Assembly (NCBI GenBank): GCA_965644265.1
Contig: OZ286469.1
Location: 39,866,001 to 39,930,000, forward strand
Length of the DNA stretch: 64,000 nt
From: Glycera tridactyla
Lineage: Eukaryota
Reading direction: 5' to 3'
Part shown: positions 1 to 64,000 of the stretch, one piece after another
How the letters are laid out: each line of letters opens with the position of its first letter
Numbering within the stretch: the stretch's first letter is position 1
Translations under genes and position numbers: made by a program
Notes under the pieces: generated by a model
The model's input: the letters and a program-made list of their open reading frames with translations, nothing else
The model's database searches: none
What the model was told of the DNA's origin: nothing

Positions 1-1743
1 TGGATGGGTTCGGCCAACTGTGGTGGAGCCTTCAATCTCGTCCAGTGCTCGCTCTCGACCATCACTGCTGGTGCACTCGATGTCACTGAATCCTTCTTTG
101 CCATGGCTATCACTCCTGATGAATGCGATGATGAAATATTCGAAGCTGATCTCAACTTTGCTCCTGTAAGTATCGAAAAGTAATATTTATGTATTGTGTA
201 TGATTGACAGTCTGTATCCATAATTTACAATGTACACTGACGGAGCTAAATAAAGAAAGATAGATACATACAAGTTTCAACCAGTGGGTTGATCAATTCT
301 ATCATTAGGGTATTGAAGTTTACAAGAATTTATTCACATAGCAGCTGAATAGGAATAATTCATAGTGCTGCGTGACTTCAAGAATATTTTGTTTCAGTTG
401 TATCATGTTTGTCTGCTTCATCCAGGATGGTGAAATCAATGGTGTCGTGACAGAGGTAGAGGCTGTGGAAGCATGTACGACCATGATCCAGGCATCAGCA
501 ACAGTTACAGCTTGCTCTGCAACAATCACACTAGACATTGAGGCTCAAATCTCAAGCTGTGCTATTGACTACCAGGTAAGATATATGGATTGATCATCAT
601 TGCCATTATCACACCCATAATCCTGTTCATGACATCATTCTCTATTTTACTTGAGAGAATGAACAGTGATGAAAAATTGCAGATTATTTTTAATAGTTCC
701 ATCTTGTGTGAGGGTGGTCTGGAGCCAAGAGCCTGTCGTGATCACATGTTTTTGTATAGATATATGTGCATTTCAACTAATCTGGGGCAAGATTTTGGCC
801 TTGCTTCTCTTTCACAAGCCAATCATATCCTGCTCATTCCCACAGAAAATTGTTCTTAGCCTTTTTCTGGCCCAACGCCTGACTATCCTATCAGGACGAT
901 CCTATATGTCCAGTGACATGTCTATGTCTCGTGAAGGATCTATTCAGTCTTCTCAGCCAAATTCTCCGTTGTTTTTCAAATTGATAGTATCGCTGATGTG
1001 GAGACAGATTTTCTAAGAGAAATGATATGTGGTGAATTGAAATACTATGTGGCTGAATTCGATTAAGACCAGGAGGAGTACCTTACAACAATCATATGAC
1101 TAATTGTATTGTATTGCTGTGTTTCTGACAGGCTTCTGGCATACTGGACTGGGCTGAGGCTGCTATCAATGCTCTAACTCGACAATGTCTGCGATCACTG
1201 GCGACAGACACCAATCATTGGGTGGCAGATGATGATGGAAATGTGGGGCCGCCGAATGACATCACAGAACAACTATGTGACAATGACTGCAGTGGGCATG
1301 GTACATGCACAGGTAAGTCTCACTAATTTACATCATCCAATTGCTGCACTTCATAATAACATAACCCTCACGTTTTGTATGATTATGATTGCTGTTGATG
1401 GCACATACTTCTTGCTATCTATTATCATGTTAATGATGAGTGATTTATTGATTGATTGATTGACCAATTGTTTGTTTGATTGATTGAATGATTGATGATA
1501 GTGGTGGCTGTGATGGATCTGCAGTTAGTGGTGGTTGTGATACTTCTTGCTATCTGTTATGATGTTAATGATGATTGATTGATTGATCGACTGATAGATT
1601 GATTGATTGATTGATTGATCAATTGATTGGTGATAGTGGTAGCCATGGTGGACCGGCATTTACTGGTGAATGTGAGGCCAGTTGCAATGGGAGTGACATT
1701 AGAGGTGGTGTTGATGCTGGTGTTGCTGGTGATGCTGGTGATG

Positions 1744-1814
<71 letters not shown>

Positions 1815-3685
1815 CACTGATAATTTTTGCAGGTGGTACATGCATCTGTGATGATGGTTGGATGCTGGGAGACTGTAGTCAAGAAACAAGTACTCCTCCA
1901 ACCATCCCTGCTACTCCTCAGCACGTCACATGTGATGAATCATGTGACTCAGTTGTAATCAATGGCAATAACTTCGCTAACCTGGCCACTCTCACCTGTC
2001 AGTTCACTACCATCACGGTATGTATCAATAGAGTTCAAACTGATTTCACTCTGGTTGCGCACATGCTTCAGAGTGATCCCACGTCCATCCTTAGCATCGG
2101 GAAGCTCACTTAATCACTATAGATCCAAGTGATCTTGGTTTCATGGGAGTTGTATCCAAGATTCGATTTGATTTGAAAATTTCACTGACTCAGGGGAAGT
2201 CCAAGGACCATGTTCTCTCCATTGTGGGCACAAAAATACATATGCAAATTTGCATCCATACACAATAATATAAAGAATGTTCTTTGGGTCATGGGAGTTC
2301 CATGTACCAGGGCGATGTCCAGCAGTACTTTAATGAGTTGGTTCTAAATAGCAGATGTCCTTGTGACTTCATGAAAGTTGAAATGATATCTATGGCTGCC
2401 ATTTTATTTCAATCAGATAGCTTGCCGTTCAATTATTTACTGCCTTTGTCTCATATTGAATTGCACACAGAATTCGCCCTCCCAGCAATCATCATCATGG
2501 GGATCTGAGTGTTTACATTGTTATTTTGTAGGTCACCACAACATCGTGGGTGGTCACAGCTGATGTTGTGACATCAACAGCAACATACCTCAGTGTTAGC
2601 CAGGTGATTTGCACGTTACCTGATCCTACACACAGCTATGAGGTCAAGATTGCGAATGATGGTGTGACTTTCACCGGTACTCCAATCCGAGTCTTCGTCA
2701 TCGATACTGACTGCTACATGTGTAATTTTGACGATGGAACATGCATGCCTGCAGTAAGTATCATTCTTTTGTGGAGATCCCTGCTGTGTTAGTATGCAAT
2801 TTCAAGTTGGGAAGGCCTCTATGACTGCGTGATTGAGATCCATTTGTCATCAAGTACTTACTAATGATAATCTATGATTGGGACTCTTGCTAATTTGACA
2901 AAATACATCTTGTGTTATTGCTTTACATCTCATCCTGCTGAGTTATAACATTACTTCAACTTTGACTACTGAACATTGAGTCCACTTCCAGATATAGCGG
3001 TATCCCATTGCGGTTTAATGGATCAAGGACAAACAGATTTTTGTCCAGTCCGTAATTACAGTTGTCATCTATTCTCATTGTGAACTTGTTTTCTGAATCA
3101 TCATCTTGAAAGACGAATCTGTAAGATAGCGCATATCACTGCAACAAAATGTTTGTTAGCATTCCAAACTGAAATCAAATCTAAACTCCCATCTTGATAC
3201 GAAATGATCTGATCACACGATCCATTCAAAATCATTAGATGTGTAAAAACCATGAGATGTTCATCATATAGAGTTTCCTCAATATGGTATATTCTACCCT
3301 CTGTTGAAATGGAAATATCTGATTTCTCCTATAGAAATAGCTTGATTATGCATGTTTTGAAAGCTCTAGTTACGTGGGATGAAGTACTGATGGCATCTGT
3401 TATCCTGTGATGTGATATATACACCAAACCCCATTGTGCCATGTCAAAACCAGGGTGTCCATGCTTTCCTCAAATTTTCGACATGACATTCTGGTAATGT
3501 CGATATAAGCGGCATGAGAGCTGTGGTCGAACTCGATTGAGCTAACTTTTATCTCCACAACATTCTTTTGAAGGTTGGTGCATGTCTGATTGATGGAGTG
3601 TGTTATAAGGATGGGGACAAGAATCCAGAAAATGAGGCAGAAATCTGCAGTTATGATGATAATCCTGTCGCATGGACTTTTGATG
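1..3685 (+). CDS. Module 0 (C-terminal part only): Cys-rich linker, helical region, EGF, IPT/TIG-like domain, CxIDGxCY exon
   Basis: Exons 1-165, 426-575, 1132-1312, 1833-2017, 2532-2753, 3574-3685. The first five are close paralogues of module 1 exons at 10192-13329; the last is a divergent counterpart of 14017-14128. Confidence 0.88.
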
Positions 3686-6600
3686 GTGAGTTGGCATGAG
3701 TTGAAAGAAGATCAAAGCTTCCTGTTCATTCTTCCATCTATATACCTACCTGCCTTCTTTCCATTCATCAGTTCATGTGTCTTCATGCCACTCTCCTCAC
3801 GTCTCCCTTCTTCTAGGTGGCATTGAAGCGGACTCTTCGGGCATCAACCTCATTTCTCAATTTTCCATCCCTCTACCAGACTCATTCTTTCCTCATACTT
3901 TCTGCCTTCTTCCCCCCCCCCCCGTTATTCCTATCACACTCTCTAAGCTCCTCATATTCATTTTATGGCTGCGATCTTGATGATATAATGTAGCTTCTGT
4001 CTTCAAAGATTTCCTGGCTTCAATATGAGCTCTATCAACCTCCTGAAATTGAGCTATTCTAGAGGACTGTTTGATAGGTGTAAAAGATACCGTGACATAT
4101 TATTTTGATGCAGTGCTCCATGTAGGTTTGAAAGACCGATCATTTCCATGTATGATTTTCTCCTTGCAGACGAGCCCGTGTTGTATCTGCCACTCACCTC
4201 CTGTGCAGCTGACATCGACTTCTCTATTTTCGAACAAGTGACCTCTTCAGATGAACTCACTTACATGGATGCACCAAATGGCATGATGGGTGGTGCTGCA
4301 GTGTTCACTGCTTCAGAGATGACGTCTCTTACCGTCACCAGTTCTGCCACCCTGGATACTTCCACTTCAATCACTATTCTTGCCCATATTTATGTTGAGG
4401 GTAATGGAACTATCCTCAACTTTGGAACGGATGCGGGTGTGGGCTTGGCAGTGAGGAACAATGATGATGGCACTGTGGTGCTTCAGTTCAACACCATCCA
4501 TGTGGCAGATGACTTTTTCCAAGCGACAGTGGAGTACAGCAACTTGCCGCTTCAACAGTGGCTGTATGTTGCAGCAGTCTATGACTACAACACTGGTACC
4601 ATGAGTGTGTCAGTAGATGGAATGGCAGGCGGAAGTCATACCTATAATCCAATCATACCGCTACGCACACAGTATGATCTCTATCTAGGTGGCATTGAAG
4701 CAGACTGGTTCTCAGGATCTCTGTCATGTGTCAGGATATACAACCGACCACTATCAACTGCAGAGATCAGTGATTGGGCCATCTGCCCTCTTGGTAAGCA
4801 TTATGATTCTTTCATTGTATCGTTCACTGGATGAGTTCACTGGATGAGTATTTGAACGTTCAAGTTGTTTGCATAATGTTGATTCTTATTTGGGTGACCC
4901 CATTCTTCATTGGAAACCCACTGACAGCTCGACTGGCTGTCCATTGTGATTGACAGAGAAAACGTTCGCTACATTCCCTACCAAACTTGAGTGCTTTACC
5001 AATTCTGTGGGACCCCCTCTGGTCGTCTTTGATCATAGAAATATTTCCTCCATCGGAATTAGTATTTGTAATCTTTTGGCGGATGCTCGAGCCTCTCATC
5101 TGATATGTTCTCTTGCTTGCAGGTCTGCCAGATAGTCCAGGACGTGATAGAGGTGAGTTGACAATGAGTTATGGGTGATTACAATATGTTCGATAGTTAG
5201 ATGGATTAGCATCAGTTGTGGGTATACTGCTGAGGCTATTTCTTTTCATGTATTTATCTACATATCCATCCCCATACCCATCGATTTATCCATTCATCCA
5301 TCCATTCATTCATCTCCCTCTATCCGGGATATCTGACAGCTTCTTTCCCTGTGCTGAATCTTTGGTCAGTTTTGGTTCAATGTCACATCAGATTAGAAGT
5401 TTTATATTCTGACGATCATGCAATCAGAGCCCATGCCATGCCCATCGTATGTAGGTGCACAAACAACCATGCAACCATTCCCTACCTTATATTTTGTACA
5501 TATTTCCGAATGGTGATACTCCTTCCCAGTCTTTCTCTTTGAAGAATGCGGTACACAAAATAGGAGCTGTTTTTCCAACCATGATGTCCATTCCAATAAT
5601 AGAACATTTCGAAAATCTTCATATCCCAACCTGGCGAAATGTTCAGCGTCATGCTGATTTCATCTCATGGCAACTGAATATATCACTCACTGGTATTGGT
5701 TCCCAATATACCATAATCTCTTCCATTTGTGTGCTGGACAGGTGAGACTTACAATTTCTGATTGGGTACATACATTAAGAATATTTGTGATGTATCCTCC
5801 CAAACAATGCTTTCAGTGTACCCGATGATGGATGCAATTCCCATGGTAACGCTGGAGATAATGGAGATTGAGAACTCTACAGAGAAATCATGGCAGTTGA
5901 GATGTGACAGTCCAACTGTGGACGATGGCATGATCATGTACGAAGCCACCTGGTATGTGGCAGGATATGCGTATGCAGAGTCCTTCTCTTATAATGGAAC
6001 CGAAGTGGCTCAAGTGACCAGCTACCTCACCCCAGAAATGCTGGATATGAACAACATTACCTATATCCCTGAGGTAAGCTCTCAGCCTTTATTGGCTCAT
6101 AGTTACACCCAGTTACTAAATTTCAAATGCAGACTCATGGCTTTTGAGAATACCTGTCTAATGTTTGTATTGGAGCAAATTCAGTGAATCTCCATGAGTC
6201 ACTGCCAATGTAGAGAGATACAGGAGCGATATGAGGTCATCAGCAGGCTGTTCACTTTGGAAATGCTCGCCAAAACCTCTACCAAGTATCGTTCATCTCA
6301 AGTGAAACAGAAAAATATCTTGTCTCAAAATGTAACATAACGTTAGTGACCGTTAGCTCAACTGAACAGCCTTCAGGCTTCAGTCAGTCTAAAGGGTTTC
6401 ACTGCAAATTCAACTAGTGGAGGAGTGACCACCGTTGCAGAACCGCAATTTTGAAATTGTTTGAAGTATTTAATCAGATTTGTGTGAATCATTCCATAGA
6501 GAAAATAGGAGTTATCTTTGTGCTACTCATTCAGCTGATAAAGGGCTTGGAATAAAAAGCAATCAGTTAACCATGACTACCGCCTTTAATTGTAGATCGT

Positions 6601-9600
6601 GTGTGAGGTGAGCACATGTTATGCTGATGACTGTGCTGTTATGTGCCCTCTGCAAAGTGAGCCATACATACCCTCTGCCCAGGTGAGTAACAACAATTGC
6701 CATACCATTCAAGAGTCAATTATATTTCTCTTTGTTGGTCACAATCATAATATCGACGATATCCAGTGTAGCTTGTGTCTCTATCACGAGATATATAAAC
6801 TAGTCGTTTGAGTACTACACGTGACATGCGGCCAAGATAGTTGTCTCTACACCTCAAAAGCTTTTCACAGATTTTATTGTATGAATATTCCATCATATGA
6901 GTGCTGGACCTAAATTTTGTATGACAAACTAATTCCACGGTGAGTGAGAGCACCTATCTAGAACGTGTTACAGAATGATAAAATACAAGCAAATAAAATA
7001 TGAAAAAGTCTAGATAGGGTCGGGATGGTGAGGGTTAGATGAAATTGATTATATTGTTTGCTCTACAAAGTGTACATTCACACCTGTACATTATTTGCTC
7101 CATCAGGTGACGACAGTTGGTCCACTGACAACGACTGAAGGTGGGGAGCCCGCCTACGTGGAAATACATACTTCTCTATCACCAGAGTTCTTCTGTATGA
7201 ACAGAACCTTGGAGGATGACCGCAGTGTCTGTGAGATTTCCGTCTGGACCTACATTGGAATCACTGATGACGAGCTCAAGTGTTATGACACCGGTATCTC
7301 AGTATCACAGGCGGTAATTGGTTGGGTTGCTGACTACCCGCAGGATGTCCGAGAGGATTGTGGTATCCGTATTACCATCACCAACTGGATGGAGACACTC
7401 CGCATCCCTATCTATGCCATGATTGATGGAGTTGTGGATGGCACACAGACACGTACTACACATGTCCATCACCAAGTGGAATATACCAACACCCACGTCT
7501 TTGATATGGAACTCGCTAGCATTGATGTAAGAATCATTGTGGACTTTTGTAGCAATTTCAGTATAGGAACACAGACTCATTTCTCTTAAAAAAAAACATA
7601 AAAAGGAGGGGATTGTGGCTTCAACTGTGGCTCAATATCATGAATGCATGGATGAGAAGAAACTTCCTTTCATTTGGTACATCTGCCATGAAAGCTAACA
7701 AAATGCTTGGTAGACTATGCCATAATCAGCTGAATATTTGGTTGTTCACAGGCCATCTTGTTTCAAGTTATCACTTCATGTACCACAGAGTTTGTGGAAC
7801 ATTTACACATGGATTGATTCTATAGAACTTGATCATATACCTGCCCCATACCTGTTGATTAACAACCAAGACCTACTGAAAACATAATGATGATAATGTA
7901 AAAGGTAGTCTAGGGGGTAGACTTTGGGTGATCTTGGAATAAGGTAGAAGTAGGTATGGTGATCAATTTTGTATTCTATACATTGCAGTGATGACTAGAT
8001 TCGCTCTATATTGCTTCTCACTTGTCTTTCAGGTGAACATTGTTGATGTGAACAATGATGTGGAGTGCCATGCCACAGGAGACCCTCACTACATCACTTA
8101 TGATAAGTAGTAAGTATGTGAATATGAGTTGCTTATATAACGCTCCCATTGTGTTTGTGCATGGTCTACTAAGGTATGAGATTTGCATTGAATATATGTG
8201 ATGTGGTTGGCCCTTAGGATAGTCAGTTAAGGCTTGTTTCACTTTGGTAATCAGAAATTAATTGTCCACATGCAGCATGTATTATGCCCTTCGAGGTTCA
8301 ATGCTCTTCTGTTTGAAATGAATGAAACATTCAAAACATGGTCGTTCGATGGGCAGGGGAGAGATGGGCTGATTGGATACGTCAGAAAAATTGAATTGGT
8401 TTCCAGATCGAGTTATGATGATATACATGATACCTTTGGATAATATACACATGATTGTCGGGGGCAGAAGATATGATGAAGAAATATTGGTTTTCAGCTA
8501 AAGAGAGCTTGATTTTCTCATCCTCCCGAGTAACACACTCGAAGCACATAATCAGCAGGTTTGATACAATGTACTGCTTTCTTCCTCTTTTAGTGAGTTT
8601 GACAACTACTTCGAAGGAGAGTTCATACTCTACAGGCACACATCATTGCCATATGAGGTATGTTTCAGGAGAAATCTTTTGCTTTGATTAATCTGATCCT
8701 ACCGATATCGCTATCAACAGATAACCATTACCATGATAGGAAATGCATCATCATCACGATGGTACCACTTAAGTCAATATCAAATCATTTGAATTGTCCC
8801 AAATCTTGATTTTTTTCACATGAATGTTCGAAGACCAGAAGTTGAACATTCTACCCCCACCAGTCGAAACCCCCAGAAGTCAAGAGAAGTATTCATAAAA
8901 TCAAGTATCCATATACCACTTATGTATATTTATTGCAATGTTGATTGAAATGCCTATCACTGTCCGTATCCATATCTATGCTTTGTATTTCAGGCACGCA
9001 CATTCCTACGGAAGTGTTATAATACTGTGGCCTGTACTTGTGCAGTAGCTGCTCGCTCTGGAGATGATGTCATTCTCTTTGATTCCTGCAACAATGGCGG
9101 CACCATTGCTGTCAAGGTGTATGCACATGGCGACCTCACTGCTGGAACACAGCTCCTACAATATAACGGTGGATCCAAGTATCAGGTGAGCTTTCTATAT
9201 TGAGAACCATCTAAAGAGAATGCATTCTTGTGAATTACGTTTGCATATCGCCAAAATAAGCAAAATTGCCTCTCGAAGATGAAGGTGAATATAGGCCAAA
9301 AATCACGAGCTACCATCTATCAATGGATGCGATTTGTTGCCATCAGAATTATGATTATGATTTCGATTATGATGATGACATCGATGAGATCGATAATCAC
9401 AGAGAGAGTTGTAACAGTAAATCATTATTCTCTTCACCATCATTTTTATATCACTATCATTATCATGATTGATATTATCATGACCATTTTTTTCATTATC
9501 TTTATTTTGTGACGATCAATATGTTTCATTACTCTTATTATTCCTGCAGTCATCTAATCACTTTTCACATACCCCAGCTCACTATGACCATTTCTTAATT

Positions 9601-12600
9601 CGCGTTTATCACCTTATCAGGTTGTCTACCCATCTGGTGGAATATTGACCGTAGAGTGGGGCTTTGATATCTACATGAACGTCTACTTCCAACCATCAGC
9701 AATGGACTATGGCAATACCGAGGGCCTGTGTGGTACCTATGATGGAGTAGCTGAGAATGAGTATACTGCCAGTGATGGCATCATTGACCCAACGACTGAT
9801 CGTCATCCAGATACCTTCATCCTCAGCTGGAGGTAGGTGTTAAACTATGAGCATTTGACTACATTCAGGTGGAGTGGTGTGAGGGGATGCGACACAGGAA
9901 CAGATATTGCCGATATTTCCTCTGTGCATTGTTGCCATATTTACAAAGTTCTGGGGTGGTATATGCGATGAAGATGATTGTTGCAGAAGTTGGTTGATTT
10001 GGTATCATTACACTCCCACCATATTATGGTGCATGGGCATATAGTGTTTACCCTATCCATGTGTGGGTGTGTGTTTGAGTGTGCATGTGTTCGTTTGTCC
10101 ATCTGTATGTAATGGGAATTTTCGTATCCAGCCTAAAATTTTTCTAGATTACCGGGAAATAATATTATGGTGACGATGTTCTATGTTATAGAGTGGAGGA
10201 TCCTGATGAGTCCATTTATAATGGTTACTGTGGTGATGGAGCTGGTACTATGACTTTTGGCGAGGAGTACTGTGACTGCCAGGGGCTGGGCTCAGCAAAC
10301 TGTGGTGGAGCCTTCAATCTCGTCCAGTGCTCACTCTCAACCATCACTGCTGGTGCAGTTGATGTCACTGAATCCTTCTTTGCCATGGCTACTGCTCCTG
10401 ATGAATGTGATGATGAGATATTCGAAGCTGATCTCAACTTTGCTCCTGTAAGTATCAAAGAATAAAGTCAATTGGTAATCTCGATGTCTGATTGCTTGAT
10501 CTATTGATGTTCAATCTATGATCAGAATGGGATTTCCCAAGCTGATTCCAATCTATGTCATGAAGTGATACCATGAATGACCACTCCAAGCATATAGTTT
10601 CATGATTGCATGAGGTTATCAATACAGGGTGGGTTCAGAGGAAAAGATTTGACTTCCAATAGGATTACTTTTTGTCAAGTGTATTTTATTTCCAACAATG
10701 TCATTTGGCATGCATGAGTGACCTGCCAGTTGTTTTACTCAACTATGATACTGACCACGCAAACCGATAAGATAGATAGAATAGGGTTGGTTTCAGTTCG
10801 ATATTAATGGCTTTGGATAGATGCATATGCCCTTGGTCACTAATCCTTAATAGATAGGCTCATTGATGTCATTTCCTTAATCTGAACAGTCAATCAATCT
10901 TGATTTTCATTTTGATTGCATGGCTTTAAAAATATTCTGGCCTAGTTGTATGATGTTTGTCTGCTTTTTGCAGAATGGTGAAATCGATGGTGTTGTGACA
11001 GAGGAAGATGCTGTGGAAGCATGTTCGACCATGATCCAGGCATCAGCAACAGTAACAGCCTGCTCAGCAACCATCACACTAGACATTGAAGCTCAGATCT
11101 CAAGCTGTGCTATTGACTACCAGGTAAGATCTATAGTCGCTGTCAATATTGCACCCATATTAGTACTTTGACGCTATTCTCGGTTGTACTTGAAAGAGTG
11201 GACATTGGTGACAATTGTCTTTTATGATTCAGATCTTGTGCAACGACGATCCATAGCCATAAGATTTTCATCATCTCGATATTTTTCCAAATATATGCTA
11301 CATTTCATTTATCACGGAGAATTATTGTGGCCTTGATTCCCTGGTGTGAACAAAATATTTTCTACTGATGTACATATATATAAAAAAAGCTTCTCACGAG
11401 CTTTTTTGGCCTAATGCCTGATAACCCTATCACAACAATCCTGTATCCGGGATGACATCTCTATTTCTTATGAATCATCTATTTATTCTTCTCATCTTAG
11501 TTCATATCGTTGATGATACTGCAGATGGGAAGGCTTGTTTAGCCTTGAAAAAAAAAGCAGCAGCCAGTACCAAGCCTCACTATAATGGTGAAGTAGATGT
11601 CCTTGCGGACATGTGATCTCACACTGGAAGACACACATAGGCTGTCCAGTTGCAGCCAAAATTTGCTAACGTTTTGTACCGGAGACGGTGATCCAATCCT
11701 CATTCTGACACACTCATGTTAGAGAATATTTTTAGCAAACGTTCCCTCTGTTAGCCAAACTGAACAGCCTGCAGGTAGTGGTTCCATGGCTGCATTCCAC
11801 TGACATGAGAAACGGTACCTTTCATCTTTCGCATGACTTATCAGCGATAAAAGTGATTGCATTTTGCTGTATTTTCTGACAGGCCTCTGGCATACTTGAC
11901 TGGGCTGAGGCTTCTATCAATGCCCTAACCCGGCAGTGCTTGCGATCACTGGCTACAGACACCAATCACTGGGTGACAAATGATGATGGAAATGTGGGGC
12001 CGCCAAATGACATCACAGAACAACTTTGTGACAATGACTGCAGTGGGCATGGTACATGCACAGGTAAGACCAGTGTCACTATATTGTTATTGATGGTGTT
12101 GCTGCTGATGTCGCTGCNNNNNNNNNNNNNNNNNNNNNNNNNNNNNNNNNNNNNNNNNNNNNNNNNNNNNNNNNNNNNNNNNNNNNNNNNNNNNNNNNNN
12201 NNNNNNNNNNNNNNNNNNNNNNNNNNNNNNNNNNNNNNNNNNNNNNNNNNNNNNNNATGATGATCGTGCTGACGATAATGATGATATTGATCACTGTGAT
12301 AATTTTTGCAGGTGGTACATGCATCTGTGATGGTGGCTGGATGCTGGGAGACTGTAGCCAAGAAACAAGTACTCCTCCAACCATCCCTGCTACTCCTCAG
12401 CACGTCACCTGTGATGAATCATGTGACTCAGTTGTAATCAATGGCAATAACTTCGCTAACCTGGCCACTCTCACTTGTCAGTTCACTACCATCACGGTAA
12501 GTGGCATTAGTAGAGGGATGGTGTCAGTCATGTCCCATCTACAACACAAACTAACGATGTTTTTGGAAGCTGCATGCTCAGGATCAATTCAAGAATCTTC

Positions 12601-15600
12601 TCCAGCACCGAGAAGCGTGCATTGTATTGAAAATCGAATTGTACTTAGGTCTGGGGGAGTTATGTCCATGAGAAACATTCGATAGTAGGGTACTTCCACG
12701 ATTTTGTTATAAATGGGAGAGGTCATCGTGAGTTCAGGAAGGTATGCAATGTCTTTGCGTTTGATTTTTTGCTGATTTTGGACTATCATGAATTGAACCA
12801 TCTTTTTTGACTGTTCATATTGATCTCGGCTCATTACCACTGTCAGGACCAGAAGATTCTGGTCTTCCCAGTGCTGCTGTGAGCTATTTATCTTTGACAG
12901 TTCTAATCTTTGTGAGGGGCAGTCCTCTGACTGATTGAATTTTAACCCTCCTTCCTTATGGTTACATGTGCGTATATGCTGAGGAAGGGGATCAGTGAGG
13001 CTGGTTCGCAGTCAGCCATCATAGCGTCACCACTAACCTGGACCCTAGGGTGCACCCTCCCAGATGATGTTCAGACATCTGACTATATATATGTTGTGTC
13101 TTTGTAGGTCACCACAACATCGTGGGTTGTCTCAGCTGATGTTGTAACATCGATAGCAACGTACCTCAGTGTCAGTCAGGTGGTTTGCACATTGCCCGAC
13201 CCGACCCACAGCTATGAGGTCAAGATTGCCAACGATGGCGTGACCTTCACTGATACTCCAGTCAGAGTCTTTGTCTTGGACACAGACTGCTTCATGTGTA
13301 ACTTCGACGATGGAACATGCATGCCTGCAGTAAGTTTCTTTTCTTCCTAGACATCGTACTCATTGTGATAGTATAGTCAAACCTGCCCTAAACAAACACC
13401 GTACCTATCTCAAGTCACCATGCTATAGTCATCCAAACATAGTATTTCCACTTCAAACCACCTGTGTGATCTGTGTTCTGAGCATGCATTTTTGCATCTT
13501 CCCTCGCCTGCACGCGAAGGACAGATTTAACTCTATCTGAATTTGATATTGGGGAGGCTCATATCACTACATGAATGATGTACATTTGTCATCGAGTACC
13601 CACTTCTGACCAATGATGATCTGATCAGGAGTCAGACAAAACACATCTCTTGTCCTACCTCCGAGGCTCGTGCTTGTGAGTGGAAGCATTACTTGGAAGT
13701 ATCGACACATCATTTCGAGCACCCCCTCTTCGATGCAGTTTACTACCATTTCTTTCAGACATCGCTGATTCTGTCTGTTGTCTGAGAAGCAGCAGTCCAT
13801 CCAGGAATGCATGTAGCCCCGAATTCCCGTTTGCATATAGCATCATTCCATTGTGGTTGTATGAAACAGAGACAGGCAGATTTCAATCCAACCTGTCAGA
13901 TTTGTAAAAAGAAAAAACAAGAGATGCTGCTCATACAGAGTTTAGGTGATTTCTATTCATCTGATTGGGGAGCAACCGGTATCGAGAGTCTTGAAAATTA
14001 TGAGTCCCTGTTTCAGGATGATGCTTGTAATATTGATGGTGTCTGCTATAAACATGGTGATGTGAATCCTGCCAATCCACTTGAGAGCTGTGATGCAAAT
14101 ATGGACCAATTTGCATGGTCGGAGACAAGTAAGTATCTGGCCAACTTGGTCATTCCCTCTTCCCAAAGCTATATTGTTTATTTATAAATCCTAATTCAGG
14201 GCCCTTCCCATGGCATAAATCGGACATGTCGACTAGTCCACTTCCACTCATCCTGGCATATTTCATAAAGAATAGGGACTGTCAAACCAGACTCTCAATT
14301 GCTAGAAATCCATAGTAGACTGTGTCAATTCCTAGTTGTTCACTGCGTTATGAGACAATTGTTTCTAATAATAATCGTTTTAGTGTATATTAGTGATCTC
14401 ACTCTCATTCATGGCTATCCATTGATTTTTCAGACAGCCAACCAGTACTTTTCCTTCCACTGGACGAATGTTCACAAGGATATGATTTCTCACTGTACGG
14501 ACAGACAACAACATGGACAGATTTCTCATGGTGTCCTTCCCCAGACCCCGCTGACTATCGCAACATGGCCTGCTTCAGTGGTGACTCGACTGTAGTCACA
14601 GTGGATGCATCTAGCACACTTGATTTGCCAGATGCCATGACTATGACAATGCATGTATATGCACAGTCAAATGGCACAATGATCAACTATGGTGATGACA
14701 GTGGAGTGGGACTCACAATCACAATTGATTCAAATGGAGTTGCCACCTTGATATTCGAGACCGTCTCAAGGGATGATGATGCAATCAGAGCAACCGTGGA
14801 GTTTGCCAACTTCCCAATGGAGGAGCTGGTGTTTGTAGTTGCAATGTATGATGGCACCACTGGTGAGATGAGTCTCAGTGTGGACTTCCAACAAGCAACA
14901 TCATATACATATGATACACCCATCCAACTGAAAACCCAAGGCAATCTTTATGTTGGCGATTTCGACAATAGTGGCATCGTCGGAACGATCTCTTGTGTAC
15001 AGCTATTTGCCAAGGTACACACATCTGAGGAGATACAAGCGATGGTCCAGTGTCCTCTGGGTAAGTGTGCGATAGGAGCCTAGGAGGATCTAGATGTTCG
15101 CGAAGAACATATCCTGTATGTAGCATTCACACAACTATATCTCTCTACTCTCTATTGTGACAACTATTCTCTTACCTTTTCTCTTTTGTTCGGGAGGGGA
15201 CATGCATGACTCAGTTAAGACGAGTGGTTTTCACTGTGTAATCTTGAATCATGATGCTTACGTGTATGGAAGAATTTTGAGTCTGTGTTTGAGGGACTAT
15301 CGCAATGTCTACCCAATGATCTAAACGATTAGGTAACGTTCCAGATTGTAGAATTTCCTATTTTCCCAGGTCTATCCCATGCAAACATCTTTCATATTAG
15401 CAAATGCCTAAATGGTATATATATCATATTGATCCGATGGAAGGAAAATTTTAAAGACTGAATCCCTCCCTCGACAAGATTGAACCATATCAAATTTTTA
15501 TGTCTCTTCTAGGTCCTGACTACGATGTCGGCATACAAGGTAGATATGAAATGATTTCTCATTTACAATATATTATAGCCATCATATATGGGATTATGAT

Positions 15601-18600
15601 ATGATGACTACTAACCGATCCCAATGCCACCGCTTGTATTTCCTGTGGTATCTGGCATGTGTTATGATATCCCAATACGATCGTCTTTAGATTCCATGAA
15701 AGAACCATGCTGTTTTTAGAGATTCCCAATTGTCTGATATAAGCAACATATGGAATAGCAGAAATGATTGGAGTGTTCGACCATATCTTGATACTTTTTA
15801 TCCGGAAACATTTTCGTTATTGGTGAGATAACCCGATGTGACTCCTGCATAACTCAAAATGATTGATGCGAGTCATTTGGCTGAAAACGAAGTACCTCTC
15901 AGAAAAGATAGGGCAAACTGTGTACTAAAACAATGTTGTCTCTCATTTCTTCATAAATATAGGATATCCTATGATCAGTGGACTTCCAGAAATCTCACTT
16001 GAGATGGTAGAAGCCACAAATGAAACTGAGGCAACTTGGCAGTTGCGATGTGACAGCCCCACTTCTCCTGATGGAGTCATCCTGTATGCGACTGTATGGT
16101 ATGTCAATGATGTGGCCATTACTGAGGAGATCAACACCTATAATATGACCAAGGTCGACCAAGTCGTATCATATCTGACGCAAGATATCCTGGATTCTGC
16201 CAACATCACATATGTCACGTCGGTAAGTATTCAGCCAGGCCCATATTGGAGAGAGAAAGAACTTGATCTCAGGCACCATCGCTGGCAACCTATTCATGTG
16301 TCTGTGCTATGATGTGGTGATAATTGTTGGACGAACTTATGACCAACAAAATAACTTAAATATGATGAAAGATCACAAGACCCAAAACACTCAGTGTCAT
16401 AGTCATCAACAAGGCCCTCAAGTCCCTCAAGGTGACCTCTGCAATGAAAATCCCTGGGATATACTATGCTATGTCAGATTCGCTTCCGAGATTGGTTTTG
16501 CTAACTCTCGGACAAATGATATCTCTCGCAAGATGATTGTCAGCAGCTGGTGTTCATCTGGTGGCTTCTGTCTTCAGTCTCAGTGCCTAGTGAAATCATA
16601 TTTCATACTTCTATACCTTGTGTCTATTTTCAGATCATGTGCGAGGTCACGACCTGCTTTGCGGACGATTGCCTCTACCCATGTCCTCTTCGAAGTGAGC
16701 CTTACATTCCTGGTATTCAGGTAGGAGACACATTTATCGTCATCATATCGCGGAACATATATTCGTTTTCATGATCAGGTTCGACCGCATTATGTGAAAT
16801 ATATATTCGGACTGCATGATGAGTACAACATCAATCTTCGGACGATTCACTCAATGTCCTCGGGGGATCGGGCCTAGAAACACACTGTGAAATGTATGAC
16901 TTTTGTTTCCCCAGATATTGTTTCTGTATCCTGCAGCACATGGGTCTTGAAAATGCACTTCCTTTCGCTTGCTTGCCTGCATGATACACATTGGAAGCAC
17001 ATGAAAAGTGAGAATGGATTTCCACCTAGGTAATGGTCATGCATAACTAAGAATGGACCAGCAAATTATTGTACGATAGCGTTTGATGTGAGATACAAAA
17101 AAAATCTGATGTCAATATAATGGAGGCAATATACTAGTGCACAATACTGCAAAGAGACATCAAGTTCTGCAAAGGTATCAAGATGCATTCGTGTGCATAT
17201 GATCTTTTGGGTGAGCCATCAGTTTCATCCTCGAACGTCCTATTTTAATGATTCCATGTCATATTCCTAAAGTGCCATATTGAATAGATCTCAGAATGAG
17301 ATCCTCGTGACATGAGAATTTCAGTCAGCTAAGATGATTGAATGTTACTACTTTCAGGTGACAACGGAGTCATTGACGATTGCCGAGGGAGGCTCAGAAG
17401 GAATTGTTGAAGTTACAACCAACTTCTCTCCAGAATATTTCTGTGAGAACAGGACCCTTGCAGATGGCCGCGAAGTTTGCCAGATCAGTTTCTGGGGATA
17501 CGTTGAGACAACAGATACTGATCTACCTTGCTACGATAGTGGAGCAGTTGTATCTCAGGCTGTGGTTGGATATATCCCTGAATATCCTGATGAGTATCGA
17601 CGAACCTGTGGTCTGTACATCAACACATACAACTGGATGGAAACACTGCGTGTTCCTGTCTATGCCATGATTGACAGTGTAGTTGATGGAGAACAAAGTC
17701 GAACACTACATATGTTACACCAAGTAGAGTACAACACACTACCAGCAAACAGTCAGGGCATGACTGAGATCAAGACTGTTGATGTAAGTATATCAAAGAG
17801 ATTGACTGGATTTCATGTCTCATCTTCTGACAGTTCTATCATATCAGATGATGATCGCTAACATGTCCCTGCCCATCAATTGGAGTCAACTCATGCCAAA
17901 CCTCTATCAAATATTGTTTGTGTGCCTTTTGATAGTAAATCTCTTGATAGTAAATCTCTGATCAGCCTCGTATTCAGTTCATTTAAGATTACACGTCAGC
18001 TGAATCCTTATAGTTTGAGGAGACGCATTGGTAGATCTTGTTGATCGATGGAAATCATAATCACGACAATCTGGTTCATGGAGACATCACCTGAGTGATG
18101 GATGCCCATGATGCTGAATATCATTATGTGATTGAGTTTATCCCATCGAGTTCAAACAAAGTCTATTCGTAAAATATGATCGTTTATGGCATCAAGGTAC
18201 TACACTCCGATATAGGCTATCGTGATTTTTCATTCTCCAAAAGTTCATAACTGATGATTTGTTGATAGCCCAATGAAGGATCAGTCGACTTTTTTTATGT
18301 ATGGCCTTAAAGTGGGAGAAAGGACTTCGAATATCTCTCTCTGATTTGTCACTTATTCAAAATAGCAAATTTCCCGGTGATTTGTCATTGCCAAGTCATT
18401 CCTCGGTCAGAAAAAGAGCGAGTAAATTTGAATGAGTAAGATGAATATCTAACTTGAACGAAATCTGTGCATCATCTATTGTTACATTTCTCTCGCAAGA
18501 TGCTGCAATTTTTATGCATGGCACCTTAATCATGATTATATTTTTTTATTCGTGTTTTGCTTACAGCTAACCATCCAGGATGTCAACAATGATGTGGAAT

Positions 18601-21600
18601 GCCATGCAACTGGAGATCCCCATTACATCACTTATGACAAATAGTGAGTTGCTAGATCGGTATCATTCACTTAGGTTAGCCATTTGTGGAAGTGACTTGA
18701 CTAGTGCTCAACCTTTATATTCTTTCATGAGCATCAAAATGAATGAAGACAATTCCAAGCAGATATTGGTGCTCTGGTTATAAGGCATAGAAAGATTCTG
18801 TAACACGTCTTCGAAATTCTTTTAATATGCAAAATGAATGTCAAAAACTGAGCATTGAATTCATCACAAAATCCTATGCGTGATTATGTGTGTTGGTATA
18901 TGGTTATGTGCGTTTGCTGTACACTTACTGTTCACTCGCATTCATTTTCTTGTAATTGCTTTGTTTCAGTGAGTTCGATAATTACTTCGAGGGAGAATTC
19001 ATTTTGTATCGTCATAACGTACTGCCTTATGAGGTGAATGACCTTTGATTTATCGAGTTACAAGTTGCACATGCTTTTATCCATTTGACAAATATCTCCA
19101 ATGATATGTATTATAATACATGTATACATTCTATGGTCATCAATCAACTACTCGATGTTGGTTCCAGCCAGTTACATAGTTAGATATGCCATTATAGGTT
19201 TATTATGTATGTTCACATTAGGCAATACCTACTCTTCAAAGTGAATCTATTAGGTAGAGGTGTGTCTGAGCTGTCAGCTACTTCCACCTGACAACCTTTC
19301 AGTTTCCCCATCATCTTGTGTTCAGGTTTTGTGAGAGTGATGTCGGCAGGGGAGAGAACATCTAGCTTTCATTAACCAGGAACCCAAGGCATATATATAC
19401 CTAGGGTTGATACATACCATTAAACCTCAAACAAACAAACAAAAACTCGATGTTGGCAGAGCATTACTCTAGCAATATGATAGACTCATAATATTTGTTC
19501 ATAATACTCATCCATTGAATATGTGTGCTTCACAGGTGCGAACATTCTTGAAGAAGTGTTACAACACTGTTGCCTGCACATGTGCAGTGGCAGCTCGTAT
19601 CGGCGATGATGTGATCGTGATTGATTCATGTGCAAATGGAGGAAGCCTGGTGGTGCAGATGTATCTCAATGGAGAGCTGACTGCTGGAACTCAACTGCTG
19701 CAGTATGGCGGAGGCAGCTCATATCAGGTAAGTCGCATATACACTTTAAGAAAATCCAATGCATATGGTGAACATTACACTAGATAGACCTCCCGTTTTT
19801 TATGGAGTATCAGTGCAGAGATTTCTTCAAAAAGTTGTCATTAACAATAAGGCTAGAATGATGCGAATTGATTGTGTAGTGATGTAGATATCATGGATAG
19901 CATCAGCAACATCCACGGAGAGGTCAGAGAACATGTGTTTGTGTTGGAAATCATGTTGATGAATGTCATTGAATATCGTATAATTTGGAATACAGTCGTT
20001 GAAGTCATTACAAGCCTCCAGGTAGAAATGGAAATGGAAATGTTGAGGTTTTAGGTCCACTTTCTGCACTTGAATAGGCTAAATCAGACCACCTGCCAAG
20101 GAGGAGCGAAGATGAAGGGTGAAACGTTCCTGAATGACATAACATACATGATATTGATATCTGGAAGAATTACCTAGTAGAGATAACGATACCTCTGTTT
20201 TCTTTCAATTTGTAGATCATCTTCCCATCTGGATCTACCTTGACTGTAGAGTGGGGCTTCGATATCTATGTCAATGTGTACTTCCAACCATCCCCCATGG
20301 ACTGGGACAATTCGGGAGGTCTCTGCGGTACCTACGATGGCATTGCTGAGAATGAGTTCACTGGGAGTGATGGTGCCATTGACCCAAGTACTGACCGGCA
20401 TCCTGATGATTTCATTCTCAGCTGGAGGTAAGAAAATAGGAGTTCTCACGCTTCTAAATTGTATGTATCCCCATTTAAGATTGTGGTGAACACTGGTCTT
20501 TTTCTGGAAACCAACAGTTGCCCTATGGAGACATGAGTATATAGAACGATACCAGTTATATACAGCAGGCTGAAGTTCTATTGCTTTTCTCGTTTGCAGA
20601 GTTGAGGATGCTGATCTTTCTATCTACAATGGCTACTGTGGAGATGGATCGGGTGAAATGGATATCTCTGGTGATGTGTACTGTGATTGCCCAGCAGCTG
20701 AATCAGGAGAGTGTGGTGCAGCCATGAATGTTGTGCAGTGTTCACTATCAAGTATCACAGCTGGCTCAGTAGATGTGACCCAAACGTTTGTTGATATTGC
20801 TGTGGTGCCGGATGGATGTGCTGATCTCATATTCGATGCAGATCTCAACTTTGTACCTGTAAGTTGAAACAATATCACCAAATTTTCAGTCAATTACAAG
20901 CACAAATCAACAGAATATGTCATATTTCAGTAAGTTGAAAAGTATCACTTACTCTTCAGTCAGCTATTGTCCCACTCCAGCAGGATGTTGCATACCATGT
21001 TTCTTCCCTTGAGATGGAGAATAAAGTCAAAATGTTATCTGATATGCCATGAACGAACTATCTTCATGGATATCTCCAATCAACGGAAGGGTATTTCATA
21101 GTTTATATGGTACTTGGGTTTGTATTGGATCTGCCTGTGAGAACCTGAATTGAAGTAATACCAGAGTGAAAATCCATCTCATATGGCAATGACAGCCAGT
21201 GGTCTTACAGATTGAATATTGGCTGAAATCCGCGATATGACCTCATAGGTGAACATTGATGTAGTCTGGTAAGTGGGCCCATCCATTGTGCATATGTAGC
21301 TCATGGAAATATTGGCAAACTCATAGATTGGGATGACCTCATGATTTCGTGGATAATGTGAATTTCATCAATATTTACTTGCAGGGTGAGACAGTGCCTG
21401 TGATACCAGAGGATGAAGCCCGAGAGGCATGTGAAACAGCTATTTCAGCATCTGCGACAGTAACTGCTTGTGGTGCTACTGTCACCCTTGATATAGAGGC
21501 ACAGATCAACAGCTGTGTCTTGGATTATATGGTAAGTATTACTACCATAATTTGAATGAAATATTCTGATATATACTTCACATTATTCTTCTATCCCAAT

Positions 21601-24600
21601 TTTATGATTTTCGAGCAGTGATTGCACTCACCTATTTTATGTGTCTACAGGCATCTGGCATACTTGACTGGGCAGAGGCAGCCATCAATGCACTCACGCG
21701 TCAGTGTCTACGTACCCTTGCCACAGATACAAACCACTGGATAGCAGATGATGATGGCAATGTTGGACCTCCAAATGACATCACAGAACAGCTTTGCGAC
21801 AATGATTGCAGTGGACATGGTACCTGTGTTGGTAAGTAAAATATTCGTACACTGTACCGTGTCATCAGCGGGACTGTTTATACATCACCTCTCATATACC
21901 TCTGAAGCTGATAATCAAGACATCATCTCAAGCAGAAAATATTTACTGTGGAGAATCAGATCCAAATTAGACCAGATTTCAGATTTAAAATCTTGTAACA
22001 ATTTCATCATGGTTCCCCATCCAAGAGAAAAATCAATTGATGACACCTTATATCCACTCGAAAATGAACCATGGAATCATTATGTTAGTTTTGCACCTGG
22101 CTATGAAAGCAGAGAATATTGATTTGGTATCACACATTTGGCCTCTGCCCATATACTGGGATAATATGGAATGATAGCTCTTCCCCTTTTCCTGACATCA
22201 GCGTGGGCTAGAAAAAAGGCAATTTCGAATTCTAGTCATTTTGTGAAAATAATTCTTTGAAATTCAAATACCTCTCATTTTATTGCTGGCAAATCTCATG
22301 TTGGGCAAGAAGGGCCATAGTCCCTGCTTTCTGTTAAACATTTTCATAATCTTAAAATTATTATCCGTGAATGCTAATTGTGTCTGACTGGCATGAAACA
22401 TTCATTTTCAGGTGGTACATGTCAGTGTGATGACGGATGGATGTTGGGTGATTGTCACCAACAAGTGACAGACCCGCCAGCGATCACCCAACCTTGTATA
22501 ACATGTGATGAATCTTGTGATGAGACAGTGACTATTGCTGGAACAGGATTTGCTGATCTGGATACTCTGACCTGCCAGTTCACCACAATATCTGTAAGTG
22601 GATCACCTTTGGTCACGTACGATCATCTTACCACTAAATCATACTATTATGTTGGAATGTAATGACTGAAGATAGAAGTTGATACTGCCAACGTCTCAAT
22701 TTGGTGAGACCAATGCATATCGAAGTCCGTAAACTATGTGAAATGCCATGATTCACAATAGGTATTGTCAAGTTTTCTGAGATAGTCCTAGTTTTTAGAA
22801 TGACAAAACTTTCTATTGATTGTTTCCTGTTGCCTAACTGTGGGATCATCTTTCAGGTATCGGCAACAACATGGGAAGTGGGCAGTACTGTGTCCACATC
22901 AGCTGCGACATACTTCAACGCAGGACAAGTCAGATGTCCTCTACCTGATCAAACGGGAAGTTATCAAATCGCCATGTCTAATGATGGGACTGTGTTCAGT
23001 GAGACCAACCTGGTTGTTCTCACTTATGATGCTCGATGCTTCATATGCGACTGCGTTGATGGAACATGTTCTCAGAAGGTAACACTATAATATTGCATCA
23101 TCAGAAATATTCACATAGTTTCCCATTGACGCCCATACGTGGATATGTCTAAGATAATGTGGTGCAATGTGTTTTTCAAAAACCGCTCATTATTATCTAG
23201 CTTCCGAAAAGTATGAAGGAAACGAACAATAATTGTGAAAGTCGAGTGCTATATGCTCTACTAATAGCAATATATCAAAGATAATGGTTCATGCATGAAT
23301 TTGCTTTTAAAATATGTAGAACAGAGTAATATTGCCTTCACCTCCATATACTTGCAATATTTGAATTATCGGCGACCATCACTCTTCAGGTGGAGGTACT
23401 CAGATTCCCTGCTTCTCAAAATTGAGACAAGTTTGTATGCATTGTTATTCCATCCACAGGTTCTGATTACCACCTGCACAAACTGTAATTGGACTAACAT
23501 GTATATACTATTGAACTCTTGACCACTTCTGTACCCTATGATTCCCCTACCCCCACACCCATCATTCTTGGATGGAGTAGCTCTAGTCGTTTTCCAATCA
23601 GTTCTTTTGTATAATGTCAGTTCTTTTGTATAATGTTGAATGCTTTACATTTCCAGGCTGACACGTGTGTTATTGGGGATTCCTGTTATGTTGCTGATGA
23701 CATCAACCCCAGTAACCCTCTAGAGGTTTGTGATCCTGGTCGAGATCCAAATGCCTGGTCAGAAGAAGGTAGGTTACCCACACTCATCTCACTACCATTT
23801 CCTCCGTGCTGATCCCCTTGGTCACCAAGACTTTCAAAGGAAAATCTCATTGAAATAGATTTATATTTGACTTCAGACCAATCATCCTTTTGTGAATTCG
23901 CCAATTTTTATCATAAGCGAATTCCTGCGATGTCAGAGAGTTCTTAGTCATTACTTACAGATTCTATTGACTGCATAAGTGTCAATTAGTAGCGATCCAC
24001 AAATGCAAATTGGTTTGATCTCTGATCACGACCGGTTGTAGATCTTCGACCTCCTGACTGTAAAAATAAAACGTGTCCAACATGCTGTCCAGTCGCAACA
24101 AACAGTCACTAATATTTTGTAACATTTTGTAACAGATGCAGAGTTTTCATTCTATTTTGACACACTCAAGTTAAAGGATATTTGGGCCTGGTTCTGCTGA
24201 CTGACAATTGTAGCAAATTGTTGACTCTATCACTCGGCAATCCTCGTACATGCTCCCAAGCTCGTCTTTGCTTTATGATGATATCACCCCATTCATACCC
24301 TCAGGTATGAGCAATATGCTCATCCCTTGGTTGGACAGACTTCTGAAACTTTCACTCTGAATGTGTTCGGCTGATGCCTCCACAACTCATGTGCAGGATT
24401 GACATCATTGCTACGATATTGAGCCAGCCTAACTTCGACTTGGCAGGAACGTTTTCTTTGTTAGCAAAACTGAACAGCCGGGAGATATACATTCCATTAA
24501 AGCATTTCCATGTTAGTACCCATGATATTTTGAAATACATGAGGTTGGTATGGATATTTTAATTCTTCTCTTGATACATAGATTTTTCGTCGATTTCCAG

Positions 24601-27600
24601 ATGGTCAGCCTCTTCTTTTCCTGCCTCTCAACGAATGCGCACAAGGATATGATTTCTCACTCTATGGGCAGACAACCACATGGACAGATTTATCATGGTG
24701 CCCATCTCAAGACCCTGCTGAATATCACAATGTGGCTTGCTTCAATGGTGCCACAACCATAGTCACTGTGGATGCATCCAGTACACTTGATGTGTCAGAC
24801 TCCCTGACTATTGCAATGCGTGTGTTTGCCCAGTCAAATGGCACAATAATCAACTATGGTGATGACAGTGGACTGGGACTTGGTATCACAATAGATTCAA
24901 ATGGAGTTGCCACCTTGATATTTGAGACTGTCTCAAGAGATGATGATGACATTCGGGCAACCGTGGAGTTTGCCAACTTCCCATTGGAAGAGCTGGTGTT
25001 TGTAGTTGCGATGTATGATGGCACCACTGGTGAGATGAGTCTCAGTGTGGACTTCCAACAAGCTACACCATTCACCTATGATACACCTATTCAACTGAAA
25101 TCTCAAGGCAATCTTTATGTTGGAGATATTAACACTGGCAACTATGTAGGTACAGTCACATGTCTACAGCTATTTGATAAGGTCTTCACATCAGGAGAGA
25201 TCCAAGGAATGGTGCAGTGCCCAGTGGGTGAGTATACGTTGTAGGCTTTATGGCAAGCCATGAACAAATTGTATATTCAAAAATACATAGTGGGGCGATG
25301 ATAACTAATTCTTATTCTAAAATCTAGTGCATGTAATGGCAATTAATATTAACAATATTGGATTTCGAATAGACCCATAGGAACTGAACCATACACTTAT
25401 GACATACAGCTCATATATGAAAATCTTCATAGCAGGGTAGGGCAATCTATGGCCTATTATGTGAATATGTTACGCTGTCATTATTATACATAATTGACCT
25501 CAACCTACCACATGTCTTTCACATCCCTTTCTGTATGCACCACATTTGGAATGCATTTTTGAGGTATGCAAAGCTTCATCTACATTAGAAATCCTGTCTT
25601 CGTTTCAGGTCCCGATTATGATGTTGGCATAGATGGTAAGTATGAGTCTTTTCATTTACAGATCATTCTTGTATTTCTGTGAAGCGATTCTGTGGTTATG
25701 ATGATAATATATATTGAGAGATTCAACAACAGTCCAACTGTTTGGATCAATTAGTCTCAACCAGTTCTAATGTCACGATATTGCTGAGATCTCTGGCAAA
25801 TGATTATGACCATTTACGTTGTCAGATACATGGTATGATGAAACTATATACATATTCGGATTTGTAATCTGATTAATGTCTATGTCCGTGTTTTCCTTTT
25901 CCACGAATATAGGGTATCCAATGATCTCTGAACCTCCAACCATCTCACTTGAAACCTTTGAAGCCACAAATGAGACTGATGCAACTTGGCAGCTACGATG
26001 TGACAGCCCAACCTCTCCTGATGGTCTCATCCAGTATGTCACAGTGTGGTATGTCAATGATGAAGCAATTACAGAGGAGGTGATTGTATACAACATGACA
26101 GAAGTCGACCAAGTTGTTTCATATCTCACCAAGGACATTTTGGATTCTGCCAACATCACATATGTAGCATCGGTAAGTCATGAATTCAGAGAGGAATTGA
26201 GATCGAACGGTGAAGCAATAAGCAGTCGAGTTGCTGTTGATCCTTCGATCAAATGCAAGTCATTCACCCAATTTTCAACTCTGTTCGAATTTCTGATAGT
26301 GGCATTTATAGGAGAGCCACAATCATATACAAATGCCAAATCACAGTGTTCATTAACTGGAAATAGCTGAAAATAGCACTGCCAAGTTGGAAACATATTC
26401 CAAAATGGTATATATTCTCGAAAGACATTCGTCTAGCCTATATTATGATGCACGTATGAATACTTATGTCAGTTCTTTATACTCAACTTTTGAGACAGCA
26501 TATATTTTTATCATGTTATAAACTGCGAATACTGGTTCGAAATATACAACGAAGTGATGATAAAATGTGATGAAAATTGTGATCTCCACTCTTCCCTTCT
26601 TTCAGATTTCATGTGAGGTTACAACCTGCTTCGCAGACAATTGTCTCTACCCCTGTCCCCTTCGAAGTGAGCCTTACATTCCTGCTGTTCAGGTGAGAGG
26701 ATTGAATCCCTGTGTATATAAATATATTTTATATTTGCTCCAGGTTACGATAGTGATGCCACAATACAGTTGACGACCATATGCAAATCTAAAGCCGATT
26801 CCTTACACTACACATATGTATCAAAATTAAGACATCAGAATTCACTGGAACGGCTTCGTGGCCGCCAAATATGGATTTACACTAATCATTGTAGGTCACT
26901 TTTGATGAGAAGAATAGGCACTGTCCAGAATAAAACACAGGATGATATCAGGATGGAGTTTATAATTCCACGTCAGTTAGTGAATGTCAACTGGATTGTT
27001 GATAGCTGCATCCGATTCTTTTCTGTCTGTTTGCATAAATGGATCTTCAACAGTCTGGTTGATCGGTTGGCAGATTGGTTATCATGACCTACTCTCAAAT
27101 AATGCACCTTTGTTGAGTCATGATAGGGATCGAGGTCATAGAGAGCTGTTATGACATTCCTCATAGAGAATATCTCGTAGAAGTGAAATATTCACGAAAC
27201 TCACATTTCTAATTTCTAATGCCCATTCCAGATATGTTTTTGAATATCCCAAACATACAACCATCTGATTGTGCCAAAATATTTGAAATATTGGTACATC
27301 GGCTACTCTCCATAGTCCAGTCAGATGGAATAACAACAGCACATCATCGAGCATAGTGAGAGTAATGATTCTGAATCATGAAACAAAATGTTGTTTATTG
27401 TTCACACAGTTGATATCTTCCAGATAATTAAATGTATCTTCCCTTCTTCCAGGTCACAACAGACACATTAACGATTGCTGAAGGAGGCTCCGAAGGAATC
27501 GTAGAGGTCATAACTAATTTCTCTCCAGAATACTTCTGTGAAAACAGGACTCTGGCAGATGGCCGTGAAGTTTGCCAGATCAGTTTCTGGGGATACGTTG

Positions 27601-30600
27601 AAACAACAGATACTGATCTACATTGCTATGATAGTGGAGCAGTTGTATCTCAGGCTGTGGTCGGATATGTCCCTGAATATCCAGACGAGTATCGAAGGAC
27701 CTGTGGTCTATACATCAACACATACAACTGGATGGAAACACTGCATGTTCCTGTTTATGCCATGATTGACAGTGTAGTGGACGGAGACCAAAGTCGAACA
27801 CTACATATGCTACACCAAGTAGAGTACAACACACAACCAGCAAGTAGCCTTGGTATCACAGAGATCAAGAGTATTGATGTGAGTATTTCAAAGAGTTTTG
27901 TATCTTTAACAGTGGTATTCAATTTGAAACTAGGGGAACAAGGGATTAATTCTCATGATGCATGACACTACCTCGTGAAACATATACCTCTCAAAATCAT
28001 CAGGATAGTCCAAATATTGCAGTGCGTTTCATCTTCATGCAAGGTTGCCGACATGTGTTTACCCTTTTCATAAGACATTTATATATTATCGATATGATCT
28101 CATTTCCTAATTTCAATTAAAAAATCCTTCATTCATGTCAACACCAGTAGGCTGTTCAGTTGGGCAAACACAGAAAGGTTCACCTAATCTCCCACCAAAT
28201 ATCCTCACATTGTGAGTGTGTCAGGAAGTGGAACTTCACCTGCATTACAAGACATTGGCGACCATTCTCTGTAACTGTACAGCCTGCCGGTCTCCCTTGC
28301 GCTGGGAGCATGGATTTTTTTGTATGAGTTACACAGAACAACTGATCATCTTGTATGCCACTGTGACGCTGTAATTCCGAACCTTAAATTTCATCGAGCG
28401 TGAATGAAATTCATGTATCAAATTATGCTGACCCTCAAATTTTTCATCAAAGACGGTCCAATCTCATTGAATTCGTTTCTGGTTCAGTTTCTATGCCCAT
28501 TACTTTGTATGGAGTAATTATCTTCTTGTTTGTATGCAGTTGACCATACAAGATATCAACAATGATGTGGAATGCCATGCTACTGGAGATCCTCACTACA
28601 TCACATATGACAAGTAGTAAGTATCTCACTTGCACTTCTGTACTCCGGGGGTTTAACAGTTGGAGGCTTTACAAAGCAATGCTTGCCTTTCATTGACAAT
28701 TATTCAATAGAAGCTGGACTAGTATCTCGATATCATTCTGCCATACATGTAATTGCCATTTGAATCATGGAAGGCACCATATATCAATTTGTCGGGTCAT
28801 TCACTTCATTGTATATTAATCTATTCCCATTGTACTGAACATGAGAACAAGTCATTTAGATGATCTATTTGTCACACATTTCAGTTCATTTCAGAAAAAC
28901 TTGTTATCCTCTCATGCCAATGTCGGACATTGTTGGGAATGCAAATATGTAACAGAGTTTAGGCAAGGAAGTTACACTAGCTACTCTTCCGATGTGAGTG
29001 TGGAAGCATCATACGGTGTGGTTCCCAGCCATGTGTCTAACTCCCCAAGTTGGGATCTTCTTCGCAACAGACCAACATACTTGAAATTGCTCATTATTTC
29101 AAATAATACGTCAGTAGAGTCTTGAATCGTTTGGGGCTCATGAAGATTGAATGGGACTTTTGCAAGAACCCACCCTCGCTTCCACACACACCACATCCAG
29201 CAAAAAATACACATTGCTCATATGTGCAGGGGAGAGAACATCTAGCTTTCATTAACCTGGAACACAAGGCTTATATAATCCGAGGGTTGATACATGCCGT
29301 TAAACCTCCAACAAACAAACGAAACAAAACTCACATGTGCACCATGTATCTTCTCTTTTCCAGTGAGTTTGATAATTACTTCGAAGGAGAGTTCATCCTG
29401 TATCGACACACAGTACTACCATATGAAGTAAGCAACATATACTCTTTCTATTTCTATCCTTCACATAATTCATCACTATATTATCATAGAGATAGTCATA
29501 TGGATTGATACAATTGATATTTTGCATCTTGAATCATCCATTAACTCTGACGATGCAATGTAATGATCGTGATATTTTTTTCTTATTGCGCTTCATTTCA
29601 ACGAAAGCTCGGATAAGATAGTTATAGATTCAGTGTATCTGGTGGTACCATGTTCTGGTGGCTTTGGGGTGTTGCTTTGGTGATACTCTATGATAATAAA
29701 GACTCCCAGTGCCATGAATTGATCTCAATATTTTTCATACTTCCATTCTATATAATCTGGGTTGGTCACGCATCAAGTCCTAATTCCGCGTCATCATTTC
29801 ATATTTCTTTCAACATATTCTGGGCTATACTAACACTATTCTTTATACTAGCCATCATATGCCAGATTCACCAGGTTTTAGCTAAGCATCCCATTGAAAA
29901 TTTGGCGCGATATTAGGTATTCACCGTAATGATAGTTGATGTACTAATCTCATACATTGAATATTCTCTTCAGGTGCGAACATTCTTGAAGAAGTGTTAC
30001 AACACCGTTGCCTGCACATGTGCTGTGGCAGCTCGTATTGGTGATGATGTGATCGTGATTGACTCATGTGCAAATGGAGGAAGCCTGGTGGTGCAGATGT
30101 ATCTCAATGGAGAGCTGACTGCTGGAACTCAACTGCTGCAGTATGGAGGAGGCAGCTCATATCAGGTGTGTGTCATGGGGGCATGCTGGTTTGCATAAAA
30201 GGGAACTATATTGATGATGGTCGATATATAGATGCTGACAGAGTTATCTTGTGAGGGGACAGATGTCTAATTGTTTCTCTTTCTCAAAGTAGTCCAAGTA
30301 ATATCACAGAAGATGAAGATGTGGCTAGTGGGGCATTCAGGATATATTTCGAATAGATTTGTTTGTTTGTTTGTTTGAGGTTTAACGGCATGTATCAACC
30401 CACAAGATCATAGATCTTCACCCGCATCTTGATATGCAATTTAAGACTTTTTGCCATACGCTTATAGAGCCCATCCTGATCCCAGGTAACTGCTTTGAAA
30501 TATTATTGTCATCGAATTATTTGGTCAAAACCAATATATATATGCATTGACTTTGTTTGTCTCATAGATCATCTTCCCATCTGGATCTACCTTGACTGTG

Positions 30601-33600
30601 GAGTGGGGCTTTGATATCTATGTCAATGTCTACTTCCAACCATCGCCAGTGGACTGGCAGAATTCAGAAGGTCTTTGTGGAACTTATGATGGTGTTGCTG
30701 AGAATGAGTTCACTGGAAGCGATGGTGCTATCGATCCAAGTAATGACCGGCATCCTGACACATTCATCCTCAGCTGGAGGTAAGAAACTAGGCCTTTCTT
30801 TCAGATGTCCATTCACATGTTCTCTCCCTCTATCAGCAACATATAGTTATTGATTGCCTTGAAGAGAATGACATTGCATCTGGTGGTAGGAACCTGCAGC
30901 TCATTCGGTCATATTTTTTCAAATTCTGCCAAGAGTTGCTACATAGATGATATGTTTACATCCAGGAACAGTGACATTTCCAAAATAATTCCAAAAATAG
31001 TTGAAAAGATAGGTCCTATAATTCTGCATGAACTTCACACTCAATATAACTAACAGATGCTAGTCAAATGAGGAAGGTTGCAAAAAAAATCGTTATGGGC
31101 TACTTTTAGCTTTCTCGGTTTGTGTACATCAATTGATTCCACATCTTGTTGAGACACACAAAAAAAGTTATGTAATATATCATACTTAATCAGGGACTTG
31201 ATATCAAGTTTGTGCATCTTTTTTGGAACAGAGTTGAAGATGCAGATCTGTCCATCTATAATGGCTACTGTGGAGATGGATCGGGTGAGATGGATATCTC
31301 TGGTGATGTGTACTGTGACTGCCCAGCAGCTGAATCAGGAGAGTGTGGTGCAGCCATGAATGTTGTGCAGTGTTCCTTATCGAGTATTACAGCTGGCTCA
31401 GTTGATGTCACCCAGACATTTGTTGATATTGCTGTGGTGCCGGATGGATGTACTGATCTCATATTCGATGCAGATCTCAACTTTGTACCGGTAAGTTGGA
31501 ACAATATCACCAAATTTCCAATCAATCACAACCTCAAATCAACAGAATAGGTCATGTTTATTATTTAGGTGAGTGTCAGTCATTTTACTCTGGATTATGA
31601 CACAGCAGTCCATCCAGCAAGCAGGCACATTTGTCATCGCTATATTCTGATATAGTAAAACTAGATATTACCATCATAAATAAGTGCTGGATTCATACCA
31701 TACTGAATGATAGATGGCAATGGGTACTATTTTTTCTGCAGTTTTCAGTGGGAACACTCGCATATGGATTAGTCATGCATATCGTTTTGCTGCAAGCAAC
31801 GAGTGGCGATGCTTAATCAGAATCACATGTCTTTCTTAAGCCTGGTAAGATTGGTCAATGCATATTCCAAGGAAAGAACATGTCAGTCAGATTCATCATT
31901 TTAATTATACATTGCAAAATTTATATGACTAGTAATGAAGGAACTGTTTGTTACGCTTGTAGGATGAGACAGTGCCCGCTCTTCCTGAAGAAGACGCCAG
32001 AGATGCATGCGAAACAGCAATCACAGCATCTGCGACAGTGACTGCTTGTGGTGCTACTGTTACCCTAGATATAGAGGCACAGATCAACAGCTGTGCCATT
32101 GATTACATGGTAAGTATCAGTACTATAATTACTTAACACTTCATTGTGAATTTGAAGATGAGGTAAATTTCTTTAACGTTCTCTGTTAGATTAATATTGC
32201 TCACACTCAGACTGATCTTGATTCATCTGCAGGCATCTGGCATACTTGATTGGGCACAGGCAGCCATCAATGCACTCACACGTCAATGTCTACGTACCCT
32301 GGCCACAGATACAAACCACTGGATAGCAGATGCTGATGGCAATGTTGGACCTCCAAATGACATCACAGAACAGCTTTGCGACAATGATTGCAGTGGACAT
32401 GGTACCTGTGTTGGTGAGTAGAAGTAATCGGATTTTCCTAGTGATATGAATATATTCATTGGAAGTCACAATATCCAATTTCATGGAATGAGAGGCATGA
32501 AGCAGTTGCTCCAGTGGTTTTTTCTTCAAATTAGGTGTAAACATCTGCATCCTTAGATCTTGATAACCTAGCATTGACAAAATATTCAGGTGATTTTACT
32601 CTCATCAAGCCATTTTCGTGGCCATTACCATGGGAATCCTGATCTAAGTTCCGCATCTAACTAGAAGAGGAGCTCCAAACGATTAATTGAATATGGAGTC
32701 ATCTATCAACACATTCATGAGTTTGGACCTTTCCGAAAGATTCGAAATTGGTGCATATCTTCGTGAATGCTACTTACTTCGTTATTGGGGGTAGCCACGT
32801 GGGTTAGTGTCAATGTTGCATGCACATAAGAGATCCGACTTATGGTTTTGCATAGGGTAGGTGAGGTTCCCATCAGAACCTTTCTCTTCCTCAGTCTCAG
32901 TCAATAGTATCATTCACAAAAAACAACAAAAACATAAGGAAAGAGAAACATGTGATTCAATTGTAGTATTTCATTGTAGTATTTCATTGTAGTATTTCAA
33001 CATGTTTGAGAATCGTTTCTGGATTGCTGCTTACCTAGTAACATTACTCAATCAATAAATACAAGATTGAACAATCCTGGTGCTATCTATATATGCTAGA
33101 CTGGAGGATATGACTTGCAGCAACATGCGAAGTACATTGATGACTTGAAACTTGATGCTCGGTGATCCATTCTTATATTCTCAAATATTCACTGGTGTGA
33201 TATCTTTTTTCAGGTGGCACATGCCAATGTGATGAAGGATGGATGTTGGGTGATTGTCACCAACAAGTTACTGATCCTCCAACCATCACTCAAACCTGTC
33301 TCACATGTGATGGAACATGTGATGTGGAAGTCACTATCGCAGGAACAGGATTTGCCAGTGTGGATACCCTGACCTGCCAGTTCACCACAATATCTGTGAG
33401 TATCTTCAATACCAATGATTCGCAAAACTTCCTCTCATGTATGGTACTATATGGATTCGTCCACCACTTCCATGCTTTCATGAGAAACTGTGTGGGACCC
33501 TCATATTCGTGTGATTTGAACCAATTGTAATGTAAGGTGGTCATCTTCTATCATGGTGCTACAGCATCTGTCTGTCTGCCAGTGTGTCTGTCTGTCCATC

Positions 33601-33613
33601 TTTTCCATCTGCC

Positions 33614-33658
<45 letters not shown>

Positions 33659-33680
33659 GACTGACTACCTGTTTGTCTGT

Positions 33681-33717
<37 letters not shown>

Positions 33718-36700
33718 TGACTATCTGCGCCGGATTTTCAGTGGCAGCTTATCTATGGTAAATTTGTGTATTGGAAATAATATTCTCTATCGCATTCTAA
33801 GTGCTTCACATACAGGATACTCAGTAGGGATTAGACGAATATTTTCTTTGTTTGCCGAGCTGAATATTGGTGGTCATTCACTTAATATCAATTGAAATAT
33901 CCATTACTCTCGGCATAAACTTGTTTGTTCAGAGCGATCATTTATCGACTGAATAGAATTGAGTTATCCTAATATTCCATAACCCATGTTTCAGATGTCT
34001 GCGACAACGTGGGAAGTGAGCAGTACAGTCTCCACATCATCCGCCGCATACTTCAGCGCAGGTCAAGTGAGATGTTCCCTGCCAGACCAGACAGGAAGTT
34101 ACCAGATTGCTATGTCCAATGATGGTACCGTCTTCAGTGATACCAACCTCATCCTTCTCACATATGATGCACGCTGTTTCACTTGCGACTGCTTGGACGG
34201 GACATGCACACAGAAGGTGAGAGATCAGTATAATATACAGTGTCTGTGGATATATGATGTACTTGTCAAAATAGACAAAGAAAATGCTATCGAATGTCAT
34301 CTATCGAAACAAACGATATCAAGGAATGTCAAATATATGGGTTTATTGGTTTCATTGCTGTGGCGCAAAATTGAAGGATTGCCAACAATTGAACTTTACA
34401 CAGGGTGGTAGCTTCAGTTGAAAGGAGATAGGAATGATAATCTGAGTGGTGAATATAAATACATCTGACTAATCTGACAGCAGTTAGGTATCATTTTGAG
34501 ATAGTAAAGAAAGGAGATAGGAATGATAATCCTAGATAATATGTAGTTTGTTTGATCGATCAATATATACAAATGCATACATTTGATATCTTACAGGCGG
34601 ATACATGTGTTATTGGAGATGCATGTTACGTTGCTGATGAGATTAATCCCAGCAATTCCTTGGAATTCTGTGATCCAGGTCGGGATCCAAATGGCTGGTC
34701 CGAAGGAGGTAAGCAAAAACAGATACCACACACCACAAGGGTACATATGTTCAGTTATAGACAATGCAGGGAATTCCCATTACGGCGATACTCTCTCTGA
34801 TACCCATATTATCAAGGTGAATAAGACCAACCACTGTAGAATCTGCTCATTGGAACTTCGGTATGCGGATTTGTGAAGGTATCTCGCGCAGTGGAATATC
34901 GTTTTGATACATTTGTCTTGTTTTGGCAGTGTGTGTGTATTGGCTGTATTAGGTAAGGCGAAATAGTATCATTGTGCTTGTTACCATCTATATTCAATAA
35001 CTTCACTTTGTATTGCAGATGATCAGCCTGTTCTCTTCCTGCCTCTCAACGAATGCTCCCAAGGATATGATTTCTCACTCTATGGGCAGACTACAACATC
35101 GACAGATCTATCATGGTGCCCATCTCCAGACCCCTCTGACTATCATGATGTGGCCTGCTTCAGCGGCGCTTCGACTTTAGTCACAGTGCAAGCATCTGGC
35201 ACACTTGATGTGTCTGACTCATTGACTATGACAATGCATGTATTTGCCCAGGCAAATGGCACAATAATCAACTATGGTGATGACAGTGGAGTGGGACTCA
35301 CAATCACAATTGATTCAAATGGAGTTGCCACCTTGATATTTGAGACTGTCTCGAGAGATGATGATGCAATCAGAGCAACCGTGGAGTTTGCCAACTTCCC
35401 AATGGAAGAGCTGGTGTTCGTAGTTGCAATGTATGATGGCACCACTGGTGAGATGAGTCTCAGTGTGGACTTCCAACAAGCAACATCATATACATATGAT
35501 ACACCCATCCAGCTTAAAACTCAAGGCAATCTCTATATAGGAGACTTTGATACTGGTAATTATGCAGGCGTAATCGCATGTGCACAGCTGTTCAATAAGG
35601 TCTTCACATCTGAGGAGATCCAGAACATGGTCATGTGCCCATTAGGTATGTATCCAGTTTACTTTTGACTGCAAGCTACAAACATGAGTAAATTGTCTCA
35701 CGAGTCGAAAGAAACATGAGCACAACTGTCTAAATCCAAAACTTGCCATTTACAGATCTGGTGTTTGTAGTAACTAGTGAGATATTTATCCATGTAAGCC
35801 ACAAGGAAAACTAAGCATGATACACTTATCAATCTGAAATCTCATGCCATGTCTAATATTTTTGATATGAACATTGTTGAATTAATGGATGGGATGCATG
35901 TACACAACAATTCGATAAAGTTATTACATCTTGCGAGGTTTACAGGATTGTTCAAGGTTGAGGAGAGAAGCAAATAATGGCATTGAATTGTACTATTTCA
36001 TCGAAAAAAAAGTTAGACGAATTCATCAGCTGGAACCCATATTATTCTGGGCACACAGCCTATGAAGTCTCTACTCACATATGCAAGATTTATAGTTCTC
36101 CTTAGATGACTCCAGGTATTGCATTTGGTTGCCCTTTTCATCCCTGCAAGTAGCCTACCTCGTGATCACCGAAGTAATGTGAATTGTCTTATTCTTTCTG
36201 TAGGTCCTGGATACGACATTGGCATACAAGGTAGATATGATTCACATAAATCTCACATTCTTGATACGATCTCATGTACCTAATACTCACATGTATGATA
36301 ATAAAGAATTGAAGGACACTTCACTGAGGAATTTTTGAAACAGCAGCTTTATATATTGTGGGACATTCTAGTAATCAATCGTTTTGTTATATTCTAACAT
36401 TGTTTCGTCTTACTAATAGGGAAATGAAATGAGCTTGTTCAACTTTTAAATGAGTTGAATAAAAGAAAAATCAAATGGAGTTGGTTGATAAATATAATTG
36501 TCTCGTAGTCAGTAAATAGCCCAGATATGAAATTGTCGGCCAGAATATGATCATGGTCACAAAAATGAGTATAGAAGTATCTCACTGATTCTTTCTCTCT
36601 TCACATAGGATACCCAATGGTAAGTGGACCTCCAACAGTTTCACTTGAGGTGATGGAAGCCACTAATGAGACTGAGGCAACTTGGCAGCTGCGATGTGAC

Positions 36701-39700
36701 AGCCCAACCTCTCCTGATGGACTCATCCAGTATGTCACAGTGTGGTATGTCAATGATATGGCCATTACTGAGGAAGCCATCACCTATAATATGACGGAGG
36801 TCGATCATGTTGTATCATACCTGACACAAGACATCCTGGATTCTGCCAACATCACGTACATCACATCGGTAAGTTAACTCATGCGCACAACCATCTTACA
36901 CATATGCCTCATGCTTTTCTCCTCCCTGCTAGTTAGCTACGATTTGTTTAAATCACTCTTCCCAGTTGCTGATTCATACCCTTCAATGTTTGTGATTCCC
37001 ATTTTCCTGTACCAATGTCAATCTTCAGAGGTGGAAGCTTTTCTTACGATGCTTTTGTTTGCACGAATTCTTTAATGAATCAGATTTTTAATTCACAGAG
37101 CCACTTACAACAGAGTTTCATTTTCGATGTATCAACTTGAGAGTGATTAAGATATCTAACATTATTATTGTGTGTTTTACATCATTGCCATTGGAAAGAA
37201 AGCAATACATCTATCTAATTACTTACCTTTCCAGGTCGTGTGTGAAGTGACTACCTGCTTCGCTGATAATTGTGTATACACATGTCCTGTTCGCAGTGAG
37301 CCATACACTCCAGTTATCCAGGTAAGAGGGAAGGCAAAGATATTTATGTCATCAAATCTCTTTGGGAGGATTACTTTTAGATCTGTCGTGAGCACTATCA
37401 AGTTTAGCCTCGTCATATAGCCACCGGGTGGGTACCCGAATCAATTCACTACTTATGATATGTAATCCAGCAGGCTTTTCAGTTGCTGCTGACAGCAGCT
37501 GAAGTTTCATAACCTTTTGTAATGGGGAATGCATGCCAATCTTTTTTGTCAAGCTTAACATATAGAACACTTGCTTGATAATGACTGGATGACTGATAAA
37601 CGTGATCTTGGTCCTCGGAAATGAAGAAACAAGTTGCGGAAAATACAATATTCCAATGTCCCAGGGATCCTGTTCAACATGTTTAATCAAAAGTTAGGTT
37701 TGATATGAGTGGATGCTAATTACTTGTGGTCATCATGTGGTATATGTTTTATTCATTTCTAGGTGACAACAGTGGACACTCTCACAGTGATCGAAGGTGG
37801 TATGGAGGAGCACATTGATATCATCGCCAATCTACCACCACACTACTTCTGTGAGGACAGACAGATGTCAGATGAACCAGAAATCTGCCGAATTTCTCTA
37901 TGGGCCTACATAGACACTTTGACAGATGACTTGATTTGCTATGAGAGTGGCGATGCTGTATCGCAGGCAGTGTTCGGTTACATGCCGGACTATGCTGACT
38001 CAGTACGGCGTACATGCGGGGTGTACCTGACTAGTGATAACTGGTTCTCTGGTGTCAGCATCCCAGTGTCTGCCATGTCTGATGGCGTGGTGGATGGTAC
38101 CCAGACCCGCACCATTCACGTCCACCATGAAGTACAATATGATGAATCAAGCATCTCTGATGGCGAACTTGCCACTGTTGAGGTAATTCATAATTCACAT
38201 TTGAATACAAATTCTTATAACATCTCCAATTCTGTCTTTCTACTACATGAATATCTTCGAAGTGTGTAGACCTCTTAAAAGTAATAAAATAAAGAAAACA
38301 ATTTTGTCTGGCACGATTTGTGACACCACAGACAATTCTTGACAGGGATTGATTTTCATTTTTATGTCCATTCTTTTTCCTCATTTACCACATTTGTTAT
38401 CATACGCAATTCAATGATGAATACAGTCCCTTTCAAGCAATTGATTTTCTCTGTGTTAATTCACACAGTACCTGATGAGATATAGTCCTCTACATTATTC
38501 TCAATATGACCAGCAAAAGAGATCAAAATACAGAAATTGCTTCACTGATATATATTTGTTATAGACATTGCTGGAGGCGTCACTATCAATCTCCTAATTC
38601 TTCTGCATTCACTCCCTGCGTGCTTGCGAGATGGTGTTTAAGACATAGAATAGAGGGCTACCTGTCTTTGTCTCCATGTATTATGTTACTCCTGAACAAA
38701 TATGACAGAACATTTCATCACTTTTTGCAGTTATCCATTGAAGACATCAGTAATGATGTAGAGTGTCATGGTACTGGAGATCCTCATTTCCTAACATACG
38801 ACAAATCGTGAGTAACATAATCATTGACCTATTTATTACACTCCATTCCTGCAGAAATTATCAACACAGATTATAAGATGTCCCACGAAGGCTTTGCTTC
38901 TATTCATCAAGATGTCTACAATTCTGCCTACGGAGATTGATGAATAGTCTCATTGAGCATTTAACCACACAGCCATCCGAGAACGTTACTTGTTTCATGT
39001 CCGTAGGACTTGGCAGACGGGATCGTCAAAGAGTTTTCATAAAATCCTGTGGTCGAATGATGGCTTGAAATCTTTAATATACAAGGAATCTCTTTGTGAC
39101 CCTTCCCATCTTGATTCTCGCACTGACCCATTTGCCTTTGTACAGGCTCGTATCTTGTTCTGCTACGATGTTTGATTCAATATTCTCAAATCCTCATTTT
39201 CAGCGAATTTGATGTCTACTTTGAGGGCGAATTCATCCTCTACCGACATACAACATTACCATACGAGGTGGGTTTCATTAACATTGAATAGGCTGGCTTA
39301 CTTTCTCCCAATCTGCTGATGACAACCTGAGAGACTCTTTTACTTGGCCTTATCATATACAATGATTGTCTAGTGATGGAATGTGGTGTGCAATATTTCA
39401 AAGAAGAACCAATCTAATTACGTTGTTTTCGAACAACTGCATGAAATTGACGCATTTGATCCTCTTGGGTTGGGATTCCAAAAGAACCTTGATCGAGTCA
39501 CATTTCCAGTTGAGGTAAATATCAATAACGCCTTTCTTTGAATTTCTATTCAATCACACCTCAATTACATTGAATATGAGTATCTGTCAGTGGGGCAACA
39601 GCTGTTTTTTTATATTGAGAACAAGTGTTTACTGTTCAGTAATCATAAGACAAGAATATATCGGGGAGTCTTTCCATGGTCAGATTAGAAATAACCATGA

Positions 39701-42700
39701 TATGTAGTAGAGATCAAAATACATGATTCCAGGTGGTGGCAGAATAAATTATAATTAACTTTTTGAACACGTTATTTCCAGGCACGTACCTTCACCAAGG
39801 CCTGCTACAATGCAGTGGCATGTAACTGTGCAGCTGCAGCGCGTATTGGTGATGATGTCATCGTGGTCGACTCCTGCAGTAATGCTGGCAACCTCGTCGT
39901 ACAGATGTACCTCCGTGATGAACTCACTGCAGGAACACAACTCCTGCAGTATGATGGTGGCACCAAGTACCAGGTAAATCGCATGGCTCAGGTTTTCAGT
40001 TGAGATGATGGTCATCCATGAGTGGACAGCGCTAGCACACGATTGTGATGTACCTACACGCGGCAGTCTTCCTCATGTCACTCTGCTTGGGCCAGCATAT
40101 CAGTTCATGATCAGATGAGCGAGTCATCTATTGCTCGCCCATTTAGTGCATCTTACTTCCAAGGTTTTCATACGTTTTCTTCAGGGAAGCACTTCGAATT
40201 CTTTCCCATCATTCGATCCTGAATATCATCAATGTTTTGTATGCATATATCTCACATGATATCACCTTGATGCGCTTTGAATCAATACATCTATGGTCAT
40301 TATAGAGACCGGAAGTACTCTGACACAAAGCCGTAGCTGATTCTCCAAGATGGAGGCACCCATCAATTCAGAATGCACTGGATGAATTGCTTGGATGTCC
40401 TGAATGGGTTGCCCCTATTTCTCATATAACATTCGATTTCAAGCTGATACTCATGGTCCCTCGAGTTTGAAATAAGTAGCTTCCAACCCGCTTCACGAAT
40501 TCTGAGCTGGCTTGTGAGGAATGTGCTAATTTTGAGTCGGGAATCATTATCAAGAGAGTTCAAATAGCAAATCTGTTTAGATTATTAGTCATGAATAGAG
40601 AATATCGGTCTTGTTGATGGGGTCTATGTGCTTCAGATCCAGACTTAACAGACAATATCGGCAGGATCCAAATCACATTTTCAAGAAAATATTGCAGCTT
40701 TCAGTTGCCATGCTATATTATCTCTCTCTTTCCCTCACGCAATCTTGCAGAGTTTGGAAATTACAGTCCTTATTCTATACTGCTGATATGTTTTTATTCA
40801 TAAACTTCATGCCCCCTTTTCTGCGTGAGTATAAGCTATGAGTCTTATCGGGAATCAACTCATTGGACAACTCGTTTGAGACTGATCATGTTCACTTTGT
40901 TTCCCATAGGTGGTGTATCCTACAGGTGCAGTTTTGACGATCGAGCACGATCATGATATCTATCTGAATGTCTACTTCACCCCCTCGGCCATGGACTGGC
41001 AGATGTCAGAGGGCCTCTGTGGTACCTTCGACGGTGACGCCAGCAACGAGTTCCTGGCCAGTGATGGAGTCGTTGACCCGACAATGGACAGACATCCTGA
41101 CACCTTCATCCTCAGCTGGAGGTAAGAGAGAAAATGACATAGGATGGGGATTACCCTCATTACTGCTCATTGGTCCTCTCTGAGGAGCTAAAAGTGAGAT
41201 ATCAATCAGGTAGAATAGAAAGGATCCGGATCGATCATTGAAGCTAGTCTTTCTAATGTCAGTATCATGAACTTCATCTCTAGAATATACAAGTTTTACG
41301 TGAAATGTGTCAAGGGCTTTGATCAGGCGCAATATCAATGTTAATTCCCCCAATCATGATATCACTTATGTATTTTGCAGAGGGGCAGGATATGACAAAT
41401 ACATATGACAATGTTTGAAATAAGATATCAAAACAATATAACTTCTTCTTAGTACATTGACATCCATTGATATCAATTTAAATGGATCATGGTCTAATTT
41501 GAATGACTTCATGGTCTAATTTGGGTGACTACATTCCATCACTGATGCAGCATTAATGCACAGACCGAATAGGTGCTATATAGTTCCCATGCTCTGTAGG
41601 AAGAAGAGAATACCTGAAACAGTCAGGGTGCACAATTAACCCCCTATGTTTGGCATGATTTTCGTTGTCTGTCCAAGCTTTGGATGAAACATATTGTGAA
41701 CGTGTTGAATCTGTTGCTAGGGTGGAAGACGAGGAGAACTCGATCTATAATGGCTACTGTGGTGATGTGGAAGATGGTGATGCATCCTCATCTGGAAGTA
41801 CCTACTGTCAGTGCCAGGGCCTGGAACTCGGGGTCTGTGACGAGCAGCTCAATGTGGTACCCTGCTCTCTCACCTCCATCAGTGCAGGCTCGACTGACGT
41901 CACCCAGTTCTTCGTCGACCAGTCTGAACCCCCGGTTGACTGTCCAGCATTCGAAGCCGATCTTTCCTTTGTACCGGTGAGTAAAGCTTATCTTGTAATG
42001 GTTTTTCTTGACAGTTTCGCATTTGGATTTCTTATATTTCTCTTACTTATAATCATGAGATTATCGATGTCTCTTTTAAACTTAAACATCATGCCATTTG
42101 CATACATGACATGGATTGAATAGATGAATATAGTAAACCAGTCATATCTGAATAGGGGTGTTTGTCAGGTCTGATATTTTGAATTCAATGGCATGTATCG
42201 TTCACTCACCCTGTGTATGCCAGTTTGGATGGGATTGAGCAGAGACTGTGCAGATCTGCTCATATACCTCAGCACCCCATGTTTGGAAACCCCTATTGGG
42301 CATATCTACGTATTAACCAGGGTATCGAATCCTGTAATGTTTGATGACTCATGAGTTTTTGATGCTGGGTGAATGAACCAAGGGCTATCTTGACTACAGC
42401 TGTCTGACTTCACTTAAAATCCTCTCCTTGTTTACAGGACCTTAACGTGGCAATAGTCAGTGAGGAAGATGCAACTTCAGAATGTACGGCCACCATCTCA
42501 GCATCAGCAACTGTCACATCTTGTGGAGCTACTGTCACCCTTGATATAGAGGCACAGATCACTAGCTGTACCCTCGATTACATGGTATGTTCCGTTTCTT
42601 GTTTTACCCTTTCTCGCATAAAATTGGTGAAGAAAAAGTGTTGTTGATTTCATATAATCATTATACAGATGTTGAAATTCTGGGTCGGATTCTCCACCAT

Positions 42701-45700
42701 GAAGAAAACATCAATTATCCAGGCAAAGTGAGCTGAAGTTGCAGGAAATGTCAATATCTATTCAGTATCTTTATTGTGAATCATTGATGAATTTCCCGTT
42801 CTATTGGCGCACATAAGACATTTTGAGAAATTTGCGTTATCGATATCTGGCAACACAGTTGCATATTTCAATCAGGTTGACTAAAGACTTTTGTTTCTAA
42901 TGATTGTAGGCTTCTGGTCTGTTGGATTGGGCCCAGTCATCTATAAGAGCTCTAACTCGCCAGTGCTTGCATCAGCTATCCACCAGGAGAGACTTATGGA
43001 TTGCCGATGCAAACGGCGTCTTTGGACCACCCGCTGACATCACCACTGCCCTCTGTACCAATGACTGCAGCGGACATGGCACTTGTCTAGGTTTGTCTTA
43101 AATACGTTGATTTTCAGCATATGAGTTCTTGATAAGGAACCCTTCAAACGGCTTGACACCAAGAATATCTGAGAGATCAGACTGTTTTGGATGGTGTGAA
43201 TTTCGGACATATTACACAATTATACCAGCTGATTCAGTGATTCAGCCTGTAATTTTGCAAAAGTGTTCAGTCAAAAGTAACAACAAGAAAGGAAAGGAAG
43301 TAGCAGAGCAATGCAACGATAAGATTTTTTTATATCCAAGTGATATGTTATGGGACTGGCCATTTTTTCAGTCTTCGGCTTCATTGAATTAGGAGTTAGG
43401 AAATTGGGACCAGTACCCTTAGTAGAGAATGTGATACAGACACGATGCTTCACCGGATTACCTAGAAATCCCCATCTTCACGCCATATCTTTGTATGATG
43501 TGAAGCTTCCAATATATTAGCTTTCCTCGAAGCCTAAAAATATCAATGATTGTGAGATCGTCTTGCTTTTCCATATCTGTCACATGCATCACCATCTCCA
43601 TGGACCGCATAAAGTGGTTACCCTTTTCAATGCCGTTTTGTTGTTTTACAGGTGGGACTTGTGTCTGTGACAACGGTTGGTTCCTGGGTGACTGTAGTCT
43701 GGATACCAACACTGCTCCAACCATCCCTGATACAACAGAGAATGTTGTCTGTGACCCCGAATGCCACTCCGTCAAGATATACGGCAGCAACTTCGCAGAT
43801 ACCAACAATCTCCTCTGCCAGTTTACCACCATTACCGTGAGTCAGTTCTGTCTGTCGGTCTCTTTGTTTGATGTCTGTCTGCCTGCCTGTCTGCTTACAT
43901 GCATGCCTGCCTGCTTGCCTGTCTGACTGCCTATCAATCCATCCGTCCATTGGTTCGTCTGGTATTTCTCCATGTCTGTCTGTCTGTCTGTCTGTATGCA
44001 TGTATGTCTATTGAGCTACCTTTCTTTCCTCATCNNNNNNNNNNNNNNNNNNNNNNNNNNNNNNNNNNNNNNNNNNNNNNNNNNNNNNNNNNNNNNNNNN
44101 NNNNNNNNNNNNNNNNNNNNNNNNNNNNNNNNNNNNNNNNNNNNNNNNNNNNNNNNNNNNNNNNNNNNNNNNTTCACCCATCCTCCCACACATCCATCCA
44201 CCCTCCCATCCATTCATTCAATCCCTGATCATTTCCCACCCATCCTTCCATCCATCCATCCGCTTTCCTTCCATTATCATAGGAGGTCACGCGAGGAATT
44301 GTAAGCAGCCCTAATGACTGCCTGAGCAGTGAAGAGTAATGTGAGTGTTATGACGTGTTCACTTGTAGGTGACGACGACATCATGGAGTGTGAGTGATGA
44401 GGTGGTGACTGTAGCTGCCACCTACCAGAGTGTAGGAGTGGTCATCTGTGACCTGCCAGACAGCACACACAGCTACCAGATCAAGGTGGCCAACAATGGC
44501 GCAGACTTCTCAGACAGGGGCCTGGTCGTTCTCAACCTCAATACCACCTGTGTCTCGTGTGATTTTGAGAGTGGTGACTGCACATTGGCTGTAAGTATAA
44601 GTCTACTCACAACTACCCTCAGAGTTGTCAATCTTCACTGCCATTCATTCTGTTGACTCTTTCATGATCTTTTAGAGTCTGGCTTAGGATAAATAAAGAC
44701 CCATCAGTTTGCGGCACATTGAACATTCTTGTTTTCTGACAGAAGGCGACGAAGAGAAAATGAAGGAGATCACTGGTATCTAAAACACAACTTGCGCTTC
44801 TTGACTTCCTGTAATCAGTCACTAATGTTGTTGATATGACGATCGTGAATGTATTCTAAAACTTGTGGATGTGAAAATACAGATATTTCACAGCTGGGTC
44901 ATCATACCTTCAGCATCCGTATGCAGGTAATATATAGTTGTAACTACAATCGAACCTGCTTTTACCAACTGCAGTATCATGATCTCAACCTGACTCAAGC
45001 AGGCATTCTGAATTCCCCACAGAAGTAACAAAGCTTTATCGAACAACGACCTGTCCTCTGTAAACATTGGTTATAATTCCTTGATCTATATCCTTCTGAT
45101 GTATCTTGGCAATATGGACTGACAGACTGATTTGATTTTGTGTTCACAGGATGCATGTGCTACAACAGAGGACTGCAATGGTATGTATTCGAACTTTCTA
45201 AGTTCTTCGTATCTTATTTCTATATCTGAATCAGAAGACATGTAGTTCCCACTTTTCTCAGATCAATGCAGTTCTTGCTAAATCTTGACCCTGCCTTTAC
45301 AACTAGATATATACAAATCGGTCCATGTTTTTCCATGCATTGTGAACACACTTATTGTTGAGAAGTATGAGATGAACCTCTGATGAATAACAAAAGCTGA
45401 GATAAGTCAGTAAGATAACATATAACTTCCATTTTCAGATGTGGCACCAAGAGGACCGGGCAGCCTAACAGCGTCGATTGACGTGGCAGCCGACCTCTCT
45501 GACGTCACGTTTGTGTGTACGCTGGCGGATGTTGACGTCAGTGCGGTAGGACACATGGTGGCATGGTTCCTTGACGACACTGATACCGCAGCAGGAGATG
45601 AGACATTGACCGCCACAACCTCCGCAAGCATCAGTATTAAGGACCTCAACGTCGACATCTATGGCCATATGGTGAGTGTAGGCAACAACAATGATACGAA

Positions 45701-48700
45701 TCTATGCTATAGATTTTATATTTTTTCATCCTGATACCACGATGAATATACATTGCCTTCAGTGGTGAAGTGCATTCTGCCTTGCCAATTTTCCCATCAT
45801 TGGCCGGTGCCTATGACAACATCATCTTAAGGAGATCAGAACAATATACTGCTGGTTCTACTAACTCATATCCGAAATAGATCTCTCATCAAAACCCAAA
45901 GACGCCAATATGGGTACATTGCTGCATGTATACCAATCACATTTTTTATTCTCCTGTGATGAATGGACAATGAATTTCAATTTTCTAAATTGGTAAACAG
46001 TTAATGTGAGACAAAAGTCATTGTCAACAAATCAAAGACAAAAAAACACCTACTGGGTTACTCTTGGTTCTGATGGGATGAAATAGTCCATGTGAGATTC
46101 TCCGAATTAGGTTTGCTCATTGTCATCATATCTCTTATATCTCACCTTTACACATCGAGCATGTATATCACATGACCAAATGGTGACCGTGTTTTAACTA
46201 TGAAACCTTTTTTTACTGTGGAATGCAGACTTCTTGAATTATAGGGTTTTCCCTATCCAACCGCTGATGATATATGATTTCTTGTGTTCCAGCTGAGATG
46301 TTGTGCCATTGCCTTCACCGCGGATGCTTGCGATGATGTCTACAGTGAGCAAGTGTGCAGTGCTTCACTGGATATTGGGGCTACTGGTGATGTGAGTACA
46401 TTTAGATATCCCTTGATGATGATAACATCATCTACAGATATTATGAAGATCGAAATCATGGGGTTGAGGAAAACCAGGGTAGTTACACGAATATAGAAAT
46501 GACTGATTCTTTTGTGCAATGGTAAACCTTCCTTTGGTGTGCCATGCTCATTTCTTTTTTGGAATATGTTACCAAGATGGTTGTTGATCTTATATCAGTC
46601 AATAGAAAAGAATCCTGGATTCACGATGACACACTGCTGTAGGAAAGACATTTTCATACAAAATAAGTAAAAATATCATTCTGCCTACCATTCCCGTTTC
46701 ACCTGAGTAACCTTCATGATGAGTCACAGAGAAAGGTAGATTTCTTTAGATGTAATGCAAAATTAAACGAGACTTACCTAAAGTAAGGTGAGTTTTTGAG
46801 TAGCATTATTCTTGTAATACTGCAACGAGAGTTCATGGGAGAGGAGGTGGCGCTGCGTACATCATAATAACCTCACTATTAGAAGCCTGAACCTTAGCCC
46901 CCCACTAAAATCCCAGGGCGGGAAAATAGTGGAGGGCCCATGAACTCTCGTTGCAGTATTACAAGAATAATGCTACTCAAAAACTCACCTTACTTTAGGT
47001 AAGTCTCGTTTAATTTTGCATTATTCCGTAATACTGCAACTCGTTCATAGGAGAATTCAAAGCAACTAGGGATAAGGTTCAATCTCCATAAAATTTGTTG
47101 CAAAAGCAACCGTAATGTCCAGGCATCCAAGTGAGAAATTAATAAAAAACAAATATAATAATTCCAAAAAATTATAGCATATATTATTATATACAAAATA
47201 CAAAAAATTACAAGAAATTTGTCAGATTTTCATCACCAATTTATGGAACCCATCATCGATGTGTGAATGTAGTTGGGTTCAAGACAGCTTGTGCAAATTC
47301 CCCATGTTGTACAATGGGTCTATGATAATGCCTTGCAAACGTAGACCTCCCTGACCATCCAGCTGACTTCATTATAGATAATAGAGAGAGTGAGTTTGCT
47401 GCTTTGCTCGTTGAGGCTGCTCTTGTACTATGCACTTTGTACTTGTCCATATCAATACCAGCATGATTCATAATTGACTTGATCCATCTACGAATGGTAT
47501 CTTTGGACGCTTTCGTAAATGGTTTCTGTGTGATAATGAACAATTTGTCCTCATCTGGGCGTCTCAGACTCTTTGATTTCTCTATATAGCATTTCACACA
47601 TGACAGAACACAAATACGACTATCTTCATATTTTGGAAAATGGACAATAAGAGGAGGAGCTGAGGCTTTCTTATTCTTCAATCTATCCGTAACAATGAAA
47701 CAAGCACAATCATCAGACAATCTCAGCTGATTTATAGATAATGCATGGAGAGTTTGACATCTCTGTCCAGTGACTAGAGCCGCTAACATAGCTAATTTCA
47801 TTGTCAAAATCTTGAATGGTAGCGATTCATTTGGAGGCAGATTCTTTATATAATGTAATACAACATCAGGGTCCCACGTATCTCTGTATCTAGATTCTGA
47901 TGGTCTAATTTCAGCTGCTCCCAACATGAATCTTTTCAAAAGAGGGGAATCTAACTTCTCATGCCCTGCACAAGACCACAACGCTTGTACAGCCGATTTT
48001 GCTGTGTTAATTGTGCTGTATGATAATCCTGTATCAACCATACCCTGTAGAAAATCCATCAATAATTTCACCAGTGGATGAAGGGGATTTGCAGATCTTT
48101 CTTTTGAATATGCTGCCCATTTCCTAACATAAGTTGCATATTGTATGATAGTGGTTGGACTCCATGATTGCAAGATAGTTGAGCTAACTCTTTCAGAAAT
48201 ACCGAGTGTTCTGAGGGTTGACTTGAAAGATATACTGCCAACAGACGCAGCTGTGGGTAGAGTGGATGTACTGCTGTTGGTTTGAAAGGAAGGGTTAACA
48301 GCTGTCTGCGGTTCGGTAGAAGAATTGGATATTTGGTCAGCAGTCGCACCATTTGGGAAAACCATGGCTGCGTTGTCCAAAACGGGACCACCATTATGGT
48401 TGACACTCCTTCTTCTTCTATTTTCTGTATTACTCTGTTCAAAATGCAAAAAGGCGGAAACATATAGTATAGATTATTTGACCAGGATAATGTGAATGCA
48501 TCGGTTCCGCATGCTAGTGGATCTGGTTTCCAGGATACAAATTTCTGTATCTGGTAATTCAGTCTGGAAGCAAACAAATCTATAGTTGGATTAGCATTAA
48601 ACACTTCACAAATCCATAAGAAAATCTTGGTTTCCAGTTTCCATTCTGTGCGTTCATTCATACATCTGCTTTCCTTGTCTGCAACCACATTGAATACACC

Positions 48701-51700
48701 CGGAATGAACACAGCAGATAACCAAATTCTCAAATAATGAGCCCATGACCATATTTCTTTGGCCAAATCATTCAAAATCATAGATCTGCATCCACCCATG
48801 TCATTGATATGAGCTACTACAGTAGTATTATCAGAGTGGATTTGAATGTGTGTGTCATGGGTAGTAGAAAAGAAAGTCATCAATGCAAGCTTGACTGCAA
48901 GTAATTCCTTTGCATTGATATGCAACAGCTGTTCCTCAGATGACCAATGACCACCAGTAGATTGATTGTCATAATGCGCTCCCCAACCAGTATTAGATGC
49001 ATCTGTAAAAACATGAATTAATACAGGTGGTGGTATCACAGGTTTTGGGCATGTATGAGCTAATGTTGTCCACCAGACAACATCTTGCAATGCTTTGTGA
49101 GAAAGTCCCATTTTACTTTCCAAATCACCCTTAGAATATCTCAAGGCCTGATTTTTCTCCATCTCTACTTGATGCTTGTACATATATGCATGAGATACAG
49201 CTAACTTTGATGATTCACAAGTCCCCAAAAATGACATGACTTGTCTGATAGTTGGAATTTCAAAAAGTAAAGGGTGTGCTCTAATAAGAATGGTAAATTT
49301 CCTCTTTTCTGTAAGATAAACTTTCATCTTTCTAGTGTTGAGTCTCAACCCCAGATGTTCAAGGCACTGTGTAGGAACAAGTTGTGATTTCTTATAATTA
49401 ATATGAAACCCTAATTTGGTAAACAGACAAACTGTTTCAAAAATATTCTCATTACATTCTGATTCTGAAGGGGACATAATCAATATATCATCAAGATATG
49501 CACATGCCGATATTCCTTTTGATTGGAGAAATGAAATAATGGGCTTGAGGATCTTTGTGAAATTTCGTGGTGAAGATGATAGTCCTTGAGGCATTCCAAC
49601 AAATTTATAATGGACCCCTTTCCATATAAATTTCAGGAATTTCTGAAACTGGTCTTGGACTTTGACAGTAAAGTATGCATCCTTAAGGTCAATGCTCCCC
49701 ATGAAGTATCCAGATCTCATCATTCCTACACACGTCTCAAAAGTGGTCATCTTGAAATGTCTATATACAATTTGTTCTTTGATACATTTTAAATTTATAA
49801 TCATACGAAACTTTGTACCATCTTTCTTGGCTCTAAGAAAAACACGAGAATAAAAATCATAAGGTTCTGGTTCTGTAATTTCCAATACACCATCATGATA
49901 CAAATCAGACACTTGTTTGTCCATTATCTGTGACATATTGACATCCAAAACAGTGACTGGTTTTGAAGTCTGTTGCGGCCAGTTCCAAAATTCAATGTCA
50001 ATGCCGTAGAGTACATAGTTCAATATGACAGGATCAGAGGTTATTTTCGTCCATTCAATATAAAACAATGGCAAAGAGGCAGCACAAAAAGAATTCATGG
50101 TGGGAAATTTACTCAGGTCTAATTCTTTCCCTGTTGAGGTACATTCTGTACAGGCATCATCATGCCCGGTTGATATTGAGTAGACATTTGAGGCTGCTGG
50201 GAAAACTGTTGGTAATGCTGGTACCCCTGGTACTGATATTGCTGGCCTCTTTGACCCCTCCTGTTTCTGGCACCCCTGAAACGCCCCTTGGGTGCTGAGC
50301 CCCTGCCCCTCCTGTTGGGGTAGAAATCCTGTCCTAAAAAAGACTTTTGCTGCTGCTTCCCTCTAGAATGATATTGGAAGTTGGACTGTTGGTATGAGCC
50401 AGATTTGCTGATTCTTTTAGTGATAGCTTTAGAGGCAGCAATAGAGGTAACTTTATCATTCAATTTGTCCCCAAACAAATGTTTCTGTAGCATAGGATTA
50501 TAATCATCAGGTCTGGCACATAAACCTCTGAACTCAGGATTTAGGAAAGGTCTCAACAAATATTTCCTCTCAACCACTAATTCTTCATTGGCAGACACAG
50601 CTAATGCTAAACTATTCTTGACTGATGCCAATGCAATCTTGGCCATGGGACCTTTCATACGTTTAGCTTCTTTTTGTAGTTCCAATTGAATGATGATACC
50701 TTTGAGAATGAGCATTTGGATGCGTTGTAACCTCATATCAGAGCGTTGAGAAGGTCTAGGAACATTTCCCCAGATCTCTTCATTTGTGCGTTCTGAATCC
50801 AGCATATTTCCTAAATTACCAGGAGATTTCAGGGATTCCAGCAATTTATCAAGTTGAGATTTTACCAGGGGCTTCTGAAACATTCCTAATAAAGATTTGG
50901 TCAGTTTCTCATCAATATCCTCTCCACGAGCAGCTTCTAGTTGAAACAAGTTATTGAGTTCATCTGCTAGATCGTAATTGTCATCATCTTGAATATTCTG
51001 GCTAGCAGTTGCTTTCACTGAAGAAACATCAAACAAATCATCATTTGAGTCTGGATCCCCAACCAACATAGCATGGGATACTTCATTTTCATCCAGTTCA
51101 TCTACATCAGCATCTTGGTCAATCTCACCCTCTTCAGCAGAGCTTACCTCATGAATAGGCCTAGTGATGGTAGCTGTAGGAACAGTATTTCTTATAGGAG
51201 GCAAGTTTGAAGTGTTATCTACAGTATCTCTGCCCGAACGATTTGACATCACAGCGTTTGTCAGTTGTGTCAGCTGATCTTGTAGTGTTGACATTTGGTT
51301 CTGCATACCTGTGACCGCTTCCAACGCTTTTTCCCCCGAGGATTTCGAATGCGAAGTACGATGTTGAGATCTGCTCCTTCTAGCACCATCTTTATCACGA
51401 TCCCGATGCGATTTACTTGTAGAATGGTGATCATCGCTGCGATGTTTCGACCCGTGATACGACTTCGATCTTTTTCCGCCTCCATGTTGTTTGTCAACTG
51501 ATCTCGGCCTATGTTGACTTTCAGATCGCTTCCGTTTGCTCGTTTCTCTGCGATCTTCTCGATCATGTCTACCAGACATTCTATCATCACGATTAGTCAT
51601 GTCTTTGTCATTCATAGTTGACAAATGGCCTGTTCGCACAGGAGACAGCCTAGGCATGACGTTTTGAGAAGAGTGGTTATCGTCCATGTTGACAGTAACC

Positions 51701-54700
51701 AAGCACTCGAATGAGAGTGAACAAAATATGGCGGGAATCTAACCCGGAAGTTGATGTGAGGTCGTAACCTCATTAACATAATTTATGTATGGCGTCTATT
51801 TCTACCTTACCTTTGTTGACATTCCGTCACTATTTCCGACGTTTTCTCTCTTCGTTATCGTTTATATAACGATTAGAATGCATGGTTGTTCAAAAATCTA
51901 TCCATAGCATTCCTCCTAGGAAAAAATTTGGGACACCTAGGGTTCGTTGCGATTTTCTTTATCGTAACTCCAGCGACAAGATTCCGTCCGTACGCTTCCG
52001 CAGTCGGCAACCAAGTGAGGTTATTATGATGTACGCAGCGCCACCTCCTCTCCTATGAACGAGTTGCAGTATTACGGAATAATAGTGTTTTCAGTCAAAT
52101 ATCTTTGAATTATCAAATACACTATGGTTAGGCTTGAGTGTCAGCTTTTAGTCAACTACATAGTTCAACGTGCCTTCATCAGTTTAATCAGGTTTAATGT
52201 GAAGTTTGTTGAGGCGTCTCTGACAGGTTGGTTACTTCAACTTGTCAACCTCTCTTTTCGCTCACTATTTTGTGTACAGGGTTTATGAGTGATGCCTGCG
52301 GGACCGGGCACATCCAACTTTCATAGATCAGGAAACTCCGCATGTATTATGCTTTAGGTTGATACATGCCATTTAACTCCGATCACTCACTCAATCAATC
52401 AGCCAATCAATCTATCAATCAAAACCATGTGAACATCTTGTCGTCTCGCGGTAATGATTACTCATGGGTCTCATCTACATATTGTAGCTTGGCAGTATGG
52501 AAGTGAAAGAGGGTTATGTGGCGGACTTGAACATTCAACTACCATTCCCACCAAACTTCGTGTGTGGTGTGGACTCGGCCACGTCCAGCACCTCCGAGCT
52601 GAGCGTACAGGCGGAGCTACTGATGGCAAACAAAGAGTACCAGTGCCGCTCTACTGGCAACTACATCCCACAGCTTATGATGGCACCTATTGTAGACCCT
52701 GTCTCAGGTAAGTCTCTCACACATTCCTGATGATGTCTGATCCCCATTTGTATATTTTCGTTATACTCCGACGTGATGGTATCGTTTCAAACACCCCTTT
52801 CATCCCTAAATTGTAATAATCAAGTCATTTCTCATCTGATTTGAGTTTCAAAATAGGTGTATTGACGACATTGAAATCTAATCGTATTAGGAGGGTGCTG
52901 GTATTACCGGCATTAGGCATCTGTGATGTTCTCCTATATATAGGCCAGAGGCGTTTTAAGTTACTAGACCCCTAGTATACATTGACTAGATTTAGGGTGA
53001 GTATCCTATAATTTACGTGACCATATGTTATCTTGTTTTGTTTCACGGCATGGGATCAATACAGACTCAGTTCTCAGTTGGAAATGTCAAGTGGAAGTAG
53101 CTGACAGTTCAGACACACCTCTACCTAATCTGAACATACATAATAAACTTTTGATGGCAAATGTAAATATGTAGCTGGGTGGAAGCTAACACCCAAGCCT
53201 GATAGCAATGCTTTTTTCTGCAAAGCGCAGCACTTGACACCTGGAAAAGCATTAGGTTTGTTGAATACTCAACCAAAGTGTTCAATTACAAACTGCCAAC
53301 TTCAAACCAGCTTTACAATAATGTCTTGCCCTATACTCGCAGTACGATGCCATCACACATCCTAGTAACATTTCAGGTTCCCCACCAGGGTTTGTGAGAG
53401 TGATGTCTGCAGGGGAGAGAACATATAGCTGTCATCGACCAGGAACACACGGCATACATAACCCACGGGTCGATAAATGCCGTTAAACCTCAAACAAACA
53501 AACAAACAAACAAAAATCAGTGGGAAATGACTTCCATCAACTGTGGATCCACTCTCTTATTTTCCAGCGAGTATGGGAAGTTCCCCATGAGGGGTGCTCT
53601 ATTTTTCAGCCAGCCAACAGCTTATTTCTCGTGAAGAGGAATTGGAAAATGCCCCTCGAAAAAAAACCCAAAACATTTCTATAATTCTTCGTCTCAGTCC
53701 AATTGTTGTCTATGCTATACGTTTTAGAACCGACCATAAAATCACTCTCGAATAATCCCGGTTCTGGGACATTCAGCCTTACTCAACCAATCAATGAATT
53801 CTACTCTTGCAGGTGAACAGATATGCGGTGCCCAATTGGATAACTCGCAGTGGTCGCCGGACTCCAACTATACCCTGTCTGTCCGAGGTCTGGATGAGGG
53901 CATCAATGATAGAACCACCACCCGCTACGTCCAGCTGACTGCCATCAGGACTGATGCAGGTGCAGAGATCTGCAGAACTGTGCTCGGACAGAAAGAGGTC
54001 AGTCTCACCATCTTGAGATTCCATATTCCATAAGGAAAATATGATCACTCACTGAAGGTTTGAGAAGAGGACACACTCATCTCACACATTCTTACCTACT
54101 TGAGCGAAATGACCATCCTCAGTGCATTGCTTGTCAAGCAAGTTAGCATGAGGAATATGTTTGTGAAGGAAATTGGATTGATTTGAAAATTCTGAATCGT
54201 AGACATGCTTACCCAGTGCATACCGACTTGAAAACCAAGGCTGGCCGTGTGTCTGTGCTACATGTACGTAAAAGAACCACCTTGTTATTCGGTAAGAGAT
54301 AGGGAAGTTCCCCGACAATGGTGCTCCTTTCTTCAGCTAGTTTATTTTTATGAAGAAAAATTGAAAAATACCGAGAGGACGTTGAGTACTCAGTCAAAAT
54401 CGTGTGCCTTTTCAACATATAATGCATTCTCCAGTGAAGGGTGATGTTCAATCCCATTTTTATAGGGTAACATGGCAAGCGCCAGAAAGGTTCGATATAA
54501 CTCCTGCAGCTCAACTCATCAATAATGTTGTATTCTAACCAATTGTCAATGAATGTCCAATAGGACCAAGGGATCAGCTTCATTGCCTTGGTTCTCTTGT
54601 TGTAGGTATCTATCATTCAGTCTCTGTCGGCACCTCGTTGTACATCGATCGGAGATCCACACGTTGACACTTACTACGGCTGGTGAGTACCTAGTGAAAG

Positions 54701-57700
54701 TGTTGATATGAATGATTCAAAGCTAGCTCTCCTTGACAACTTCATCATATCAACAAAATGTAAGGTTCAGCAAACCACCATGGATGATATAGACAAGTGG
54801 TAAAAGCTGAGTTGTCAGCTACTCCCACTTAACAACCTTTCAGGTTCCCTATAATCCAGTGTTCAGGGTCTGTGTAAGTGATGCCTGCAGGGGACAGAAA
54901 ATCTAGCTTTCATCGACCAGGAATACACGGCATACGTAATCCTCTGGGTTGGCACATGCCATGATACCACAACAACAAAAATCCATCAATTTCCTCTGAG
55001 GGTAATCACCTTAGCTCACTGTCAAATCAATTTTTTCCCCAGGCAATATGATGCGTACAACACTGGAGAATTCGTCATGTACGAACACAAGACTCTACCA
55101 TACAAGGTATGTGATGCCCTATCTTGATAACATACTATTGTGATAGACAATTCCTGAGTAATATTGGAGTGAAGATGTTTCATGCATAAGTGGTTTTGAT
55201 CATCAATGGTCGAACGCCGTAAATTGAATTGGAAATGCTCTATTAGACAATCACATGAAAACTTTCGAGGTGAATCATATACACAGCACCACATTCACTA
55301 ATTATGAACCCAGGAGATACAATATCATTAAAAAAGTATCATTTTCCACAGCGTTTGATAGTATAACTAAGAGTACATTCTTCAATGTGATACATTAATA
55401 GAATAAATCTTAATCTGGACAGCAACGGTGATTATGATGCAGCATGTTGATACACTGTCGCAATTTGCGACACATTGAGAATGCTACTCCTTATTCTCAG
55501 GAAGAGTTGGCGTCTCTACCGAATTTGTGTTTTTGTCGCATGTCCTGAATGAGCATCTATTAATATGGGGTTGGATCTTGCTCTTGGAGAGTGCCATCAT
55601 TTGTGGGCATCGAACTTGATTGTGCAGACATCAAACCTGTGATGCCCTACCTGCGACCAGATCGGCTTCTTCACGATTGTAGCTGACCCATGACCATTGT
55701 CGAAGAATGTCGGGAATTGTCGACATTAGCCAAGGGTCGAACGCAAGATTGTCGATAATCTGCTACAATCGTCACTGAGCCGAACTTGTCCCTAGTTCTC
55801 TACATCGCTGATGGTGACGCTTGACCTCCATCATGCTAGCCCATCCTATCATATTTTGGCGGGCGAACTTTGATGCATTGCATCAAGTTTTTCTTGTTTC
55901 TATTATTCCAGATTCATGCGTTGTCGATTCGGTGCACACCGACGGCACAGGCAGCCTGTAACTGTGGTGTGATGGTGCAGTCCGGTGACGATGTGATCTC
56001 CATCACGCAGTGCCCCACAGCCGACGACACAGCCAACAATATCCAGCCAGAACTGAAGGTCTACCTCTTCAATAACGGCGACCTCACATCTGGTACCAAA
56101 TTCTACAGCCTCAACAGTGGCGAAACCTACAAGGTCAGTATGAGATGGAATTGTTTGTTAAACGAGCATGAAATCTATTAGAGAGTTTTAAAGCACGAAT
56201 TCTATTGGTTTCACCATTGGGTGGGCCTAGTGGAGGGTCCATAAACTCTCGTAGCTGTCTTCCAAAATGTTTAGATATAAGGCGTCACGATGCTTCATAC
56301 AGTTTGACCCGCTTTCGGGAGTGTACTGGGGACATACCCCCTCCCCCAAAACATTGTATATATTACAGTTAAACATGGCATGTCAATTATTTCATACCTT
56401 CCATATTAAACTTAGTCCAAAGAACATTCGAATAGAACAGGTACAACTGCGGTGACTGGGAACATGTATGTTGGAACACAGGATTTGTAATGTTGTTGAT
56501 ATTCCACTGAACATCTATCAATATCTACTTGTGACTCTTAAGTTTGAGTAGGATCAAATCTAACAATGTGAAACAGACAGAAGTATTCTGAATCCATGCC
56601 CAGTATTCTCCCAGCTAGAGTAGGATACTACCAAAACCGAAAATCACATGAAATGATTCTCTCAGGCCAGGATGAAACAAGAATGGATGTGTTTTATATG
56701 CAGGTTGTCTTGCCCAATGGAGCATACGTGAAGGCGACACCGCAGTCAGCTCGTATTGGCTTTGTCGTTTATCACTACTTGGATCTGTTGATCAACCCTG
56801 CAATCACCGATGAGCAACAGGTGCAAGGTGAGAATTCAACTTCATTTCGTATTCAATTGGATTAATTGGTCATATCTGACAGCCTCTGTGATATTTCAAT
56901 ACTTACAAGCGATGATGCTTCATTTTCATTGAAAAAAAGCAAAAGCTCACTTGTTTGGGGCATCCAGAGGTATGAATTCAAGCCACAATCGCCAAAATGA
57001 GACGTTGGCAATTTTGCAAAGAATAGATCTGATCTGAGATACACAATAATACATAGATGATTGTCATCTGTTCACAACCAATATTCACTAGCAGCATGTA
57101 TGTCTATCGAGTGTTGACTGTCTTGCTGTGTATTTCAGGTATGTGTGGTACATACGATGGCATGTACTACACGGACTCCACCAACGGCAATGGTATCCGC
57201 GTCAACCAGATCTCCAGACCCAACTCTTTCATTACCTCCTGGACGTAAGTTCACGCATTTTCCCACCATGATACCACTGCTTTAATGTCACTTTCATCTC
57301 TTGAAGATATCATGTGTAGGCAGATCCTGCCAGATGGATGCTTGACTGAAGCAGTAGACTGTCTTTAATTGGTAACCAGAAATAGATACGAAAGTGAAAA
57401 TACATTGAATATATTCTTCTAGTCCGATATTCTACCGGACTATGTTTAAGATGTTCAGTCTCTAATAGTCCTGCCTGGGTTGAGACGTTTATCCCTACTC
57501 AATCAATCTCCATTCTATTAGGTTTCACTGTCTCCCCTTTCGTCACCCCCACGTTCTTCTTGTATTATGGTGAGGAACGCCTACTCTGGGCCACTCACTA
57601 TCTATCATTCACAATTATGTTGATGTCAATGCTTAGTTATTCTGATTCTTCATAGGGTAACTGGAATGGATCGTATTCAGTTCGGTGTGGAAGCCACAGG

Positions 57701-60700
57701 CTACGAGGATTCGAGTGCTAGCGATAGCTGGTGTGGCTGTATCAACGGGCAGGATATCTCCTGTGGATATGACTCCAGTGACTGCCAACTCTACTCCGAA
57801 AATGGTGAGCTGGGGATGCATTCACTCACTCATGCCCTCAATCAATCAATCAATCAGTTAATCGATCTTCTATACTATGGCAGTCCTTCATCAACTGGCA
57901 AACTGACCACCAAGGCATATGATATAGGCAGTAACCACATACAGTACATACCACAGTTGTTGTACTTCACACAGTGGTACTGTGATGGGGTTCCACAAGA
58001 TTCAATCCTGTGCCACAGCATATCCACTATATGAGTCGGTCAAATGGATGGACACCCAATGAAATAAGACTCCACCGTAGCTGACCAGACTCAATATAAT
58101 AGCAATAGGGGACAGACGGGCAGATAGACGGGCAGGCTGAAAAACAGACAGAGAGACTGACCGACTGATGGATGGACAAAGGGATGGACTGGCAGACAGA
58201 CATACANNNNNNNNNNNNNNNNNNNNNNNNNNNNNNNNNNNNNNNNNNNNNNNNNNNNNNNNNNNNNNNNNNNNNNNNNNNNNNNNNNNNNNNNNNNNNN
58301 NNNNNNNNNNNNNNNNNNNNNNNNNNNNNNNNNNNNNNNNNNNNNNNNNNNNNNNNNNNNNNNNNNNGCAGACAGATAGGCACACATACAAACAGACAGA
58401 CAGACAAATAGACAGACAAACAGACAGAAAATCTAAATCCCTGGACGAAACCGAATATAGCTCTATGAGAATGAACATATATATCTACAGATGTATAGTC
58501 TGTACAGGAGTGTATCTATTCATTGTCCCCTTATTACCTTCCAGCGGTGGACCAGACTGAGTGGCTGATAGACTCGCGTTCCAAAACACCTAACCCTGCG
58601 ACGACTCGGCGACGTCGAGAAGCCGTCGATACCTCGGACGATGCCTACCAAGAGGTCGATCCAACGCTCAATGATCCCAACTTTGTCGCCGAGGAGGTCA
58701 GTATATCTACATACATGTGGAGAGATTGTCCTGTCTTGTTTAAGGATAGGACACAACAACCTCACCAATGTATATCTGAACAATAGAAGTCCAGAACCAC
58801 CTCAGTGCATCCCATGTCACTGTCAACTTACCTTTGAACACATACACCTTAAATGTGTTGATTTTCAACAAATTAGATCTCAGTATCACAATGTAGGAAA
58901 TATAAAAGAACTCTCTAAGGATATTTAATACTCAGTAACCAAGTATTTCCCAACGAATATGGCGACGAAATCTGCGTTATATCCAGAAACGGGCACAACC
59001 AGGAGGGTGCGCAGGAGTTGATTCAACGCAGTAGGGTGCGGCGATCAGTAACACTAAGAAGAGAGAGCTTAAATGTCAGTATCTCGTTTCTGAAGCAAGG
59101 CCTGCTTGTGGACAGCCTTCCTTTCTCAAAACTTGTGGCTGGGCGCAGTTTTCCCGACCAAACTCGGGAGATATTTGAACAATATTTTGGCATGTCAATT
59201 GGTAGTGATAACCTGCTTTGATTTCGTAGGAGGTAACATGGCCAACGCCGACAGGAATCACAGAAAGCGAAGCCAACTCGACGTGTATGGATAGTATCCT
59301 GGGAAGCGAAGCGGCCGCAAGCTGTGCTTCCACCCTCGCCTCTAACTATACCACCGAGATCGCCAACTGTATCGAAGATGTTGGGGTAAGATATGAACAG
59401 AGATATCTGCTAGCATTGACTGTTTGTTTGGATTCACCAAAATTGATGGATGATTGTCAGGCATTATGGTGAATGATTCTTGTCTTATCCTATCTCATGC
59501 TATGACATATTCATGCAGTTTTCATTAATTCCTATATGCCGCATTGTTGTGTGCCATCCACAGTTTTATGTGCCTCAAAGCTTTTGAGCACTCTAAATGA
59601 CATGTGCCTTTTTCAGGGATGATTTTACGCTGTGCCCTGTGGCAAATGGCACATAAAGTTGTGGAAGGGCATATTGGACCAGAAGGCATATACAATTTTC
59701 CATACTTTGATATGATTACATGGTTTGAGGCACACACAAATCAGAAATGACACATGAAATCTGCATCAATGTGACCGAAAGACCCATACATATTCGCGAG
59801 CAAGAAAACCCCTGCTTATTTATGCAGTTTTGGTGTGTAATTTACACTATTATGTGCACCAAAGCATTGAAGCACTCTAAATGGCATGTGCTTCGGGAGC
59901 CCAGATTTGGGATATCCCTGGAAATCTGATGCAATATCTACATCAGTCGATGCTGATCTCTGTTTATAGCGTGGAGACAGTTTGGACTATGCCGACGGCT
60001 ATGTGACGTCGATAACGCAGACCTGTCTGGAGGAGTTGAACTCCGTGAGCGTAGAGGTGAACACCAATGAGACGACCGACTCCAACACCATCGAAGATCC
60101 CTACGAGGACATCAGTAGCAATCTGTGTCCTGACAACTGTAATGACCAGGGCACCTGTACAGCTGGTAAGTGATGCTATGTACTGACACTATATGTGAGG
60201 TTATACGAAACTAGGCCTGTTACAATTAACAATTCATCACAACCACACTATCTGAACATATCTAAGCAATTTCTCTCTATGTGTCGTTTACACATTCATG
60301 TGCCCAAAGCATTGAAGTAGTCTTGCGACTTGTTTGAGAACCGAGCCATTCGTTTGGAGAGATTGTGATGCTGGAGATTATGTGAGACTAGGCCTGTTAC
60401 AATCATCAACCCATCAATAACCATCGCTGCCACCACTAGAACCACCACCACTAGTACCACCTCAACCACCATCAGTGCCACTACTACCTGCAACACCACT
60501 TTCATAGTCACTGCTGCTAGCACACTTAATTTCACCTCAAGCAATAACATCACCATCACTCAATTTAGGTAAGTTCTCTCTTCGACACATGCATCGACAG
60601 GTGATGATCAATCGGCCATCTTCTTCGGGACTGCTAATGTAACACAATTTCTAGATTCTCTACTGTCGACGAAAGTTTTTAAAATTTGGCCAAGTATACT

Positions 60701-63549
60701 GAACATCTATCCAGCCGAATTTGTGTTCTCAGTGATTATCATCACTGTAAGCGTCAAAGATCTCGTCATAATGCCTATCTTGATTTTGCCTACAGGTGTA
60801 TGTAGTTGTGACTCGGGCTGGGCGGGCGACGACTGCTCCATCTCAGAGACTGAGCCTCCCACACTCAACCGGCTGGAGAACAGTGGTTTGTGTAGTACAG
60901 AGTCTGGAGACTGCCTCGAGATGCTCGTCTATGGTTCTGGCTTCCTCAATTCTGAAGAACTGACCTGTCACCTACAGCCTGCTAATGTAAGTCTGCTATC
61001 TATAGAGTCCGGTACACACTCACACTTTCTATCACACATGCGGGCGCACACACACTCTCACACACATGCACACTTTCACACACAAACACATACACACATA
61101 ATCCCACACAGGCACGCACACACCACAGCCACCATCACCAGCTTTGCTTTTCTCTGTGTCATGATCGAGATGCATGCCACTTGAGATCTTCTTGTAGGTG
61201 AAGTAGGATTGAAGATAGATTTGCATGAAAGATTGATTACTCGAGTTCATCGATCAGTCTCTTGGTTGTTTCTTGAGGAAGCTGATAGCTGTATGTGTGT
61301 ATTTACATGTGTAACTGCCAATCATTTGGATTTTCCATTAGGAATGGAAATTTTTGAAAGTTTTTTTCCCCTCATCAGTATTCAGGAAGGAAATTATTTT
61401 GAAATTATTTCTTTGTCCCCTCATCAGTGTTCTTCACAACTGATGGTAGGGAATGTGGCGGAATTTCACTTAATTACATCCTTACTTACACACAATGAGC
61501 TTTTGAGTTGTTAATGGCAAATATTCAGGATGGAAATTATTTTGAAAGTATTTCATAAACATTCAATGTGAAAATTCCATGGGATTGCCGCATGCAAGTA
61601 TTTCATGAATTCAACACTGATAACTGGTTCTAATTTCCCTGCAAGTTGGTAGAGTCGTTGTGAGGGTATGTCTGCTTTGTCTGGATCATTTACATAGATT
61701 TTCATCTTTCTTCTAGGTTGGCTTGGATACGTCAATCACGGGTACCGCCTACACGACTTCCGGTTTGTTTTTGACGACCAGTCAGATCCACTGCCCGGTG
61801 AACACGGCCACTCCGCACTATGTATCAGTCAGTAATGACGGTAGCACTATCAGCGAATTCAGCCTGCTCTTCGTGCCCTACTCACCAAGCTGCCTCACCT
61901 GTACTGCCAATGCCAACTCCACCGAGGCCCAGTGTCTCACTGCCGTAAGTAACATTGCAGATCTATCAATCTACTGATTTGCATCAACTGGGTTTCAAAG
62001 GCACTATTTGAGCAGATTGCAAGCAGAAATGCCATTGGATACTTGAAAGAAATTGGACTCTTTCGAAAGATGTGAATCGTGGACATCTTCATCTAGTGAT
62101 GCTGAATGCATCATGAAAGATCGGCTGTGTGAGTTAGTTTCTATACTGCACTCATGTAGAAGATACACCCTGTTATTTCACAGAGTAGTGGGAGTTCCCC
62201 AGCAAGAGTGTTCTAGAGTATAGAACTTTCCCATGAAGAAAAAATGTTTAGAATCGTCCATAACTTCAATCTCGAATGATACTGCATGGGTTGAAGAAAA
62301 AGAAAGAGAGAATGGGTAATAGAGAGGTTTATTAGACTCAGCTTTTTTGGCACAAATCATAATCACATTCGAAAAAAACAAATAATCACATTCAAAGATT
62401 TCTGTCTGAATAAGGTGTTGAAATATTTCATGATGTGTTGCAGTATGGTGGTTGTGTGATCGATAACGTTTGTTATGTTATGGGAGAGACGATGGAGGGC
62501 AATGCATGCTTTGTGTGTGATCCAGCACAGAACGAGTACGGCTGGACTTATGATGACTCAGGTGAGTGCTTTGTATACCTCCCCAATCTCTCCTAGATTC
62601 TGGAGAATTTGCTGTTGGTTTCTTCTTTATTTCTTTTTTTTTCTTACAAAATTCCCCCTCTGGCAGTGGAGTTAGCCAAATGTTCGTCCAATGAGAGAGG
62701 ATGTCAGATCTGTTGGTTTCTATTTCTTTTTTCTTTTTTTCTTTTTTTTACAAAATTGCCCTTCTGGCGGTGGAGTTAGGCAAATGTTCGTCCAATGAGA
62801 GAGGATGTCAGATTTGAGACGAATCTGCTTACTTGTGAACGTTATATAGTTTTTCATATGTTTGAGAGAGTTGATTGGGCAAATTTTCCAAAATGTGCAT
62901 TGGTGGCAAAGTGTCAAACATTAGCAGGAAGATTGNNNNNNNNNNNNNNNNNNNNNNNNNNNNNNNNNNNNNNNNNNNNNNNNNNNNNNNNNNNNNNNNN
63001 NNNNNNNNNNNNNNNNNNNNNNNNNNNNNNNNNNNNNNNNNNNNNNNNNNNNNNNNNNNNNNNNNNNNNNACCACCAATAGTAGTGACAAATGTAATAGT
63101 ATCATTTGTAGCTGCAGCAGCATCGTCAGTAGCAGCAACAACACCCTTTGGCTCAGTAGCCTCATGCTCTATGGTATCCCATGACCATCATCGACACATT
63201 GCCATCAGTTTTCCAACCACCACCTTCATCACTACCTCATAATCATCACCGCAACTACCATCACCGACCTTACCACCACCACCACCACCACCAATTTAGA
63301 GCTGGCACAGCTTAATCCATGGCTCTCATTGATACTGTGATTCTTACTGACATTGATATGATGAGCGAAATTGACTTATGAAGTCATTGATATGCCTTTG
63401 TTCTTTGCAGACTCATCTTGTGCGAGTACGGCTGAATCTACATCACTGAGTAGCGACATCACGTGGGGTGTGGTGGGTGTTGCAATACTCATCGGTGTCC
63501 TACTCATCATGCTCACTGCATGCTTGTGTTATGAACGAGTGAATCGAAC
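1..63549 (+). CDS. VWDE: Giant VWDE-like type I membrane protein with tandem LamG-VWD-EGF-IPT modules; partial at both ends; 83 exons and about 5,290 aa inside the window
   Basis: Exons were joined by hand at canonical AG/GT sites; phases match throughout and no stops were found. Motifs match the VWDE family: CxxxGDPHxxTYD, EGEFILYRH, ACxCAVAAxxGDDVI, GLCGTYDG...F...SWR, WPTPTGITE, CxNDCSGHGTC..G.C.CD.GW..GDC, Y.I..SNDG..FS and C.IDG.CY..G..NP. A hydrophobic helix lies at the 3' end. The symbol means VWDE-like; one-to-one orthology is not shown. Confidence 0.9.
1400..1814 (+). repeat. Intronic simple repeats: (GATT)n tracts, a degenerate ~135-bp duplication and (GAT)23
   Basis: tacttcttgctatct.ttat.atgttaatgatga occurs twice; the GAT run spans 1746-1814. 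Confidence 0.85.
4170..4793 (+). CDS. LamG-like / ConA-like lectin-glucanase domain exon (module 1)
   Basis: WLYVAAVYDYNTGTMSVSVDG...LYLGG....FSGSLSCVRIYNRPLSTAEI fits the Laminin_G_3/pentraxin-like pattern. Single exon, phase 1 at both ends. Confidence 0.85.
4170..14128 (+). CDS. Module 1: LamG-like + VWDE module (1,023 aa)
   Basis: Exons 4170-4793 (LamG), 5123-5152, 5817-6073, 6596-6682, 7107-7526, 8033-8109 (GDPH), 8594-8657, 8994-9185, 9621-9832, 10192-10447, 10974-11123, 11883-12063, 12312-12496, 13108-13329, 14017-14128. Confidence 0.88.
6245..6372. mobile_element. MITE-like element, AGGCTGTTCAGTT-TIR family, copy 1
   Basis: aggctgttcactt ... aactgaacagcct; 128 bp. Confidence 0.55.
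11639..11770. mobile_element. MITE-like element, AGGCTGTTCAGTT-TIR family, copy 2
   Basis: aggctgtccagtt ... aactgaacagcct; 132 bp. Confidence 0.62.
12118..12256. other. N-run of 139 nt (gap or masked simple repeat)
   Basis: Flanked by GAT/GCT low-complexity sequence; the paralogous position in module 0 holds (GAT)23. Confidence 0.9.
13700..13880 (-). mobile_element. Decayed non-LTR retrotransposon RT fragment
   Basis: HNGMMLY..., then (frameshifted) GIRGYMHSWMDCCFSDNRQ...IEEGV. This resembles the HxGLLxKL...GIRG..W...FLSDR.Q...ExGVPQG segment of LINE RT with near-correct spacing. Confidence 0.5.
14434..15060 (+). CDS. LamG-like domain exon (module 2)
   Basis: FVVAMYDGTTGEMSLSVD...LYVGD...GTISCVQLFAKVHTSEEI; paralogue of 4170-4793. 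Confidence 0.82.
14434..23768 (+). CDS. Module 2: LamG-like + VWDE module (1,025 aa)
   Basis: Exons 14434-15060, 15513-15539, 15963-16222, 16634-16720, 17358-17783, 18567-18643, 18970-19033, 19536-19727, 20216-20427, 20600-20858, 21385-21531, 21651-21831, 22412-22593, 22857-23078, 23657-23768. Confidence 0.9.
19162..19444 (+). mobile_element. SINE-like retroposon with (CAAA)n tail, longest copy
   Basis: Flanked by a 12-bp direct repeat ACTCGATGTTGG (19150-19161, 19445-19456). The body gcaggggagagaacatctagctttc...gggttgatacat.cc.ttaaacctcaaacaaacaaac is shared with five other copies. Confidence 0.75.
24601..25227 (+). CDS. LamG-like domain exon (module 3)
   Basis: Paralogue of 14434-15060 with the same 627-nt length. 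Confidence 0.82.
24601..34708 (+). CDS. Module 3: LamG-like + VWDE module (1,025 aa)
   Basis: Exons 24601-25227, 25609-25635, 25913-26172, 26606-26692, 27453-27878, 28540-28616, 29364-29427, 29974-30165, 30568-30779, 31232-31490, 31963-32109, 32233-32413, 33214-33395, 33995-34216, 34597-34708. Every exon length equals its module 2 counterpart. Confidence 0.9.
28149..28285. mobile_element. MITE-like element, AGGCTGTTCAGTT-TIR family, copy 3 (inverted relative to copy 2)
   Basis: aggctgttcagtt ... aactgtacagcct; the reverse complement shares ctgacacactca and ga.atattt with copy 2. Confidence 0.62.
29229..29329 (+). mobile_element. 5'-truncated copy of the same SINE-like family
   Basis: Same 3' body and tail; flanked by CTCA(T/C)ATGTGCA (29217-29228, 29330-29341; 11/12 match). 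Confidence 0.72.
30358..30401 (-). mobile_element. 3' stub of the SINE-like family in reverse orientation
   Basis: (TTTG)n-aggtttaacggcatgtatcaaccc is the reverse complement of the family tail. Confidence 0.7.
33613..33723 (+). repeat. (CTGT)n/(CTGA)n microsatellite
   Basis: Directly visible. Confidence 0.9.
35019..35645 (+). CDS. LamG-like domain exon (module 4)
   Basis: Paralogue of 14434-15060 with the same 627-nt length. Confidence 0.82.
35019..44590 (+). CDS. Module 4: LamG-like + VWDE module; the final CxIDGxCY exon is absent and a 31-nt exon follows instead
   Basis: Exons 35019-35645, 36204-36230, 36609-36868, 37235-37321, 37763-38182, 38731-38807, 39204-39267, 39782-39973, 40910-41121, 41721-41976, 42438-42584, 42910-43090, 43652-43836, 44369-44590. 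Confidence 0.88.
42151..42297. repeat. Possible small MITE
   Basis: 9-bp terminal inverted repeat aataggggt/acccctatt; only one copy seen. Confidence 0.3.
44035..44172. other. N-run of 138 nt
   Basis: Flanked by (TGTC)n and (TCCA)n tracts. Confidence 0.9.
45150..62561 (+). CDS. Divergent terminal VWDE module: no LamG; RRRR site, WPTPTG motif, RGDS, EGF, IPT-like domain
   Basis: Exons 45150-45180, 45439-45671, 46293-46391, 52488-52707, 53813-53997, 54606-54682, 55043-55106, 55912-56133, 56704-56827, 57139-57244, 57656-57804, 58545-58696, 59230-59385, 59970-60165, 60796-60986, 61717-61944, 62444-62561. Phases are consistent across the DIRS-containing intron. Confidence 0.82.
46753..46876 (-). 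repeat. DIRS right ITR plus ~52-nt right extension
   Basis: 46805-46876 is inverted relative to the left ITR; 46753-46839 is a perfect 87-nt inverted match to the ICR at 46937-47023. Confidence 0.93.
46937..47054 (-). repeat. DIRS internal complementary region (ICR)
   Basis: 87 nt are complementary to the right end and 35 nt (47020-47054) to the left end (52049-52083). The two parts overlap on ATTA/TAAT, giving a circle-junction copy. Confidence 0.95.
47253..48365 (-). CDS. DIRS ORF3, tyrosine recombinase (370 aa from the first ATG; reading frame open to at least 48449), overlapping the 3' end of ORF2
   Basis: Catalytic set visible: R in TGQRCQ, HSTR (HxxR), W in SAGWS and Y in FARHY. Confidence 0.93.
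   Translation of the reverse strand: MVFPNGATADQISNSSTEPQTAVNPSFQTNSSTSTLPTAASVGSISFKSTLRTLGISERVSSTILQSWSPTTIIQYATYVRKWAAYSKERSANPLHPLVKLLMDFLQGMVDTGLSYSTINTAKSAVQALWSCAGHEKLDSPLLKRFMLGAAEIRPSESRYRDTWDPDVVLHYIKNLPPNESLPFKILTMKLAMLAALVTGQRCQTLHALSINQLRLSDDCACFIVTDRLKNKKASAPPLIVHFPKYEDSRICVLSCVKCYIEKSKSLRRPDEDKLFIITQKPFTKASKDTIRRWIKSIMNHAGIDMDKYKVHSTRAASTSKAANSLSLLSIMKSAGWSGRSTFARHYHRPIVQHGEFAQAVLNPTTFTHR
48068..50098 (-). CDS. DIRS ORF2: reverse transcriptase + RNase H + Dam-like N6-adenine methyltransferase (676 aa)
   Basis: RT motifs IDLKDAY, PQGLSSSPRNFTK and YLDDILI. RNase H motifs FTDASNTGWGA, HINAKELLAV, HSDNTT and NVVADKESR. Methylase motifs IDLFASRLN and YMFPPF. Confidence 0.95.
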   Translation of the reverse strand: MNSFCAASLPLFYIEWTKITSDPVILNYVLYGIDIEFWNWPQQTSKPVTVLDVNMSQIMDKQVSDLYHDGVLEITEPEPYDFYSRVFLRAKKDGTKFRMIINLKCIKEQIVYRHFKMTTFETCVGMMRSGYFMGSIDLKDAYFTVKVQDQFQKFLKFIWKGVHYKFVGMPQGLSSSPRNFTKILKPIISFLQSKGISACAYLDDILIMSPSESECNENIFETVCLFTKLGFHINYKKSQLVPTQCLEHLGLRLNTRKMKVYLTEKRKFTILIRAHPLLFEIPTIRQVMSFLGTCESSKLAVSHAYMYKHQVEMEKNQALRYSKGDLESKMGLSHKALQDVVWWTTLAHTCPKPVIPPPVLIHVFTDASNTGWGAHYDNQSTGGHWSSEEQLLHINAKELLAVKLALMTFFSTTHDTHIQIHSDNTTVVAHINDMGGCRSMILNDLAKEIWSWAHYLRIWLSAVFIPGVFNVVADKESRCMNERTEWKLETKIFLWICEVFNANPTIDLFASRLNYQIQKFVSWKPDPLACGTDAFTLSWSNNLYYMFPPFCILNRVIQKIEEEGVSTIMVVPFWTTQPWFSQMVRLLTKYPILLPNRRQLLTLPFKPTAVHPLYPQLRLLAVYLSSQPSEHSVFLKELAQLSCNHGVQPLSYNMQLMLGNGQHIQKKDLQIPFIHW
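50119..51687 (-). CDS. DIRS ORF1, Gag-like protein (522 aa from the first ATG)
   Basis: First ATG in good context (gtcaacATGg). Conserved DIRS gag block RSDMRLQRIQ...ERKYLLRPFLNPEFRGLC...LFGDKL. Basic R/S/D/H-rich N-terminus and RG/Q-rich C-terminus. Confidence 0.88.
   Translation of the reverse strand: MDDNHSSQNVMPRLSPVRTGHLSTMNDKDMTNRDDRMSGRHDREDRRETSKRKRSESQHRPRSVDKQHGGGKRSKSYHGSKHRSDDHHSTSKSHRDRDKDGARRSRSQHRTSHSKSSGEKALEAVTGMQNQMSTLQDQLTQLTNAVMSNRSGRDTVDNTSNLPPIRNTVPTATITRPIHEVSSAEEGEIDQDADVDELDENEVSHAMLVGDPDSNDDLFDVSSVKATASQNIQDDDNYDLADELNNLFQLEAARGEDIDEKLTKSLLGMFQKPLVKSQLDKLLESLKSPGNLGNMLDSERTNEEIWGNVPRPSQRSDMRLQRIQMLILKGIIIQLELQKEAKRMKGPMAKIALASVKNSLALAVSANEELVVERKYLLRPFLNPEFRGLCARPDDYNPMLQKHLFGDKLNDKVTSIAASKAITKRISKSGSYQQSNFQYHSRGKQQQKSFLGQDFYPNRRGRGSAPKGRFRGARNRRGQRGQQYQYQGYQHYQQFSQQPQMSTQYQPGMMMPVQNVPQQGKN
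52015..52083 (-). repeat. DIRS left ITR
   Basis: Reverse complement of 46805-46876; 39 nt are identical, with three small differences toward the terminus. Confidence 0.93.
52278..52378 (+). mobile_element. Diverged copy of the SINE-like family
   Basis: gggtttatgagtgatgcctgcggg...ctttcat...cagga...ggttgatacatgccatttaa aligns with the family body. Confidence 0.55.
53367..53516 (+). mobile_element. SINE-like family copy with (CAAA)n tail
   Basis: tttcaggttcccc...gtgagagtgatgtctgcaggggagagaaca...gccgttaaacctcaaacaaacaaacaaacaaac. Confidence 0.72.
54808..54981 (+). mobile_element. SINE-like family copy
   Basis: gagttgtcagctactcccacttaacaacctttcagg... aligns with 19268-19440. Confidence 0.68.
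55662..55783. repeat. Fold-back element with 22-bp imperfect arms
   Basis: tcggcttcttcacgattgtagc ... gctacaatcgtcactgagccga; the spacer has three copies of attgtcga. Confidence 0.5.
58207..58367. other. N-run of 161 nt
   Basis: Flanked by (GACA)n tracts. Confidence 0.9.
58713..58928 (+). mobile_element. Fragment of an I-group (Nimb/I-like) LINE ORF2 C-terminus
   Basis: Translates EIVLSCLRIGHNNLT...PPQCIPCHCQLTFEHIHLKCVDF, i.e. xLRIGH followed by a CX2CX7HX4C zinc knuckle, typical of I-group LINE ORF2 ends. Intronic. Confidence 0.75.
59533..59692. repeat. Palindromic (fold-back) MITE-like element
   Basis: Terminal tatatgcc/ggcatata plus inner arms ccatccacagttttatgtgcc / ggcacataaagttgtggaaggg. 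Confidence 0.5.
62612..62813 (+). repeat. ~100-bp tandem duplication in an intron
   Basis: 62612-62709 and 62710-62813 both read ctgttggtttc...acaaaatt...tggc.gtggagttag.caaatgttcgtccaatgagagaggatgtcagat. Confidence 0.85.
62936..63070. other. N-run of 135 nt
   Basis: Followed by ACC/AGC low-complexity sequence. Confidence 0.9.
63411..63549 (+). CDS. Transmembrane exon of the VWDE-like gene
   Basis: Acceptor ttctttgcag, donor gtaagt. Encodes DSSCASTAESTSLSSD-ITWGVVGVAILIGVLLIMLTACLCY-ERVNRT. In phase with the exon at 62444-62561. Confidence 0.85.
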
Positions 63550-63590
63550 GTAAGTTACGCTCATTCTTCTCCCCTATTCCAAACAAAATC

Positions 63591-63770
63591 CAGTTGAACC
63601 TGTCTAACAAGAGCACCTTCGGTTGCCACAAAAAGTAGCCTTTGTGAAGCGGTGGTTTCTAAAGAGAGGTCATTTACAGTAGAAAATATACTCTCTCGGT
63701 CACAGTATATGGTGGCCTTTGTAGACTGGTCGCCTTTATACAGAGGTGTACTCTTGAGCAGGTTTGACTG
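63591..63770. mobile_element. Tc1/mariner-pogo-type MITE
   Basis: Imperfect ~27-bp TIRs cagttgaacctgtctaacaagagcacc / ggtgtactcttgagcaggtttgactg, followed by TA on the right; internal gtggcctttgtagactggtcgcctttatacagaggt. Confidence 0.65.
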
Positions 63771-64000
63771 TAATAAATACCTCAAATGAATGCCCCTTCC
63801 ACTTGACAACCTTTCAAGAATTATAGTCATTTCTACAGGTGTGGTGCATACAAGTTTCAGGTCATCAATAGTTCGTATATCAGGGTCACACTTCATTAAC
63901 AATGCCTTTAATTGAAGCATTGATATACAACCTCACTCACTCATCAGTTTATCGACTATATCAGTCAATCAACTCAAATAGTATGGTTAACAATTCTTTA

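Follow-up and report, generated by a model that had tools for sequence, protein, structure and literature searches.

Exons and modules within the window

The window analyzed here, the whole 64,000-base stretch at C29:39,866,001–39,930,000 on the Glycera tridactyla chromosome (41% G+C; four runs of N), forms the 3′ third of a gene composed of repeated modules. All-against-all blastp comparison of the plus-strand open segments revealed about 14 coding pieces that recur with a period of 10.2–10.6 kb, each flanked by a pyrimidine tract and AG on the 5′ side and by GTAAG or GTGAG on the 3′ side. These pieces constitute a plus-strand repeat unit of 14 exons (E1–E14; ~3,040 nt, ~1,016 aa; period ~10.4 kb). 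The modules of the gene are lettered A–P, and within the window lie five VWD domains and the end of module K, the sixth represented. A sequence-only reading had counted at least six VWDE-type modules in one reading frame; the common frame is borne out as a phase-consistent spliced open reading frame running through the tail of K, modules L–O and module P, and the count falls short of the whole gene, which has 16 modules rather than six. The same reading had estimated more than 5,290 aa for this stretch, within 1–2% of the ~5,230 aa obtained here by summing the window exons.

All features are on the plus strand unless stated otherwise. The remainder of module K (1–3685), the rest of which lies upstream of the window, was assigned by blastp and tblastn against sister modules and by splice phase, and comprises the end of E9 (1–165), E10 (426–575), E11 (1132–1312), E12 (1833–2017), E13 (2532–2753) and E14 (3574–3685). 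Module L (4170–14128; 14 exons, 3,039 nt), identified from Pfam matches and the exon table, extends from its LamG exon (4170–4793) to E14 (14017–14128) and includes the VWD exons E5 (8033–8109, with a GDPH motif at 8078), E6 (8594–8657), E7 (8994–9185) and E8 (9621–9832). Module M (14434–23768; 3,048 nt), delimited by Pfam Laminin_G_3 and VWD matches, splice sites and phases, serves as the reference: E1 14434–15060, E2 15963–16222, E3 16634–16720, E4 17358–17783, E5 18567–18643, E6 18970–19033, E7 19536–19727, E8 20216–20427, E9 20600–20858, E10 21385–21531, E11 21651–21831, E12 22412–22593, E13 22857–23078 and E14 23657–23768. The possibility that this unit (unit 2) lacks E6 was ruled out by the exon at 18970–19033, the piece at 19346–19444 being an intronic repeat. 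Module N (24601–34708; 14 exons, 3,048 nt) is 88% identical to M in amino acid sequence. Module O (35019–45180) consists of E1–E13 (35019–44590; 2,930 nt) and a 31-nt exon (45150–45180; phases 0 to 1) that occupies the place of E14 and restores the frame; only with this exon does the module reach 2,961 nt, and the join between O and P hinges on it.

Module P (45439–62561), traced by tblastn and splice phases, is the last of the array, is divergent and has no LamG. Its exons are E2′ (45439–45672), E3′ (46293–46391), E4′a (52488–52707), E5′ (54606–54682, with GDPH at 54651), E6′ (55043–55106), E7′ (55912–56133), E8′ (57057–57244), E9′ (from ~57656), E10′ (~59229–59394), E11′ (59970–60165), E12′ (60796–60986), E13′ (61717–61944) and E14′ (62444–62561), with EGF-type Pfam matches at 60573–61181. 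The E3′–E4′ intron of this module also houses a DIRS1-type retroelement on the minus strand (46753–52083), recognized from RVT_1, RNase H and Phage_integrase Pfam matches on three open ORFs, which lies outside the gene product.

The terminal exon (63411–63549) opens with a phase-1 acceptor and encodes a short linker, a transmembrane (TM) helix, the residues ERVNRT and a TAA stop codon (63547–63549). The helix, ITWGVVGVAILIGVLLIMLTACLCY, is a hydrophobic segment of 25 residues with a maximum Kyte–Doolittle 19-residue mean of 2.94, upholding the earlier proposal that the chain ends in a membrane-spanning segment. The predicted cytoplasmic tail has six residues (ERVNRT), versus roughly 40–80 in relatives, several of which carry an NPxY/F-like motif there. 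Because the stop codon overlaps a consensus donor (AAC/GTAAGT at 63546/63547) and the tails of relatives are this much longer, a further 3′ exon is possible, though the 30 kb downstream yielded no tail exon. One candidate, a frame reading NPGYNPAY ~11 kb downstream of the TM exon and thus past the end of the window, was discarded as it has no acceptor of the right phase and no pyrimidine tract, and runs into a SINE-like repeat.

All four assembly gaps fall between recognized exons, that is, in introns. The gap at 12118–12256 interrupts the E11–E12 intron of module L (exon end 12063, next start 12312; phases 1/1) and that at 44035–44172 the E12–E13 intron of module O (43836/44369; phases 0/0); no exon is expected in either, since the eleven remaining regular modules have no exon in these introns and the phases on either side agree. 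The two remaining gaps could hide an exon. One (58207–58367) lies between E9′ and E10′ of module P, which are phase-compatible across it, and the other (62936–63070) between E14′ of P (end 62561, phase 1) and the terminal exon (start 63411, phase 1). The spacing from E14 to the TM helix is ~19 residues here and 13–24 in relatives.

Exon phases and domain content of the module

The lengths of E1–E14 are nearly fixed at 627/260/87/426/77/64/192/212/259/147/181/182/222/112 nt, and the intron phases are E1 1/1, E2 1/0, E3 0/0, E4 0/0, E5 0/2, E6 2/0, E7 0/0, E8 0/2, E9 2/0, E10 0/0, E11 0/1, E12 1/0, E13 0/0 and E14 0/1, a chain that continues unbroken from E14 into the following E1. Across the 12 regular modules (D–O), length is almost invariant for E3 (84–90 nt, mostly 87), E5 (77), E6 (64), E7 (192), E8 (212, once 218), E11 (181) and E14 (112 nt). 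Ten of these modules (D–G and I–N) measure 3,030–3,060 nt each, always a multiple of three. In module H, 13 mapped exons total 2,421 nt, also divisible by three, with LamG spread over three exons; the LamG domains of modules B, C and H, encoded by two or three exons, are intact. Modules A and B are far more divergent than C–O.

Searches and folds used single exons or database proteins as queries. E1 encodes a Laminin_G_3 domain (PF13385), matched in the window at 4109–4831 (E = 2.7e-17, 63.8 bits) and 14397–15080 (E = 5.5e-11, 43.3 bits), where the gathering cut-off is 27.6 bits; the LamG of module A scores 59.1 bits. Four such exons stand ahead of L, M, N and O, in keeping with the earlier statement that internal modules are LamG-led. 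E2 corresponds to Pfam Ig_VWDE (PF25776), which scores E = 5.7e-4 in module A (below the gathering score), 4e-8 in the Pecten relative and 2e-5 in the Tegillarca relative. E4, modeled from a 30-sequence alignment, is predicted to form an Ig-like β-sandwich (pLDDT 90). A fold search with this model returned generic Ig-like and PapD-like β-sandwiches only (best PDB E = 0.02; Atlas TM ~0.5), and an ESM Atlas feature search with the E4 exon gave low recognition and no usable lead.

The VWD domain (PF00094) is encoded by E5–E8. Because it is split over these four exons, each matches the profile in part, as does E8 (20216–20428) with VWD positions 113–155 (E = 5.5e-5); full-length profile matches occur in relatives. 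A model of the VWD and downstream region of the Lineus relative (pLDDT 83) matched the D assemblies of MUC5AC, MUC2, VWF and FCGBP (E = 1e-12 to 1e-8). E9–E10 are rich in Cys and partly helical, as is the post-VWD part of the Lineus model, over which a few VWF D′D3 alignments extend, though at an rmsd of 8–15. No C8 or TIL Pfam matches were found in the exons or in any relative. E11/E12 encode one teneurin/tenascin-type EGF per module. The sequence pattern of E12/E13 supports a tentative assignment to an IPT/TIG-like fold; in the Argonauta relative, TIG reaches E = 0.069. The last exon, E14, encodes a short segment rich in Cys. The module would thus run in the order LamG_3, Ig_VWDE-like domain, small Cys-rich piece, Ig-like β-sandwich, VWD, Cys-rich/helical region, teneurin-type EGF, IPT-like domain and Cys-rich end.

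Per module, S+T+P content is 20–23% and there are 41–48 Cys; no Pro/Thr/Ser-rich mucin domain was detected, and no 25-aa stretch exceeds 56% S+T+P. The composition therefore lends no support to the mucus or glycocalyx role suggested by the sequence-only reading.

Extent and continuity of the array

A search of the species' own genome (a 2.04-Gb assembly of 207 contigs) located 13–15 further copies of the LamG and E4 exons, all on the same strand at 39.71–39.90 Mb of C29, and none outside this array. The 14 exon types were then mapped by tblastn over the window together with 226 kb upstream and 30 kb downstream of it. Sixteen colinear modules (A–P) were recovered on one strand, from C29:39,709,9xx to the TM exon (39.71–39.93 Mb), a distance of ~228 kb, giving a gene of at least 228 kb with roughly 225 exons. 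Summed exon lengths, which are not lengths of a joined spliced sequence, amount to 12,147 aa for modules D–O and to roughly 16,000 aa overall. With the best-scoring AG/GT sites, splice phases match at all junctions, including A–B, B–C, O–P and P to the TM exon. Module-to-module junctions are always phase 1, A–B and B–C among them, and the inter-module introns span 305–832 bp.

PAN-like exons occur only upstream of module A and resemble PAN domains present in the bivalve and sea-slug relatives. The 8 kb preceding the PAN-like exon yielded no signal-peptide exon, and tblastn with the relatives detected no F5/8C discoidin domain or extra modules upstream of module A or in the next 60 kb. The TM exon is present in a single copy in 260 kb. 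From the exon order, the product would comprise, from N- to C-terminus, two PAN-like domains, 15 LamG-led modules, a 16th module without LamG, and one TM helix.

The modules share 49–63% protein identity, outside the young groups J/K/L (89–92%) and M/N (88%); module O is 67% identical to both. Between modules, dN/dS is 0.11–0.17, with dS of 0.35–0.6 for young pairs. The exons of young pairs align over 92–100% of their length and the introns over 7–32%, with similar identity where both align; purifying selection on exons together with indel turnover in introns explains this contrast, and gene conversion need not be invoked. The reading frame is open in all of the ~170 regular exons, and their splice sites are conserved. 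The array probably grew by tandem in-frame duplication of the 14-exon cassette bounded by phase-1 introns, purifying selection having since maintained each copy.

Phase-matched junctions, short inter-module introns, the single TM exon and the restriction of PAN-like exons to the region upstream of module A together argue for one gene. On these genomic features, we consider it likely that the array encodes a single type I membrane protein of ~16,000 aa with 16 modules and one TM helix, and infer that one transcript would cover the whole array. Annotated members of the family reach only ~4,500 aa, so that an mRNA with 16 modules would have no precedent among them. In a different arrangement, the array represents two or more adjacent genes. 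Modules A–B could then be separate, or internal promoters could give rise to proteins of three to five modules, with only the last membrane-anchored and the others secreted. The one to four modules of annotated relatives, the greater divergence of A and B and the missing signal-peptide exon are all compatible with such a division. Between modules, however, the search revealed neither a start or signal-peptide exon nor a stop or TM exon, and a strong same-phase donor and acceptor flank the short intron at every inter-module junction; moreover, those mollusc models that end partway through a module are plainly incomplete predictions. We therefore regard separate genes as unlikely, while granting them more weight than the other two alternatives.

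A single gene could also employ its modules as skippable cassettes, typical mRNAs then containing far fewer than 16 modules and isoforms differing in length and in LamG and VWD content. The symmetric phase-1 boundaries and the divisibility of module lengths by three would permit this, and a sequence difference of 40–50% between modules implies that they are not redundant; yet no sequence feature marks any module as optional and splice sites are equally good in all, which makes routine skipping an improbable account, somewhat more so than separate genes. The four assembly gaps and the highly repetitive character of the region raise the further question of whether the repeats are an assembly artifact or a decaying pseudogene array. 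Copies that differ as these do (49–92% identity in protein; dS 0.35–0.6 for the closest pairs), the location of the gaps in introns, and above all the open frames and the low dN/dS led us to reject this explanation, which retains only a very slight probability. Close database matches to the gene are single genomic exons of one environmental assembly, with no transcript, EST or protein among them; one such fragment, matching the LamG exon in a word search, was accordingly set aside as genomic rather than transcript evidence. The reading of the locus as one gene is retained below.

Relatives, the GDPH motif and a proposed filament

A HMMER scan with E4 retrieved 85 proteins, the long ones all lophotrochozoan and labeled ‘hypothetical’ or ‘uncharacterized’. 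The nearest named relatives (25–36% identity) come from molluscs, nemerteans and one brachiopod, which places the genome among the lophotrochozoans, and mapping of the 14 exon types by phmmer and hmmsearch showed that relatives share the module order and a period of ~1,000–1,020 aa. They include Lineus longissimus LOC135489721 (2,670 aa), with a signal peptide, F5/8C, two copies of LamG_3 plus core, a TM helix and a tail; Aplysia californica LOC106014199 (4,490 aa), with four modules, a TM helix and a tail; Bulinus KAH9523928 (3,858 aa; four modules); a partial Elysia protein (3,799 aa; at least four modules); and Argonauta GAB1607640/41 (3,038 and 3,759 aa), two models with consecutive accessions, both cut mid-module. 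Relatives from Pecten (Pecten maximus LOC117339037) and Tegillarca have three modules with PAN between them, those from Tubulanus (LOC141899868), Haliotis and Ylistrum carry Laminin_G_3, and Lingula (annotated ‘mucin-17’), Bradybaena and one Logan transcript have TM forms with a single module.

The lophotrochozoan proteins thus resemble the Glycera gene in the order of pieces within the module, in the tandem copies in one chain and in the single C-terminal TM helix, and the nemertean, Haliotis and Ylistrum proteins also in Laminin_G_3, which in Lineus stands directly ahead of the core. They differ in module number, one to four (possibly more in incomplete models) against 16; in the bivalve and Elysia relatives, PAN takes the place of LamG between modules, and many relatives start with the F5/8C discoidin domain that was not found in the Glycera gene. 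The sequence-only reading had credited this lineage with inventing the combination of LamG, VWDE core and TM helix. Since LamG, tandem copies and the TM helix are combined in Lineus, and Aplysia has four modules with a TM helix (elements of the design recur in Tubulanus, Haliotis, Ylistrum, Lingula and Bradybaena), that attribution does not hold. Its further remark that the architecture is undescribed survives for the literature, in which our searches turned up no account of the family, and fails for the public databases, which already hold it as uncharacterized proteins.

In vertebrates, VWDE is known as a secreted VWD and EGF protein of regeneration blastemas (PMC7390686, PMC9117669, PMC9790225). 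The core of the module is homologous to it. Comparison of fish (Betta) VWDE with the Lineus relative gave E = 7e-53; the fish protein has VWD, Ig_VWDE and PF26129 in common with the family, and the exon HMMs match its VWD and its E13–E14 region (residues 776–851). The earlier description of the repeat as a whole VWDE core of ~1,025 aa is thereby supported beyond the VWD domain, at ~1,016 aa. Vertebrate VWDE, in contrast, is secreted and has a single module, a long C-terminal EGF array, no TM helix and no LamG (PMC9117669, PMC7390686), whereas in the Glycera gene each of the 16 modules has one EGF and the chain ends in a TM helix. By sequence homology, then, the module is a genuine VWDE-like unit; the lineage is younger than LamG, the tandem copies and the TM helix, and only the copy number of 16 is special.

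Two further systems bear on the VWD domains. FCGBP likewise strings several VWD domains (13 in human) along a single chain, most of them with a GDPH that is cleaved autocatalytically (PMC8267560, PMC10880436), and its D10 is matched by the VWD model of the Lineus relative (E = 2e-8); it differs in its VWD–C8–TIL–E unit of ~400 aa, in being secreted and in having no TM helix, LamG, Ig, EGF or IPT. The D assemblies of MUC2, MUC5AC and VWF are structurally the closest to the VWD region (E = 1e-12). Their domain context differs, and the Glycera gene has neither a PTS mucin domain nor CK or VWC ends. A scaffold or an adhesion/recognition filament at the cell surface or in the apical matrix would fit the predicted product, and a gel-forming mucin would not.

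E5 contains the motif C-x3-GDPH-[YFV] in modules C–P, 14 of the 16 VWD domains; module A has NDPH instead, and E5 of module B was not located. Among relatives NDPH predominates, GDPH occurring in three modules of the Aplysia protein and one of the Bulinus protein, and the D-P-H motif is absent from the fish VWDE sequence examined. Every GDPH site of FCGBP is cut in the ER, the fragments stay disulfide-linked, and both Asp and His are required (PMC8267560; PMC10880436). By analogy with this cleavage at the same motif, the presence of GDPH in 14 of 16 VWD domains suggests that the chain probably carries one nick per module and stays connected as links of ~1,016 aa. The product would then be a filament of great length at the cell surface or in the apical matrix, built of disulfide-rich globular domains and displaying 15 lectin-like LamG domains. 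In its full form, which we put forward tentatively and think rather less likely than not to hold in every part, the proposal is that a ~16,000-aa chain with 16 VWD domains cuts itself at 14 GDPH sites into ~1,016-aa links joined inside each VWD, forming a membrane-tethered chain-link filament with 15 LamG domains whose length might be tuned by in-frame skipping, the switch from NDPH to GDPH being the self-nicking step.

The near-universal GDPH yields a testable prediction of one Asp–Pro nick per module. As a genomic structure, the array would be a clean case of growth through duplication of a symmetric-phase multi-exon cassette, the copies each kept under selection. If transcribed as one mRNA, its product would be among the largest animal proteins, and we know of no larger run of VWD domains, the 13 of FCGBP being cited as the vertebrate record. 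The family to which it belongs is conserved in molluscs, nemerteans and brachiopods, and blastema-based regeneration depends on its vertebrate relative, VWDE.

Ends of the gene

Candidate N-terminal exons of the giant VWDE-like gene lie in L001, an upstream piece of the same chromosome, at positions 1350–1760, 5592–5822, 6550–6783, 7858–8301, and 8963–9430. These exons include two PAN/Apple-like domains, which resemble the PAN regions of the Pecten, Tegillarca, and Elysia relatives, and another beta-rich region with no Pfam match; neither an initiator exon nor one for a signal peptide turned up around them. At the 3' end, the TAA stop (window 63547–63549) of the terminal, transmembrane exon overlaps a consensus donor, AAC/GTAAGT (63546–63552). 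Read-through at this donor, between 63546 and 63547, gives a 6-aa tail. Splicing from it, in phase 2, would require a downstream exon, and none was found in the next 30 kb.

Intronic elements

An intron of module P, the divergent last module, harbors a DIRS1-type retroelement on the minus strand (46753–52083) with three open ORFs, all on that strand: a 527-aa frame without a Pfam match (50119–51702), one carrying RVT_1 and RNase H (48068–50098), and a tyrosine recombinase/Phage_integrase (47253–48449). A repeat of ~100 bp with a (CAAA)n end recurs at 19346–19444, 29226–29324, 53404–53505, and 54882–54938, the first two copies being 90% identical. It was considered as an extra exon and rejected: its frame is open in translation, yet it is an intronic repeat, probably a SINE or MITE fragment. 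Long (CATC/CATCCATCC)n-type intronic microsatellites (window 5197–5539; L005:9700 to L006:230, likewise upstream in the gene) translate as open 'HPSIHPSIHPS' frames and can pass for coding sequence when ORFs are listed.

Divergence among modules

The LamG domain is encoded by a single exon in eleven modules and by two or three in modules B, C, and H (L003:5439–7111, L006:738–2100, and L013:2563–4595), a difference that points to intron gain or loss inside the array. In module O, the place of E14, the short Cys-rich end exon, is occupied by a 31-nt exon (45150–45180) encoding DACATTEDCN plus one base, and because of this replacement the frame is kept into module P. For the young module pairs J/K, K/L, and M/N (L016–L017 and window 1–34708), exons are alignable over 92–100% and introns over only 7–32%, with similar identity where alignable; dN/dS is ~0.11–0.15. 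These pairwise comparisons are consistent with selection and intron turnover, and exon homogenization is not required to explain them.

Within the first VWD exon, NDPH is present in module A (L002:5296–5475) and most relatives, and GDPH occupies the same place in modules C–P (window sites 8078, 18612, 28585, 38776, and 54651). This Asn-to-Gly change may have created predicted autocleavage sites.

What the first reader, a model, noticed from the sequence alone, without database searches (positions are those of the whole stretch)
8078..54662. A GDPH autoproteolysis motif in every VWD module visible in the window
Seen: C-x-x-x-G-D-P-H at 8078-8089, 18612-18623, 28585-28596, 38776-38787 and 54651-54662, retained even in the very divergent terminal module. 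Each VWD also keeps the downstream G(L/M)CG. Known: GD/PH is the autocatalytic cleavage site of MUC2, MUC5AC and FCGBP, and is reported for the sea-star adhesive precursor Sfp1; the fragments typically stay tethered by the VWD disulfide. From memory, human VWDE has TDPH here. Inference: the precursor may self-cut into a chain of ~1,000-aa disulfide-linked subunits, making it an FCGBP-like polyprotein on a membrane anchor.
Basis: partly seen in the sequence, partly recalled or inferred. Interest (0 to 1): 0.7.

Follow-up and report, generated by a model that had tools for sequence, protein, structure and literature searches.

The report
Self-cleavage motif in every VWD module
Each of the five VWD domains of a giant repeated membrane-protein gene in this invertebrate keeps the four-residue GDPH motif, and the cysteine pair around it, that make mucus proteins such as FCGBP cut themselves yet stay linked; the protein probably does the same, but this is a prediction by homology, not an unusual mechanism.

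Summary
C-x-x-x-G-D-P-H is encoded in frame at all five cited places and nowhere else on either strand (5 matches, 0.01 expected). Each motif lies in a conserved 77-nt exon that opens a VWD domain.

I built a model of 77 GT-AG exons, 5,239 codons with no stop, ending in a transmembrane helix. All four N gaps lie in introns between phase-compatible exons. Cutting at every GD/PH would give pieces of 1,017, 1,016, 1,014 and 752 residues, plus a membrane-anchored piece of at least 624.

The motif exon aligns to the cleaved GDPH sites of FCGBP and MUC2. The G(L/M)CG cysteine aligns to the FCGBP cysteine that tethers the cut strand. The motif survives synonymous change, about 35% identity in the terminal module, and divergence to relatives on other contigs (eight further domains GDPH, one TDPH).

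Cleavage itself is untested. No RNA run was listed, and the spliced domain could not be folded.

The protein is VWDE-like, not an FCGBP family member: no C8 or TIL domains were found.

The scan noted the same motif in the adjacent upstream window of this gene.

Verdict: a new member of a known kind, of moderate interest.

The parts
4..63549 (+). Gene model inside the window: 77 GT-AG exons, 5,239 codons, no stop. It enters the window inside a module and ends in a TM exon, with the gene running past both edges of the model.
   Evidence: The junction 44573->45439 is inferred only.
8066..8089 (+). C-H-A-T-G-D-P-H, module 1. Predicted scissile Asp-Pro at 8081-8086.
18600..18623 (+). C-H-A-T-G-D-P-H, module 2.
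   Evidence: The exon aligns to FCGBP and MUC2 GDPH sites.
28573..28596 (+). C-H-A-T-G-D-P-H, module 3.
38764..38787 (+). C-H-G-T-G-D-P-H, module 4.
54639..54662 (+). C-T-S-I-G-D-P-H, divergent terminal module 5.
8033..9832 (+). VWD domain 1, exons a-d (8033-8109, 8594-8657, 8994-9185, 9621-9832). Tether Cys codon at 9729-9731 in GLCG.
18567..20427 (+). VWD domain 2, exons a-d (18567-18643, 18970-19033, 19536-19727, 20216-20427). Tether Cys codon at 20324-20326.
   Evidence: (Pfam VWD).
28540..30779 (+). VWD domain 3, exons a-d (28540-28616, 29364-29427, 29974-30165, 30568-30779). Tether Cys codon at 30676-30678.
38731..41121 (+). VWD domain 4, exons a-d (38731-38807, 39204-39267, 39782-39973, 40910-41121). 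Tether Cys codon at 41018-41020.
   Evidence: (Pfam VWD).
54606..57244 (+). VWD domain 5, exons a', b', c', d1', d2' (54606-54682, 55043-55106, 55912-56133, 56704-56827, 57139-57244). Tether Cys codon at 57144-57146 in GMCG.
63464..63532 (+). Predicted transmembrane helix (23 hydrophobic residues followed by basic residues) in exon 63411-63549.
   Evidence: Read from the sequence; no TM predictor was run.
12118..12256 (.). Assembly gap inside the g->h intron, in a GAT-type simple repeat.
44035..44172 (.). Assembly gap inside the h->i intron, in a low-complexity repeat.

Best explanation
These are genuine, selectively maintained GDPH sites at the turn between the first and second strands of five VWD domains. 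They belong to a giant type-I membrane protein built from tandem VWDE-like modules of about 1,016 residues. As shown for FCGBP, MUC2, MUC5AC, MUC4, SUSD2, BMPER and the RGMs, the Asp side chain most likely attacks its own Asp-Pro peptide bond in the secretory pathway. The polypeptide would then be cut once per module. The strand left on the N-terminal side (ending ...C-x-x-x-G-D) would stay in the sheet of the next VWD domain. It would be held there by a disulfide from its Cys to the Cys of G(L/M)CG. The mature protein would therefore be a daisy chain of about 1,016-aa pieces, with the last piece anchored in the membrane. Shown here: the motif, its position, its conservation, the cysteine pair, the open reading frame and the anchor. 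Inferred: cleavage, the disulfide pairing and expression.
For: Occurrence: the motif is in frame at all five VWD domains and nowhere else.

Position: the 25-aa motif exon aligns to the GDPH sites of FCGBP (E 2.8e-10) and the MUC2 C-terminal region. A family profile of exon d has FCGBP as its best PDB match (E 3.3e-17). That alignment places the window's Cys on FCGBP C974 of CGLCG, in the same VWD whose GDPH strand Cys (C836) matched exon a. The spacing there is 138 residues, against 136 in the window.

[quoted passage not shown] In FCGBP, Asp and His are required for cleavage (PMC10880436).

Cysteine count: each VWD here has exactly six Cys, consistent with three pairs.

Selection: the motif codons differ synonymously between modules. 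The units between cut sites have dN/dS of about 0.14 at dS 0.7-1.5. Module 5 is only about 35% identical, yet C, G, D, P, H and the G.CG Cys are invariant. Nine further distinct VWD domains of relatives on other contigs have C-x3-(G/T)DPH: eight GDPH and one TDPH. L015's motif exon is cut at the contig start, so its upstream Cys is not seen.

Gene: open frame of 5,239 codons, canonical splice sites and a TM helix.
Against: There is no direct evidence of cleavage, of the disulfide or of expression; no RNA run was listed.

The residue I align by hand with FCGBP Gln4094, which contacts the Asp and whose Q->E mutant cleaved only partly, is Glu in modules 1-4, Thr in module 5 and Pro in L015.

The middle of the domain (exons b and c) finds no solved VWD by sequence, and several canonical VWD cysteines are missing. 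The local geometry may therefore differ.

Recombinant MUC2 D4 stayed uncleaved in one expression system (PMC10880436), so GDPH does not guarantee cleavage in every setting.

One paralogue in a relative has TDPH, so the Gly is not indispensable to the family.

I could not fold the spliced domain.
Confidence: 0.62

Rival explanations
1. The motif is kept for folding or stability of the first turn of the VWD domain, and the chain is not cut, or is cut only in part or only under acidic conditions. The mature protein would then be one continuous polypeptide of more than 5,000 residues.
For: Recombinant MUC2 D4 with GDPH stayed uncleaved in the host cells used (PMC10880436). The FCGBP Gln4094-equivalent is Glu, Thr or Pro here, and Q4094E cleaved only partly (hand alignment). 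A TDPH paralogue exists.
Against: Every GDPH-bearing VWD domain named in the papers read is reported as cleaved in vivo. All four residues, including the catalytic Asp and the His, are invariant across about 35% identity and across relatives, apart from the G->T paralogue.
Confidence: 0.25
2. The chain is cut but the pieces are not covalently held. The cysteines pair differently, so the N-terminal modules are shed from the membrane-bound stub, as described for the two MUC4 subunits.
For: PMC10880436 notes that some cleaved VWD domains lack the tethering disulfide. The pairing here is inferred from alignment and cysteine parity only.
Against: Both cysteines of the FCGBP tether pair (C472-C611) have aligned counterparts in all five modules and in all relatives where both exons are seen. 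The spacing is nearly the same: 136 against 138-139 residues.
Confidence: 0.1
3. The array is not a working gene. It could be an assembly artefact of collapsed or expanded tandem copies, or a decaying pseudogene, which would make the motifs meaningless.
For: No RNA run was listed. There are four assembly gaps in the window. One exon junction (44573->45439) had to be inferred.
Against: The model has 77 exons with canonical splice sites and 5,239 codons without a stop. The units differ at dS 0.7-1.5 with dN/dS of about 0.14, so they are old copies under purifying selection. The same exon order is found on contigs of other organisms.
Confidence: 0.03

Closest known systems
FCGBP (IgGFc-binding protein)
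   Same: It has many VWD domains in one chain, nearly all with C-x3-GDPH followed by Y-x-T-F/Y-D. It is cut at every site yet held by one disulfide per VWD, between the strand-1 Cys and the second Cys of CGLCG. It is the best PDB match for both the motif exon and the exon-d profile (PMC8267560).
   Different: FCGBP repeats a unit of about 400 aa, VWD-C8-TIL-E, and is secreted. Here the unit is about 1,016 aa with EGF, IPT-like, LamG and other domains. No C8 or TIL was detected, and the chain ends in a TM helix.
MUC4 and SUSD2 (membrane proteins with one GDPH VWD domain)
   Same: Both are type-I membrane proteins in which an extracellular VWD domain carrying GDPH is cut, leaving a membrane-bound subunit (PMC10880436). 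Module 5 plus the EGF and TM region has the same logic.
   Different: They have a single VWD domain with different partner domains (recalled from memory, not tested). They have no tandem array and no LamG.
[quoted passage not shown]
   Same: Relatives share the window's exon order (n, a, b/c, d ... h, i, j, k). They carry precomputed Pfam hits to Vwde (PF26129) and Ig_VWDE (PF25776). The Vwde-hit exons are homologous to window exon f. The window has VWD plus EGF-like exons.
   Different: The relatives seen here appear to have one VWD per locus, some with Sushi exons upstream. The window strings at least five units, plus a LamG domain per unit, and ends in a TM helix. No paper in the library mentions GDPH together with VWDE.
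Sea-star footprint protein Sfp1/Sfp2
   Same: It is a large multi-domain invertebrate protein, autocatalytically cleaved into subunits before secretion. Sfp2 is described with one such site (PMC9382459).
   Different: It is a secreted adhesive of 3,853 aa with four subunits and other domain types. No sequence comparison was made here.
Repulsive guidance molecules (RGMA/B/C)
   Same: A cleaved GDPH in a VWD-type domain has been seen in crystal structures. Mutations at or near the motif impair secretion (PMC10880436).
   Different: They are small single-domain signalling proteins that do not appear among the PDB sequence matches.

Membership tests
GDPH-type self-cleaving VWD domain | A VWD domain | tested here: met
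   Pfam PF00094 hits exon d above cut-off: 24 and 25.8 bits against 22.9. PDB matches to VWF D3, MUC2 and FCGBP.
GDPH-type self-cleaving VWD domain | G-D-P-H at the start of the domain, aligned with experimentally cleaved sites | tested here: met
   The exon-a alignment to FCGBP and MUC2 D4 places GDPH on GDPH, followed by Y-x-T-F/Y-D. Five of five modules carry it. The strand assignment comes from the literature, not from a model of this protein.
GDPH-type self-cleaving VWD domain | Asp and His of the motif present (both needed in FCGBP D10) | tested here: met
   Both are invariant in the 5 window domains and in 9 distinct domains of relatives. The requirement comes from PMC10880436.
GDPH-type self-cleaving VWD domain | Gln contacting the Asp (FCGBP Q4094) | tested here: inconclusive
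   By hand alignment, with a two-residue insertion, the position is Glu (modules 1-4 and most relatives), Thr (module 5) or Pro (L015). FCGBP Q4094E cleaved partly.
GDPH-type self-cleaving VWD domain | Cysteine pair that tethers strand 1 after the cut | tested here: met
   The Cys four residues before the Gly, and the Cys of G(L/M)CG, align to FCGBP C836 and C974 of chain 8rde_A. The spacing is 136 against 138-139 residues (PMC8267560). The bond itself is not shown.
GDPH-type self-cleaving VWD domain | Observed cleavage between Asp and Pro | not testable with these tools
   No protein data were available and no RNA run was listed.
FCGBP / gel-forming mucin D assembly | VWD followed by C8, TIL and E domains | tested here: not met
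   Exon-wise Pfam scans of the exons after the VWD domain gave no C8 or TIL hit at E up to 1. Caveat: domains split across exons are scanned with less power.
VWDE family | VWD plus EGF-like domains | tested here: met
   VWD as above. The EGF signal is weak in Pfam (E 0.05-0.5) but the C-x-C-x5-G-x2-C pattern is clear in exons g and h.
VWDE family | Pfam Vwde (PF26129) and Ig_VWDE (PF25776) domains | tested here: inconclusive
   PF26129 is not in the local Pfam copy: exons with precomputed hits give nothing. Relatives' exons with precomputed Vwde hits are homologous to window exon f. Ig_VWDE hits a relative's exon at E 5.8e-6 but not the window's exon l.

The most novel reading that the evidence does not exclude
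The mature protein is a membrane-anchored daisy chain of ten or more self-cut pieces of about 1,016 aa, counting the upstream modules that the scan noted. Each piece would be held to the next only by one inserted beta-strand and one disulfide. That would be a new kind of cell-surface tether whose length or shedding could be set by reduction or by force. Alternatively, the freshly cut Asp ends might cross-link it into mucus or matrix, as I recall being proposed for MUC2.
Probability: 0.25. Interest if true: 0.65.

Novelty: new member of a known kind. Interest (0 to 1): 0.4.

Why it matters
GDPH self-cleavage of VWD domains is well documented, but its purpose is still unknown (PMC10880436). Processing of VWDE-type proteins has not been studied: no paper in the library pairs GDPH with VWDE. 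This gene offers a natural array of at least five such sites in a domain context very different from mucins, anchored in a membrane. There is also one natural TDPH variant in a related organism. If cleavage is confirmed, FCGBP would no longer be the only known multi-cut, disulfide-stitched VWD protein. Comparing the two could help separate what the cut is for from what the surrounding domains do. As it stands, this is a sound annotation-level prediction and not a surprise.

Tried and rejected
- A whole-library phmmer search with the LamG exon returned only exon-sized fragments and unrelated bacterial LamG proteins. No full-length relative was obtained.
- No RNA-holding sequencing run was listed for 53700-58200, so read laying was not used and the exon model has no transcript support.
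- PDB searches with exon b, and with a relative's fused b+c exon, found nothing.
- Pfam on the 25-aa motif exons gave nothing because they are too short.
- Structure prediction of the VWD domain was not attempted. The domain is spliced from four or five exons, so it has no reference, and I did not type it in.
- I looked for a j-like exon between 44590 and 45439 and found none. I used the in-frame alternative donor at 44573 instead.
- A second VWD copy suspected in L011 was not confirmed.
- Chance was rejected as an explanation by the shuffles. Exon homogenisation alone was rejected by the synonymous differences, by module 5 and by the relatives.
Full report
OBSERVATION

ECHATGDPHYITYDK occurs three times, ECHGTGDPHFLTYDK once, and RCTSIGDPHVDTYYGW once in the terminal module. 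A degenerate DNA pattern for C-x3-GDPH matches these five places and nothing else on either strand. Shuffles give 0.01 expected matches. GDPH alone also gives five matches, against 0.53 expected. The downstream G(L/M)CG is present in each module.

GENE MODEL AND GAPS

Self-comparison of + strand reading frames shows a 14-exon unit repeated about every 10 kb. I placed splice sites by conserved phase and position. The resulting model has 77 exons, all GT-AG, covering 4-63549. It has 5,239 codons and no stop.

The motif lies in a 77-nt exon (exon a) in all five modules. It is followed by a 64-nt exon b, then exons c and d.

The two gaps named by the scan's program are intronic:
- 12118-12256 lies between 12063 (phase 1) and 12312, in a GAT-type repeat that the same intron of module 1 also carries.
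- 44035-44172 lies between 43836 (phase 0) and 44369.

The other two gaps (58207-58367 and 62936-63070) also lie between phase-compatible exons. A small exon hidden in either cannot be excluded.

The weakest join is 44573->45439. The terminal module lacks the j and k (LamG) exons, and I found no j-like exon there.

In the model, GDPH falls at residues 816, 1833, 2849, 3863 and 4615. The predicted pieces are therefore 1,017, 1,016, 1,014 and 752 residues. The last piece, of at least 624 residues, carries a 23-residue hydrophobic helix (63464-63532) followed by basic residues.

WHAT THE MOTIF SITS IN

Pfam calls exon d a VWD C-terminal part above its cut-off. The 25-residue exon a on its own finds FCGBP (E 2.8e-10) and the MUC2 C-terminal region in the PDB. 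In those alignments its C-x3-GDPH-Y-x-T-Y-D lies on their C-x3-GDPH-Y-x-T-F-D. A profile of exon d from the window and its relatives has FCGBP as best PDB match (E 3.3e-17), ahead of VWF and MUC2.

In that alignment the window's single Cys falls on C974, the second Cys of CGLCG. This is in the same FCGBP VWD whose strand-1 Cys (C836) matched exon a. The two are 138 residues apart there, and 136 apart in the window. In human FCGBP vWD1 the pair C472-C611 is 139 apart.

Ehrencrona et al. showed that FCGBP is cut at all its GDPH sites and that a single disulfide per VWD holds the pieces (PMC8267560). Each VWD in the window has exactly six cysteines, which fits three pairs.

Yeshaya et al. showed that Asp and His of the motif are needed for cleavage, and that the motif sits between the first two strands (PMC10880436).

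CONSERVATION

The codons of C, D, P and H differ synonymously between modules. Exon a of modules 1-3 differs at 8-12 third positions and only 2-5 first or second positions. Exon homogenisation therefore cannot explain the identical peptide.

The three full units between cut sites have dN/dS of 0.14-0.15 at dS 0.7-1.5. They are old copies under purifying selection.

The VWD of module 5 is 35-37% identical to the others. Even so, C, G, D, P, H and the G.CG Cys are all among the invariant columns.

RELATIVES ELSEWHERE

I used exon c as an unbiased probe, because it does not contain the motif. With it I fetched contigs from metagenome and other assemblies. They share the exon order n, a, b/c, d ... 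h, i, j, k at 27-50% identity.

Their exon a reads as follows:
- L002: CHATGDPH.
- L005/L006, L007/L008 and L013: CSASGDPH.
- L014: CIAQGDPH.
- L010-L012: CESTGDPH.
- L015: ...ATGDPH, cut at the contig start.
- L009: CSALTDPH.

That makes nine distinct VWD domains of relatives, eight with GDPH and one with TDPH. The D-P-H is invariant in all nine. The upstream Cys is invariant in the eight where it can be seen. The G.C(G/S) Cys is kept wherever exon d is seen.

These contigs carry precomputed Pfam hits to Vwde (PF26129) and Ig_VWDE (PF25776). The Vwde-hit exons are homologous to window exon f, and best of all to the terminal module's f'. PF26129 is not in the local Pfam copy, so the window itself could not be scored against it.

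MECHANISM

By homology, the Asp side chain attacks its own Asp-Pro bond in the ER or Golgi, and the chain opens. The strand ending in G-D stays in the next VWD sandwich, pinned by the Cys(-4) to G(L/M)CG disulfide. This would turn the precursor into a disulfide-stitched chain on a membrane anchor.

The motif, its position, its conservation, the cysteines, the open frame and the anchor are shown. Cleavage, the pairing and expression are inferred.

Caveats:
- The residue I align by hand with FCGBP Gln4094 is Glu, Thr or Pro here, and the Q4094E mutant cleaved only partly.
- The middle of the domain matches no solved VWD by sequence.
- Recombinant MUC2 D4 can stay uncut.
- A TDPH paralogue exists.
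- No RNA run was listed.
- I could not fold the spliced domain.

COMPARISON AND NOVELTY

The protein works like FCGBP, but it is not an FCGBP or mucin family member. Exon-wise Pfam scans found no C8 or TIL. Each unit also holds EGF, an IPT-like exon, LamG (Pfam E 3.4e-9) and other domains. It belongs with VWDE-like proteins, whose processing is unstudied. No paper pairs GDPH with VWDE, and Leigh et al. note that the gene has not been studied in depth.

The terminal module with EGF and TM repeats the logic of MUC4 and SUSD2. Sfp1 is indeed described as autocatalytically cut into four subunits (PMC9382459).

The scan's own notes say that the window just upstream holds at least six more modules of the same gene with the same motif, and that the genome is probably an annelid's. 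I could not check that DNA.

The finding is a well-supported prediction of a known mechanism in a new protein. I rate it a new member of a known kind, of moderate interest.

Noticed in passing
window 58607-58618 (exon 58545-58696): In the model, four consecutive Arg codons (T-T-R-R-R-R-E-A) lie in the linker after the fifth VWD domain. This looks like a furin-type site and would add a second, enzymatic cut between the last VWD and the EGF/TM part. It is seen in the terminal module only.
   Followed up: no
window 44369-57244: The terminal module differs in build from the other modules. It has no j and k (LamG) exons. Exons n, d and e are each split by an extra intron, and exon c is 30 nt longer. 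Exons a and b keep exactly 77 and 64 nt.
   Followed up: partly
window 59230-59385 versus L007, L010, L012: The terminal module's exon f' is the window's best match to the single-VWD relatives' Vwde exons (E about 1e-8, against 1e-3 for the inner modules). The membrane-proximal module may therefore be the ancestral unit and the inner modules a later expansion.
   Followed up: partly
L009:832: One paralogue in a related organism has T-D-P-H in place of G-D-P-H, while two other contigs from the same samples keep GDPH. This is a natural test case for the role of the Gly, whose bond to Asp is cis in the FCGBP crystal structure.
   Followed up: no
L007:751-1302, L013:2232-2786: Relatives have Sushi-domain exons a few kb upstream of exon n and appear to hold one VWD per locus. 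The tandem array may therefore be special to the window's lineage.
   Followed up: no
window 1611-1830 and 12257-12311: A (GAT)n microsatellite sits in the g->h intron of two modules. It reads as poly-Asp or poly-Met in open frames, and it coincides with the assembly gap at 12118-12256.
   Followed up: partly
window 18567-20427 versus 28540-30779: The VWD domains of modules 2 and 3 are 95.6% identical in protein, while module 1 is about 79% and module 4 about 71% identical to them. This fits the scan's note of exon homogenisation between some modules.
   Followed up: partly
window 46753-52083: The scan's notes place a DIRS1-type retroelement in the long intron between exons m' (46293-46391) and n1' (52488-52707). 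I did not re-examine it.
   Followed up: no
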